DNA of 64,000 nucleotides from Octopus sinensis (Eukaryota): assembly GCF_006345805.1 (NCBI RefSeq), contig NC_043023.1, forward strand, positions 20,646,001-20,710,000, in the 5' to 3' direction. The notes under the pieces were generated by a model. It ran no database searches. It was not told where the DNA came from and worked only from the letters and a program-made list of their open reading frames with translations. The translations under genes were made by a program, and so were the position numbers. Positions 1 to 64,000 of this stretch are shown piece after piece (the stretch's first letter is position 1; the number at the start of each line of letters is the position of its first letter).

Positions 1-87
1 AAACCAGGAAATGGGCCCTGTGAATCTGTGTCTCGGGAAGGATCCGACTGTGTGTCGCTTAAAGAATATATAGTGTTTGCGAGTGGA

Positions 88-160
88 GAAAGCTTTCGTC
101 AACAGCCAGTGATTGTCTCACACTGAGGATGGGTAACCACCTAGAAACCGTGGTCTGTGA
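88..160 (+). pseudogene. Degenerate 5S rRNA-like fragment (C-box region)
   Basis: GGATGGGTAACCACCTAG (127-144) matches the 5S C-box region GGATGGGTGACCGCCTGG at 15/18 (all G>A). GAAAGCT upstream and CCGTGGTCTGT downstream are loosely 5S-like. The 5' half is not recognisable. Confidence 0.3.
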
Positions 161-557
161 GTATCACGTAAGGCTGGAGATGGGAGTGATGACCTAAACA
201 CTATATTTACATAGGCTGTTTGTCGGCAGCCAGCTGGAAAAGATGTTTTCCTGGGGCTTCAACAACAGTAACATTGTCCTTTATAGGACTGCCACATTCT
301 GTTGGCAAATAAATTTTACTATTCTTGCTGAGAGATTTAAAACAACCTTATTCTTTTATTATCCTAATTTGGTCAACTTTAAGCCCTCACTGTCTCTTTA
401 CCAGTTGATTTATCTGACTAGTATAGACTTTTCAGAGCTGGCCCATCATGCTATCTTCACACCATGTAACACGCTTCAGATTGTGCAACTTTCCCTGCAC
501 CCTAAACAACACTCTCCGTCACTTGGTCCTTATAGCTCTGCGATTAGCTGGCTTGTT

Positions 558-964
558 GGTGCAGGAGTGGCTGTGTGGTAAGTAGCTTGCTAACCAACCA
601 CATGGTTCCGGGTTCAGTCCCACTGTGTGGCACCTTGGGCAAGTGTCTTCTGCTATAGCCCCAGGCAGACCAAAGCCTTGTGAGTGGATTTGTTAGACGG
701 AAACTGAAAGAAGCCTGTCGTATATATGTATATATATATATATGTGTGTGTATGCTTGTGTGTCTGTGTTTGCCCCCTAGCATTGCTTGACAACCGATGC
801 TGGTGTGTTTACGTCCCCGTCACTTAGCGGTTCAGCAAAAAGAGACCGATAGAATAAGTACTGGGCTTACAAAGAATAAGTCCCGGGGTTGAGTTGCTCG
901 ATTAAAAGGCGGTGCTCCAGCATGGCCGCAGTCAAATAACTGAAACAAGTAAAAGAGTAAAGAG
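558..964 (+). mobile_element. tRNA-derived SINE, family A (full length)
   Basis: A box TGGCTGTGTGG, B box GGTTCAGTCCC, CCTTGGGCAAG core, internal (TA)n(TG)n, tail AAAAGAGTAAAGAG. More than 12 copies in the window. Confidence 0.9.
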
Positions 965-1296
965 TATACCTGTTAGGATATATACTTCCACCTGTGACCC
1001 ATGGGAGAGAGTTATGTGGGTGGCTGAAACCACTGTCTTGGCTATATGCCAGCCACATCCCACACAACGCTCAAACCCAGGGTCACTTGTAATTGTACTG
1101 CATTTTCTCGGGGCAAGGGATATGGCCTACACCACTCAAGTCCATCATTTGAAATTTGGACGATACCTTTGTGCAGCATCCTGCCTACAAACCCATTCTT
1201 GCCTCCAAACTGTAGCTGACTCTTCCAGTTTCATGCGAGAACTGGTTCCTTTCTTTGTCGAACCCTCTCTCTCTCAGATCAAGTATTATATATATA

Positions 1297-1597
1297 ACTA
1301 GCAGTATCGCCCGGCGTTGCTCGGGTTTGTAAGGGAAATAATTATATAAGCATTTTTAGAGAGTTATAGCCAAAAAAAGCAAAAAAATGCATTAAAAATG
1401 GAAAAAAAATGATGGTAATTTCTTTTAAAAATCGTAGACTCATCGTAGACGCGCGCTAATACCCAGAAGGGCTCGATATGAAACACGACTATAAGATACC
1501 CGTTTTTGGTTAAACTGCACCACAAAATGTGGGAGTAGTTAGGAATCTAAATCAGAGGAGACAGACAGCACACAACCACTCTTTTATATATATAGAT
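1297..1597 (+). mobile_element. Non-autonomous Helitron/Helentron-like element
   Basis: Starts ACTAGCAGTATCGCCCGGCGTTGCTCGGG and ends ACAGACAG...CTTTTATATATATAGAT, the end architecture of HINE/DINE-type elements. Confidence 0.55.
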
Positions 1598-1774
1598 ATA
1601 TATATATCTGTAAAATAATATGTGACAATTATTCGGTAGCCAAGATAAAACTCTGAGTTTCGGATGCCGAGGTGGAAATCCACAACACCATCTCTTCGGT
1701 TATCTGGCCATCTGAAAACCAGGAAATATATATATATATACACACACACATAGTATATTTACTTGCACTTAGTA

Positions 1775-1856
1775 TCACTTAATTACATAGAGAAGTCGGA
1801 GTCGGAGGTGCCGATAGTAGAGTAGTCGGAGTTTTTGTTTCGACTCCACAGCCCTG
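1775..1856 (-). mobile_element. DNA transposon end remnant (CAGGGCTGTGGAGTCG type)
   Basis: Ends GACTCCACAGCCCTG with GAGTCG repeats. Reverse-complement relatives at 42205-42292 and about 21798-21850. Confidence 0.55.
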
Positions 1857-3507
1857 GTTGTAACAAGGAACACTTTTTTATATTATTTTACTTATGTCTA
1901 ACGAGTCCTCATTACCCCCAAGAATTTTGTTTTTATCCCACTGAAGGTAATTTACCCTAGTTCGCTGACCCCTGGTTTTGACAGTTTGACTGGAACTGGT
2001 AAACTGGTGAGTCATTCCAGGCTCCAGTTTGATTTTGGCTTGCTTTCTAAGGCAGGTTGCCCTTCCTATCACCAATTACTCCAAGAGCGTAGTGGGTGCC
2101 TTGTACATGTCACTTGTACATTTGCTGATGCCGTTTTTTTAACTGTGGTGTATTCCAGGGTTCAGTTTTATCCACATATCACCCCTGACAACACTCACAA
2201 GCAATATCATTCTTACGTGCCAAACCAGCCCCAAATCTGTGGAAAGTAACCTCGCTAACACAATCACTACATATATCTGAAAATAAGTACCAGTTACGCA
2301 CTGGCGTCGATGTAATCGACTTAATCTGTCCTTGTTTGTCCCCTCTATGTTTAGCCTCTTGTGGGTAGTAAAGAAATAGGTATTTCGTCTGCTGTTATGT
2401 TCTGACTTCAAATTCCGCCAAGGTCGACACTGCCTTTCATCCTTTCGGGGTCGATAAATTAAGTACCAGTTGCGTACTGGAGTCGATCTAATCGACTAGC
2501 CCCCTCCCCCAGAATTTCGGTCCTTGTACCTAGAGTAGAAAACATATATCTGGAAGAAAAAAAAAAGACATCATCACTCCTCATCTCTCTCTTGAGATGA
2601 ATGGAATCCTTGATGTTGTTAGAAATATTGGGAATATTCTTTTCTATTCTAGGCACAAGGCCCAAAATTTAGGGGGAAGGAGCTAGTCAATTAGATTGAC
2701 TCCAGTATGCAACTAGTACTTAGTTTATCGACCCTGAAAGGAAAAAAGGCAAAGTTGACCATGGCAGAATTTGAACTCAGAATATAAAAACAGACAAGAT
2801 ACCGCTTAGCATTTCGCCCGGTGTGCTAACGTTTCTGCCAGCTCTGAGAATATCTCTTGGTGATGGCAGACCCTGGACTTTTCTTTGGTCCTGGGATATT
2901 ACTTCAGGCTCCGAGGAAGCCCTCAATGGCATGCTGCTACCACATCTGTGATGGTTGTGTTAAAACACACAAAAGGAGAGGAAGGCTGCCCCCCCCCCCT
3001 GCTTTCTCTCTGTCTCTCATACACACATAGACACAGACGCATAATGAAATGTGACTCACACACTCAGAGGGAGAAATTGGGTGACTCATACACACACATA
3101 GAGAGAGAAAACAAGAGAGGTTACACACACACATCACTTAGTTGTTTGGGATGAAGTGATTCACAAACCCACATCAATCTCCGTCCTACAGATGTGCTGT
3201 GTCCTCTCCTCTAACTTTTCTACGGTAACTACACTGACTTCTGCTTTCCACTCGGGCATTCTTCAGTCACTCATCACCCATTTAGTCCTACCGATACCCC
3301 CACACACTCAGGGACCCCTACAAAACCCCTCAGTTTTGTCCTTCGTTTACAGTAGGGTCGCCATCTGGATTGTCTTGATACACTGGTCAAATGTCTCTCC
3401 CTCAACTAGACTCAGAGGGCGTCACTGTTTCACCCAAACAATGCCTCTTGTATGGCAGTGGCACTCATTTACAGCGGTTGTAGGATGTCAAGATGAAGTC
3501 TGGTATG

Positions 3508-4090
3508 CACTTCTTCTTCTTCTTCTAGCATTCACCCGGGGTGGGTTGAGCTGGCTTCATTTATCCTCAATGCTACATCTCTCACAAACGCCAACCAGGC
3601 CTGGCGATTTGAGGCTAATGACCGCGTGATCTCCAACCACTCGTTATTCCAGCTGAGAATGCCATAGATATGGGGGCCTAGGATGGGTTCCAGATCAGCC
3701 TTGATCGTCATCAGCCAGGTTTTTCGTTGTCCACCACATCGCTTTCTCCAACCCTGAAGGGGAGCTGGGGCAATTGCTTCGTAGGTTGGGTTCCAGATCA
3801 GCCTTGACCATCATCAGCCAGGTTTTTTATTGTCCATCACGACGCTTTCGCCAACCCTGAAGGGGAAAAGGGGCAATTGCTTCGTAGATGAATTCTCATG
3901 GTTGACGACGGAGGGCATGACCCAGCCAACACAGACGTCTCGTTAGGATGACTTGTTGGAGGGAGGTGATTCTGCACTGGTGTCGCACCGAATTGTTGGA
4001 AACAAAGTGATGCCATTGGACACGAAGGATGCGGCGTAGACAGAGGTGCTCGAAGGATTCTAGTCGCCTAATATCTTCCACCCTCATTGG
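3508..4090 (-). mobile_element. RTE-clade LINE 3' fragment with (AAG)n tail
   Basis: Minus-strand peptide FEHLCLRRILRVQW...RRLCWLGHALRR...KTWLMTIKADLEP...LASNRQAW is a typical RTE ORF C-terminus. It is followed by a GAAGAAGAAG tail at about 3510-3523. Confidence 0.85.
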
Positions 4091-4795
4091 CCCTGACTCG
4101 CACGCACACACACGGTTGGCTCCTTTCAGTTCGTTTACCAAATCCACCCTCGAGGGTTCTGTTGACCCTGGGCTCTAGTATATACGGGACAAAGGTATCA
4201 TAAGGATTAAACCTGAAATCTGAAGTCATGTGGGGTTAGGAAGGGAATTAAACCCCACAGCCATGCTTGTTCACACACACACACATGTATGTGTGTGTGT
4301 TATGTATATAGTGCATATTCTATATATATATAGTAAAAATTGTGTATGTATGTGTATATATGTGTGCATGTATGTAATTCTATTACAATCACAAAACCAT
4401 GTCTCTTTGCATATGTATGCACATATACTCTCAGAGTGGTTGGCGTTAGGAAGGGCATCCAGCTGTAGAGACTCTGCCAGATCAGATTGGAGCCTGGTGC
4501 AAACATCTGGTTTGCCAGCCCTCCGTCAAACCGTCCAACCCATGCCAGCATGGAAAGTGGACGTTAAACGATGATGATGATCCTCTCTCTGTCTGTCTCT
4601 CTTTCTCTGTATGTGTATATACATATATATATATATATATACACACACACACGTCTACACACAATATATAATTCCATAATTATTTTCCGTGTTTCGTGTC
4701 TCTAGAGCACGAACATTATTATTATTATTGTTGTTGTCCAGAATTCACAAATAATTAACTCCACCATTTTTACATACCCAGATATTAATTAATGT

Positions 4796-4845
<50 letters not shown>

Positions 4846-4925
4846 TATATATATACTTTGATACTTTGATAGGTTTCAGCCATTATTGGCCCAGGCCATG
4901 TCTAACTTAATAGCACCACCTGGTG

Positions 4926-4968
<43 letters not shown>

Positions 4969-5369
4969 GATATACATACATGTATATATATAGATATACA
5001 TACATATATATACTTAAGCACTATGGTTTTTGTGCGTGTCCTCTCTCCTGTTACCTTTGTTAGTGTCTCTCACCCCACCCCCCCAATCACAGTTGCCCTT
5101 GTGAAATGCAAAAACCAGGAATATTTGTCTTTATGGTTGTTGTTAATTCATCATCATCATCGTTTAACGTCCGTTCTCCATGCTAGCATGGGTTGGACGG
5201 TTCAACCGGGGTTCTGGGAAGCCAGAAGGCTGCACCAGGCTCCAGTCCAATCTGGCAATGTTTCTACAGCTGGATGCCCTTCCTAACGCCAATAATTATA
5301 TTAAATTAAACATCTTGGTCTCGTCCTTACTGCTAGAACTTTCGTTATTCTCAGATATGGATTTGTGTG

Positions 5370-5730
5370 TGTGTTTGTATATATATCTATCCATCCATCC
5401 ATTCATCCATCCATCTATCTGTCTATCTACCTACCTACCTATCTATCTATCTATCTATCTATCCATCCATCTATCCATCCATCCGTCCGTCCGTCTATCC
5501 ATCCATCTATCTGTCTGTCTATCCGTCCATCTATCTATCTATCTATCCATCCGTCTATTCATCCATCCATCTGTCTGTCTATCCATCTGTCTGTCTATCC
5601 ATCCATCTATCTATCTGTCTATCTATCCATCCATCCATTTATCTATTGATCTATCTATCTATGTCTGTCCGTCTATCCATCTACCTACCTATCTATCTAT
5701 CTGTTTGTCAGTCTATCTATGTTTGTCTAT
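5370..5730. repeat. (ATCT/ATCC)n tetranucleotide microsatellite
   Basis: Direct reading; explains the spurious ORFs at 5180-5840. Confidence 0.95.
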
Positions 5731-5927
5731 CTACACACACACACAATGTGTGTGTGTGTGTGTGTGCAGTCAAAAGGCGAGGGCTAGATATGCTTAGTAA
5801 AAGAAAACACACATCGTGCTCAAATCTTTATCGGGAATGAGGTCCACAGGGCAAAGAGTGGCTTTGAGAGAAATCCAGGTGAACTAATATGGAGATAGTG
5901 ATGCAGAAAAGCGTGATCAGGCTTGAT

Positions 5928-5966
<39 letters not shown>

Positions 5967-6219
5967 ACACTCTGTGTACCAAAATGGTTATATGTGTGTT
6001 TATATATTTTGGGGAGAGGTCTGTGCGTGCAGTTGTTGAGTTTATTATATCGGGGTCCCTCGTGTAAATTCTATAATCTGTATGTGAAAACAATGCAGTG
6101 TGTGTACATAATACCCGTGTATGTGTGTGTGCTCTGTGTGTGTGTGTGCGTCTCCGTCGACTCTTTGTAAATTGTATAAAAAGGGTGGGTGCGCATAAAT
6201 CGAAACTTGTGTGTGCGTG

Positions 6220-6295
6220 TATATGAGGCTTGTGTGTGTGTGTATATATATATGAGGCTTGTGTGTGTGTGTATAATATATATATATATGAGGCT

Positions 6296-6359
<64 letters not shown>

Positions 6360-6461
6360 GCTTGTGTGTGTGTGTGTATATATATATATGAGGCTTGTGT
6401 GTGTGTGTGTATATATATATATGAGGCTTGTGTGTGTGTGTATATATATATATATGAGGCT

Positions 6462-6511
<50 letters not shown>

Positions 6512-6513
6512 GC

Positions 6514-6549
<36 letters not shown>

Positions 6550-6621
6550 GAGGCTTGTGTGTGTGTGTGTGTATATATATATGAGGCTTGTGTGTGTGTG
6601 GTGTATATTATATATGAGGCT

Positions 6622-6674
<53 letters not shown>

Positions 6675-6675
6675 T
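6220..6675. repeat. Minisatellite: ATGAGGCTTG core with variable (TG)n(TA)m spacers
   Basis: About 11 cores separated by alternating purine-pyrimidine runs of different length. Confidence 0.9.
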
Positions 6676-6987
6676 AGTATTGTGTTATATGAGGTTGGTA
6701 TATGTAAATGTATATATATATTTATTTACATTGTGTTATATAAGGTGGTAGCTATATATATATGTGTGTGTGTGTGTGTATACCCGAATGGCAGCGAAAT
6801 CACTGGTGTTCTGGGTTATGCCCCGGATGCAGTGGGGGAGCCTGCCTACTTTGTCATTAGATAAGTGCTTTATCGTGTATAAGAGTTGTTTTTGACTCTT
6901 ATTTCTAGCACTACTTGTGCTTACCACTCCCTTTAGTCACGTTTATAGTTCTGCCTCTCGGTTGTAAATTACGCACAATCCACCTTT

Positions 6988-7030
<43 letters not shown>

Positions 7031-7337
7031 AATAATATATATACATATATGTATGTATGTATGTATAATAATATATATACATATATGTATGTATGTATGT
7101 ATAATAATATATATACATATATGTATATATATATGTATAAAAATATATATACATATATGTTTATATTTTTTTTATATAATTAAGAGCTCAGTAAAATAAT
7201 TTACTTTGCCACATACTGACATTTTTAGAAATAGCAGCCAAAAAGTTTCTTTAGCCATTTCTGCTACTTTAAGAAAAATCTCCCAGATAGTGCTTACTCA
7301 AAAATATGTTTATATATATAAAATATATATACATATA

Positions 7338-7720
7338 GGCGCAGGAGTGGCTGTGTGGTAAGTAGCTTGCTAACCAACCACATGGTTCCGTGTTCAGTCC
7401 CACTGCGTGGCATCTTGGGCAAGTGTCTTCTACTATAGCCCCGGGCCGACCAATGCCTTGTGAGTGGATTTGGTAGACGGAAACTGAAAGAAGCCTGTCG
7501 TATATATGTATGTATATATGTATGTGTGTCCCCCTAGCATTGCTTGACAACCGATGCTGGTGTGTTTACGTCCCCGTAACTTAGCGGTTCGGCAAAAGAG
7601 ACGGATAGAATAAGTACTGGGCTTACAAAGAATAAGTCCCGGGGGTCGATTTGGTCGACTAAAGGCGGTGCTCCAGCATGGCCGCAGTCAAATGACTGAA
7701 ACAAGTAAAAGAGTAAAGAG
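7338..7720 (+). mobile_element. SINE family A
   Basis: Same head, core and tail as 558-964. Confidence 0.9.
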
Positions 7721-8099
7721 TATATGTATAAAAATATATATTCATATATGTATGTATATATGTGTGTGTGTGTATATATATATATGTGTGGTAATTTCCT
7801 ATTTTAACGTTGTAAATTGTTTAAATTTTCGTTTTTTAAAACTTGTGTACCATTCTCTTCATAAAAAATTCAAAAGTTAATAACTTTTTAAAAATTTTAC
7901 AACTAATTTCCTCAATTTATTTTAATATCTCACCTATATTTTGTATATATCTTAAATTTCACTGCGGACTTTACCCTCTCTCTCTCCTTACATGTTTGTT
8001 TATATACTAAGCTTACTTTCATTTCGCTTCTTTCGTGTTTATACACTCGTACAAATTATACACGCGCACTTGCTTATTTATAACAAGCAGTCAACACTG

Positions 8100-9846
8100 T
8101 ATGGTGTGTGTGTGTGTGTGAAGTAGTCACCTTGATTCATTAACCTCGTTGTGTGTAGAAGCTTCTCGAAATCGACATTCGTGTTGTTGTTGTTGTGGTG
8201 TACATTTCCCACCCCCCAGCATGCATTGCAGCGGAAACGGCATTGGTTGGGGGTGGGTGTCGAGGTGGAATCGAAACTGGGTCGCGGCCTCTGTTTGCCG
8301 TGAAACGCAGTAGCTCGTACGTGTTCTTCCTGCCGTGACCATCTCGTCTTTTATCCTGACTTAGTGTATCTAGAACTACATTATAATGTATAATATCGCT
8401 GTTGTTACTTCGTTCCCTGTTAGTCTTGATCTTGTAGACGATGATCAAAGACGTTCCAGCTGTGATCATCCCGTCTATATCTAGGAGTACATCACCTAAT
8501 GTATATAGTATAATGCCGTTGTTTTTGTTTAGCGTTACGATCAGTCATAGTCTAACCACGACCAACCATCCTTCGGTGACTCTGTCCTTTATCTAGACGG
8601 TAGAGTATGAGTTTTGCTTGCTATTTCTAGCAGGTCAAGCGACCACTTCGTCTTCAGTACTAATACATTGTATTACGGGTCAGTTGTAGTTGAGAAAACT
8701 TAACCGTGACCATCCCGTCGATTTGTATATTTAAGGATTTAATATCCCTTTTGTTTCAGCTAGTGTTTCTTCATCGCTGGCAGCGCTATGAGCAAAGGCG
8801 TTCTTGCCGTGACAGTCCTGTCTTATGACAGACTCTTGTCCAATGTTCCTTTTCAAGACTGATATTTGAGATATCTGGCTACTATTTCCAGCGCATCTCG
8901 CGAGTCCCTTCCCTGTAAACTGTCCTTCCTTTTGCGGGTAGTATTTAGGTTTCTATTTCGAGCAGAACAAAATTGGGTCACGGGCACTGCCTTAAATAAA
9001 GATGGTGGTGGTAGTAATGGCTGTGGTTGCTTGCGTGGACACACAAGTGTTAAGGTGTGTAGGAGGCCTGGCGAACGAACGGGCTTTCGTATCGTTCATG
9101 CCTTTACCAGGGCTGCCCGAACGACTGATATGAAGTGATGAATAATGACTAATGACTAATTAATTGACTAATTAAAACTGGTGATGTGCTGAACGTGGCG
9201 GCGGCAGCGACGGATGCCTTTGTTACAGAAAACGTTGAAATATGGCGCTGATGGTATACACACGCGCACAATTATGGGCATCTGAGCAGTTTTTCGTCGA
9301 GCAAATTCCGTCGGCGAAGTATTTATTGGAAAGCTCGAGGTATAAATTAATGCTTGAAGACAGCTGCCCAATGTGCTGCGCCCGTGGATCGAACTCGGGA
9401 GAGCATACCGTTGTGAAGCGAACCCCCGACCCCTAATGACCATGTTTGACAATGTATTATATTCGGACCTGGTGCAAATAATAAAAGGAATGAAATTTAT
9501 TGTAATTTAAAATGTTGGCCTATGCACGTATTGAGTCCTTCAACGTTCGTTGTATATATATAAATTATATATATATATATTAGATATACATTTATATATA
9601 TGCATATATAAATATACATTTATATATATGCATATATATATATACATACATATATATATATTATATATATATATATACATATATATGTGCATACATATAT
9701 ATATATTTATATATATATACACTCACATATATATATATGTCGAGTTACAAATAAAAAGGATTACTTTTTGGTACAGTATAGTATTGAAAATGATTTCGAA
9801 GTGAGTGTGTGTGTATATATATGTATGTATGAGTGTATACATATAT

Positions 9847-9892
<46 letters not shown>

Positions 9893-10215
9893 CACGTTAC
9901 ATCGTGTATGCGTGAAAGTCAAATCTTGAGCACTTTTAAGTCTTTCTTGTTGAAACCTAACAACATGGCTGCCGTACAACAATATTTGGCTCAGAACCTC
10001 TCAACCGATGGCGTCATGATAATTATGACGATGATGGTGATGATGAGGAGGAGTGGATGGAGAGAGGATGTGTCTCCGATGGCGTTTTTAACGAAACTTT
10101 ATCTTTGAAGCTAATCTTGTTTGTTCTAATTTGTTGTCGCTCCGTTAATTAGTGGTGGTCGCTTACGTGTTCGGATGGTGCTGCTCTTTCGCCGTGCGTT
10201 CCGTTACTAGGTACG
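8100..10215. promoter_or_regulatory. CpG-rich promoter-like island (possibly bidirectional), split by a (TA)/(TATACA) tract
   Basis: Non-repeat sequence visibly richer in CpG than its surroundings. YY1-like motifs AAATATGGCG (9238-9247) and AACATGGCTGCC (9962-9973). Donor-like TAG|GTACGG at 10210/10211 (+) and CTG|GTAAAG near 9105 (-). Confidence 0.5.
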
Positions 10216-10249
10216 GTCGTTACATATGTCTATAGATGTTTTGGTGTGT

Positions 10250-10419
10250 GCCGTTACGAACGTATATATATATATATATATAATATTCGTGTACATGTAA
10301 ATGTTATATACACACATACTCATAATGGGTGTATATATATATATGTGTGTGTGTATGTATATATGTGTGTGTGTATGTATATATATGTGTGTGTATATGT
10401 ATATATGTGTGTGTGTTTG

Positions 10420-10450
<31 letters not shown>

Positions 10451-10980
10451 GCGTTTGTATATATATATATATGCGTTTGTATATATATATATGTGTTTGT
10501 ATATATGTATATGTGTGTGTTTATATATATATATCTGTGTGTATATATGTGTGTCTATGTATATATATAATATGTGGTGTGTGTGTATGTATATATGTGT
10601 GTGTATATATGTGTGTGTGTATGTATATATATATATATATATGTGTGTGTATGTATGTATGTATATATATATATGTGTGTATGTATATATGTGTGTATGT
10701 ATATATATATGTGTGTGTGTGTGTATGTAATATATTAGTGTGTGTGTGTATGTATATATATATGTGTGTGTTGTGTGTGTGTAATATATGTGTGTGTGTG
10801 AATATATATATATGTGTGTGTGTATATATATGTTGTGTGTGTATATATATGTTTGTATGTATATATATATTATATGTGTGTGTGTATGTAATATATATGT
10901 GTGTGTGTATGTATATATATGTGTGTGTGTGTATATATATATATATGTGTGTGTGTGTATGTATGTATATATATATATAG
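10250..10980. repeat. (TA)/(TG) compound microsatellite
   Basis: Direct reading. Confidence 0.95.
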
Positions 10981-11385
10981 TTCGGTCCTGGTTTCTATAA
11001 CAAAAACCCGAATGATATAAATAAAACCTCTCCGTTCTTCCAGTCCTGAGTGCAGAGACACTAGAAATTAATCTTCTCTTGGGTCCTGAAAATAACGAAG
11101 GGGTACGCTGCTGCTGATGGTAGTGGTGATTAGGGACTTACTACATACGCAGCCCCAACCAGCTTAAAGGGACCTATCTTGTACCCCCAACAAACTAAAA
11201 TAGTTTTAGTTTTTTTCATGATGTGTTGAGAGATGTGGCTGCTCTCCCTGCCAGTGGCTTTTTCTTCCATCCCCAACACCCTCCCACATTTTCAAGGGGG
11301 TTTTAAGGCCTATTATAAAAAAAAAAGCAAAAAGTATTCAGAGATTTGGCTGCTATTTCTAACAGGTCGTCGAGCTGTCACTTGA

Positions 11386-11762
11386 CTCTTTTACTTGTTT
11401 CAGTCATTTGACTGTGGCCATGCTGGAGCACCACCTTTTAGTCGAACAAATCGACCCCCGGGACTTATTCTTTGTAAGCCCAGTACTTATTCTATCGGTC
11501 TCTTTGCCGAACCGCTAAGTTACGTGAACGTAAACACACCAGCATCGGTTGTCAAGCGATGTTGGGGGGAAAAACACAGACACACGAACATATACACATA
11601 CATATATATACACATATACGACAGGCTTCTTTCAGTTTCCGTCTACCAAATCCACTCACAAGGCTTTGGTTGGCCCGAGGCTATAGTAGAAGACACTTGC
11701 CCAAGGTGCCACGCAGTGGGACTGAACCCGGAACCATGTGGTTCGTAAGCAAGCTACTTACC
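11386..11762 (-). mobile_element. SINE family A
   Basis: Reverse complement of family A. Confidence 0.9.
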
Positions 11763-11844
11763 TATTTCTTTACTACCCACAAGGGGACAAACGGATTAAG
11801 TCGATTATATCGACCCCAGTACGTAACCGGTACTTAATTTATCG

Positions 11845-12197
11845 GCGGCGAGCTGGCAGAAACGTTAGCACGTCGGACCAAATGCGTAGCCGTATTTCGT
11901 CTGCCGTTACGTTCTGAGTTCAAATTCCGCTGAGGTCGACTTTGCCTTTCATCCTTTCGGGGGTCGATAAATTAAGTACCAGTTACGCACTGGGGTTGAT
12001 ATAATCGACTTAATCTGCTTGTCTGTCCTTGTTTGTCCCTTCTGTGTTTAGCCCCTTGTGGGTAGTAAAGAAACTGGTACTTAATTTATCGACCTCGAAA
12101 GGATGAAAGGCAAAGTCGACCTCGGCGGAATTTGAACTCAGAACGTAGCAGCAGACGAAATACCGCTAAGCATTCCGTGCTAACGTTTCTGCCAGCT
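11845..12197. mobile_element. SINE family B, two oppositely oriented pieces
   Basis: GGCGAGCTGGCAGAAACGTTAGC head, B box GAGTTCAAATTCC, GTCGACTTTGCCTTTCATCC core. A + copy is followed by a - fragment. Confidence 0.85.
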
Positions 12198-14672
12198 TAC
12201 CTCAATGGACGTTATTGATTGGTTGAAATTGCAGAGATTGAAGAAGAAAAAAACCCAAAATATTTTACAAACTATAGAATTTTCTCAATAAAGCCAAGAA
12301 AAAATGATGTTTTATAAACACATTCTACCAGTATAAAATTTTTTAGTTACCTGGAAATTATGTTAAAAACTGCCGTTCAAACCGAAAAGATCCCTAATAG
12401 TTACAGTTTATTTAAGGAATCTAAATGATAATACAGGAATAGTAAGTACACAACTTGTAAACATACACCCATGACAACACTGTACTTGGTGGTGGCCATC
12501 AGGAACGTCAACTAAGCACATATACACACACACTTGCACACCTTTTCGTTTTATTGCGGTGTGGAATTTTAACCCCCCTCCTCCTCATGGGCAGCGTTGG
12601 GCTCTTTCTATCCCAAAGGGCGCTTTTGGTTTATTAGTTTTATTTGCTTTGAGATTCACTGATCCCCTGGGGAATTATTTGAGGTATTAAAACGGGCTGG
12701 AAGGAGAGGAGGAGTGTTTCAATAAAGTATGAGCCAAAACAAAGAAGAAAAAAATTTATTTAGCCCTCCTGAAGTACGGTTATGGGGTACATAACCACCC
12801 GTGGATAGTCCAGTTTTTCCGTGGGTGGGGTGTGGTATGTCTGCCTGTGTGTTTCATATGTGTGTGTGTATGTCTATTATTATTTATAGGCGACGAGTTG
12901 GCAGAATCGTTAGCATGCCAGGCAAACTTGCTTAGCGACATTTCGTCCTGTCTTCACGTTCTGAGTTCAAATTCCGCCATGGTCGACTTCGTTTTTCATC
13001 TTTTCAGTGTCGATAAAATAAATACCATTTGAGCACCGGGGTCCATCTAATCGACTTACCACCTCGCTCTCCCGAAATTATTATTGTGCCAAAGTTATTA
13101 TTATCATTAAGGGGGTTAAATGAATAAAGTTTTTCATCACATTTTATTTAATTAATACTGTAAATAAACTTTTTAAAATAAATTCAAATCAATAATTTAT
13201 TGGAAGTTTTTTTTTTGTTTTGTTTTGTTCGTTTTCTCTGATTTTTTTTTACGTTCCTTGATTCGACTAAATGGACAGGTCACTGCCTTCATAATAACAG
13301 ATACGGTCATCATATTTTCTTAGGAATAAGTGTATCAAGGAGTACATTATCTAACGTATCCTTTTTTTATTGAAGACTCAGGATGGTGTTATTTGGGAGG
13401 AATTTGGCTGTTGTTTCTGACAGTTTGAGTGCCCCCACCCAACCACAGGGGTTCCATACTTATGTATGTCTTTGTATATCAAGGATTTACAGCATCCAGA
13501 TATGTCCTCCCCTTTTTCGAATGGCTGGATGGGAATTTAGCTGTTATTTCATGCAAATTGAGCTGTCACCATAGCAGTTCATTTGTTGGCACGAAATTGG
13601 TGGTGGTGGTGGTGGTGGTGGTGGTGGTGGTGGTGGTAGTAGGAGTAGGAGTAGGAGTAGTTGTTAGACTAGTAAAGCCAGTGGTGATACTTATTGTGGT
13701 TGTTGCTCGATACCCTGCTGTCATCCAGAGCTTGAAATGAGTGAGAGATTTGGTTGTTATTTCAGCCGGTGATATGACCATGTAGAGGCCTCCCTTATCT
13801 ACCACATGCAGTGGAGTGGTATAGTTGTGTGTGTGTGTGTGTGTGTGTGATGGTAGGAATAATCTGTCATGGTTGATGGTTTCCCTTCATGTCTATCTGT
13901 GTATACATTATGGGTTTACAATTTGTATATATATGTATTGTGTGTTGGACACGTTATATATTCTATGCAACAGATGGGACTATGCTCCCCCCCCTTGCTC
14001 TCTCACACTCCACACTCTTATCTCATTTGAGTATTTGTGTGCATACAATTGGATGTTTGCAAATGATAATGTGTGTGTGTGTGTGTGTTTAGTTTCTGTA
14101 GAGCAAGGAGTGTGTGTATACTGTCATTTACAAATAGTGTGTATATGTGGTTTAATAACACTTACAAGCACACTAGGGGACAGTTATTGTACATAACATC
14201 GACACCAATAGGTGACTGGTACTTTGAACAACCCCGGGGGAAAAAGAAGTCGACCCGAGTAAGATTTGAACTCCCCTATGTAAAGCTAATAGACATGACC
14301 TTGTGCCAAGAAGTTTGGTGTGTCGACCATATTGCTCTGGGGTTGTTCATGCTAAGCAACACCTCGGGCAGGTGTTGTGATTTGATCCCTGTGTTGTGAG
14401 GGATCAGAGAAACTGTAGAGATGGACGTGTAAGTGTATAGCTGTAATAAGGAAGGCAAACCAAGAGTGAGATTTGGAAAGCATTTAATATGTACGTTTCA
14501 TGTTTGTGTAATATATCCATTACGTAAACCGTCCTCACCATTCAAAACATAGTAAAATAAAACAATTAAAAAATGTCTGAAAAAATACATTTATTTTCAA
14601 AATAATTGTTGGGTAAGGGGTTAAAGCCAGGAACTTTTCTGCACCTCCTCATATATATATATATGTATATAG

Positions 14673-15120
14673 TGGAGGCGCAATGGCCCAGTGGTTAGAG
14701 CAGCAGACTCGCGATTGTAGGATCGCGGTTTCGGTTCTTAAAGCTCCACGAGGCTCTGGCAGGGGATGGTGGTGAACCCTGCTGTACTCTTTCACCCTTT
14801 CTTCCTGTTTCTGTTGTACCTGTATTTCAAAGGGCCAGCCTTGGCTCATTCTATATCTCATTGACTCTCCCCGAGAACTATGTTAAGGGTACACGTGTCT
14901 GTGGAGTACTCAGCCACTTGCTCGTTAATAAAAGCTGCGGCATCACTTGTGCCAAGCTGTATCAGCCCCTTTGCCTTTCCCTTGGATAAAATCAGTGGCG
15001 TGGAGGGGAGAGGCTGGTGTGCATGGGCGACTGCTGGTCTTCCATAAACAACCTTGCCCAGGCTTGTGCCTTGGAGGGTAACTTTCTAGGTACAATCCCA
15101 TGGTCAGTCATGACCGAAAG
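14673..15120 (+). mobile_element. tRNA-Arg-like SINE, family D
   Basis: Head GGCGCAATGGCCCAGTGGTTAG...GACTCGCG...GGTTTCG with TCG in the anticodon-like loop. Confidence 0.85.
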
Positions 15121-15344
15121 GAGTCACAATATATATATATATATATATATATATAGTATACATTGTCTGGGAGACTCTTCTTATAGTAGACGAAATAGCT
15201 AAATTCTTTGGCTGCTATTTCTAAAAGTTTGGTCTGTGGTAAAGCAAATTTTTTTGCTGAACCCTAATTACATAATGTTTTTATATATATATATATATAT
15301 ATTTCATGCAAGACCCCACCATTATCATTAGTTTTGTAGGTATC

Positions 15345-15715
15345 AAGAGCACCATCCGAGCGTGATCGTTGCCAGAGCAGCCAACTGGCTTCCGGTGGCA
15401 CATAAAAGGGCACCATTCGAGTGTGATCGTTACCAACGTCGCCTTACTGGCACCTGTGCCAGTGGCATGTGTAAAAAGATTCGAGCGAGGTCATTGCCAG
15501 TACCGCCTGACTGGCACCTGTGCCAGTGGCACGTAAAAAGCACCCACTACACTCTCGGAGTGGTTGACGTCAGGAAGGGCATCCAGCTGTAGAAACTCTG
15601 CCAGATCAAGGACTGGAGCCTGGTGCAGCCATCTGGTTTGCCTGCCCTCAGTCAAAATCGTCCAACCCATGCCAGCATGGAAAGCGGATGTCGAACGACT
15701 ATGATGATGATGATG
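15345..15715 (+). mobile_element. SINE-like retroposon family C with (GAT)n tail
   Basis: GGTGGCACGTAAAAAGCACC repeats, AGGAAGGGCATCCAGCTGTAGAAAC core, GATGATGAT tail. Confidence 0.85.
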
Positions 15716-16614
15716 TATTCTGTCACATGCTTTATCTTTGGACTGCTACATGTTGCTGCATGTCTATGAGTCCCTTAGTAGTATCAGTCAGTTTCATTGA
15801 CCGTTAAACTGCATCTCTGTTACACTTGAGCGCTCATGTTTATTGTTCTTTTGGCTGCACACTTATTGCCTGCCTCTCTCTCTCTCTCTCTGTGCACTGT
15901 GTTTGTATATATGCAGTGTTTATAAAACCATTCACCATTATCAGCTGCCTTTTACATTTGCTCTTTTGCCATTCTCACAGTGTTGTTGTTGTTGTTGTTG
16001 TAATTCTATCTCTCTTTCTTTCCCCTCACCTCTCCATTGTTCTTTTCTTCTTCCCCATCTGTTTTCTATAATGCTGCTTTCGTCTGTCACATGATGAGGA
16101 AATAGTTCTTCTGTCGTCCATCCATTCACCACATCCAATGTACTTTGTTCGGTTGTCCCTTTTCAACCCTCTTCTCTTCCTCTAGTATTGCTTGATTAAA
16201 CTGCTGGACTTACGATTGTTGGCTGCTAGCAGCAGAGAAACCACTATCTTTTGACTACATGTGATCTACATGGATTTTGCAAACATTGCCTCTCTAGTTC
16301 TGGCCACCAAAGTTTTAGATATAACCTCTTCCCTTTAGTTCAGTGTTTCCCAACGTGGGGCATATGCTCCACCGGTGGGGTGTGGGGAAAATCGGAGTGG
16401 GGCATGCGTTAGCGTGGATTGTGAAAATTTTTGCAAGTGACTTGAGCACACACTTGTCGACCCTAAGCCTATCTTTGAACATTGAAATGATTTTATTTAA
16501 CATATTCCCCTCCCAGATTCACACACTTATTGCAGCAGTCCTTCGGTTTTTCTAAGCCCTGTAAAAAAAATCAGACGGTTGGGTCTCCAATCAGGCTTTC
16601 TACAATACCCTTAA

Positions 16615-16835
16615 CCCTTTAGTATTTAAACTGGCCATATCCGGCCAAAAGTATTCTGCCTGTTTTATGTTCAAACTAGCCAGATCTGGTCTCTCACACC
16701 AACCCTACAATATCATTTTAAAAATTAACAGTTACCTCATCAAAATCTCATAGCTACAAGATAATGCACAATTAGTTCAAAACAATGTGGATAAAAAAGC
16801 ATTAATTTTGGCAGAATAATGTGAACACTAAAGGG
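16615..16835 (+). mobile_element. piggyBac-type MITE family 1 (about 220 bp, TTAA TSD)
   Basis: TTAA|CCCTTTAG...CTAAAGGG|TTAA. A sister copy is at 17439-17660. Confidence 0.85.
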
Positions 16836-17438
16836 TTAAGGGCAGGACCTTTTCAAGCACCCCGTCATACTTTAACTCTTTAGCATTCAGGTTTCTCTGC
16901 CAATTGTAATGCTTATTTCTGCAAAATGTTTTGAATTAATCCTGCATTATGTCGTAGCTTTGAGATTTCAGTATGATTGTTTACTTTTAGACTGACATTT
17001 GTAACAACGTAGGTGGGAGAGGCCAGATTTTGCCTGCACATAGAAAAGAAAGAGTATATTCTGGCTGGATAGAGTCAGTGTAAATGCCAAAGGGTCAAAA
17101 CGGGGAGTTTGTATCATTAAACTGGGGATAGTCTTTGGTATGTTGGTATTAAAAGGGTTAACAAATGGTTATAAAAAGCTCTTCCTTTGCGGTGGGGTGG
17201 GGATTAAAGAATTACTGGGGTATTAAATTGAATGTAACAGGGAGGATTAATGAAATAAAAATTTAGATTGTAGAAAAAAATTTGGAAAATTTGTCATTAA
17301 AAAAAAAAAAATTGTTTATAGGGTAAAGTTTAAATAATAGGCAAAAAAATCCTGATCCAAAATTTATCAACATTTTGTTAGGGGACAAAACTGCTTCTAC
17401 TAGGCTGCTTGTATTTGATTTTGTATTTAACTCTTTAA

Positions 17439-17660
17439 CCCTTTAGCATTTAAACCGGCCATATCCGGCCAAAAGTATTCTGCTTGAATTATGTTCAAAC
17501 TGGCCAGATCTGGTCTCTCACACCAACCCTACAATATCATTTTAAAAATTAACGGTTACCTCATCAAATTCTCATAGCTACAAGGTAATGCACAATTAGT
17601 TAAAAAAAAATGTGGATGAAGAAGCATTAATTTTGGTAGAATAATGCAAACACTAAAGGG
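17439..17660 (+). mobile_element. piggyBac-type MITE family 1
   Basis: TTAA|CCCTTTAG...CTAAAGGG|TTAA. Confidence 0.85.
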
Positions 17661-19859
17661 TTAAATCTGATTTTGTTGTTTTCAAATTAGACTCTGTCGA
17701 ATTGGAAATGTTTATACCTAAGAAGTTTGTTTTCCAGTCCCATGGCTTTGGTTCCAGGCAAATGCATTTTATTTTAGCTGCAGACCAACCTTGTGAGTGG
17801 ATGTCAAAAATGCCCATTGTGTGTGTGTTTGAATATGCAGTGCATTATATGGATTTACAGAACCCTGTGGCGATCACAAAAAGCTCCTCCAGTGGACCTG
17901 GCTATCAGACCATACAGTAATCCAATATGGAAGAGTATAATGTAGAGTTTTATGCAGCTGAAATGTAGGAGATACAATATATGAAGTTATTTTATGAGAG
18001 CATATAGATCTAAAAAACCAGGAGGTATGGTGTGTGTGTGTGTGTGTGTGTTACTGTCTCCTTGTCTAGACCTCACACGGCAGTTGTAAATGAGCATCAT
18101 TGTCAAACAAGTGGTATTATTAATTTCCAATCTTCTGTGAAAACATGTCTGGCCATGGGGGAAATATTCCCCTACATGAAAACCAGTGAAGGTTGGTGAC
18201 AGGAAGGGCATCCAGCTGTTGGAAACTTTCCTTAAATTCTGCCCAACCCATTCCAGCATAGAAAAGAGGACCTTAAAATGGCAGTGATATATTTACATTT
18301 TATAGCTCTGTACACACCCCTAATATTTAGGTTTAAAGACCTAGCAAGAAAAGGTGCATTATACACAAATAAACATGGCATATAAACCAAATGGTTCTGG
18401 GTTCAGTCCCATTGTTTGGCACCTTGGGCAAGTGTCTTCTACTATAGTCTCTGGCCAACCAAAGCCTTGTGAATGGATTTGGTAGGTGGGAACCATAAGA
18501 AGCTCGTCAGTGCCCCCTAACTGGCTCCCATGCCGATGGCACGTAAAAAACACTATCTGAATGCGATTGATTCCAGGGCCACCTGACTGGCTCCTGTACT
18601 GGTGGCACGTAAAAAGCTCCCACTACACTATTGGAGTGGTTGGTGTTAGGAAGAGCATCCAATTGTAGAAACATTGCCTGACCAGATTGGAGCCAGGTGC
18701 AGCTGCTGGCTTTCCAGAAGTCTGTGAAACCGTCCAACCCATGCCAGCATGGAAAATGGACGTTAAACAATGATGATGATGATGTATGCATTTGTGTGTC
18801 TGTGTTTGTCTCCCCCACCATTGCTTGACACTGATGTTGGTGTGTTTACACCCCCGTAACTTAGCAGTTTGGCAAAATAATTACTAGGCTTACAAAGAAT
18901 AAGCCCTGGGGTTGACTTGTTCGACTAAAGGCAGTGCTCCAGCATGACACAGTCAAATGACTGAAACAAGTAAAAGAGTAAATGCACAGTCCTATTTTTA
19001 TACGTGCATGCAAGTGTATCTGTGTGTGTATCATCACCATCCTCACCATCACCACCACCACCACCACCACTACCATCATCATCACCATCTGCATCACCAC
19101 CATCATCATCATCATCGTTTACTGTCCGCTTTCCATGCTGGCAGGGGTTGGACGGTTCAACTGGGGTCTGGGAAGCCAGAAGGCTGCACCAGGCCCAGTC
19201 TGATCTGGCAGTGTTTCTACGGCTGCATGCCCTTCCTAACGCCAACCACTCCGTGAGTGTAGTGGGTGCTTTTTATGTGCCACCGGCACTGGTCTCACAT
19301 CTACATTTTCCATTGTTGATCGATTTTGATTTTGATTCTCACTTGCCTCAAAAGGTTTTCACAAGTAGAGTTTTGTGTCCCAAGAAGGAAAGGTATGCAT
19401 AAGTGGACTGGCTACATCCCAGGTGGAAGCCACGGGTTATGGTCTCACTTGTCCTGCCGGGGTCTTCTCACGCATGTATGTGTGTAAAATATCAAAATAT
19501 CCTTGTGTGTAGTTGAGGAATTGAGGTTGTTTATAGTGAAAACTATTGACATTCAAAGTATGTGCAAACAGAGCTGAGGTCGCAGCCGATTTTCAAAAGA
19601 CAGCTTCACTTTGGTACGGTTGCAGGAGCCATTGTTCCACGCACAAGTGTGTGTTTGTCTTGCCTCTTTCAGACAAAGCATGTTGTACTCGAAGGCCTGG
19701 CCATATAAAAGTGTTTAAGAGAATACTTAGAGAAGACACCAATTGTTATTGTTGTTGTTGTTGTATATAGACCAGCTTAACTGTAAGGATTGAATGTGTG
19801 TGTTTAATCTGTGGTCGTCCTGTGTTTTATTCAGATTTTCTGTGCTCACAGATCCGGGT

Positions 19860-20400
19860 GCAAACAACTTCCCTAGCAACTAATACACCCGGACTGCTAT
19901 ACTGTGTTTGTCAGTGTATGAAAGATGGGATGGTCACAGCTGGAGCTTTTTCAATTGGTTTCCCGTGTCTTAGACACACTACTTCTGTATAAAGGATGGG
20001 ATGGTCACAGCTGCTGCGGTCAGGACTAACCTAGTACTAAACAGCTATAACTACCAATACTATACTGCATATTAAGTACACTGTGTTTTAATAAAAGATG
20101 GGATGGTCACAGCTGGAACAGCTTGGCTTATAGGCCTGTCTGGATCAAGCAACAACATTAGCCACTAATACTAACTACAGTACATTAGATAATGTAGGCC
20201 AAGATACACTTAGGATAAAGGATGGGATGGTCACTGCCGGAATATCTTTCATTATAAGTTTGCTGGATAAGTCCTGCCTCGGGGTTAAACAACAGCAGCA
20301 ACTAATATTAACTACCATACATTAGATCATGTATTCCTAGATACACTAGGCCTGAATAAAAGATATGTTGGTCACAGGTGGGACATGTTTGATTATACGT
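19860..20400 (+). repeat. Degenerate tandem array of ATAAARGATGGGATGGTCAC-containing units
   Basis: Motif starts at 19924, 19995, 20097, 20221 and 20362 (periods 71, 102, 124, 141). Confidence 0.8.
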
Positions 20401-20821
20401 CTGCTTGATCAGGATTGATTTGGGGGTCAAAGTTAAATCACAGAAATTCAGTTTCCATTTTGCTAGTTTTGCATTTAACCAACATTGATTATTATTACAT
20501 AGCCTCAGCCCAGAATTGCGTAATCTTTGCAGTGATTTGCCAAAACATGTGTATGGCTCTGTAAAGCATGAATAATGTGTTTTTTGTATTTTATTAATAC
20601 TGTGTGTGTGTGTGTGGCTATGTCTTTAAGAATTTCCCGATCTCATTGATTTCTGTTTACTTCCACCAGTGTGTAACACTTTGGCTAAGTGCGTGGTACT
20701 TTAGGCCCAGGCTGTCCAAAGCCTTGTGAGTGGATTTGGTAGGCTAAAGGCAGCGGCCGAGCGAAATGCTTAGCAGTATTTCACCTGTCTTAACGCATAA
20801 ATATATATAATTAAGGTTGAT

Positions 20822-21598
20822 TAAGGTGGTGAACTGACAGAGTTGTTAGCACGCCGGGTGAAATGCTTAGCGGTATTTCGTCTGCCGCTACGTACTGAGT
20901 TCAAATTCCGCCGAGGTCGACTTTGCCTTTCATCCTTTCGGGGTCGATAAATTAAGTACCATTTATGCACTGGGGTCGATGCAATCGACTTAATCCGTTT
21001 GTCTGTCCTTGTTTTTTCCCCTCTGTGTGTAGCCCCTTGTGGGTAGCAAAGAAATAGGAATAGCTATTTCGTCTGCCGCTACGTACTGAGTTCAAATTCC
21101 GCCGAGGTCGACTTTGCCTTTCATCCTTTCGGGGTCGATAAATTGAGTACCAGTTATGCACTTGGGTCGATGTAATCGACTTTATCCGTTTGTCTGTCCT
21201 TTTTTGTGTTTCGCCCCTTGTGGGTAGCAAAGAAATAGGAATAGGTATTTCGTCTGTCGTTACGTTCTGAGTTCAAATTCCGCCGAGGTTGACTTTACCT
21301 TTCATCCAATCAAGTACCAGTTATGCACTGGGGTCGATGTGATCGACTTAATCCGTTTGTCTGTCCTTGTTTGTCCCCTCTGTGTGTGGCCCCTTGTGGG
21401 TAATAAAGAAATAGGTATTTCGTCTGTCGTTACGTTCTGAGTTCAAATTCCGCTGAGGTCGACTTTGCCCTTCATCCTTTCGGGGTCGATAAATTAAGTA
21501 CCAGTTATGCACTGGGGTCGATGTGATCGACTTAATCCGTTTGTCTGTCCTTGTTTGTCCCCTCTGTGTGTGGCCCCTTGTAGGCAGTAAAGAAATAG
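20822..21598 (+). mobile_element. SINE family B, head-to-tail multimer (4 units)
   Basis: One head followed by about 170-190-bp units re-entering at GTATTTCGTCTG after AAAGAAATAG. Confidence 0.9.
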
Positions 21599-21867
21599 GC
21601 AGGCATAACAACAGCTAACCCCTTTTGTGGATAAAAAACAATTGGCTGTTGATAATAGGAAAGTAGTTATATGTATGCATAAGTGTTATTGGGTTTAAGA
21701 CAGATCTGCCATTGGTGGTCCTGTTTGTGGATGTTGGAAATGGGAGACTGTTTGTCGGACTTTGGCTTGCATTTACAACAATCACACGGTGGCAAGCAGG
21801 GCTTTGGAGTCGGAGCTGGAGTCTGTAAAACTTTACTGACTCCGACTCATAGTATCTTTATTCTTTA

Positions 21868-22363
21868 ACCGGCTCTGGCTCTGTGGTAAAATGTCTTGTT
21901 TTCATAAGTTCTGAATTAAAATCTTCCACCAAACCTTAGTCACAATTTACGTTCCTAACACTAGCTTAATGATAACTAAGTTATTTTACTAAATTCTTTG
22001 TTATATTTAAAATTAATTGAAGAAAACACAGAGCATCTCAACAGAAATATGGTAACAAAAGGGTTTAAAGACAGTCAGTCAAATGTGCCTTCAATTTGCA
22101 CAAGATTTGGCTGCTATTTCTAACAAGTGTTACAAAATCTGCAAATTTACCCTTTTGATACCAACCTGACTGAAACCTGTTCTGGCCCTGAGTACAAATG
22201 TCTTGTAAGATTTGAATTAAAATCTTCCACCAAACCTTAGTCACAATTTACGTTCCTAACACTAGCTTAATGATAACTAAGTTATTTTACAAAATTCTTT
22301 GTTATATTTAAAGTAATTGAAAGAAACACAGAGCATCTCAAAATAAATACAGTAACGAAAGGG
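21868..22363 (+). mobile_element. Composite of two piggyBac-type MITE family 2 copies around an 81-bp spacer
   Basis: ...GGTAACAAAAGGG, spacer 22069-22149, then CCCTTTTGATACC...GTAACGAAAGGG|TTAA. The same composite occurs at 52772-53651. Confidence 0.85.
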
Positions 22364-23027
22364 TTAATATAAACCAGTTATAATATATAGGCTTATATAC
22401 TAGCTGAATTACTTGGTAATACCCGGAAAAGCTGGGGTTTATTCCCAGTTCTCTGTTCTCATTACACTGTCTCCTGTCCTATCCTGTTCCCTGTTCAGCT
22501 CCCGTTTTAGCTTCAATCCCATTCCTATCCCCAATCCTATGTCAATATATAACTTTTAGAATCAGTTAGGTCTAATTAAGCCATTAAACATTTTATTAAC
22601 TTCTATGGTAATAGTTTATTGCTAACAATAGGTATTACAAACTATTAATATGATTAGTAGGTGAATAAGGACTGTCCCTACATTATTTTAACAAGCAAAC
22701 ATGCATCTTCTGAGTAAAATAAATTAGATAAAGAGATAGATTTACAAATACATTGACAAATAGTCCACGTATTGTAGCTGATGTTGTCTTGTGTCGTAGC
22801 TTATCATAACTGATTTGTAAACATCTGAACAAAGATTAGTGCTAAATTTATCTTCTGTTTCTTTCATCCATTATATAAGTGTAATAGGCTGAAACTGTAG
22901 TGATAGTTGGAGGCTTGACTGACGAATAGAAAGCCACGAATGTTCTGTCATGGTTTTCCTGTCCATCCTTGTATTGTTCATCTGTCCACATGTTTTTATT
23001 GTTGTCTGTTATGCTCTTGTTTCATTT

Positions 23028-23058
<31 letters not shown>

Positions 23059-23110
23059 TTTTATGTATGTATGTATTCTCCATTTTCTGTATATTGTTCA
23101 AATTTTTTCA

Positions 23111-23586
23111 AGTGGCTGTGTGGTAAGAAGCTTGCTTACCAAACACCTTGTTCCGGGTTCAGTCCCACTGCATGGCACCTTGGGCAAGTGTCTTCTACTA
23201 TGACCTCGGTCCAACCAGAGCCTTGTGAGTGGATTTAGTAGACAGAAACTGAAAGAAGCCCGTCGTATATATGTATGTGTATATATGTATGTGTCTGTGT
23301 TCGTCCCCGCCAACATTGCTTGACAACCGATGCTGGAGTGTTTATCTCCCCGTAACTTAGCAGTTCGGCAAAAGAGACCGATAGAATAAATCACCATCAT
23401 CATTGGTCGACCGTGGTCGAGACAATGGAATTTACCATGCTACGCCAGACTTCACGGTCCATCATAGCATCACGGAATAAATACTAGGCTTATAAAGAAT
23501 AAGTCCTGGGGTCAGTTTGCTCGACTAAAGGCGGTGCTCCAGCATGGCTGCAGTCAAATGACTGAAATAAGTAAAAAGAGTAAAGG
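23111..23586 (+). mobile_element. SINE family A interrupted by an RTE stub
   Basis: Family A sequence with an insertion at 23392-23474. Confidence 0.85.
23392..23474 (-). mobile_element. 83-bp 5'-truncated RTE-like LINE end with 8-bp TSD
   Basis: Minus strand encodes RDAMMDREVWRSMVNSIVSTTVDQ* then an (ATG)n-like tail. GAATAAAT is duplicated at 23384-23391 and 23475-23482. Confidence 0.75.
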
Positions 23587-23809
23587 AGTATATTGAAAAC
23601 GATGGAAACCCCTATAACAACAACTGGAATTTCAGGTGTATAAGGTACTAATACTGAGGAAGAAGCAATAATGGACACGAGTACATAGACACATGTAGAA
23701 TTCCCAATATCGTTAATCGATATAGAGCTAAACTGGTGTATGCTTGGATAAGATTTATCCCTAGGAAAAAACAACCTCTTTCCATACAGACTTATATATA
23801 TATATATAT

Positions 23810-24378
23810 GGAAGCACTCCGTCGGTTACGACGACGAGGGTTCCGGTTGAACCGAATCAACGGAACAGCCTGCTCGTGAAATTAACGTGTAAGTGGCTGA
23901 GCACTCCACAGACACGTGTACCCTTAACGTAGTTCCCGGGGATATTCAGCGTGACACAGAGAGTGACAAGGCCGGCCGTTTGAAATACAGGTACAACAGA
24001 AACAGGAAGTAAGAGTGAGAGAAAGTTGTGGTGAAAGAGTACAGCAGGGATCACCACCATCCCCTGCAGGAGCACTCCATCGGTTACGACGATGAGGGTT
24101 CCGGTTGATCCGATCAACGGAACAGCCTGCTCGTGAAATTAACGTGTAAGTGGCTGAGCACTCCACAGACACGTGTACCCTTAACGTAGTTCTCGGGGAT
24201 ATTCAGCGTGACACAGAGAGTGACAAGGCCGGCCCCTTGAAATACAGGTACAACAGAAACAGGAAGTAAGAGTGAGAGAAAGTTGTGGTGAAAGAGTACA
24301 GCAGGGATCACCACCATCCCTGCCGGAGCCTCATGGAGCTTTAGGTGTTTTCACTCAATAAACACTCACAACGCCCGG

Positions 24379-24380
<2 letters not shown>
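23810..24380 (-). mobile_element. SINE family D with tandemly duplicated 3' part
   Basis: Two consecutive copies of the family D body, nearly identical to the + copy at 29723-30090. Confidence 0.9.
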
Positions 24381-24417
<37 letters not shown>

Positions 24418-24685
24418 ACTTATAAACAAGAGCAAGCCGAAATTTCTCTCGGCTTGCTTCGAAACGCTTTCTTGTAGTGATGAATTATATGGTTATTTAC
24501 GATTTAAGTCTATTTTCGGCATATTTGGTATTAGAATTTTTCTTTTGCCCTTGTTTATAAGTTGTTTATAAATTTAACCATTAAAGGTATTTTTTAATAT
24601 GCTGGCTATTGATAAAATTTGTTCGAAAAGTTTATCCTACATTAGATGTAAATTTTATATATATATGTATGTATATGTATGTATG

Positions 24686-24734
<49 letters not shown>

Positions 24735-25519
24735 GAGAGGGAGAGAGAGTAATACCTCACTTTACAAGAACCTGGATTTACGCGTTTCATTTTTCAAGTG
24801 CGAGATTTAAATTTTGAGCAAAGTGCAAAAGTTTCTTCTACCATAACAAAAGTTTCTGCATGTTACTGAGAAATTTATAAGCAAACAACTCTAGACTTGT
24901 TTTTTTAAAAGAGATCTCTCAGGCGTTGCTGTGTGGTAAGAAGCTTGCTTCCCAACCACGTGGTTCTGAGTTCAGTCCCATGCCATCTTAGCCAAGCGTT
25001 TTCTTCTATGGCCTCGGGCCGACCAAAACCTTGTGAATGGATTTGGTAGACAGAAACTGAAATATGTCCATCGTGTATATATACCATGTGTCTGTGTTTG
25101 TCACCCCTAGCATCGCTTGACAACCAGTGTTGGTGTGTTTATATCCCCGAAACTTAGCAATTCAGCAAAAGAGACTGGTAAATTAAGTACTAGACTTACA
25201 AAGAATAAGTCCTGGGCCTGATTTCTTTGACTAAAGGCAGTGCTCCAACATGGCCGCAGTCAAATGCCTGAAGACTGTAAAAGAGTAAAAAGTCCATCTG
25301 CGAGTGCTTGTAGAAGGATCCTGATCACCCCCATGTGACCAGAAGTGGAGTAAAGCATTTCCATAAAATAAAGAACTGTCAGGTCGACCGTGTTGGTCGT
25401 TTGTATAGGATTACTTTGTTAGTTTAATAGTGTCCCTACATTTACGTCCTGCCTGAACATATTCATTTGGGTAACACTATTCCTACACCCTTGTGCACAC
25501 CCCAACATGATCCTAACAT

Positions 25520-26160
25520 TCATCATCATCATCATTTAACGTCCGCTTTCCATGCTAGCATGGGTTGGACGTATGACTGAGGGCTGGCAAACCAGATGGC
25601 TGCACCAGGCTCCAATCTTAATCTGGCAGAGTTTCTACAGCTGGATGCCCTTCCTAACGCCAACCACTCCGAGAGTGTAGTCGGTGCTTTTACGTGCCAC
25701 CGGATCGGGGGCTAGACAGGCGGCACTGTTTTGTTTTGTTTGTTTGTTTGTTTGTTTGTTCCTTCTCGAGCCATGCCTGGCTCATAAGGGCCAGTTTCCC
25801 GGTTTCCTTGGCATATAGGTTCCCCACCTGGATGGGACGCTGGTCCGTCGCAGGCAGCACTGGCAACGGCCTCGCTTGAATCTTTTACACATGCCACCGG
25901 CGTGGGTGCCAGTAAAGTGACGCTGGTAACAATCCTGCACGAATGGTGTCTTTTACGTGCCACCGGCACGGAGGCCAGATAGCCGCTCTGGCAACGATCA
26001 CGCTTGGATGGTGCTCTTAATACCCTACTAGCACGGGGTTCGAGTGCCAATAATGCGACATTGGTAATGATCACGCTCGAATGGTGCCTTTAAGTGCCAC
26101 TGGCACGGAAGCCAGTTAGCCACTCTGTCAATGATCACACTCATATGGTGCTCTTTGCAC
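25520..26160 (-). mobile_element. SINE family C
   Basis: (ATC)n at left, TTTCTACAGCTGGATGCCCTTCC core, GTGCCACCGGC repeats. Confidence 0.8.
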
Positions 26161-26377
26161 CTTGCTACAAATGGTCCTGACATTCTTTTGACTTTATCTG
26201 AAATATTCTTGACATTCTACTGTTGTTTTATTGCCATTTATTTACAAGTTTTATAAATATTTCATAGGTAAAATAATTTTATGGGAATGAATTATGATTT
26301 ATAACATTGCTACTATGGGAAATTATTGCTCTGCTTTATGAGTTTTCACTTTACAAGCAGTTTAACTCTTATATACT

Positions 26378-26778
26378 CTTTTACTCTTTTACTGGTTTCA
26401 GTCATTTGACTGCGGCCATGCTGGAGCACCGCCTTTTTAATCGAGCAACTCGACCCTGGGACTTATTCTTTTGTAAGCCAAGTACTTATTCTATCGGTCT
26501 CTTTTGCCGAACCGCTAAGTGACGGGGACGTAAACACACCAGCATCGGTTGTCAAGCAATGCTAGGGGGACAAACACAGACACACAAATACACACACGCA
26601 TATATATATATATATATATGACAGGCTTCTTTCAGTTTCCGTCTACCAAATCCACTCACAAGGCTTTGGTCGGCCCGAGGCTATAGTAGAAGACACTTGC
26701 CCAAGATGCCACGCAGTGGGACTGAACCCGGAACCATATGGTTGGTAAACAAGCTACTTACCACACAGCCACTCCCGC
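26378..26778 (-). mobile_element. SINE family A
   Basis: Reverse complement of family A, about 108 nt upstream of the first KDM5 exon found. Confidence 0.9.
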
Positions 26779-26885
26779 ACCTATATCAAGGCATTACTGT
26801 ATAAATATGTTTTTTTTTTGTGTTTATTCCTGCAATCTGTCAAGTATTGGTTTTTATAGATTTTTTTATAATTTTTCAATTTCAG

Positions 26886-26945
26886 GCAAAATCAAGAATT
26901 AGATTGAATTTCCTTGACCAGCTAGCAAGATTCTGGGAATTACAG
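26886..26945 (+). CDS. KDM5: KDM5 exon E1 in window (ARID start): AKSRIRLNFLDQLARFWELQ
   Basis: TTTCAG|GCA...CAG|GTAAGC. Matches KDM5A [20 protein letters not shown]. Confidence 0.93.
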
Positions 26946-27164
26946 GTAAGCTACCTAACTAAGTACCTTTATTTATGTCTGTACAACATACTTTCATGCA
27001 TTTTTATATACACTTACTCACACACATGGCTAAAATCAAAATAGACACCCCTCATTAGTATGATGCTTAAATGCATTAAATAATTTAAAACTGCACAATG
27101 CATGAACACACACACACTATCTCTTTCTGTATGTGTGTGTATTTGATAGTGTCTATAATAAGTA

Positions 27165-29194
27165 TAGGGTCATCCCATAATGCGGTTTTTTTTATACTTC
27201 TTTTATTTTTCAAGATTAAGATAATGTTCCTGTTTAATCTGAAATATACTCTCCTTCATTTTCTACAATGCTCTTCCATCTATCTGGTAGCCTTGCAAAG
27301 CCCCCTCTTCCAAAATTCACTTGTCCCCACGATGAAATATACTCCTCCAGTATTGTTCTGACCTCGTCTACAGAATTCATATTTTCCCCGTCCAAATGAT
27401 TTTGAAGACTGCGGAATAAATGATAATCAGATGGGGTAATGTCTGGGGAATATGGTGGGTGAGACATCGTTTCCCATTCAAACTACTCCAGTCTTTGGAA
27501 GCCATCCTTGCAGTATGTGATTGAGCATTATCCTGATGGAAGAACACCTTTTGTCTTGAAACCAAAGTTGGTTGTTTTTCCTCAAGCTACTTGCAGTAGA
27601 TCTCTTTTGTTATTGATTGGTTTGGGTTTAAAAGTTCAAAGTGGACTAAACCTTTCATATCCCACCAAACAGATAACAACACCATATGTGGGTGAAGACC
27701 TTCTTTACCCTGGGATGCTGGTGTTTCTCCTTTCCCCTGCTCACTGTCTTTGGTGCTTGACATTTTTATAGAGAACCCATTTCTTGTCACCAGTCACTGT
27801 TCAGTCCAAAAACAGTTCATTTGTGACATGTGACAGCAAAGAAGAGCACACATTCTCCGAATGCAGTTAGGCTCAGAAAGTTTGAGGAACCAATTTGACT
27901 CAATTTGCTGACTTATCTGATGGCATGCAGGTGTTGATGACTGGTTGAATGACCAAATCCAAGCTTCTCTTCTAGTTCCTCAACAGTAACGTTTGGATTT
28001 TGTTCTACCAGCGTTTGCAGGACATCTTTGTTGAACTCTGCAGATTGTCCAGGACGAGGTTTGTCTTCAAGGCTATAGTTTCCAGCTCAGAATTTCTGGA
28101 ACCACCGTTGACACTGGTTTACGCTTATTGTCCAATCCCATAACACTGAATTAATATTCCTCGCACCTTCTGCTACATTGGTGCCTTTGTTGAACTCATA
28201 ATGCAAAATGTGCTGAATATGTTCCTTTGTCACTTCCATTAACCCTTTAGTATTTAAACCAGCCATATCTGGCCAAAATATTTAATCTGTTTTATGTTCA
28301 AACTAACCAGATCCATGCTCTCACACCTACCCTACAATGTTATTCTACATTAAGTAATTACACCATCAAGATCTTGAAGATATGAGAAAATGCATGATTA
28401 ATTCAAATCAATGGGAATCAATAGGCATTATGTTTGATAGAATAATCTGAACACTAAAGGGTTAAACATGCTAAATATCAGTGTGATCCCACCATGACAT
28501 CCACCACCGCTTTATACTTAACCCTTTAGTATTTAAACCGGCCATATCCGGCCAAAAGTATTCTACCTGTTTTATGTTCAAACTGGCCAGATCCAGGCTC
28601 TCACACCTACCCTACAATGTTATTCTACATTAAGTAATTACACCATCAAGATCTTGAAGATATGAGATAATGCACGATTAATTCAAATCAATGGGAATCA
28701 ATAGGCATTATGTTTGATAGAATAATCTGAACACTAAAAGGTTAAACATGCTAAATATCAGTGTGATCCCACCATGACATCCACCACCGCTTTATACTTA
28801 ACCCTTTAGTATTTAAACCGGCCATATCCGGCCAAAAGTATTCTACCTGTTTTATGTTCAAACTGGCCAGATCCAGGCTCTCACACCTACCCTACAATGT
28901 TATTCTACATTAAGTAATTACACCATCAAGATCTTGAAGATATGAGATAATGCACGATTAATTCAAATCAATGGGAATCAATAGGCATTATGTTTGATAG
29001 AATAATCTGAACACTAAAGGGTGAAAGCTGTTAAAATCAAACTGCACTCTTCAAAACTTGCACTAAGAATAAGTACAAGGTAAAATTACTTCCTGCTTTT
29101 ATAGCAATTTGGATGCAGGTAGTTTATCTCATCCCCTTCCAACTTTCAGTTCATGCAATTGAAAAAAAAACACATTATTTATGGGATGATCCAA
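27165..29194 (-). mobile_element. Degenerate mariner (DD34D) transposon, interrupted by the MITE array
   Basis: TIRs (T)AGGGTCATCCCATAA and TTATGGGATGATCCAA with TA flanks. Frameshifted peptides MEVTKEHIQHIL, VLLSVWWDMKG, FHQDNAQSH, HPPYSPDITPSDYHLFRSLQNHL. Confidence 0.9.
28243..29021 (+). mobile_element. Composite array MITE1-X-MITE1-X-MITE1 (X = 52 bp between TTAA sites)
   Basis: MITEs at 28243-28461, 28522-28741 and 28802-29021. X at 28466-28517 and 28746-28797. TTAA at each internal junction. Confidence 0.92.
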
Positions 29195-29325
29195 TAAATA
29201 TAAAGTTGAAATGTGTTGAATGTGGTTGACCAGTGTCACCTGCGCAAACCCTTAATTAAAACACAATTATCTCATGTACCAAACCAACACGCAATTCAGT
29301 ATTTCTTTATTTGCATTTATTCCAG

Positions 29326-29388
29326 GGTTGTTCCTTAAGGATTCCCCATGTTGAGAGAAAGCTACTGGATTTATTTAATCTCTTCAAG
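29326..29388 (+). CDS. KDM5: KDM5 exon E2 (ARID): GCSLRIPHVERKLLDLFNLFK
   Basis: TTCCAG|GGT...AAG|GTAAGA. Matches KDM5A [21 protein letters not shown]. Confidence 0.93.
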
Positions 29389-29722
29389 GTAAGACCTTGT
29401 GTTATTTTTGTCTCACCCCTCACTGCATGCCTGTCTCTATCCCCACCACACACACTCTGGTAGACTCTGCTAATGACCAGTACAACAATAAGGTTTGTTT
29501 ACATGACCCCTTAAAGAGTACAGGGCTGGTTTCCCACTTTCTCTGGCATTTATAAAATCCTCCCTGAACAGGACATCTGTTGCAGGGGTTACTCATTTTG
29601 GATCTTTACCTTTTGACCAACAGATTTAAAAAATAATTTCTTGTCACTAACCACTTACGGACACTGGTAGAATGTGTCATATAAAACATCTTTTACTCTT
29701 AGCATTTTAATATTTAGCAGAG

Positions 29723-30090
29723 TGGAGGTGCAATGGCCCAGTGGTTAGGGCAGCGGACTCGCGGTTTCGATTCCCAGACCGGGCGTTGTGAGTGTTTATT
29801 GAGTGAAAACACCTAAAGCTCCACGAGGCTCCGGCAGGGGATGGTGGTGATCCCTGCTGTACTCTTTCACCACAACTTTCTCTCACTCTTACTTCCTGTT
29901 TCTGTTGTACCTGTATTTCAAACGGCCGGCCTTGTCACTCTCTGTGTCACACTGAATATCCCTGAGAACTACGTTAAGGGTACACGTGTCTGTGGAGTGC
30001 TCAGCCACTTACACGTTAATTTCACGAGCAGGCTGTTCCGTTGATCGGATCAACCGGAACCCTCGTCGTCGTAACCGATGGAGTGCTTCC
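29723..30090 (+). mobile_element. SINE family D
   Basis: tRNA-Arg-like head (with a small deletion) and full body. Confidence 0.9.
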
Positions 30091-30399
30091 GTTTAGCAGA
30101 AGTCCCAGAGTGATTCAAGGTCTGAGAGTTGGGATTGGCACTTACCAAAGCTGATAGGTGCCAATCCAGGAAACTCTTGAATCACTTTGTTATTTCTTCT
30201 AAATATCAATAAAAAAAAATATATTTATTTTATAATCAGGCTACTAGATAGTACCAGCATTGCTAGAAATAAGTGTCAAAAATGACTCAAAAACCACAGT
30301 TATCACTCATAAACACTCCTGAATTCGAGGAAATGAGTAAATATAAAAATTGCAAATGAGTGATAATGGACTGAACAATAATTAATCTTCACATCCTCT

Positions 30400-30820
30400 G
30401 ATAATCCACAGATGGTGATTTGACGATTTCCTGTCACAGTGGCACACACATCTGTGATGTTTTCCTCAGTTCTGCTGGTTGTGGGTCTCCCAGAACGTTC
30501 ATCAATATTGACATTTTTGGGGCCATCTTGAAAACCCCTAGACTACTTGTGCTCTTGTGTGTGGCTCATACACTCTCCGCAACTTTGTGTAGGCCTCTGA
30601 GCAGGTATCGCCATGACAGCTTTCTCGGTGATGGTCAATGCGACGATCACATGCTACACACCTTCCTTCCAAGCACTGCTGTAAACAGTGGAAGAGAGCT
30701 AAAAACGTTAAAACTTAGTGTGAATGCACAGCAAAGCTCAAAGTCAATCTTTGCCGAGCAGCGTCATTCTGCGTGCTTTTGTTTTGTTACTATGGCAACA
30801 GTCCGGATGCTTATTGATGA
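30400..30820 (-). mobile_element. Mariner/Tc1 N-terminal transposase fragment
   Basis: Minus strand FQDGPKNVNIDERSGRPTTSRTEENI resembles the mariner HTH/linker (DDERSGRP). Confidence 0.7.
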
Positions 30821-30855
30821 GACCTCGTGTGTGTGTGTATGTATATATATATATG

Positions 30856-31153
30856 TGGAGGCACAATGGCCTAGTGGTTAGGGTAGCGGACTCGTGGTCG
30901 TAGGATCGCGGTTTTGATTCCCAGACCGGGCGTTGTGAGTGTTTATTGAGCGAAAACACCTAAAGCTCCACGAGGCTCCGGCAGGGGGTGGTGGCGACCC
31001 CTACTGTACTCTTTCGCCACAACTTTCTCTCACTCTTTCTTCTGTTGGCCTGCTCGCTTAGCCAGCGGGGTGGCGTCATTTGAAGGCTAAAACAATGCGA
31101 AGCGCATTGTGACCAGCGATGTGTAACAACATCTGATGGCCTGGTCGGTCACA

Positions 31154-31160
<7 letters not shown>
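30856..31160 (+). mobile_element. SINE family D variant
   Basis: Same tRNA-Arg-like head with a different 3' body. A - copy is at about 33020-33262. Confidence 0.8.
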
Positions 31161-31246
<86 letters not shown>

Positions 31247-31446
31247 AGAGTTTACGAAAAAAACAGAATCCGAAGACAGGTGGTGTAGAAAACAAACAGA
31301 TGTATTAGTATAACGCTCAGGAATAGAAAAAGTCTTTTACATTTTGAGCCTACGCTCTTCTACAGAAAGGGACACAGAAAAAACAAGGAGAGAAAATAAA
31401 TGTGTGTAGTGGCTAACAATCTATCATGGCGACTATATATATATAT

Positions 31447-31640
31447 GCTCTTTTACTTGTTTCAGTCATTTGACTGCGGCCATGCTGGAGCACCGCCTTT
31501 AGTCGAGCATATCGACTCCGGGACTTATTCTTTGTAAGCCCAGTACTTATTCTATCGGTCTCTTTTGCCGAACCGCTAAGTGACGGGGACGTAAACACAC
31601 CAGCATCGGTTGTCAAGCAATGCTAGGGAGACAAACACAG

Positions 31641-31675
<35 letters not shown>

Positions 31676-31838
31676 CTTATATACGACAGGCTTCTTTCAG
31701 TTTCCGTCTACCAAATCCACTCACAAGGCATTGGTTTACCCGGGGCTATAGTAGAAGACACTCGCCCAAGATGCCATGCAGTGGGACTGAACCCGGAACA
31801 ATATGGTTAGTTAGCAAGCTACTTACCACACAGCCACT
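31447..31838 (-). mobile_element. SINE family A
   Basis: Reverse complement of family A. Another - copy is at 33661-34035. Confidence 0.9.
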
Positions 31839-32076
31839 CATATATATATTCCCAATTTATATTCCTGTGTGTTATATTGTAATGGTTACTGGTATATTTA
31901 TATATTAATATATGTATATGTAAAGCATAATATGTTACACATGTATGTATATTCTTGAAATAGTCATTTTCGTAAATAAATAAGTTGACATAATATAATG
32001 TCTAAAAGTTGATGAACCACCTATTGATCCCCTCCATTTGCTTGTTGCTCTCTCTCTCATATATATATATATATAA

Positions 32077-32351
32077 AATTATAATTAAGGGTTAATTGCA
32101 ACAAGTTGCTCAAAACCACGTACCGAAAATATTAGAAATAGCAGCCAAAATTGACCGCTATTTCCTCTACTAATAAAAAGCTGGGATTTCGTTATTTTCT
32201 TCCTTTTTTGCCATATACAGGTTACGAATTCTCTTTGTTTGTGGAGACTTTTTATTAGTAGAGGAAATAGTGGTCAATTTTGGCTGCTATTTCTAATATT
32301 TTCGGTATGTGGTTTTGAGCAACTTGTTGCAATTAACCCTTAATTATAATT
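32077..32351. repeat. Long inverted repeat (104-bp arms, 67-bp spacer), fold-back-like
   Basis: Arms 32077-32180 and 32248-32351, with 2 mismatches. Confidence 0.9.
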
Positions 32352-34089
32352 ATTATAACCCTTACCAAATATGGTCTTTTCCATACTGATAAATCTACTA
32401 GGTGAAATTGATTAATTTTATTAAATTAATTATATTCCACCCTTTATTGCATATATATATATATCTTCTTTTTTCTGCTCAGAGCTGCGGCCATGCTGAT
32501 GCCCCGTCATTCACACACACACACACACACATGCATGCATACATACACCACACATTTGTATGGTAATTGTATGTTGGTATAAAATGACTATTTATAAATG
32601 AATATAGGTGTGTGTGTGTGTGTGTGTGTGTGTGATGGGAATGATATATAAAAATAGGAAAAGACTGATTAATGTGTGGTAGGTTGTACACGCGGATATG
32701 GAATATAATTGATTAGAAACCATAGTGAAAAGATGTAGACAGATCAAAGAAGCAGTAAATATAAAAGCTGATGATAATCTAATCATTGAGCTGTGTTGAT
32801 ATCTGATCAATATGGTGGAGTTTGTTGGGAAAAAATCAATAAAGCTGACCTAAGCAATCTGATACAAAGTGCAGATGAGTCAGAGGCCCAGTGAATACAC
32901 GGGATATCTGCATTTCCTGTTTCAAATCCAGTCTGGTTTGACATGTGTAAGACACCCGCAGATGATGGGGGGATAGAGATTGTGGGTAGAAGGGTGGCTG
33001 TGTATGTATATCTGTATATGTGCGCTTCGCATTGTTTTAGCCTTCAAATGACGCCACCCCGCTGGCTAAGCGAGCAGGGCAACGGAAGAAAGACGGAAAG
33101 TTGTGGCGAAAGAATGCAGCAGGGGCAGCTGCCACCCCCTGCCGGAGCCTCTTGGAGCTTTAGGTGTTTTCGCTCAATAAACACAACGCCCGGTCTGGGA
33201 ATGGAAACCACGACCCTGCAACCGCGAGTCCGCTGCCCTAACCACTGGCCCATTGTGCCTCCACACACACACACACACACACACCTATATATATATTAGG
33301 GAGTATACCCAAACTTACAGGGAAAAATTAGATTTAGGATTAAATCAAATTTCACAGTATAAATATAAATTAAATTAATTTAAATTTTATATTTTATATT
33401 TATTTTTTGTTTTCTATGTTTTGGTTTTTGTCTTTCACTGTTTGAGTGGCCTAATAGTGGTTTTATCTCTAATTTAATTTATATTTATACATATATATGT
33501 ATATATATATGTGTGTATATATATGTGTGTATATATATGTGTGTATATATATGTATGTATATATATATGTATGTATGTATATATATATGTATGTATATAT
33601 ATATATATATGTATATATGTATATATATATATGTATATATAGATGTATATATATATATACTCTTTTTACTCTGCGGCCATGCTGGAGCACCGCCTTTAGT
33701 CGAGCAAATCGACCCCGGGACTTATTCTTTGTAAGCCCAGTACTTATTCTATCGGTCTCTTTTGCCAAACCGCTAGGTGACGGGAACGTACACACACCAG
33801 CATCGGTTGTCAAGCAATGCTAGGGGGACAAACACAGACACACAAACACATACACATACATATATATACATATATACGACAGGCTTCTTTCAGTTTCCGT
33901 CTACCAAATCCACTCACAAGGCATTGGTCGGCCCAGGGCTATAGCAGAAGACACTTGCCCAAGATGCCACGCAGTGGGACTGAACCCGGAACCATGTGGT
34001 TGGTTAGCAAGCTACTTACCACACAGCCACTCCTGCGCCTATATATATATATGTATATATGTATATATGTGTGTGTATATATGTATATA

Positions 34090-34122
<33 letters not shown>

Positions 34123-34139
34123 TAATATATATATATATA

Positions 34140-34308
34140 TATTGTTATATTTTGGAATGGTCATATTGCCAGTTTAGCCAATAAAAACACACGCACTATA
34201 TATTTGGTGTTATTTTGCTTCAGTGATATTTATTTTTTACATTAATCTTAATCTTATTTCGGCCAAAGTTCTTTCGTCACAATATGACCATTCCGAAATA
34301 TAACAATA
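34140..34308. mobile_element. Small MITE-like element with 29-bp TIRs
   Basis: TATTGTTATATTTTGGAATGGTCATATTG ... CAATATGACCATTCCGAAATATAACAATA (1 mismatch). Confidence 0.75.
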
Positions 34309-34359
34309 TCTGTTTCAACACACGACTTCACATAAAATCTTGCACACAAATATTTAAAC

Positions 34360-34415
<56 letters not shown>

Positions 34416-34859
34416 TTATATATATGAATATATGTATATAATATCACGTGTTTTCGATCAATAAACACACACAACGCCCGGTGTGGGAATCGAAACCGCG
34501 ATCCTATGACCGCGAGTCCGCTGCCCTAACCACTAGGCCATTGCGCCTCCATGTATATATATGTATATATATATATATGTATCGTTGCCAGCCTCGCCTG
34601 GCCCTCGTGCCGGTGGCACATAAAAAGCACCATCTGTTCGTGGCCGTTTGCCAGCTCTGTCTGGCACCTGTGCAGGTGGCACGTAAAAAGCACCCACTAC
34701 ACTCTCGGAGTGGTTGGCGTTAGGAAGGGCATCCAGCCGTAGAAACACTGCCAGATTTGACTGGGCCTGTTGAAGCCTTCTGGCTTCACAGACCCCAGTA
34801 GAACCGTCCAACCCATGCTAACATGGAAAACAGACGCTAAACGATGATGATGATGTATG

Positions 34860-35154
34860 TATATATATGTATGTATGTATTTATATATATATGTATATAT
34901 GTATTTGTATGTATTTATATATATATGTATATATGTATGTATGTATTTATAATATATTATGTATTTATATATATATATATGTATTTATATATATATATAT
35001 ATATGTATATATAATATGTATGTATATATGTATATATATATTATGTATATATATATATGTATATATATATGTATGTAGTATATATGTATGTATATATATA
35101 TGTATGCATGTAATATGTATGTATATGTATGTATGTATATATATAGTATGTATG

Positions 35155-35188
<34 letters not shown>

Positions 35189-35334
35189 TATATATATATG
35201 TATGTATATATGTATGTATATATATATGTATGCATGTATATATATATGTATGTATGTATATATATATGTATGCATGCATGTATGTATATATATAGATATT
35301 TATATATGTATGTAATAATGTATGTATGTATGAG

Positions 35335-35372
<38 letters not shown>

Positions 35373-35404
35373 TATGTATATATATTATTGTATATATATA
35401 TATG

Positions 35405-35456
<52 letters not shown>

Positions 35457-35482
35457 TATGTATATTTATATATGTATATATT

Positions 35483-35520
<38 letters not shown>

Positions 35521-35610
35521 TATGTATATTTATATATGTATATATTTATATGTATGTATGTATATATATATATGTATATATATGTATGTATGTATATATA
35601 TATGTATATG
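34860..35610. repeat. (TATG/TA)n microsatellite
   Basis: Direct reading. Confidence 0.95.
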
Positions 35611-36132
35611 TGACCATGTGTGTACCGTTGGCGATTTTTTCCCTCTGTCTTCCCTTCTCTGGATCTTTCCTTCTCCTATGTTTCCGACGAAGAGCTCCGC
35701 TCGAAACGTTAAACTCTCCTTCTTCCCTTCTTTCCTGAGCGTTAAATAATACTTTATTTGTTCCACGTCCTCACGTTGTGTTTTTTTGTTTTTTTGTGTT
35801 TGGATTAACTATATATATGTATGTATGTATATATCTATATATACACATACACATACACACACACATAAGGATAAGCATATTAAAAGGGTCCTTGGTAGTG
35901 GAAAGTTTGGGAGCCACAGGGTTATATATACATACATACCCCTAGCTGGCCATATCCAGCCTAAATATTCCACTAGTTTTAGGTTCAGACCAGTCAGATC
36001 TAGCCTCTCACACCTACCTTGCAATGCCATTCTATAAAAATAAACATCATCAAAATCTTGAAGCTATGAGACAATGCTTGATTAATGCAAAATCTTGTTA
36101 ATAAATGAGTAATTACTTTGGACCGAGCGATC

Positions 36133-36817
36133 ATCATCATCATCATCGTTTAACGTCCGTTCTCCATGCTAGCATGGGTTGGACTGTTCGACCGGGGATC
36201 TGGGAAGTCAGAAGACTGCACCAGGCTCCGGTCTTATCTGGCAACGTTTCTACAGCTGGATGCCCTTCCTAACGCCAACCACTCTGTGAGTGTAGTGGGT
36301 GCTTTTTACGTGCCACCTGCACTGGTGCCAGGCGAGGCTGGCATCGGCCACGGTCGGATTGGTGCATTTTATGGAAGCCAGTCGAGGCGGCACTGGCTTC
36401 GGCTACGATTTGTATGGTGCTTTTTACGTGCCACAGACAGAGAAGCCAGTCGAGGCGGCGCTGGCATCGGCCACAATTCGGATGGTGCATTTTATGGAAG
36501 CCAGTCGAGGCAGCACTGGCTTCGGCTACGATTCGGATGGTGCTTTTTACGTGCCACCGACACGGAAGCCAGTCGAGGCGGCGCTGGCATCGGCCACAAT
36601 TCGGATAGTGCTTTTTACGTACCTCCAGTCCCAGGGCCCTGGCATCTGCCGGGTGCTAGTCATAGGATTGGTTCAATTTCGATTTCGATTTCACTTGCCC
36701 CAACAGGTCTTCGCAAGCAAGGGGGGTTGCCATAGGTGCCTGTCGTCGGATGAGGTTTGATATCGACTTCGCTTGCCTCAACAGGTCTTTGTGTGTCCAA
36801 GGGGGGAAAGGCATGCA
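36133..36817 (-). mobile_element. Long SINE family C copy with 34-bp TSD, inserted in a MITE1-like element
   Basis: TAATAAATGAGTAATTACTTTGGACCGAGCGATC at 36099-36132 and 36818-36851; (ATC)n tail at left; internal about 55-bp repeats. Confidence 0.9.
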
Positions 36818-36907
36818 TAATAAATGAGTAATTACTTTGGACCGAGCGATCTGAATGCTAAATGGTCAATTGTTTCCTGAATAACATTTCTCTATTCTGT
36901 TTTGTAG

Positions 36908-37084
36908 ATCGTTGAAGAGGAGACCGGTTATGACTATGTCTGTAAAGAGAGAAGGTGGTCGAAAGTGGCCTGTAGACTTGGGCTACCCACTGGAAAAGGA
37001 TTAGGATCCATAATTAAGGCTCACTATGACCGCATACTCTACCCATTTTGGCTTTTTAAAAATGACCAGCCCTTTTCACACAAG
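36908..37084 (+). CDS. KDM5: KDM5 exon E3 (ARID): IVEEETGYDYVCKERRWSKVACRLGLPTGKGLGSIIKAHYDRILYPFWLFKNDQPFSHK
   Basis: TTGTAG|ATC...AAG|GTAAGT. Matches KDM5A KEKKWSKVGSRLG...GKGTGSLLKSHYERILYPY. Confidence 0.95.
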
Positions 37085-37287
37085 GTAAGTGGAACTTCTC
37101 ATTGTCATTATTATGTCTGAACTGTTACTATATCAAACGTTTCTGATCTTCTCTTATTACTCTCAAACTGTGTATCTTCAACAAGCACTCCATGATGTCT
37201 CTATTCAATAAAATCTACAACCTGTACACTGTGTAACTGTGCATATGACGCTCTTCCCAGACTGTTCTGTGCATGCTCATTTATAGA

Positions 37288-37582
37288 CAGAGCCTGCTCC
37301 AGAGCGTGGGCTGCGGGGTCACTCCGAAAAGCTCTATCTACGACGATTTCATCTCAATCGAAAGAGAGGAGGCTTTCTTCGTCCAGGTTGCGGATCCGTG
37401 GAATAAGCTGCCGGATGAGATAGTGAAGATGCCGACGACCGCTCGGTTCAAAGTCTCTCTTGACCAGAAATAGCCTGATCTCTTTGCATGACCACCCTCC
37501 CTGTACATAACTCCATGTCCCCTTACATGGGCTTGCTTTTGCTTCTTGAGCCAATAAAAATTGAATTGAATTGAATTGAATT
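37288..37582 (+). mobile_element. CR1-like LINE 3' end with (TTGAA)n tail
   Basis: LRGHSEKL...FFVQVADPWNKLPDEIV...FKVSLD, followed by AATAAA and TTGAA repeats. Confidence 0.75.
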
Positions 37583-37897
37583 ATACTAACTAGTATAGTT
37601 CACTCAGCTAATCCCAGGGTTGTACAGATTCCCCATACAACACCTGCCCCCTTTTGAGATTGGCTTTCCCTTTGTTTTTTTGTTACTTCCTTGGGGGAGA
37701 AATTGGAATATATTTTTCTTTTAGAATCAATCTCTAACATCTCTGTCCCCTTTCTCTTTCTAGTTGAATTGTGCACTGGTTGAACCCTATCCTGCAGCAA
37801 CAGAACATCAAATACCCCACAAAGTATTTCCAAAGGCTCTGCCTGCCTTTTTCATCCTTCTGTTTATTTGTTTTTTTATTTGATTTACATGTCTCAT

Positions 37898-38410
37898 GTG
37901 GAGGCGCAATGGCCCAGTGGTCAGGGCAACGGACTCGCAGTCGTAGGATCGCGGTTTCGATTCCCAGACCGGGCATTGTGAGTGTTTATTGAGTGAAAAC
38001 ACCTAACGCTCCACAAGGCTCCGGCAGGGGGTGGTGGTGAACCCTTCTGTAGTCTTTCACCACAATTTTCTCCCACTCTTTCTTTCCTGTTTCTGTCGTA
38101 CCTGTATTTCAAAGGGGCCAGCCTTGTCACACGGAATCTCCCTGAGAACTATATTAAGGGTACATGTGTCTGTGGAGTGCTCAGCCACTTGCACGTTAAT
38201 AAATGAGCTGCGACGTCACTGGTGCCAAGCTGTATCGGCCCCTTTGCCTTACCCTTGGGTAAAATCAGTGGCATGGAGAGGAGAGGCTGGTATGTATGGG
38301 TGTATGAGCAATTGCTGGTCTTCCATAAACAACTTTGCCCAGACTTGTGCCTCAGAGGGTCACTTTCTAGGTGCAATCCCATGGCCATTCATGACCAAAG
38401 GGGATCACAA
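37898..38410 (+). mobile_element. SINE family D
   Basis: tRNA-Arg-like head and body, (AAC)n end. Confidence 0.85.
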
Positions 38411-38419
38411 CAACAACAC

Positions 38420-40810
38420 CATGTCTCTTATGCTCATACGGTTGCCCTTTCACCATATATATTACTCTACCAGGACGTTTGGTTATTCGTCCTTGTTTCC
38501 CATATTTGTACATTTAAAAAAATACTGTGTCCCCTATATTGAAATAGTTTGTATTGTTAGGGTTAGGGTTCTTCTGTATTAGTTGTTTCTCTCCTGGTAA
38601 CAATTTATCAAATACTGATCGTATCTTTCTGGCGAACATTAATTCAGTGGGTGACATACCCAACTCTCTGTTGGGGTTTGGTGTTATTCTGTAGACGTGT
38701 AAAAATTTTGTCAGTGTATTATCCACTAATGATTTGTTTCTGGTTTTCCTCAACACACTTTCAAATGTATCTACGAACCTCTCCACAAGTCCATTTGACT
38801 TGATAATCGTGGGGTAGTGACATGTTCCATTTGATGCGTCTTACAAAAATCTTTGCACTCTTTTGCTGTAAATTGCGTGCCATTATCTGACATTATAGTG
38901 TTCGTCACGCCAAAATGTGCAAATATTTCATCCCAAAATTCAGTAGTTGTTACCAATCAAACGTGGCCAATGCCAGTGCCACTTTGACTGGCTTCTGTGC
39001 TGGTGACACATACAAAGCACCAACAGATTGTTGTTGATGCCAACTCTTCTGGCCCCTGTGCTGGTGGCACGTAAAATGCACCCACTACACTCTCGGCGTG
39101 GTTGGCATTAGGAAGAGCATCCAGCTGTAGAAACACTACCAGATCAGATTGGGGCCTGGTGCAGCCTCCTGGCTTCTCAGTCCCCAGTTGAACCATCCAA
39201 CATGTGCTAGCATGGAAAATGGGCGTTAAACCGATGATGATGATTTTTGTAGTTGTTTGTTTACACTTACAGATTTCAGGCCATTTTGTGTAGTTATCTA
39301 CCACTACCAGATAATATACACCATTTCGTGGTCCTGCAAAATCTATGTGTAGTCTAGAGCAGGCTATATCTGTCTTTGACCACTGTTGAATCTTTACTGG
39401 AGGTACCTTAGCTGTCAGGGTGCATCCCCTGGATGCTTTCACCAGATTCTCAATACCTTCATCCATAGTAGGCCAGTAAACATAACTCTTCATGATGTCC
39501 TTCATTCTTACAATTCCATCAAATTCTTTCAGCATCTTATTTTGTCGTTCAACAGGTATCCCAACCCTCTGAACGCACATCAACACATTGTCACACGTTG
39601 AATAGAATTTCAAACCTGTGTTACACTCAGCGCCATAGTTTTATGTGCTTACTCCGGTGGCACGTAAAAAGCACCCACCAGAATTGATATATTCCTGAAC
39701 AATATAAAAAAAAAAATATACACATAAACCACAAAAACAGTTGGGATATCATTTTAGGGCAAAAAAAATTTTCAATAATAAAATTATTAAATCATAATTA
39801 GCGCCGCTGGCCGATGCCAGCGCCGTCTCGACTGGCTTCCGTGTCGGTGGCACGTAAAAAGCACCATCCGAATCGTGGCCGAAGCCAGTGCCACCTCGAC
39901 TGGCTTCCGTGCAGGTGGCACGTAAAATGCACCAATCCGACCGTGGCCAATGCCAGCCTCGCCTGGCACCAGTGCAGGTGGCACGTAAAAAGCACCCACT
40001 ACACTCTCGGAGTGGTTGGCGTTAGGAAGGGCATCCAGCTGTAGAAACTCTGCCAGATCAGACTGGAGCCTGGTGCAGCCATCTGGCTTCCCAGATCCCC
40101 GGTCGAACCGTCCAACCCATGCTAGCATGGAGAGCGGACGTTAAACGATGATGATGATTAGTATTTTTTTCATTTAATAAATGCATTCTTTCTGCTTTCC
40201 TTTTTCTCTCTTCCCATGTGACTGGTAGTAACCGCACTACATTGCAGAGAGTATTTTTTAAATTCAATTTCTGATTTTAACGCTGCTATTACTAAATCTT
40301 CTAACGGTTCCTTATACTTCGGGATCAATCTCGACAGCCTGTCTGCGTGTCCCAATTTCTTCAAGGGCAAAAATTCCATTTTGAAAACATAATTTAGTAG
40401 GGTAGTCTCCCCCAGCATTGTAGTCGATTGGCTGTATGTGTAGGGGACACCTGTTTTTGATCCATATATTGTTAATAGCGGACGGTGTCTGCAAAGTAGA
40501 CTTTCTGCTGTGCAAGAATTTATGAAATTTTTTCACTGCAAAGATAATGGCCAATGCCTCTTTTTCTAGCTGTAATCTTTTTTTTTTTTGCTGATAGTAA
40601 TGCATGTGACACATATGTGATCGGTTTTACGTTACTATTTTCCAACTTATCTAAGATTACTGCTCTGATCCCAGGCTCGCTAGCATCTGATGCTTCAGTT
40701 ATTTTTAGTTTCGGATCAAAATGTGTTTGAGATAGCTCTGATGTCAACATCTTTTTAATCTCTTTGAATGCTTTTTGGCATTCGTCAGTCCAACACCATT
40801 TCATGTAAAA
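38420..40810 (-). mobile_element. Ty3/Gypsy pol remnant (RNase H + integrase), disrupted by SINE C insertions
   Basis: LEKEALAIIFAVKKFHKFL, HADRLSRL, GIVRMKDIMKSYVYWP, RLHIDFAGP...LVVVDNYTKWPE, IMSDNGTQF, SPTELMFARKIR; frameshifted. Confidence 0.9.
39679..39999 (-). other. Inverted ectopic copy of 53944-54269 (SINE C part + KDM5 intron end + 18 nt of exon E10)
   Basis: Reverse complement reads ...CCCTAAAATGATATCCCAACTG...ATATTGTTCAG|GAATATATCAATTCTGGT, about 98% identical to the E10 acceptor region. Confidence 0.92.
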
Positions 40811-41345
40811 GCTCTCAATCACACTCTTGGCGTGGTTGGTGTTAGGAAGGGCAACCATCGGTAGAAACCATGCCAAATCAAACTGGAACCTGGTACAGCT
40901 GCAGTCAAACCGTCTAACTCATGCCAGCATGGAGAGCAGATGTTAAACAATAATGATGACGATGATTACATTTGATAGACTAATATGAAAGGTACAGGGT
41001 TGAGCCATGAGCTGGCAGAAACGTTAGCACACCAGGCGAAATGCTTAGCGGTATTTCGTCTGCGTTACGTTGTGAGTTCAAATTCCGCCGAGGTCAACTT
41101 TGCCTTTCATCCTTTCGGGGTTGATAAATTAAGTACCAGTTACGCACTGGGGTTGATGTAATCGACTTAATACCTATGTCTGTCCTTGTTTGTCCCCCCT
41201 ATGTTTACCCCCTTGTGGGTAGTAAAGAAATAGGTTGAGCCTCTTTCACTTATCCTCTTGATATTATCAATGTCTCTCTCCCTCCTTCTCTCTCTCTCTC
41301 TCTCGTTCTCCTAACGATTTGTGTCATGTTTCCCTATATCTGCAG

Positions 41346-41471
41346 GCTACCGACATGCACTCTGAAAGTGTTGATGATAAATCAGACAAGGAATATAAGC
41401 CACATGGTATAATAGCGACAGACTCCACCAGTGGTGGTTACACAAGGAAAACTAAACGAAATATTAACAAA
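41346..41471 (+). CDS. KDM5: KDM5 exon E4: ATDMHSESVDDKSDKEYKPHGIIATDSTSGGYTRKTKRNINK
   Basis: CTGCAG|GCT...AAA|GTAAGT. Contains the DKEYKPH motif of KDM5 proteins; frame 0-0. Confidence 0.88.
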
Positions 41472-41777
41472 GTAAGTTGGGATTGAAACCCTGCTCTCTG
41501 TTTTTCTCTCTGCCTTGTTTTCAGCACTTCCACTCACCCACCTTAAACCCCACCATCCCACATCTTTATTCCTCCCCTAGCCCTTCTTTTATTTCTTCTA
41601 TCCTTGTTGCACCTTTCTTTTACTGGTTCCAGTCTTTGGGTTGGTCATGCCGGAACACTGACGGCTGTTGTTGCTTTTTAGCCCCAGGTCGACCTTCTTT
41701 GAGTTACAACCAGTGCACAAAGACATTTCTGATTTGACTACACCAGCTTATGTGTGTGTGTGTATACATACCTAAGA

Positions 41778-42120
41778 TGGTGCAGGAGTGGCTGTGTGGT
41801 AAGTAGCTTGCTTATGAACCACATGGTTCCGGGTTCAGTCCCACTGCGTGGCACCTTGGGCAAGTGTCTTCTACCATAGCCTCAAGTCGACCAAAGCCTT
41901 GTGAGTGGATTTGGTAGATGGAAACTGAAAGAAGCCTGTCGCTTGACAACCGATGCTGGTGTGTTTACGTCCCCGTAACTTAGCGGTTCGGTAAAAGAGA
42001 CCGATAGAATAAGTACCAGACTTCCAATAAGAATAATCCTGGGGTCGATTTGCTCGACTAAAGGCGGTGGCTCCAGCATGGCCACACTCACATGGCTGAA
42101 GCAAGTAAAAGAGTAAAGAG
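41778..42120 (+). mobile_element. SINE family A
   Basis: Family A head, core and tail. Confidence 0.85.
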
Positions 42121-42344
42121 ATACACACATCTGTTGGGACAACAAGGACCATTTGGTCATCTTAAAGGATGACCCCTGACTTGCATAGTGACTCTGCTTA
42201 TAGCTGGGCTGTGGAGTCAAAACAAAAAAACTTCACTTCGACTCTGACTCCTCTACTATTGGCACCTCTGACTCTGATGTAATTAAGTGACTATGGAGAG
42301 TGAGAGAGAGGTACGAGAAAGAGGACAGAAACGTATATAAAAGC

Positions 42345-42995
42345 ACCATCCGAACGTGGCCGATGCCAGCACCGCCCCGAACGTGGCCGATGCCAGCACC
42401 GCCCCGACTGGCTTCTGTGCCGGTGGCACATAAAAAGCACCATCCGAACGTGGCCGATGCCAGCACCGCCCCGACTGGCTTCTGTGCCGGTGGCACATAA
42501 AAAGCACCATCCGAACGTGGCTGATGCCAGCCCCGCCCCGACTGGCTCCTGTGCCGGTGGCACATAAAAAGCACCATCCGAACGTGGCCGATGCCAGCAC
42601 CGCCCCGACTGGCTTCTGTGCCGGTGGCACATAAAAAGCACCATCCGAACGTGGTCGATGCCAGCTCCGCCCCGACTGGCTCCTGTGCCGGTGGCACATA
42701 AAAAGACCATCCGAACGTTGCCAGCGCCGGCTTGGCTGGCTTCCGTGCCACTGGCACGTTAAAAGCTCCAACCGATCGTGACCGATGCCGGACCCCCCCC
42801 CCTGGCACCTGTGCAGGTGGCACGTAAAAAGTACCCACTACACTCGCGGAGTGGTTGGCGTTAGGAAGGGTATCCAGCCGTAGAAACTCTGCCAGATCAG
42901 ACTGGAGCCTGGAGCAGCCCCTGGCTTCCCAGACCCCAGTTGCACCGTCCAACCCGTGCTAGCATGGAGAAGGGACGTTAAACGATGATGATGTA
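42345..42995 (+). mobile_element. SINE family C with expanded about 55-bp internal minisatellite (about 7 units)
   Basis: AAAAGCACCATCCGAACGTGGCCGATGCCAGCACCGCCCCGACTGGCTTCTGTGCCGGTGGCACAT repeated; (GAT)n tail. Confidence 0.9.
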
Positions 42996-43347
42996 TGATG
43001 GGGCTTCTTTCAGTTTCCGTCTACCAAATCCACTCCCAAGACTTCAGCTGTCCTGAGGATATAGTAGAAGACACTTGCCCAAAGTTCCATGCAGTGGGAC
43101 TGAACCCGGAACCATGTGGTTGGGAAGTAAACTTCTTACCACACAGCCATGTCTGTGCCTATTGGTCTTTTTATGGAAGAGTTACTTGTTAATTTAGAGG
43201 GATGTAAACAAACCAATACCAGTTGTCAAGTGATGAGACATACACACACACATACATGCCTATGATAAGATGATTCTATTCTCAGTCTTTCAGATCCTCC
43301 AAGACATCAATATAATTCCTGCTTTATTTGTCTGTGCTTCTTTTCAG

Positions 43348-43468
43348 ACTCCTGTCGTCCAAAACAATGTTCCAAATTCCAAAATCGACTACTCTGCTAA
43401 CAACGAGCTGAGAAAGCTACAGTTTTATGGAGCGGGGCCCAAAGCAGCAGTTCCCAGCACGGTGAAAG
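43348..43468 (+). CDS. KDM5: KDM5 exon E5: TPVVQNNVPNSKIDYSANNELRKLQFYGAGPKAAVPSTVK(phase 1)
   Basis: TTTCAG|ACT...AAAG|GTAAAA. NELRKLQFYGAGPK matches KDM5A NTELKKLQIFGAGPK. Confidence 0.92.
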
Positions 43469-43994
43469 GTAAAATATCATATACAGATGAGATGCACACA
43501 TGCACGCAATACAAGAAATTAAATAAATGATAAAAGAATAAGAAATTATGTAATGAAATCCATCGGCTTACAGGTGTTTCTGCCGTAAGACATTCTCATA
43601 GTTGAGTGCTTGTGTATCACCTTATATATTGAATTCTCATGCCAGGTTATTTGTATTGCTATACCTATGCAAAATATTAAAATATATACATCTAAAGTAA
43701 AATTTTTTCAGAAGCCCTTAAAATACTATTGTGGACCCCCAATTTATTATTTTGCTGTGTGAACCCCCTAAAAGTTCATATGGACCTTCAGGAGCCATGT
43801 AGATCCCAGTTGTGAACAAACTGTTGGAAAGAGCAGCTGGTTTGAGTATGGGTCTAGAGTTAGTTGTGTGTGTGTGTGTATGTGTGTATTGGGTGGTGTG
43901 TAGTGTGTTGAGGGGCCAGTTAGTGTATGTATGTGTGTGTTAATGAGTTGCAGTGTAGTAATCCGTTGTGTTGATCGGTTTGTATTGCACAAAC

Positions 43995-44760
43995 TTGGGC
44001 ACCAAACTGGTAATCAGTTAACATTTTCATTATAGATTTAATTTTCAGAAATCATTATCGGAGTAATTAACTTCCATTACATTTAACTTCTGTTAACTCA
44101 AGTCAACTCGAGTTAACTCCTGTTAACTTCAGCTCAATTAAAGTTAACAGAATTTATAGTTTTGGCACTTTTTAACCCTTTAGTGCTTAAACCGGCCATA
44201 TCCCGTACATGTTTCATGTTAAAACTGGCCATATCCAGCCTCTCACACCTAATCTACAATGTCAGTCTAAAGGTAAACAATCACATCATTGAAACCTCAA
44301 AGCTACAAGATAATTCATGATTAATTCAAAACAAGAAATATTGAATTTCTAAATCTCTCGTAGAGACATGTACGGTGGTGGGACGATAGAATGGTTGTAT
44401 ACTGTCAATCTAACAAGAACGTGACAGTAGGGGGTACACCACCGCTGTATAGCCCTAGGAAGCATCGAACACCTCCTGATGGCTTTGACACATTTTTCCC
44501 TGTGTCCTATATTCAAAACAGTTTGAGTGAAAAAGTATTACATTTAACAGAGAAATCTGAACACCAAAGGGTTAAAGGTGTTTTTAGGTGGTTTTAGAGT
44601 AAAAACTGAGTTTTTGTTCTTTTTTTATAATGAAAATTAACGATGACGGTTTGTTGATAGCTTCTGTTACATTTAAAAAAAATTAGCTGATTGACGGTTA
44701 TTAAAATTAACTAGTTGGTTAACAGTTAACGAAGTTATCTTTTTCATTAACGGTGCCCAC
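43995..44760. mobile_element. Nested stack: GGGCACC...GGTGCCC element rich in GTTAAC, containing MITE1 (44176-44571), which contains a 177-bp insert
   Basis: Terminal GGGCACC (43997) and GGTGCCC (44752). TTAA-flanked MITE. Insert 44334-44510 with 10-bp TSD ATTCAAAACA. Confidence 0.65.
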
Positions 44761-44819
44761 CTTTCGCATTGCAGTATACTGGTGTATTGTTGAATGTGCT
44801 TGGGTTTTTTCCCCCTTTC

Positions 44820-44907
44820 ACACACACACACACACACACTTTTTCTCTCTCTCTCTTTCTCCTCTCTCTCTCACACTCTCCTCTCTCTTTCTCTCTCACA
44901 CTCTCCT

Positions 44908-44943
<36 letters not shown>

Positions 44944-45140
44944 CTCTCTCTCTCACACTCTCTTCTCTCTCTCTTTCCTTCTCTCTCCTCTCTCTCTCCT
45001 CTCTCTATTTCTCTCTCTCTCTTTTTCTCTCTCTCTTTTTCTCTCTCTCACACTCCTCTCTATTTCTCTCTCTCTCCCTTTTTCTCTCACACTCCTCTCT
45101 ATTTCTCTCCTCTCTCTCTCACACTCTCCTTCTCTCTCTC
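44820..45140 (+). repeat. (CT)n-rich polypyrimidine tract
   Basis: About 320 nt, ending about 40 nt before the E6 acceptor. Confidence 0.95.
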
Positions 45141-45181
45141 ATGCAGTTATCATTTCTTTTTTTTCTTTTCATTTTTCACAG

Positions 45182-45246
45182 AAGAGAAGACTGATGGCAA
45201 AGTGAAAAAAGATTGTAAGACAAAAATTAAAGATGAATTTCCCCCT
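45182..45246 (+). CDS. KDM5: KDM5 exon E6 (linker): (E)EKTDGKVKKDCKTKIKDEFPP
   Basis: TCACAG|AA...CCT|GTAAGT. The 65-nt phase 1-0 exon restores the frame between E5 and the PHD exon. The sequence itself is poorly conserved. Confidence 0.8.
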
Positions 45247-45359
45247 GTAAGTATTTCTCCTCATTCCACATTCGATCATGGTTCCGTCTAACTACCCAAC
45301 TCATGTCACCATGGAACAGCATCGCTGCTAAATGACGATAATGATAACGGGAAATAGAC

Positions 45360-45880
45360 AAGGTGGTGAGCTGGCAGAATCGTTAGCACGCCAGGTGAAA
45401 TGCTCGGAGGTATTTCGTCTGCCGTTACGTTCTGAGTTCAAATTCCACCGAGGTTGACTTTGCCTTTCATCCTTTCGGGGTTGATTAAACAAGTACCAGT
45501 CTGTTTGTCTGTCCTTGTTTGTCCCCTCTGTGTTTAGCCCCTTGTGGGTAGTAAAGAAATAGGTATTTCGTCTGTCGTTACGTTCTGAGTTCAAATTCCG
45601 CCGAGTTCGACTTTGCCTTTTGTCCTTTCGGGGTTGATTAAACAAGTACCAGTTACGCACTGGGGTCGATGTAATCGACTTAATCCGTTTGTCTGTCCTT
45701 GTTTGTCTGCTCTGTGTTTAGCCCCTTGCGGGTAGTAAAGAAATAGGTATTTCGTCTGTCGTTACGTTCTGAGTTCAAATTCCACCAAGGTTGACTTTGC
45801 CTTTCATCCTTTCGGGGTCAATGAATTAAGTACCAGTGGAACACTGGGGTCGATGTAATGGACTGGTCCCAAATTTCAGG
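45360..45880 (+). mobile_element. SINE family B multimer
   Basis: Head plus repeated bodies. Similar clusters at 48520-49470 and 50264-50670. Confidence 0.85.
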
Positions 45881-46835
45881 CCCCACCCCAATTTTCAGGT
45901 CTTGTGCCTTTAATAGAATGGGTTATTATTATTATTATTATTATTAATAATAATAATAATGATGATGATGATGATAATAATAACAATAATAATAATGTGG
46001 TGAGCTGGAAGAATTGTTAGTATGTTGGATGAAATGCTTAGTGGTATTTTGTCCGCCACTACTTTCTAAGTTTGAATTCTGCCAAAGCTGGCTTTGCCTT
46101 TCATCCTTTCAGGGTCGATGGAATCGATTCATCCCCTCCTCTGAAATGGCTGCTCTTGTGGAAAAATTTGAAACCATTATTAATTAATTTATTTATTATT
46201 ATTATTATTATTAAGGTGGTGAGCTGGCGGAAACGTTAGCATGCTGGGGGGGGGGATGCTTTGTAGCATTTCGTCCGTCTTTGCGTTCTGGGTTCAAATT
46301 CTGCTACATCCAACCTTGCCTTTCATCCTTTCGGGGTCAGTAAAATAAGTACCAGTTGAACACTGAGGTCAATGTAAATTGACTCGTCCCTTCCCTCAAA
46401 ACTGCTTCCCTTGTGGCAAAATTTGAAACCATTATTATTATTATGGCTGGGGCCTAACCTGGGCCGCAGCAACAAAGTCCACCCATCACATTTCTTGACC
46501 CATCATCTCTGCCTCAATGTCCTGGATACATTCCAGACCAATGTCTGCAATCCTACCTTTATTGGCTGTAAACATTGGTCTGAATATTTCGATTTTCATG
46601 CTGGAAAATGTGTAATAAAAATTTCCTACAATAATATTTGAGATGGCATAGGTGTGGCTGTGTGGTAAGAAGCTTGCTTCCCAACCACATGGTTCTGGGT
46701 TCAGTCCCACTGCGTCACACCTTGGGCAAGTGTCTTCTACTATAGCCTTGGGCTGACCGAAACCTTGAGAGTGGATTTGGTAGATGGAAACTGAAAGAAG
46801 ACCTTCGTATATACGTATATATATATATATATATA

Positions 46836-47045
46836 TATGGGTTTCAAGGGCCCACAGCTTTTTAATATTCTCCCAAAGAGTCTGAGGAACTTGCACAAAG
46901 TAGATGTAGGGGTTTTTAAATCAAAGCTGGACCTCTTCCTGTCAAGACTCCCAGATGAACCTACCTCACGGCAAGAGGTGCAAATGAGGGTAGCTACATC
47001 AAACTCCATTCTTCACCAAGTGCCACATATTAGAGGAGGCTCTTA
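46836..47045 (+). mobile_element. LINE (CR1/L2 group-like) ORF C-terminal fragment
   Basis: GPQLFNILPKSLRN...FKSKLDLFLSRLPDEP...SNSILHQ. Confidence 0.65.
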
Positions 47046-47897
47046 GTAATAACAGTGTAGCACAAAACAGCGGTGCATCAGCATGGCCGCAGCTCTGAGC
47101 TGAAACTAGAGCGAAAAAATATATTTTTTTTTCATTTTTCATTTTTCCAGTTTCAGCTAATGAGCTGTGGCCATGCTGGGGCACCGCCATATATAACTTA
47201 TAAACAAGGGCAAATGTCCTTGTTTATAAATTTAACCTTTAAAGATATTTTTTTTAATATGCTGGCCATTGATAAAATTTTTTTCGAAAAGCTTTATCCT
47301 ATATTGGTTGGCGTTAGGAAGGGCATCCAGCTGTAGAAACATTGCCAGATTAGACTGGAGCCTGGTGCAGCCTTCTGGCTTCCCAGAACCCCGGTCGAAC
47401 CGTCCAACCCATGCTAGCATGGAGAACGGACGTTAAACGACGATGATGATGATGATGATGTGTGTGTGTGTGTGTCTATGTTTGTTCTCCCACCATCGCT
47501 TGACACCAATGTTGGTGTGTTTACATTCCCGTAACTTAACATTTCAACAAAAGAGACCGATAGAATACGTATTAGGCTTGCGAAGTCCTGGAGGTTGATT
47601 TGTTTGACGGGGGCGGGGGGTGGGGGGCTTGCTCCAGCATGGCCGCAGTCGTATGACTGAAACAGGTTAAAGAATAACAGAAGGGTGTACATAGTGATTA
47701 TACTAGAATTCATTCTGTTAAAAAAAAAGGGGGTGTAGATGGGAATATTCCAAGCACCTCAGCCTTGATCCCTCATGCATTTTGCTGGGCCCCACCCATG
47801 CTGGGCCTTGCTTTCAGCCTTGTTTAGATCAGATTTAATGACAGCAATTTCCCCCATTTACAAAAGCATTAACCGCGTCTAATTATGCTGCTTGCAG

Positions 47898-48056
47898 GTG
47901 GATGCTTATGTGTGTCACGTCTGTGCTAAAGGAGACGGCGAAGAGTTTATGTTACTATGTGATGGATGTGATGATGCGTTCCACACCTACTGCCTTACAC
48001 CACCGATGCCTGAAGTGCCCAAAGGAGACTGGAGATGTCCGACATGTGTAAAAGAG
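47898..48056 (+). CDS. KDM5: KDM5 exon E7 (PHD1): [53 protein letters not shown]
   Basis: C4HC3 PHD finger; TTGCAG|GTG...GAG|GTGACT. Confidence 0.97.
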
Positions 48057-48093
48057 GTGACTGCATTGCTTTTCTTTTCTTATCAATTTACAT

Positions 48094-48432
48094 CAGTGGT
48101 TCCCAAACTATGGGTCGCGAACGGAATCTTAGTGGGTCGCAAAAAGTTATAAAATTACGCATTAGCTTTGATTAACTGTTATCTATCGAGATAGTTCAAG
48201 ACTCCTGTTTTCAATACCAGACTTGTTGTTTTATCAAGCAGTAGGCTTTTTCACGAACTTAACAAATCAGAGATTGTCATTTTCTCAAGTTATTTATTTG
48301 TACGCAATCGTAAAAAGGAAAGGTCTGTTTTTACCCATTTATAGAGAACTTTAACCCGGAGAGTTAAGTGGGTCATCATAAACTGGTGTGATAAATAGTG
48401 GGTCGTGACTCTAAAAAGTTTGGAAGCCACTG
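48094..48432. mobile_element. hAT (Charlie-like) MITE
   Basis: TIR CAGTGGTTCCCAAACT / AGTTTGGAAGCCACTG (14/16) with perfect 8-bp TSD ATTTACAT (48086-48093, 48433-48440). Confidence 0.9.
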
Positions 48433-49567
48433 ATTTACATGTTTTTTCAACCCACCCACCTCTTGTCCCCTCTATTTTGTCATTAATGCTATTATTATTA
48501 TTGTAACATATAGAAATTAAGGAGCCAATCTGGCAGAAACGTTAGCACTCTGGGCGAAATGCGTAGCCGTATTTCGTCTGCTGTTATGTTCTGAGTTCAA
48601 ATAGGGTGGCGAGCTGGCAGAAACGTTAGCACGCCGGGCAAAATGCTTGGCGGTATTTCGTTTGTCGGTACGTCTAAGTTCAAATTCCGCTGAGGTTGAC
48701 TTTGCCTTTCATTCTTTCGGGGTCAACAAATTAAGTACAGTTGTGTACTGAGGTCAATGTAATTGACTGACCCCCCCCCTTCCCCAAATTTTGAGCCTTA
48801 TGCCTAGAGTAGAAAAGAATATTTATCTAGATGAAAGGCCACGAGCTGGCAGAAATGTTAGCACGCCGGGAGAAATGCTTAGTGGTATTTCGTCTGCCGC
48901 TACGTTCTAAGTTCAAATTCCACTGAGGTGGACTTTGCCTTTCATCCTTTCGAGGTCAATAAATTAAGTACCAGTTACGCACTGGGGGCGATGTAATCGA
49001 CTTTATCCCTTTGTCTGTCCATGTTTGTCCCCTCTGTGTTTAGCCCCTTATGGGTAGTAAAGAAATAGGTATTTCATCTGCCTTTACGTCCTGAGTTCAA
49101 ATTCTGCCGAGGTCGACTTTGCCTTTCATCCTTTCGAGGTCAACAAATTAAGTACAGTTGTGTACTGAGGTCAATGTAATTGACTGACCCCCCCCCTTCC
49201 CCAAATTTTGAGCCTTATGCCTAGAGTAGAAAAGAATATTTATCTAGACGAAAGGCGGCGAGCTGGCTGAAATGTCAGCACGCCGGACGAAATGCTTAGT
49301 GGTATTTCGTCTCTCTTTATGTTCCGAGTTCAAATTCCACTGAGGTTGACTTTACCTTTCATCCTTTCGAGGTTCATAAATTAAGTACCAGTTGCATACT
49401 GGAGTCGATCTAATCGACTGGCCCCTCCACCCCCAAATTTCGGGCTTTGTGCCTAAAGTAGAAAAGAATATACAGATATGGAAACATTTTAGTCTCAGAC
49501 CCAGAATAATAAATCTGAATAGCATAAATAGAATAGAACATCCTTATATTGCAGAAAAATTTGTTCG

Positions 49568-49641
49568 TGGCCAGCCATGAGACTTGAACTCACATCCCTG
49601 TGATTACCAGTCATAGTGCTTTACCTTTAAGCTCAACTGCC
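49568..49641 (-). pseudogene. tRNA-like cloverleaf (anticodon loop CT-GGT-AA, Thr-like), probably a pseudogene or SINE head
   Basis: D stem GCTT/AAGC; anticodon stem with 1 mismatch; T arm GTGAG-TTCAAGT-CTCAT; imperfect acceptor stem; G at position 8. Confidence 0.55.
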
Positions 49642-50100
49642 CACTGACAAATTCTTCTGCAATTCTTGAACGTATAAATTTAGCTTTTATAGATGCTATA
49701 TGTGAAATTCCGTTATATGTAAACAAAGTTTTTTTTTTTTTTTTTGGAGGTGTTGAAATATATAAGAATGGAAATATTGCATTCTCAGATGCAGAATAAT
49801 AATTCTGAAAAAAGCCCAAATAGGATACAACATCCTTATAAAATTATTATTGCGTTGTCAAAACTAAAACCATTCCGTCCCTCCATGGCATTTTTGAGGG
49901 CTTCTGTTTGTAACTTGTCATACAAGGGAGTCGATTGATATACGTCGTTCTGGGTCATCCCACATGACAATTCCCATGACATGGGATCGAAAAAGGGATT
50001 CATTTATTCACCTCTCTACTCCACCCCTGTTTTCCTTTTGCTCTTGTAAAATTCATCTACCCCCATCATGTGTTCAATCTCTTGCTTCTGTTCTGTTCAG

Positions 50101-50220
50101 GCTTGCAAACCCCTTCATGATGTCTACGGATTTGAGCAGGCTGCCAAAGAATACACACTGCAATCATTTGGAGAAATGGCAGATCAGTTCAAGTCGGATC
50201 ACTTCAATATGCCTGTTCAT
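50101..50220 (+). CDS. KDM5: KDM5 exon E8: [40 protein letters not shown]
   Basis: GTTCAG|GCT...CAT|GTAAGG. Matches KDM5[33 protein letters not shown]. Confidence 0.97.
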
Positions 50221-51212
50221 GTAAGGACCTTGCTCTTGTTAATATACATCTTCCACCCAGAAGGGCGGCGAGCTGGCAGAACCGTTAGCACGCCGGGCGA
50301 AATGCGTAGCCGTATTTCGTCTGCCGTTACGTTCCGAGTTCAAATTCCGCCGAGGTCGACTTTGCCTTTCATCCTTTCGGGGGTCGATAAATTAAGTACC
50401 AGTTACGCACTGGGGTCGATGTAATCGACTTAATATCTATGTCTGTCCTTGTTTGTCCCCTCTGTCTTTAGCCCCTTGTGGGTAATAAAGAAATAGGTAT
50501 TTCGTCGTTCTGAGTTCAAATTCCGCCGGGGTCGACTTTGCCTTTCATCCTTTCGGGGGTCAATAAATTAAGTACCAGTTACGCACTGGGGTCGATGTAA
50601 TCAACTTAATCCGCTTGTCTGTCCTTGTTTGTCCCCTCTGTGTTTGGCCCCTTGTGGGTAGTAAAGAAACAGATACATATACATCTTCCACCCATGACCC
50701 CACCCTCCTGCAACATTTGAAGGACTAAGTTATTCAAATACCTGCCAGATTCCACTTATTTCTTATTTTTATTCTCCTAAACTTTCTTTGCGTCTTGCAA
50801 ATTTTCAATAGTCTTGACTCTCATTTTGTTTGTCATTAACACAACATTTTGGCTGATACACCCTCCAGCCTTCAAGACACCTGACAAAGGACAAATATCC
50901 GTCAAATGTAAATAATGTGAGGTTGTGAGTTCATTTCTGGTGGACCGTTATGTCCTTGAGCAAGACTCTTTATTTCACATTGTTCCGGTTCACTCAGCTG
51001 GCAGAAGTAATTCAAAGGGTCAGCCTTGTCACGTTCTGTGTCACACTGAATCTCCCTGTGAACTACATTCCCAGTACACATGTCTGTGGAGTACTCAGCC
51101 ACTTGCATATTTATCTCACGAGCAGGCTGTTTCGTGGATCAGATATACTTGAACCCTAATTATAATAAGCGATGGAGTGCCAGTATTTATGTGTGTGTGT
51201 GTATATATATAT

Positions 51213-51254
<42 letters not shown>

Positions 51255-51509
51255 ACAATGTGCATTGTCAGTTTAATTAAAAAATTCTATATGTGGCTGA
51301 AGATTGCTCGACATTTTAAAACTGATGTAATACTTGCATTGTTTAATAAAATGAAGTAGCATGAAACGATTGTACTACTCTAACTTGGATATCCTTGTTG
51401 CTTACTTTGATTATAATCACTCCCATTTGATTTATATGGATAATACCATACAAAATTCTGGTGCCTTCAACTTAAGTACCATATTCATCTGAATCTAAAT
51501 TTTACTGAA

Positions 51510-51542
<33 letters not shown>

Positions 51543-51954
51543 TCATCATTTAACGTCCGTTTTCCATGCTAGCATGGGTTTGACGGTTCGACCGAAGTCT
51601 GGTAAGCCATGGAGGCTGCACCAGGCTCCAGTCTGATTTGGCAATGTTTCTATAGCTGGATGCCCTTCCTAAAGCCAACCACTCCGTGAGTGTTTTTTTA
51701 CGTGCCACCTGCACAGGAGCCAGTCAAAGTGGCGCTGGCATCGGCCATGATCGGTTGGTGCTTTTTACACGCTACCAGCACGGACGCCAGTCAGGCGACG
51801 CTAGTAACTGCCACGCTCGAACGGTGCTTTTACACACATATATATACTCTTATCTATCTATTTGTCTATTCACAAACACCATGTACACGCATACACACAC
51901 CATGTACTGTATATATTTCTTCATGACTTCTGTTTTACCCCCATTCTATTCTAG

Positions 51955-52110
51955 ATGGTCTCATTTGATCAAGTGGAAAAGGAATTTTGGCGTCTTGTGA
52001 ACACCCTTGAAGAAGAAGTGTCTGTCCAGTATGGAGCAGACATCCACGCCATGGAGAAAGGAAGTGGATTCCCCACCAAGGGCAACAAACAGACCTTTCC
52101 TGAAGACGAA
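51955..52110 (+). CDS. KDM5: KDM5 exon E9: [52 protein letters not shown]
   Basis: TTCTAG|ATG...GAA|[15 protein letters not shown]...YGADI...GSGFP is conserved. Confidence 0.97.
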
Positions 52111-52179
52111 GTCAGTTCTTTCCCCTCTTTTCTCTTCATTTCTCTCTCTGGAAGTCGGGGTGGTGTCAGTGAATTGTGT

Positions 52180-52519
52180 TTAAGTATAAAGCGGTGGTGG
52201 ATGTCATGGTGGGATCACACTGATATTTAGCATGTTTAACCCTTTAGTGTTCAGATTATTCTATCAAACATAATGCCTATTGATTCCCATTGATTTGAAT
52301 TAATCGTGCATTATCTCATATCTTCAAGATCTTGATGGTGTAATTACTTAATGTAGAATAACATTGTAGGGTAGGTGTGAGAGCCTGGATCTGGCCAGCT
52401 TGAACATAAAACAGGTAGAATACTTTTGGCCGGATATGGCCGGTTTAAATACTAAAGGGTTAAGTATAAAGCAGTGGTGGATGTCATGGTGGGATCACAC
52501 TGATATTTAGCATGTTTAA
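52180..52519 (-). mobile_element. X-MITE1-X composite (reverse complement of the 28.2-29.0 kb unit)
   Basis: TTAA-X(52184-52235)-TTAA-MITE(52240-52459)-TTAA-X(52464-52515)-TTAA. Confidence 0.92.
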
Positions 52520-52771
52520 GGTTCATTTTTTCCTATGCTGGTAAGGGTTGGATGAGACTTGTTGAGGCAGTATCCTATGGCTCCATGCCTGCCCTTCCTG
52601 CCCTCAGCCTAGTTTCCAAGTCTGGCTGCTGTGCAAAAGACTAGCAGAATGCTGTTGGTGTTTCACCCATTACAAACCACACAGACCAGAAAACCAGATG
52701 GGTTTACTGCAGTCATTAACACTAGTACTGACTCATAAGTGGGGACACTGTTTTATGATTTAGTAGCTTAA

Positions 52772-53651
52772 TCCATTTGTTACCAACCCGGCTGAAACTG
52801 GTTCTGGCTCTCTGTAGTACAAATGTCTTGTTTTCATAAGTTCTGAATTAAAATCCCTCACCAAACCTTAGTCACAATTTATGTTCCTAACACTAGCTGA
52901 ATGATGACTAAGTTATTTTACTAAATTCTTTGTTATATTTAAAATTGATTGAAAGAAACACAGAATATCTGAACAGAAATATGGTAACAAAAGGGTTAAA
53001 GACAGTCAGTCAAATGTGCCTTCAATTTGCACAAGATTTGGCTGCTATTTCTAACAAGTGTAACAAAATCTGCAAATTTACCCTTTTGATACCAACCCGG
53101 CTGAAACCACCTCTGGCTCTGTAGTACAAATGTCTTGTTTTCATAAGTTCTGAATTAAAATCTTCCACCAAACCTTAGTCACAATTTATGTCCCTAACAC
53201 TTAGCTTAAGGATAAGTTATTTTAATAAATTCTTTGTTATATTTCAAATTAATTGAAAGAAACACAGAACATCATCATCATCATCGTTTATCGTCTGTTT
53301 TCCATGCTAGCATGGGTTGGATGGTTCGACTGGGGTCTGGGAAGCCAGGAGGCTGCACCATGCTCCAGTCTGATCTGGCAGTATTTCTACAGCTGGCTGC
53401 TCTTCCTAACGCCAACCACTCCATGAGTGTAGTGGGTGCATTTTACGTGCCACCGGCACAGGGGCCAGAGGAGGTTGGCAAACGGCCACGATCGGTTGGT
53501 GCTTTTACGTGTGACTGACATGGATGCCAGTCAGGCTGTGCTGGCATCTGCCATGTTTGGATGGTGCTTTTTACGTGTCCCTGGCACTGGTATCTCAACT
53601 ACAATTTCCATTTGATTTTTATCTCAAAATAAATAAACAGTGACGAAAGGG
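52772..53651 (+). mobile_element. MITE2-spacer-MITE2 composite; second MITE interrupted by SINE C (about 53271-53620)
   Basis: Spacer 53000-53080 matches 22069-22149 with 1 mismatch; TTAA at the outer ends. Confidence 0.85.
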
Positions 53652-53780
53652 TTAAGTTTAAGCAACAACAAAAACCTCCCTTAAATTATTTTGATTGTGA
53701 ATTCATAGCAAATGACAAGAAATCCACAAGAAAACCCTTAATCCACAGCAGAGGATAATGCCGCTACCCTACTCTCTTTT

Positions 53781-54143
53781 CATCATCATCATCATCGTTT
53801 AACGTCCGTTCCCCATGCTAGCATGGGTTGGACGGTTCGACCAGGGATCTGGGAAGCCAGAAGGCTGCACCAGGCTCCAGTCTTATCTGGCAATGTTTCT
53901 ACAGCTGGATGCTCTTCCTAACGCCAACCACTCCGTGAGTGTAGTGGGTGCTTTTTACGTGCCACCTGCACTGGTGCCAGGCGAGGCTGGCATTGGCCAC
54001 GGTCGGATTGGTGCATTTTACGTGCCACCGGCACGGAAGCCAGTCGAGGCGGCACTGGCTTCAGCCACGATTCGGATGGTGCTTTTTACGTGCCACCGAC
54101 ACGGAAGCCAGTCGAGACGGCGCTGGCATCGGCCAGTGGCGCT
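53781..54143 (-). mobile_element. SINE family C
   Basis: (ATC)n at left, family C core and internal repeats. Confidence 0.9.
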
Positions 54144-54251
54144 AATTATGATTTAATAATTTTATTATTGAAAATTTTTTTTGCCCTAAAATGATATCCC
54201 AACTGTTTTTGTGGTTTATGTGTATATATTTTTTTTTTTTATATTGTTCAG

Positions 54252-54344
54252 GAATATATCAATTCTGGTTGGAATTTGAACAATTTGCCAGTCTTGGAAA
54301 AGTCCGTACTTTGCCATATAAACGCAGACATTTCTGGAATGAAG
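54252..54344 (+). CDS. KDM5: KDM5 exon E10: [31 protein letters not shown]
   Basis: GTTCAG|GAA...AAG|GTAAGG. Matches KDM5A [31 protein letters not shown]. Confidence 0.97.
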
Positions 54345-55702
54345 GTAAGGAAAAACAAGAAGTAGTAGCAGCAGCAGTAGTAGTAGTAGTGTTAGTAGTA
54401 GCGATTTCAAATTTTGCACATGGCCAGCAATAGCAGTGTTGGGGTTAGGGTTATTACATCAACCTCAGTGCTCAACTCATACGTACTTTATCGGCCCTGA
54501 AAGAATGTAAAGCAAAGTTGACCTCGGTGGAGTTTGAACTCAGAACATAAAGAGCTTCACCTTCTCCAGTTGAAGACGGTGTAGGAATGAGTTTCCAGTT
54601 TTTGGTGAACAACCTGCACAAATGTTTTGTCTATTGTGACGAAATGTGTGTGCCGCACACTAAGCTCACTCTCTCCATCAAATCGATGTTGTTACCCGTA
54701 CAGGTGCACAAGATGTGGAAATGATCACAGAGAGAGCAACATGAAACGAAGTGTTTTGCTCAAGAGCACAACACACTGCTTGTTATGGGAATCGAACCCC
54801 TTGTCTAGTGATAATGAGTGCAACACCCAAACCACTGGGCCACACAGCTTCTCTTAACAGCAGCAATAATAATAATAATGGTAATCCTTTCTGCTAGAGG
54901 CACAAGGCCTGAAATTTGTAGGGAGGGGACTGGTTGATCATATCAACCCCAGTGCGTAACTGGTGCTTAATTTATCGATCCCGAAAGGATGAAAGGCAAA
55001 GCTGACCTCGGCAGAATTTGAACTCAGAATGTCGTGACATGAAATACTTCTGAGCATTTCGCTTGGCATGCTAATGATTCTGACATCTTGCTGCCTTAAT
55101 AACAACAACAACAACAACATTAATACCTGCCCTGATTCAGTGGCAGGCAATGGCTCTTGTGACTTCTGATCTTAACTGATTGGAAGTGTTTTCATGTACA
55201 TTGTTTTGTCTTGGTATAAAAGATGGGCTACAGCAAATATTCTGCTCAATACCACAGATTTGCTTGTCAGTTGTTTGACCGTAACCAGTTGAGCATGTCC
55301 CTTGGGGGCTGACGATATGTGCATCTCTGATCACGAGCAGAAGTAGTGGGGGAGTATCATAGCCATGTGTTGAATGGAATTCTTTGGGGTTTGGATAATT
55401 CACCTTTGGAAATATGGGCATTTCGTTCAACATCTTTAAACAACACTTATTCAGGAAGTTTTTCAGTGGGATGGGCTACTCAAACTGAAGAAAATTCTAA
55501 CTGGGCCCCATCTGCAAGGTCATGCGCTGTTAATCTTGATATGAGGTCACCATGTTGTGCACATATGGTTGTGATGCATGCGCCTGGGCTACCCTTATCA
55601 GACAGGTAGTCTTGATGGGTATACTGGGTTTCGTATATTTGTACCCCAGTGTCACTTCGATAGCATGCACTGCTCTCTCAATAATAATAATATAATAATA
55701 AT

Positions 55703-56013
55703 GTAAAGTATACTAGCCATCTCAATATGACTAACCACTAATGGTGGGTGTTACTGTAGCTTTTAGCCCCAGGAGATCATCGTCTCCAGCTGACTTTAGG
55801 CACACTATCTGTGCACTTGTGGTATTTGCAAAGGGAGGTCATCCCTCTCTCGAAAACCTAAGTGACACGCACGGACTGCAGTTTGTAGGTATTTGCTTGT
55901 CTTTGGCGTACGGCAATCACCGGCTGTTGATGAAGGGAGACCTGTTTGCAAATATTTATTTATAACACCCACCCTTAGTGGTTAGCCATATTGAGATGGC
56001 TAGTATACTTTAC
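55703..56013. mobile_element. MITE-like element with 51-bp TIRs
   Basis: Arms 55703-55753 and 55963-56013 with 2 mismatches; no clear TSD. Confidence 0.8.
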
Positions 56014-56189
56014 GTCGTCGAGCAGTCACTGTTTACATCTCGTTCAATAATAATAATAATAAAAAATTGTTTGTAGGGCAGCCATAAAGATGTGTTTGAT
56101 TTGACTTAAGACTGTTTCTTGTGAATTTTTCTTAAATTGATTTCAAGAGTTTCATCTTCTGTCTCTTTCGTTCCTTTGTCTATTTTTAG

Positions 56190-56279
<90 letters not shown>

Positions 56280-56294
56280 TAAACCTCACTTCCT

Positions 56295-56330
<36 letters not shown>

Positions 56331-57439
56331 GTTTCAGATTTTGGCACAAGGCCAGAAATTTTTTAGGGGAAAGGGCAAGTCGATTACATCATCTCCAGTG
56401 CTCAACTGGAACTTGATTTATTGACCCTGAAGGGGGATGAAAGGCAGAGTCAACCCTTGGTGAGAGGGGCAAAAAGCTGCTCAGTATTTTGCCTGGTATG
56501 ATAGTGATTCTGCCAGCTCACTGCCTAGTAGTAGTAGTAGCAGCAATAATAACCATTTTACTATAGGAGCAAGGCCTGAAATTTGCAGGTAGAGGGACTA
56601 GTCCACTACATCGACCCCAGTGTTTCACTGGTACTTAATTTATCAACCCTGAAGAGATGAAAGGAGATGTCAACCTCAGCAGCGTTTGAACTCAGAAACT
56701 AAAGATAGACAAAATACTGCTAAGCGTTTCGCCCAGCATGTTAACAACTTTGCCAGCTCACTACCTTAATAATAATAATAATAATAACCCTTCCTAATAT
56801 AGCACAAGGCCTGAAATTTTTTGGGGTTGTGACTAGTCGAATACATTGACCCCAGTGTTCCACAGGTATGGGTGAAATACTGCTAAGCATTTCACCTGCC
56901 AACTTGGGGCCTTGCATAATAATAATAATAATAATAATAATCGTAATAGATGTTCAGTTAGATTGTAATGTCAGGATGTAGATAATGTGTATTGTAGAGT
57001 TTTGATCGAAGGAGAGGCGAGTGTGGTCGGAGAGAAAGTCTAGTCCCTTTTTAAAGTTCTCTCGACCAATTTTCCATAGAAACTAAAGCCACTGCTGGAA
57101 GTTTCATCTATCTGAGCAGTGCAATCAAAGATGGAAATGTGTGCATATAAGTTTCCAAGAATCTGTTTAATAAGTAGAATTAGTTTATCCAGTTGTGTTG
57201 CACTGCTTTATTTGGTGGCAATTAAAGCAATATGGTCATGGATGTTTAATGGATTGGATGTTTAATGGGTTGGATGTGGTGCTGATGAAAGGGCAACAAC
57301 TCCTGAAATCTGCATATACACACATTACTTATTTTGCTCTATCTTCGATTGTATTTTTGACATAAGCGTATTATTTGTATAAAAAACGTAACTTTCATTA
57401 TTATTATTGTTGATCCCATACCTTTGATTTTCCCTACAG

Positions 57440-57602
57440 GGGTGAACCGAAGACCTGGTACGGTGTTCCTGGTGAAGCAGCAGAATTCTTTGAAGATTCA
57501 ATGCGTAAATCAGCCCCTGAACTTTTTGAACAATCTCCAGATCTCCTACATCAGCTGACTACCATAATGAACCCTAACATTCTCATGTCTATGGGCGTAC
57601 CG
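57440..57602 (+). CDS. KDM5: KDM5 exon E12 (JmjC): [54 protein letters not shown]
   Basis: CTACAG|G...CCG|GTAAGT; includes the 2-oxoglutarate-binding K of GEPKTW. Confidence 0.97.
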
Positions 57603-58699
57603 GTAAGTAGTGCTGTGAAGGGGGTTGTCATTAGGGTGGATGGGCTGGAGGCAGGGCTGTGTGCGGTCCAGTGGTTAGGGTGTTGCACTTGCAATCACAA
57701 GATCATGGTTTCAATTTCCAGACCAACTGCGTGTTGTGTTCTTGAGCAAGGCACTTCACTTTATGTTCCTGTATTCCATTCACTGGTACGCTGTGATGGA
57801 CTGGCATTCTGTTCACAGGAACTGTTGGCCTGCCTACAAACCTAACTGACGGGTTGATGGCATTTGGAAGCCATGACAATGCAAGGAAGCACGTTGTGAC
57901 TAGTGGTCATCATCCTCCTCATTTAATGTCCTCTTTCCATGCTGGCATGGGTGGGACGGTTTCACAGAAGCCTGCACCAGGCTTCTGTGGCTGCTTTGGC
58001 AAGGTTTTTACAGCTGGATGCCCTTCCTAACACCAACCACTTTACAGTGTGGACTGAATACTTCTTGCGTGGCGCCTGTACTGACAGGGTCACCAAGTAC
58101 CTTGCAAGACAAAAAAACCCTCTTTTGAGAGGCAAGGGGTAATTGGAAGAGGGGGTTAAAAAAAAACATTTGATATGGAATATCTTCTACTATAGCTTCT
58201 GGCTGACCAAAGCCTTGTGAGTGGATTTGGGAGTCGGAAACTGAAAGAAGCGTGTCTGTGTTTGTTCCCCACCACTGCTTGACAATCAGTATTGGTTTGT
58301 TTATGTCCCTGTAACTTAGTGGTTCGGCCAAAGGGAAAGACAGAATTGAATAATTAAATACTGGGGTTGATTAAAAAATGAAAAAAATAAATGTGCCCTT
58401 TTAAAGCCTAGCCAGGCTCATGGGCCCGGTTTCCCGGTTTCTATGGTGTATGTGTTTCCCAGCTGGACGGGACTCCAGTCCATCACAGCATTACTCATTT
58501 TTGCCAGCTGAGTGGACTGGAGCAACGTGAAATGAAGTGTTTTGCTCAAGAACACAACGCGTCGCCCGGTCCAGGATTTGAAACCACAATCTTACAATCA
58601 TGGTGCTGGCACCCTAACCACTGGGCCATGTGCCTCCACCTGGGATTGATTAGTTCACCTAAAATTCCTCAAGGCTGTGGTGCCCCAGTATGGCTGTAG

Positions 58700-58954
<255 letters not shown>

Positions 58955-59132
58955 TAACTTTCTGTCCCTGCTAGGTGGATAAGGCATTTTATATTACCAG
59001 TTATGTGTGTGTCTGTGTGTCTACGGCATTTCTATAATCGTGTCCCAGTTGATCTGAGCAACGGAACAGCCTGGTTGCTCATGGAATCAACACACAAGTG
59101 GCTGAGCACCCCACAGACACACGTACCCTTAA

Positions 59133-60410
59133 CCCTTTCGTTACTAACCCGGCCGAAAAATTTTTTGGTTCATAATACCAACCCGGCCGAGAGAACCTAT
59201 TGTTATTTAAATGTAAATTTGATCCCAAATCTCGTTAGTACATTCGTTAAAACATGTGATTTCACTTTGTAAATAGTTGGGTTATAGTATCCGACATGGC
59301 TTGACGTGATATCTCAACTCAGTGAAGTTTGGGAGATTTTTTTCCACATTTTTTTTGGCATCGATTTTTCTTCAACTTTGAAAATGGATAGGAGTTTCAT
59401 GTTATCAAGCATCGATTCTGAATTTAAAGCTTTTTCAACGGAAAATAGGGAGATATCGAGAAAAAGAATGAATGAGGTACAAAAGCATGTGGTGTACAAT
59501 AATGAATGGGATATTTTTTTATCCGAAAATGAAAGCAGCGATTCCGAAGAAACAAAGCGGCGATGGTGGCAGCAAAGACGATTTTACATCGGAACGAAGT
59601 AAAAAACTTTAAAAAATGTTTTTATTAGCAATTTTTCTGAGGAGATAGATTATCTATAGTCTTTCTTAGGAAGCGAAACCATTAGACTTTATTATTTTCA
59701 GTATGCTTGTTTGGAGCGATCACTGTGGAAGCAAACTTACGCAGAGTGTAAACAAAAACCAAATGGGGGATCAAAGTTCGGAAAATTTGTGAAGCAAATA
59801 CTGGGTACTGCTGTGGATTTAGTTTTTATACAGGGAAAATAATGTTAGTCAGCATGGCCTAGGGAACGATGTGGTCTGGAATTTATCACTTCCATACCAT
59901 AACCAGGGCCGTATATTATTTTTTGACCGATTTCTTTAGTTCAGTCAAACTTGCGGTGGATTTAGATGGATTCCAGAATTTCAGTTTATTCCACTGTTAT
60001 GGTACACCTGTTGTGCATTAAATTCAACTGATAATATAGTGATGTGCACAATTCTTCTTTATCAAAATTTTGTTGCATACCCATTTGAATATTAGCTGAT
60101 GATTCATTTTCTATGGTGATGTTTAAACAAAATTTTAATATTTTTACCTTTTGCTCCATTTAAAATTTTTATATTTTTACATTTTGCTCAATTTACCTGG
60201 ATTTACCTGTAATTAAAGTCAATTTGAGACAAAAGTTACGCAATAGAATTAAGAACCCTTTCTTTAATTATGTTCCAAATATCACATTAATATGTTGATA
60301 AGTGAAAAAGTTAGTTATTTAATGAAACAAGCCTAAATTCATGATTATTTTAGAATTTAATTGAAACTCATGAGGGGTGTATTTTGGTCAGAAATATAGT
60401 AACGAAAGGG
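59133..60410 (+). mobile_element. Internally deleted piggyBac element inserted at a TTAA in a SINE D copy
   Basis: TTAA|CCCTTTCGTTACTA ... TAGTAACGAAAGGG|TTAA. Transposase remnant KWGIKVRKICEANTGYCCGFSFYTGK at about 59.77-59.84 kb. Confidence 0.88.
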
Positions 60411-61592
60411 TTAACGTAGTTCTCAGGGAGATTCAGCGTGACACAGTGTGTGACGAGGCTGGCCCTTTTTCAATGCCAGGGTCCACTCAGTTTTGCCAGT
60501 TGAGTGAACTGGAGCAGTTTGAGATTTGATTTTGGGAAGAAGGTTAAAGTCACAGCCATAGACCCACGATTCATCCCCTTTTGCCTTCCTCAACACAATC
60601 AAGGGGACCCTGGGCAGCTGGAACCCGATCCTTTTGGGGATGACCACACTCTACACACTTTACTTCCAAGCATCGCTGTAAACAATGGAAGCATGTGAAA
60701 ACATTATAACTCAGTGTGCATGCATGACAGAATTATTATTATTATTATTATTATTACTACCACTATTGCTATTATTACTACTACTACTACCACTATTGCT
60801 ATTATTATTATTATTTGCTATGCTCTGAGTGAAAAATTCAGCCGAGGTCAACTTGGCCTTTCATTCTTTCGGAGTTGATAAATTAAGTACCAGTTGCATA
60901 CTGGGGTTGATCTAATCGACTGCCCCTCCCCCTCCACCAAAATTTTGGGCCTTGTGCCTAGAGTAGAAAAGATGATTATTATTATTAAGGTGGTGAGTTG
61001 GCAGAACTGTTAGTGCGCTGGATGGAATGCTGAGCAAGTATTTCACCCATCGTTAGGTTCTGAGTTCAAATTCTGCTGCAGTCGACTTTGCCTTTCATCC
61101 TTTTCGGGTGGATAAATTACATACCAGTTAAGTACTAGGGTTGATCTAATTGACTGGCCTTGTGCCTGTAATAGAAAGGATTATTATTATTATTATTATG
61201 AAGGTAGTGAGCTGGTGGAACTTACAGCGTGCTGGACAGAATGCTTAGTGATATTTCACCCGAGTTCAAATTCTGCTGAGGTCGACTTTGCCTTTCACCC
61301 TTTCAGGGTCAATAAAATAAGTACCAGTTGAACACTGGGGTTGATGTATTCAACTTATTCCCTCCCCGTCAAATTTCTCCCCTGTGGCAAAATTTGAAAT
61401 CATCATCATCATTATTATTATTATTATTATGCGCAAGAGTGGCTGTGTGGTTAGTAGCTTGCTTACCAACCACATGGTTCCGGGTTCAGTCCCACTGCAT
61501 GGCACCTTGGGCAAGTGTCTTATACTATAGTGTCGGGCTGACCAAAGCCTTGTGAGTGGATTTGGTAGATGGAAACTGAATGAAGCCCACCG

Positions 61593-61648
<56 letters not shown>

Positions 61649-62500
61649 CATATAAAAATAAATAAATGGTACAACAAGGCACCGATATTTACTAGAAAAT
61701 AGCGAACGTAATAAATACGACGCTAATGTATAGCTTCACTGCGTATGTACTAGTAAAGATGCGTGTGTGCAACAAACATGAAAAAAATTTGTCTTACCTC
61801 TAGGAAGAATATCTGAAAGATGGAAAACCTAGAAATGGATAATGTAGTACCGGTTTCAGACTCTTCAAATACGTTTGACAACATAGATTTGATTTGTCTT
61901 CATCAGCTGCATATACCTCGACAACATTTCAAATGTTGCCACATCTCTGCCAGTACACTCGTCTGAACGCCAAAACGTTAACAGAACGATAACAGTGAAG
62001 AAGTTTCAATGAAAATAATAATGCAAATATATATATATATATATTTGTGCGTATGTGTTTGTCCCCCGACATCGCTTGACAACCGATGTTGCTTTGTTTA
62101 CGTCCCCGTCACTTAGCAGTTCGGCAAGAGATACCGATCGAATAAGTACTAGGCTTACAAAGAATAAGTCCCGGGGTCGATTTGCTTAACTAAAAGCGGT
62201 GCTCCAGCATGGCCACAGTCAATTGACTGAAACAAATAAAAGAAGAAGAAGGTGGCAAGCTGGCAGACTCATTAAGATGTTGGGCAAAATGCTTAGCAGC
62301 ATTTCTTCATCTTTATGTTCTGGGTTCAAATTCTGCCAAAGTTGGCTTTGCCATTCACCCCTTCGGGGTTGATAAAACAAGTGCTAGTTTATCACTGGGG
62401 TCCCTTCCCTTGACACTGCTGCCTTTGTGTCAAAATTTTAAACCATTATTAGTATTATTATTTTTACTAATTTGTTTACTTTTTTTGCTCTTAATTTCAG

Positions 62501-62695
62501 TTGCCAATTGGCCGTGTTTGTATCGATTACTATCGTAAACTACAGCGACAGTGTGTGTTTTCACACGAAGAGTTGATCTGTAAGATGGCCGCAGACCCAG
62601 ACAGCCTGGACTTCCACTTGGCCGCTGCCACACACAAAGACATGTTGGTGATGGTCGACGATGAGAAGAAACTTCGTAAACGGCTGTTGGATATG
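62501..62695 (+). CDS. KDM5: KDM5 exon E14: [65 protein letters not shown]
   Basis: TTTCAG|TTG...ATG|GTAAGT. Matches KDM5[34 protein letters not shown]. The gene continues beyond the window. Confidence 0.97.
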
Positions 62696-62777
62696 GTAAG
62701 TGGGGGTCGGAAGAGGAGGAAGGTGATGGTTGACAGTCCCTGGGACAAGCAACTTTGGTTGGTAATGGGTGGTAATA

Positions 62778-63365
62778 GGCGGCGAGCTGGCAGAACCGTT
62801 AGCACGCCAGGCGAAATGCGTAGCCGTATTTTGTCTGTCGCTATGTTCTGAGTTCAAATTCCGCCGACGTCGACTTTGCCTTTCATCCTTTCGGGGTCGA
62901 TAACTTAAGTACCAGTTACGCAGTAGGGTCGATATAATCGACTTAATCCCTTTGTCTGACCTTGTTTGTCCTCTCTGTGTTTACCCCTTGTGGGTAGTAA
63001 AGAAATAGGTATTACGTTCTGAGTTCAAATTCTGCCGAGGTTGACTTTGCCTTTCATCCTTTCGGGGTCGATAACTTAAGTACCAGTTACGCACTGGGGT
63101 CGATATAATCGACTTAATCCCTTTGTCTGACCTTGTTTGTCCCCTCTGTGTTTAGCCCCTCGTGGGTAGTAAAGAAATAGGTATTTCGTCCAGCATTACG
63201 TTCTGAGTTCAAATTCTGCCGAGGTTGACTTTGCCTTTCATCCTTTCGGGATCAATAAATAAAGTACCTGTTTCGCACTGGGGGTTGATGTAATCGACTT
63301 AATTCGTTTGTCTGTCCTTGTTTGTCCCCTCTGTGTTTAGCACCTTGTGGGTAATAAAGAAATAA
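62778..63365 (+). mobile_element. SINE family B multimer (3 units)
   Basis: One head and three bodies joined at AAAGAAATAG|GTATT. Confidence 0.9.
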
Positions 63366-64000
63366 ATCGGTGGTCACTTTTGATTTCTGTTCTCTACCCT
63401 CCTCCACCTGTACATTATGTCTTACCTATAGATTTATTTTCATGTATCTCTCACCCACCCACCCATCTTTTCCACCAATGGCAACGTTGCATGTCAACCA
63501 GTCCAAAAGAAATCCCGACACACAAAGCTATTTAAAAGTCACCAACAGCTCTGTGGACTACATTGAACCATTTGTTACTTTATTTCTAATTATTCCAATT
63601 AAACTTTATATCGTTAATTTAGACACAAGTAAAAATATATTTACTGAGATCATTGGTGATGTGTCGTGATTGAGAAGAACTGTCAAGCCAAGTGAAATTG
63701 TAGTTGTAGGCTGAGGCCAGAACTTGTGCCGGTGGCGTGTAAATAGCACCTTCTGGGCGTTGGGCCTCACGGAAGCAATGTGGCCGATACCAGTGCTGTG
63801 TACCCAGCACAGGTGCTGGGTGTGTGTAAAAAGCACCTGCTGAGCGTTGGGCCTCATGGAGGCAATGTGGCCGATGCCAATGTTGTGCACCTGGCACCTA
63901 TGTTGGTGGCGTATAGAAGGCACTTTTTGAGTGTTGGACATTATGGAGGTAATGATAAATTGGCCAAGACCTTTGGCGATATGGTGTGCTTGAAAAGAAG

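What the first reader, a model, noticed from the sequence alone, without database searches (positions are those of the whole stretch)
28462..52519. Inverted 340-nt near-perfect repeats bracket KDM5 exons E2-E9: circRNA geometry with a stop-free 987-nt circle
Seen: 28462-28801 and 52180-52519 are reverse complements with about 3 mismatches in 340 nt. The array ends 304 nt before the E2 acceptor and the partner starts 69 nt after the E9 donor. E2-E9 total 63+177+126+121+65+159+120+156 = 987 nt = 329 codons, phase 0 at both ends, with no stop. Established: complementary repeats in flanking introns promote back-splicing and are ADAR substrates, and coleoids edit RNA heavily. Inference: a transposon-built switch producing a circular RNA with an endless ARID-PHD1 reading frame, or an in-frame catalytically defective skipped mRNA.
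Basis: partly seen in the sequence, partly recalled or inferred. Interest (0 to 1): 0.8.

Follow-up and report, generated by a model that had tools for sequence, protein, structure and literature searches.

The report
Inverted transposon copies in KDM5 introns
Two near-identical copies of a small piggyBac-type transposon sit in opposite orientation in two introns of a cephalopod-like KDM5 gene; this could let the pre-mRNA fold and occasionally form a circular RNA, but such pairs are common in this gene and nothing here shows that a circle is made.

Summary
Positions 28462-28801 and 52180-52519 are reverse complements with exactly 3 mismatches in 340 nt. They flank eight KDM5 exons totalling 987 nt, phase 0 at both ends, with no stop, and the quoted back-splice junction is right.

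The arms are copies of a 280-nt unit: a 227-nt TTAA-flanked piggyBac-type MITE plus a 52-nt spacer. It is present as 2.8 tandem units on the left and 1.2 units on the right.

The features presented as special are not. 45 of 55 exon blocks among E1-E10 would give stop-free circles, because nearly all introns are phase 0. 23 of 55 intron pairs carry inverted matches. A longer rival pair (488 nt, 96.5%) shares the same downstream intron. The circle would also encode an ARID domain clipped at its N-terminus.

Published octopus data report few, low-level circRNAs, attributed to ADAR. No tool here can test back-splicing, skipping or editing.

Most likely these are young, neutral repeat copies that form an intronic ADAR-substrate duplex and drive at most weak circularisation, a well-known mechanism.

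The rival pair is more unusual. It is an inverted copy of the exon-10 acceptor plus 21 nt of coding sequence.

The parts
28239..29025 (+). Left repeat array in intron E1-E2: TTAA-MITE(L1)-TTAA-spacer-TTAA-MITE(L2)-TTAA-spacer-TTAA-MITE(L3)-TGAA, 2.8 units of 280 nt.
   Evidence: TRF period 280, 2.8 copies, 97%. MITE and spacer hits. Alignment A1 shows L1 is a mosaic: the first ~82 nt are about 11% diverged and the rest differs at 2-3 positions. The outer 3' target-site copy is degraded to TGAA.
52180..52519 (-). Right repeat copy in intron E9-E10, in the opposite orientation: TTAA-spacer-TTAA-MITE-TTAA-spacer-TTAA (1.2 units). It starts 69 nt after the E9 donor.
   Evidence: 3 mismatches in 340 nt against 28462-28801. 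Absent from the ~700-nt E9-E10 intron of a relative (L001).
26886..26945 (+). Exon 'E1' (window numbering), encoding AKSRIRLNFLDQLARFWELQ, the start of the ARID domain. Ends in phase 0.
   Evidence: Pfam ARID spans residues 7-88 of E1+E2+....
29326..29388 (+). Exon E2 (63 nt), the proposed back-splice acceptor exon.
36908..37084 (+). Exon E3 (177 nt), ARID core.
   Evidence: tblastn.
41346..41471 (+). Exon E4 (126 nt), linker.
   Evidence: Splice sites and frame. The DKEYKPHGI motif is shared with P0004 and P0013.
43348..43468 (+). Exon E5 (121 nt), linker with the ELRKLQFYGAGPK motif. Followed by the only phase-1 intron.
45182..45246 (+). Exon E6 (65 nt), linker. The least certain exon.
   Evidence: Frame and splice-site logic. 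Modest similarity across the E5|E6 junction to P0002.
47898..48056 (+). Exon E7 (159 nt), PHD1 finger.
50101..50220 (+). Exon E8 (120 nt).
51955..52110 (+). Exon E9 (156 nt), the proposed back-splice donor exon. Donor GT at 52111.
54252..54344 (+). Exon E10 (93 nt, phase 0/0), a core part of JmjC.
39674..40158 (-). Left arm of the rival, stronger inverted pair, in intron E3-E4. It is an inverted copy of 53785-54272 and includes the E10 polypyrimidine tract, acceptor AG and first 21 nt of E10.
53785..54272 (+). Right arm of the rival pair: repeat sequence plus unique intron end plus the first 21 nt of E10.
   Evidence: Cofold net about -635 kcal/mol.
16612..17664 (.). Three solitary, older copies of the same MITE family: 16612-16839 (+), 16872-17095 (-) and 17436-17664 (+). 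Each is TTAA-flanked and lacks the 52-nt spacer.
   Evidence: 69-83% identity.

Best explanation
The two arms are young copies of one repeat unit: a 227-nt non-autonomous piggyBac-type transposon (MITE) with TTAA target sites and CCCTTTAGT/ACTAAAGGG termini, plus a 52-nt spacer. The copies lie in opposite orientation in introns E1-E2 and E9-E10 of a KDM5 (JARID1) gene in a very repeat-rich, octopus-like genome.

Shown here:
- the repeat anatomy;
- the exon model;
- the many competing inverted pairs;
- absence of the right arm in a relative.

Inferred origin: the copies arose by transposition combined with local recombination or repair between repeat copies, not by selection for a structure.

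Inferred behaviour: when both introns are still unspliced in the pre-mRNA, the arms can form a ~340-bp almost perfect duplex. The most probable fate of that duplex is promiscuous A-to-I editing by ADAR, followed by removal with the introns and no effect on the mRNA. As a minor by-product it may bring the E9 donor and E2 acceptor together and yield a low-level 987-nt circle, or E1-E10 skipping. I regard the arrangement as a neutral, lineage-specific by-product of repeat turnover and a candidate circRNA locus, not a demonstrated switch.
For: Repeat identity:
- Solitary TTAA-flanked copies of the MITE lie elsewhere in the window at 69-83% identity.
- The spacer occurs only at the two arms.
- The first MITE copy (L1) is a mosaic and the outer target-site copy is degraded to TGAA.
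- piggyBac families are reported as recently active in O. vulgaris, whose genome is about 66% repeats (PMC13282606).

Not special:
- 660 inverted pairs of at least 60 nt lie in the window.
- 23 of 55 intron pairs carry inverted matches.
- Four pairs have net duplex energies of -430 to -635 kcal/mol; this pair is -460.
- 45 of 55 exon blocks give stop-free circles.

Lineage-specific: a relative with about 80% exon identity has a ~700-nt E9-E10 intron containing neither repeat.

Low prior for circles:
- Octopus circRNAs are few and low, and most editing is in introns and 3'UTRs (PMC9699675).

Geometry compatible with weak back-splicing:
- Neither flanking intron has an internal inverted competitor.
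- The arms lie 69 nt and about 290-520 nt from the splice sites.
Against: - This pair has the highest identity in the window and lies closest to both relevant splice sites. In flies and mammals such a pair can be sufficient for efficient circularisation, including co-transcriptionally with ~400-nt repeats (PMC4617980). A substantial circle therefore cannot be excluded.
- No RNA data were available, so neutrality is a default, not a result.
- The species was not identified, so the octopus literature is applied by analogy.
- The origin of the arms (transposition versus recombination) is unresolved.
Confidence: 0.75

Rival explanations
1. One reading: the inverted repeats are a functional, transposon-built device. 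It efficiently produces either a 987-nt circular RNA that is translated around an endless reading frame, or a regulated E1-E10 skipped mRNA encoding a catalytically dead KDM5.
For: - The geometry is right: a 340-bp duplex with 3 mismatches, 69 nt from the donor and about 300-520 nt from the acceptor, with no within-intron competitors.
- The circle and the skip are both in frame, and the circle contains in-frame ATG codons.
- Inverted DNA-transposon copies are proven drivers of circles at laccase2 (PMC4617980).
Against: - The stop-free property is trivial (45 of 55 blocks).
- Many competing pairs exist, including a stronger one that uses the same downstream intron.
- ARID would be clipped.
- Octopus circRNAs are few and low, and ADAR antagonises this mechanism (PMC9699675).
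- The left arm lies in a short 2.4-kb intron transcribed about 23 kb before the right arm, so that intron may be spliced out first (inference).
- The right arm is absent in a relative.
- There is no evidence for an IRES, for m6A-driven initiation or for regulation.
Confidence: 0.06
2. The near-identity of the arms reflects local ectopic recombination (gene conversion or break repair) between two repeat copies within the gene, not two fresh insertions. On this view the structure is a footprint of repeat-mediated repair at this locus. This rival concerns origin only and is compatible with the best explanation's account of behaviour.
For: - L1 is a mosaic of an old 5' part and a young 3' part, and the outer target-site copy is degraded to TGAA while the inner copies are 99-100% identical.
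- The right copy ends in spacer sequence, not in transposon termini.
- The spacer is found only at these two sites in the window.
- The neighbouring 488-nt inverted pair clearly copied unique intron and exon sequence and ends in a repeat motif, a hallmark of repair-mediated copying.
- The young (at least 94%) dispersed pairs listed are all local and all inverted.
Against: - All joints are TTAA, which also fits piggyBac chemistry. For example, precise excision of the two outer MITEs from a three-MITE composite would leave exactly spacer-MITE-spacer (inference from the known precise excision of piggyBac).
- Without the rest of the genome, I cannot tell whether MITE+spacer arrays are dispersed elsewhere; searches outside the window found nothing.
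Confidence: 0.4
3. The inverted duplicate is an assembly artefact, such as a collapsed or chimeric repeat.
For: Near-identical repeats are error-prone in assemblies, and no read data could be checked.
Against: - Both copies have sharp TTAA-delimited ends embedded in unique intron sequence next to well-formed exons.
- The copies differ at 3 positions and in unit number.
- Other young inverted pairs in the window have different structures.
Confidence: 0.03

Closest known systems
Drosophila laccase2 (and PlexA) circRNA loci with inverted DNAREP1_DM transposon copies (Kramer et al. 2015, PMC4617980)
   Same: Lineage-specific inverted copies of a DNA-transposon-derived repeat lie in the introns flanking the circularising exons, close to the splice sites. 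Base pairing brings donor and acceptor together.
   Different: - At laccase2 the circle is abundant and base pairing was proven necessary by compensatory mutagenesis; here no RNA evidence exists.
- laccase2 is a single exon flanked by introns of more than 9 kb, with repeats only 69-75% identical.
- Here there are eight exons spanning 23 kb, flanking introns of 2.1-2.4 kb and 99% identity.
Inverted Alu pairs (IRAlus) or reverse-complementary matches flanking mammalian and C. elegans circRNAs, with ADAR antagonism (Jeck 2013; Zhang 2014; Ivanov 2015, as cited in PMC4617980 and PMC9699675)
   Same: Repeat-derived complementary sequences lie across flanking introns. Competition among alternative pairs determines which circle forms. 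Such duplexes are ADAR substrates, and editing lowers circle output.
   Different: The repeat family differs (piggyBac-type MITE plus spacer, not a SINE). The host lineage has been reported to make few circRNAs.
piggyBac-superfamily MITEs
   Same: TTAA target-site duplication, short CCC...GGG terminal inverted repeats, a ~220-nt non-coding body and multiple dispersed copies of differing age.
   Different: The young copies occur as a 280-nt tandem unit with a 52-nt TTAA-bounded spacer. One locus ends in spacer sequence, not in transposon termini. No autonomous partner was identified.
Rolling-circle ('infinite ORF') translation of stop-free circRNAs (my own knowledge, e.g. Abe et al. 2015 and circ-EGFR; not checked here)
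   Same: The circle length is a multiple of 3 and has no in-frame stop.
   Different: This property is shared by 45 of 55 exon blocks in this gene. No evidence exists for initiation or translation.

Membership tests
Repeat-driven exonic circRNA locus (reverse-complementary matches in flanking introns) | Long complementary sequences in the intron upstream of the acceptor exon and downstream of the donor exon | tested here: met
   340 nt with 3 mismatches; net cofold energy about -460 kcal/mol.
Repeat-driven exonic circRNA locus (reverse-complementary matches in flanking introns) | Canonical splice sites at the back-splice acceptor and donor exons | tested here: met
   E2 acceptor ...ttccag|GGTTGT and E9 donor GACGAA|gtcagt.
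Repeat-driven exonic circRNA locus (reverse-complementary matches in flanking introns) | Cross-intron pairing is favoured over competing pairings | tested here: inconclusive
   Neither flanking intron has a within-intron inverted match. The E9-E10 intron, however, has inverted partners in six upstream regions, including a stronger 488-nt pair.
Repeat-driven exonic circRNA locus (reverse-complementary matches in flanking introns) | A back-splice junction is detected in RNA and is resistant to RNase R | not testable with these tools
   No RNA-seq access. The held supplements of PMC9699675 do not name KDM5 among circRNAs, but no per-gene list could be read.
piggyBac-type MITE | TTAA target-site duplication | tested here: met
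   TTAA lies on both sides of the solitary copies at 16612, 17436 and 44173 and at every joint of the arrays. The single exception is the TGAA at 29022.
piggyBac-type MITE | Short terminal inverted repeats beginning CCC...GGG, with no coding capacity | tested here: met
   5' CCCTTTAGT and 3' ACTAAAGGG (9 nt perfect) in all copies; the body is 227 nt including the TTAAs.
piggyBac-type MITE | Multiple dispersed copies | tested here: met
   At least five further copies or fragments in the window at 69-83% identity.
piggyBac-type MITE | A related autonomous piggyBac element with matching termini in the same genome | not testable with these tools
   The rest of the genome is not available. Outside searches found nothing.
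KDM5/JARID1 histone demethylase gene | ARID, PHD1 and JmjC segments, collinear with known KDM5 proteins | tested here: met
   E = 4e-97 to human KDM5A, with the alignment continuous across exon joins. Pfam finds ARID and PHD. JmjC exons were found by tblastn.

The most novel reading that the evidence does not exclude
Recombination among intronic repeat copies in this KDM5 gene has built several long, almost perfect inverted duplicates that act on the pre-mRNA. The MITE pair would loop out E2-E9, giving a circle or a skipped mRNA. The 488-nt pair would bury the exon-10 acceptor and the first seven codons of a JmjC exon in double-stranded RNA, acting like an editing complementary sequence for ADAR recoding or as an exon-10 skipping element. 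Together these would make demethylase output tunable by editing activity.
Probability: 0.05. Interest if true: 0.6.

Novelty: new member of a known kind. Interest (0 to 1): 0.2.

Why it matters
If a circle or skipped isoform were actually produced, this would be a clean invertebrate example of a young DNA-transposon pair rewiring the output of a chromatin regulator. It would come from a lineage where heavy ADAR activity is thought to suppress circRNAs.

As it stands, the value is mostly cautionary. In a genome that is roughly two-thirds repeats, inverted intronic pairs and stop-free exon blocks are the rule, so neither feature predicts function.

The more instructive by-product is evidence that repeat-mediated local recombination creates long inverted duplicates within a gene. 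One of these has captured a splice acceptor and coding sequence.

Tried and rejected
1. Cephalopod KDM5 proteins or transcripts to anchor the exons. The protein collection returned nothing closer than about 65% for the spliced query. Exons were therefore defined from splice sites, frame and distant homologues.
2. Cross-species presence or absence of the arms. Only one short relative contig (L001, 1285 nt) was retrievable. It shows that the right arm and the rival arm are both absent, but its intron is not alignable, so no empty site could be shown. Its run accession is not mentioned in any searchable paper. The left arm could not be tested.
3. Other genomic copies of the MITE+spacer composite. 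Two metagenome scans (spacer core; MITE terminus) and a protein search with peptides read from the unit all found nothing.
4. A per-gene circRNA list for octopus. The held supplements of PMC9699675 do not mention KDM5.
5. Rfam at gathering threshold. It found only a tRNA-like hit, unrelated to the arms.
6. Rejected: that the three A.C mismatches mean anything. Any transition in one arm gives A.C or G.U with equal chance, so the probability is 1/8.
7. Rejected: that the weak similarity between the spacer start and the native flank after L3 (about 14 of 19 nt) is informative. It is probably chance in AT-rich sequence.
Full report
**Observation**

The two stretches are real. The repeat finder lists arms 28462-28801 and 52180-52519 as 340 nt at 99% complementarity. 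A base-by-base comparison gives exactly three mismatches, all transitions.

The left arm is not a single element. It lies inside a tandem array at 28239-29026 with a 280-nt period and 2.8 copies. The right arm holds 1.2 units. The right arm can therefore pair with the left array in three registers: 340 nt at 99%, 299 nt at 97.7% and 284 nt at 95.8%.

**The gene**

The + strand carries a KDM5/JARID1 gene. A concatenate of the obvious coding pieces matches human KDM5A at E = 4e-97, and the alignment runs unbroken across the exon joins.

I rebuilt the exon model from AG/GT-bounded stop-free segments and tblastn with distant homologues.

- E4 and E5 are supported by conserved linker motifs in homologues; E6 has only modest support.
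- The numbering is window-relative. The JmjN exons are not in the window.
- 'E1' (26886-26945) already encodes the start of ARID: Pfam places ARID at residues 7-88 of E1+E2+.... An E2-E9 product would therefore carry an N-terminally clipped ARID, PHD1 and only the first part of JmjC.

**What the repeat is**

Each 280-nt unit has two parts.
- A 227-nt element bounded by TTAA, with termini CCCTTTAGT...ACTAAAGGG.
- A 52-nt spacer, also bounded by TTAA.

Older solitary copies of the 227-nt element lie elsewhere in the window at 69-83% identity: 16612-16839, 16872-17095 and 17436-17664, plus fragments at 35948 and 44173-44575. They are TTAA-flanked and lack the spacer. This is the signature of a non-autonomous piggyBac-type MITE. 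A recent repeat annotation of Octopus vulgaris reports about 66% repeats and recently active piggyBac families (PMC13282606). I did not identify the species of the window, so that paper is context only.

The young copies have an odd architecture.
- The left locus reads MITE-spacer-MITE-spacer-MITE.
- The right locus, in the opposite orientation, reads spacer-MITE-spacer, so it ends in spacer sequence and not in transposon termini.
- The first left MITE is a mosaic: its first ~82 nt are about 11% diverged and the rest differs at 2-3 positions.
- The outer 3' target-site copy is degraded to TGAA.

I read this as an older resident MITE partly overwritten and expanded by recombination with the young unit. 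The alternative is piggyBac chemistry: precise excision of the outer MITEs from a composite would leave exactly spacer-MITE-spacer. I cannot exclude that. Searches for further copies outside the window found nothing.

**Is the arrangement special?**

Only modestly.
- The window has 660 inverted pairs of at least 60 nt.
- 23 of 55 intron pairs carry an inverted match of at least 40 nt at 80% or more.
Each brackets a different block: E2-E9, E4-E9, E1-E2 and E3.
- Every intron from E1 to E10 is phase 0 except E5|E6. As a result, 45 of 55 possible exon blocks give a circle whose length is a multiple of three with no stop. The 'endless frame' is therefore a consequence of intron phase, not a design feature.

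In the pair's favour:
- It has the highest identity in the window.
- It lies closest to both splice sites, 69 nt from the donor and about 290-520 nt from the acceptor depending on register.
- Neither flanking intron holds an internal inverted competitor.

**The rival pair**

The strongest inverted match in the window is 39674-40158 against 53785-54272, 488 nt at 96.5%. Its right arm lies in the same E9-E10 intron.

Its homology does not stop at a repeat boundary. It runs through the unique 3' end of the intron, the polypyrimidine tract, the acceptor AG and the first 21 nt of exon 10. The inverted copy then joins directly to another copy of the repeat's GGTGCTTTTTACGTGCCACC motif.

This is an inverted segmental copy made by repair or conversion between repeat copies, not a clean insertion. 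It shows that local recombination shapes this locus. It also means that a ~490-bp duplex could sequester the exon-10 acceptor and seven JmjC codons. I could not test any consequence.

**Comparative evidence**

I used the ORF that runs from the E9 ATG into the right arm as a query. It retrieved one contig from a relative with about 80% nucleotide identity in E9 and E10 (Logan, SRR9969974). Its E9-E10 intron is about 700 nt, against 2141 nt here, and contains neither the MITE copy nor the rival arm. The right-hand insertions are therefore lineage-specific. The left arm could not be tested.

**Mechanism**

It is established that inverted transposon copies across flanking introns promote back-splicing. 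At Drosophila laccase2 they are necessary, species-specific, and sufficient with about 100 nt (PMC4617980). The same paper stresses that many exons flanked by complementary repeats do not circularise.

In Octopus vulgaris, total RNA-seq of 18 tissues gave only 296 high-confidence circRNAs. Most were seen in a single tissue and at low levels. The authors attribute this to ADAR melting intronic duplexes, and they found most editing in introns and 3'UTRs (PMC9699675).

In such a setting, a long near-perfect duplex is more likely to be hyper-edited than to drive efficient circularisation. In addition, the left arm sits in a 2.4-kb intron transcribed about 23 kb before the right arm, so it may often be spliced out first (inference).

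My best estimate is as follows.
- These are neutral young repeat copies.
- Duplex formation and editing in a fraction of pre-mRNAs is likely.
- A detectable E9->E2 circle is possible but probably weak. I put it at roughly 0.1-0.3, depending on sequencing depth.
- A translated or regulatory 'switch' is unlikely, at about 0.05.

**Novelty and verdict**

The special features are generic, and the product is untested.

The mechanism invoked is well known, so at most this is a new candidate member of a known kind. Interest is low, about 0.2. The most interesting thing found is incidental: the inverted copy of the exon-10 acceptor region.

Noticed in passing
window 39674-40158 (-) and 53785-54272 (+): This is the strongest inverted pair in the window (488 nt, 96.5%). 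It includes unique sequence: the 3' end of intron E9-E10, the polypyrimidine tract, the acceptor AG and the first 21 nt of exon 10, all copied in inverted orientation into intron E3-E4. In the pre-mRNA it could mask the E10 3' splice site, or act as an editing-complementary sequence for the first seven JmjC codons of E10.
   Followed up: partly
window 39660-39700 (minus strand): The inverted copy of the E10 start is fused directly to a GGTGCTTTTTACGTGCCACC repeat motif. This suggests template switching or ectopic repair between repeat copies, not transposition.
   Followed up: partly
window 23810-24378 and 29779-30090: Another young inverted pair (97-98%) has the same 'tandem array versus single copy' layout: a 257-nt period with 2 copies upstream of E1, against one copy in intron E2-E3. 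It brackets E1-E2. More diverged relatives of this family appear near 38.0 kb and 50.9-51.1 kb.
   Followed up: no
window: All dispersed repeat pairs of at least 150 nt and at least 94% identity listed by self-BLAST are in inverted orientation. One direct pair at about 96% (36131-36371 vs 53780-54020) appears only in the ungapped repeat finder list. A bias toward young inverted local duplicates was not tested statistically.
   Followed up: no
window 28239-28321 vs 28519-28601: The first MITE of the left array is a mosaic, with a diverged 5' third and a near-identical remainder. The array's outer 3' target-site copy reads TGAA instead of TTAA.
   Followed up: yes
window 16612-17664: Three older copies of the same MITE family lie within about 1 kb in +, -, + orientation upstream of E1, forming their own local inverted arrangement.
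   Followed up: no
window 49567-49642 (-): A tRNA-Thr(GGT)-like sequence lies in intron E7-E8 (ARAGORN; Rfam tRNA 34 bits). It sits among abundant tRNA-related SINE-like repeats with a ~171-191-nt period at 20873-21599, 45503-45864, 50330-50669 and 62845-63364. It could be a SINE head or a genuine tRNA gene.
   Followed up: no
L001 1-1285 (Logan SRR9969974): A relative's KDM5 E9 and E10 are about 80% identical at nucleotide level. They are separated by only ~700 nt of intron, against 2141 nt in the window, so the difference here is largely repeat insertions.
   Followed up: yes
window 26886-54344: Nine of the ten intron boundaries around E1-E10 are phase 0; only E5|E6 is phase 1. Almost any exon skipping or circularisation in this part of KDM5 would therefore be frame-preserving.
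   Followed up: yes

Follow-up and report, generated by a model that had tools for sequence, protein, structure and literature searches.

The window analysed here, a 64-kb stretch (64,000 nt) of Octopus sinensis DNA, carries on its + strand part of a gene for a KDM5 (JARID1) histone demethylase, assigned to this family because the joined exons match the Pfam domains ARID, PHD, JmjC and KDM5_C-hel. Comparisons with KDM5 relatives by tblastn placed exons at ~26.9, 29.3, 36.9, 41.4, 43.4, 47.9 and 50.1 kb and, further 3', at ~52.0, 54.25, 56.2, 57.4, 58.8 and 62.5 kb; exon E3 corresponds to ~36890-37084. Among database proteins, the nearest match is a fragment from Octopus vulgaris (P0046), 99% identical with one differing residue in the aligned part; in all, two residues set it apart from the window's KDM5, NIFMSM in place of NILMSM and VDNEKK in place of VDDEKK (exons 57441-57605 and 62501-62734). 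A protein search that used upstream KDM5 exons found no gene model of the locus from any cephalopod, and exact-protein look-ups of P0046 and of two open reading frames of the window in a contig index gave no locus. Exon E10, which the initial annotation had given as 93 nt and in frame, has clean borders at both ends (acceptor ttgttcag/GAA, donor AAG/gtaagg) and encodes 31 residues, in agreement with that description. Its first 18 nt, which are the part found copied elsewhere, encode conserved KDM5 residues. The preceding exons E7, E8 and E9 (159, 120 and 156 nt) are each in phase 0. The intron between the 43.4-kb and 47.9-kb exons contains a CT-rich, (CT)n-like low-complexity tract (44845-45120).

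The SINE-like repeat family and its surroundings

The introns harbour a family of short repeats with at least 15 copies in 64 kb, all of which keep a (GAT)n end. Several copies are 5'-truncated, each at another point, and the upstream part of the copies is a variable array of 67-nt units, within which the start points vary. Truncated copies of a length similar to that of the element considered below, also with the (GAT)n end, lie at 25522-25701, 19105-19293, 47305-47450 and 5150-5292. The retained (GAT)n tails and the varied 5' truncation indicate LINE-dependent retroposition, with (GAT)n as the 3' end. The elements are short, multi-copy and non-autonomous, with a simple-repeat tail and 5' truncation, as expected of SINEs; SINEs in the strict sense also have a Pol III promoter head (derived from tRNA, 5S or 7SL), and since neither ARAGORN nor Rfam detected a tRNA-like head in any family copy in the window, "SINE-like" is the safer label. 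In O. vulgaris SINEs make up 11.6% of the genome and are mostly unclassified (PMC13282606). One family copy (42310-42776) contains at least 5-6 tandem 67-nt units with 91-98% mutual identity, compared with three in the donor element described below; the number of units is variable in the family. A tRNA-Thr-like sequence was found on the minus strand at 49567-49642 (ARAGORN; Rfam tRNA, 34 bits). It is surrounded by members of another repeat family, which is very abundant (45.4-46.4, 48.5-49.5 and 50.3-50.7 kb), and instead of being a genuine tRNA gene it may represent a tRNA-derived head belonging to that family.

The E3-E4 intron also contains decayed LTR-retrotransposon pol remnants on the minus strand (38957-39613 and 40170-40614), with weak matches, just under the Pfam cut-offs, to an integrase zinc-binding domain and an RNase H-like domain. 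They are broken up by two SINE-like copies (38959-39244 and 39656-40158). The integrase remnant ends 43 nt from the junction with the second of these, and a protein search with it returned only a 66%-identical paralogue from O. bimaculoides. When the flanks were joined to restore the surrounding pol reading frame, the pol gene proved to be heavily decayed.

An inverted copy of the E10 acceptor

The second of these SINE-like copies contains the end of the intron before E10 and the start of the exon in inverted orientation (Table 1). Local alignment matched 39674-40158 to the reverse complement of 53785-54272 over 488 columns, with 13 substitutions and one 3-nt gap; the block 39674/39677-40158 as a whole is 96.5% identical to the 53.8-kb locus over 485 nt. 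This pair is the longest inverted repeat of the 64-kb window, far above chance. The alignment reproduced what the initial annotation had reported for 39677-39999, namely that it is the reverse complement of 53944-54269 with four substitutions and a small indel. The substitutions are at 39806, 39880, 39893 and 39913; the indel, of 3 nt, sits in an A-run/TA repeat near 39716 and is of the slippage type. All four substitutions fall in the repeat head and none in the 121 nt of copied exon and intron; the 321 inserted nucleotides are 98.8% identical to 53944-54269. The 23-nt direct repeat said to bound this section is indeed exact, and the same 23-mer, GGTGGCACGTAAAAAGCACCCAC, occurs in the donor on the minus strand (53944-53966). 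The adjoining tail, described earlier as about 94% identical to the 53.8-kb copy, differs from 53785-53943 by 9 substitutions in 159 nt (94.3%).

Table 1. Positions in the window of the inverted copy, its donor locus and a nearer family member
Feature	Position	Strand	Evidence
5' stub of the resident 5'-truncated SINE-like element; left 23-nt direct repeat	39656..39678	+	exact 23-mer
Inverted copy of the first 18 nt of E10	39677..39694	+	exact match to the reverse complement of 54252-54269
Inverted copy of the intron end preceding E10 (106 nt in the donor)	39695..39797	+	0 substitutions; found in the window only here and at the donor
Head of the donor SINE-like element as copied (built of 67-nt units)	39798..39976	+	4 substitutions in 179 nt vs the reverse complement of 53967-54145
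Right 23-nt direct repeat, probably donor-derived, in register with the resident tail	39977..39999	+	exact 23-mer
Resident element tail, ending in (GAT)4, apparently not donor-derived	40000..40158	+	94.3% identity to the donor tail; subfamily-site differences
Donor SINE-like element, E9-E10 intron	53785..54145	-	tail 53785-53943, 23-mer 53944-53966, head 53967-54145
3' end of the intron before E10, unique source sequence	54146..54251	+	splice border; no further window copy
KDM5 exon E10	54252..54344	+	93 nt, phase 0; splice borders, translation, tblastn to KDM5 relatives, Pfam
Nearer inverted family member, predicted pairing competitor of the 39.7-kb arm	36136..36626	-	236 nt at 95%; 370 bp, net -431 kcal/mol

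The copied intron end comprises the branch region, the polypyrimidine tract and the AG, and measures 103 nt in the copy as a result of the slippage indel; the earlier reading of this piece as an inverted E10 3' splice site with 18 exon nucleotides is correct, and the 106-nt intron end is included in it. For the 124 nt at 54146-54269, the inverted copy is the sole other occurrence in the window. The possibility that these 124 nt belong to the repeat itself was rejected, as they have no other window copy and 18 of them encode conserved KDM5 residues. Because the donor contains part of a conserved KDM5 coding exon, the exon locus is the source of the inserted sequence.

Composition of the 39.7-kb element

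Comparison with the other family members shows that the 39.7-kb structure is a mosaic, best read as a resident 182-nt 5'-truncated element with a 321-nt insertion templated by an inverted member 14 kb downstream. The head is 98% identical to the donor, the next best family copy reaching 88%. The tail, with its 94.3% identity to the donor, is 95.2% identical to 47305-47450, 94.4% to 5150-5292 and 93.1% to 36136-36294; since two unrelated window copies match it equally well or better, its similarity to the donor is ordinary family background. The contrast between the two parts (4 differences in 323 nt vs 9 in 159 nt; Fisher p = 0.012) is significant only at about the 0.01 level. Of the nine differences in the tail, seven are at positions that vary in other family members too, and these are subfamily markers because both states are present in those members; five of the differences are transversions. 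In the head, three of the four differences are CpG transitions. The 3' half of the resident tail (~40083-40130) carries the marker GATCCCC, common to the donor subfamily, so that the independence of the tail rests mainly on 40007-40081, where six of the differences are clustered, and on 40134. When the changes were polarized by the other family copies, the donor was found to have changed at 54063 and the insert at 39893, which means that both copies have mutated since the event and that the copy is real and aged.

In all 10 other window copies, the 23-mer is followed by a tail beginning with TACACTC, and at 39656-39678 alone does it run into the inverted exon copy. The left edge of the 23-nt repeat is the truncation point of the resident element, where it meets unrelated flanking sequence, and the right edge is the point at which the identity changes, i.e., the breakpoint; element sequence runs in register across 39999/40000. 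The left junction exhibits a 2-nt microhomology, AC at 39677-39678 (4/5 matches over CC[C/A]AC), and reads GCACCCAC/CAGAATTG, compared with TTCCAAC/CAGAATTG in the donor. There is no clear target-site duplication at 39655/40159, and family members in the window rarely show obvious ones. From this arrangement, we infer that the 182-nt copy was in place before the insertion. Two metagenome scans, covering the flank/element junction and the novel junction, gave no match.

Proposed origin by break repair

The mosaic structure, the in-register right junction, the left microhomology and the direction of copying can be read directly from the sequence, and the insertion has the properties that characterize templated insertions: a donor match with a clear direction, one junction in in-register homology and the other at microhomology. 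We propose, with a probability of about 0.62, that the insertion is young, that it was templated during the repair of a DNA break and that it is of neutral or near-neutral function. The head/tail contrast in identity, the subfamily-site differences, the repeat ending at the identity switch and the AC microhomology make the origin from a break in a resident SINE-like element, already suggested in the initial annotation, well supported, while for the break itself and the repair pathway the sequence is an indirect guide from which we infer the following course of events. The starting point would have been a 182-nt 5'-truncated element (GGTGGCACG...(GAT)n) on the + strand of the E3-E4 intron, inside the old LTR-retrotransposon remnant. 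A break 23 nt into this element would have left a right-hand end, consisting of the element tail, that could invade the inverted copy of the family lying 14 kb further downstream within the gene, over ~159 nt of roughly 94% homology. Synthesis would then have run through the donor 23-mer and the head into 106 nt of unique intron and 18 nt of E10 (321 nt in total), and the extended end, once released, would have been joined to the left break end at the 2-nt AC microhomology. The pathway would be one-sided invasion, or SDSA, finished by end joining. The duplication of the 23-mer and the switch of identity at its end would both follow from the tail-side polarity of the invasion, and the opposite polarity would not carry synthesis toward the head and past it.

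Proximity is known to favour the choice of donor at the DNA level in ectopic break repair. The donor is just 14 kb off despite the abundance of SINEs (11.6% of the O. vulgaris genome, PMC13282606), which argues for a DNA-level choice. The one-sided invasion model goes back to Belmaaza and Chartrand 1994, as cited in PMC4888836. The combination of an in-register homology junction with a microhomology junction, the unchanged donor and the faithful copy are shared with SDSA or one-sided invasion completed by (theta-mediated) end joining. In a documented SDSA case, the synthesized stretch was likewise duplicated when the extended end was end-joined instead of annealed (PMC8654963). However, the template in that reporter is the sister chromatid and in the octopus a diverged, inverted, non-allelic repeat 14 kb off; the octopus product is an inverted dispersed copy of unique sequence instead of a tandem duplication; and the event took place in the germline, being fixed or segregating, and not in a reporter assay.

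The pairwise divergence of the copied block is ~1.25%, or ~0.3% without CpG sites. On a scale on which a JC distance of 0.065 between O. vulgaris repeats corresponds to ~18 My (PMC13282606), the insertion may be, very roughly, 0.5-2 My old, and at that age it could be species-specific or even polymorphic.

Alternative origins

The main rival to DNA-level repair is copying templated by RNA, which we consider possible but unlikely. In a cis version, the left break end (...CCCAC-3') would prime on the nascent KDM5 pre-mRNA at GGUUGG (E10 nt 16-21), a LINE reverse transcriptase would copy the exon start, the intron and the antisense SINE-like element, and the cDNA would anneal to the resident tail; in the version raised in the initial annotation, the templates would be switched among SINE RNAs during target-primed reverse transcription. 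The product would be the same as observed, with an equal 2-nt (4/5) microhomology, and the tethering of the transcript at the locus would explain the proximity of the donor in the cis version. LINEs that were active recently are present in octopus genomes (PMC13282606, PMC9115989), and LINEs have been documented to insert at breaks independently of their endonuclease in human cells (PMC1920257). An RNA template would, however, require additional steps, or else an activity for which there is less documentation in animals. The switching version needs 2-3 template jumps, including an internal landing after which just 23 nt are copied, and leaves the choice of a donor at 14 kb unexplained. The copied region bears no RNA-specific signature and would be unspliced under either model, CpG decay in the donor accounts better for its lone A/G difference on the sense strand (54063), and the tRNA-like head sought in the family with ARAGORN and Rfam was not detected. 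Replicative template switching (FoSTeS/MMBIR), in which a stalled nascent strand would move to the inverted element, copy 321 nt and switch back, predicts the same junctions, one switch taking place in homology and the other at microhomology. In yeast, switches of template from one diverged repeat to another have been documented (PMC4215184), and MMBIR-linked templated insertions have been described (PMC8421209); on this sequence, which carries no extra junctions or deletions, such a process is not separable from break repair, and we regard it as improbable.

The high overall identity of the block (96.5% over 485 nt) and the donor-subfamily marker in the 3' half of the tail would also be compatible with a 5' transduction, 39677-40158 being one retrotransposed copy of the 53.8-kb locus, the tail of which later received a gene-conversion patch. 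As in 5' or 3' transduction by retrotransposons, unique flanking sequence has been carried along with a retroelement. In the octopus, however, the tail is apparently not donor-derived, and the insertion lies in register inside a pre-existing copy with an extra 23-nt stub. The transduction would leave that stub at the 5' end unexplained and would need an additional conversion to account for the six clustered differences at 40007-40081; moreover, the divergence from the donor is not uniform over the whole unit, as the contrast between tail and head indicates, and no target-site duplication was found. Taken together, these points make a transduction very improbable. An assembly artefact (a chimeric read or a misjoin), put forward earlier as a way in which the insertion claim could fail, is not borne out: nothing specific speaks for it, apart from the ease with which repeats are misassembled. 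The copy and its source are separated by four substitutions and an indel with a spectrum of CpG decay, and the junctions are clean and in register. We therefore rejected this extremely unlikely explanation, since each copy has mutations of its own (54063 in the donor, 39893 in the insert).

The mechanism we favour, break repair with copying from a nearby inverted element, is a known outcome; the instance is new and lies in an unusually suggestive position. It would be a clean case from nature in which repair involving two inverted repeats close to each other copied beyond the repeat into unique functional sequence, here a splice acceptor and an exon start that now also occur in antisense in their own transcript. 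Were events of this kind frequent in the repeat-rich genes of cephalopods, they could be a ready source of long intramolecular RNA duplexes, i.e., of substrates for ADAR editing and back-splicing, while the single locus is mainly an illustration of a known mutational mechanism.

Predicted RNA pairing and its possible effects

In the sense pre-mRNA, the two arms are predicted to form 474 bp with a net energy of ~ -631 kcal/mol, compared with -237 for the reconstructed pre-insertion allele, and the duplex prediction pairs 121 of the 124 nucleotides of the splice site and exon start. The arms lie in the E3-E4 and E9-E10 introns, 13.6 kb apart, and flank the exons at ~41.4, 43.4, 47.9, 50.1 and 52.0 kb; a sixth exon (a linker) between them was not found in the window by tblastn with KDM5 relatives. 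From the upstream arm to the E4 acceptor there are 1188 nt; the downstream arm lies 1675 nt past the E9 donor and abuts E10. Within one transcript, the complementary arms thus sit in the introns on either side of a set of internal exons, a geometry known to favour back-splicing or loop-out skipping (PMC13019027, PMC11263572). The initial annotation had proposed that the duplex would promote skipping of E10, back-splicing from E9 to E4 or ADAR editing at the exon start. Its complementarity and geometry hold, and the effects are geometrically possible, with skipping of E10 remaining in frame, but they stand as possibilities that are weakened by the existence of nearer pairing partners. Six exon adenosines are paired, and their editing would recode E, Y, I and N residues of a conserved motif (E>G, Y>C, I>V, N>D and N>S are predicted for 54253, 54256, 54258, 54261 and 54262, respectively).

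The insertion is most likely neutral or near-neutral. Some intronic ADAR hyper-editing, some E4-E9 back-splicing and some skipping of E10 may occur, but these effects are probably small, if there are any, because of the 13.6-kb separation, the exons between the arms and the strong competing pairings nearby. Splicing is co-transcriptional, and the upstream intron may already be gone by the time the downstream arm is transcribed. A strong partner for the 39.7-kb arm lies only 3 kb away, at 36.1-36.6 kb (Table 1), and the tail of the donor has a nearer one at 47.3 kb (154 bp predicted); both arms thus have nearer partners, which are transcribed earlier. The pairing is also crossed, as had been noted before, by a 333-bp pairing between repeats at 28 and 52 kb. 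The unique 121-nt piece (-153 kcal/mol) is the only part without a rival partner. The insertion has in addition lengthened the complementarity between 36136-36626 (minus strand) and 39798-40158, a pair that brackets E3, and may affect E3 more than E10.

Pairs of inverted intronic Alu elements that give rise to circular RNAs or loop-out skipping have in common with the octopus locus the complementary arms in flanking introns of one pre-mRNA (PMC13019027, PMC11263572). Enrichment of such Alu pairs is seen within 0.5-5 kb of a single exon (PMC13019027), whereas 13.6 kb and five or six exons separate the octopus arms; furthermore, one of them runs through an acceptor into an exon, which transposon pairs do not. 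The editing-site complementary sequences (ECSs) of ADAR substrates resemble the insert in being intronic perfect complements of exon bases that include adenosines. Known ECSs are usually near the edited exon and conserved, whereas the octopus copy is 14 kb off, ~1% diverged and recognized by its complementarity. We think it very unlikely that the event created, in one step, a long-range regulatory duplex of KDM5, a newborn ECS and acceptor mask leading to recoding of the first residues encoded by a conserved catalytic-core exon (E>G, Y>C, I>V and N>D/S), regulated skipping of E10 or an E4-E9 circular RNA. If true, this would be a live example of cephalopod editing substrates born by templated repair between intragenic repeats.

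Other young inverted pairs

A second near-perfect inverted pair in the KDM5 gene links 28239-29039 to 52180-52519 (340 nt at 99.1%). The former consists of ~3 tandem repeats of a ~280-nt unit, other members of whose family in the window are 75-83% identical, and this array (28-29 kb) ends ~280 nt before E2; the latter begins 70 nt past the E9 donor. A further young pair in inverted orientation, 23813-24332 and 29779-30090, is 97-98% identical and comes from another repeat family, with a background identity of 80-86%; 23813-24332 is a tandem duplicate of ~258 nt, and the pair, together with the array at 28-29 kb, brackets E2. Self-comparison of the window (at least 96% identity over at least 120 nt) identified five young non-tandem pairs (24/30, 28/52, 39.7/53.9, 5.1/47.3 and 47.3/53.8 kb), of which all five are inverted and none direct, a small sample with a binomial probability of ~0.03. 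The all-inverted pattern may reflect the loss of direct repeats or conversion between inverted neighbours.
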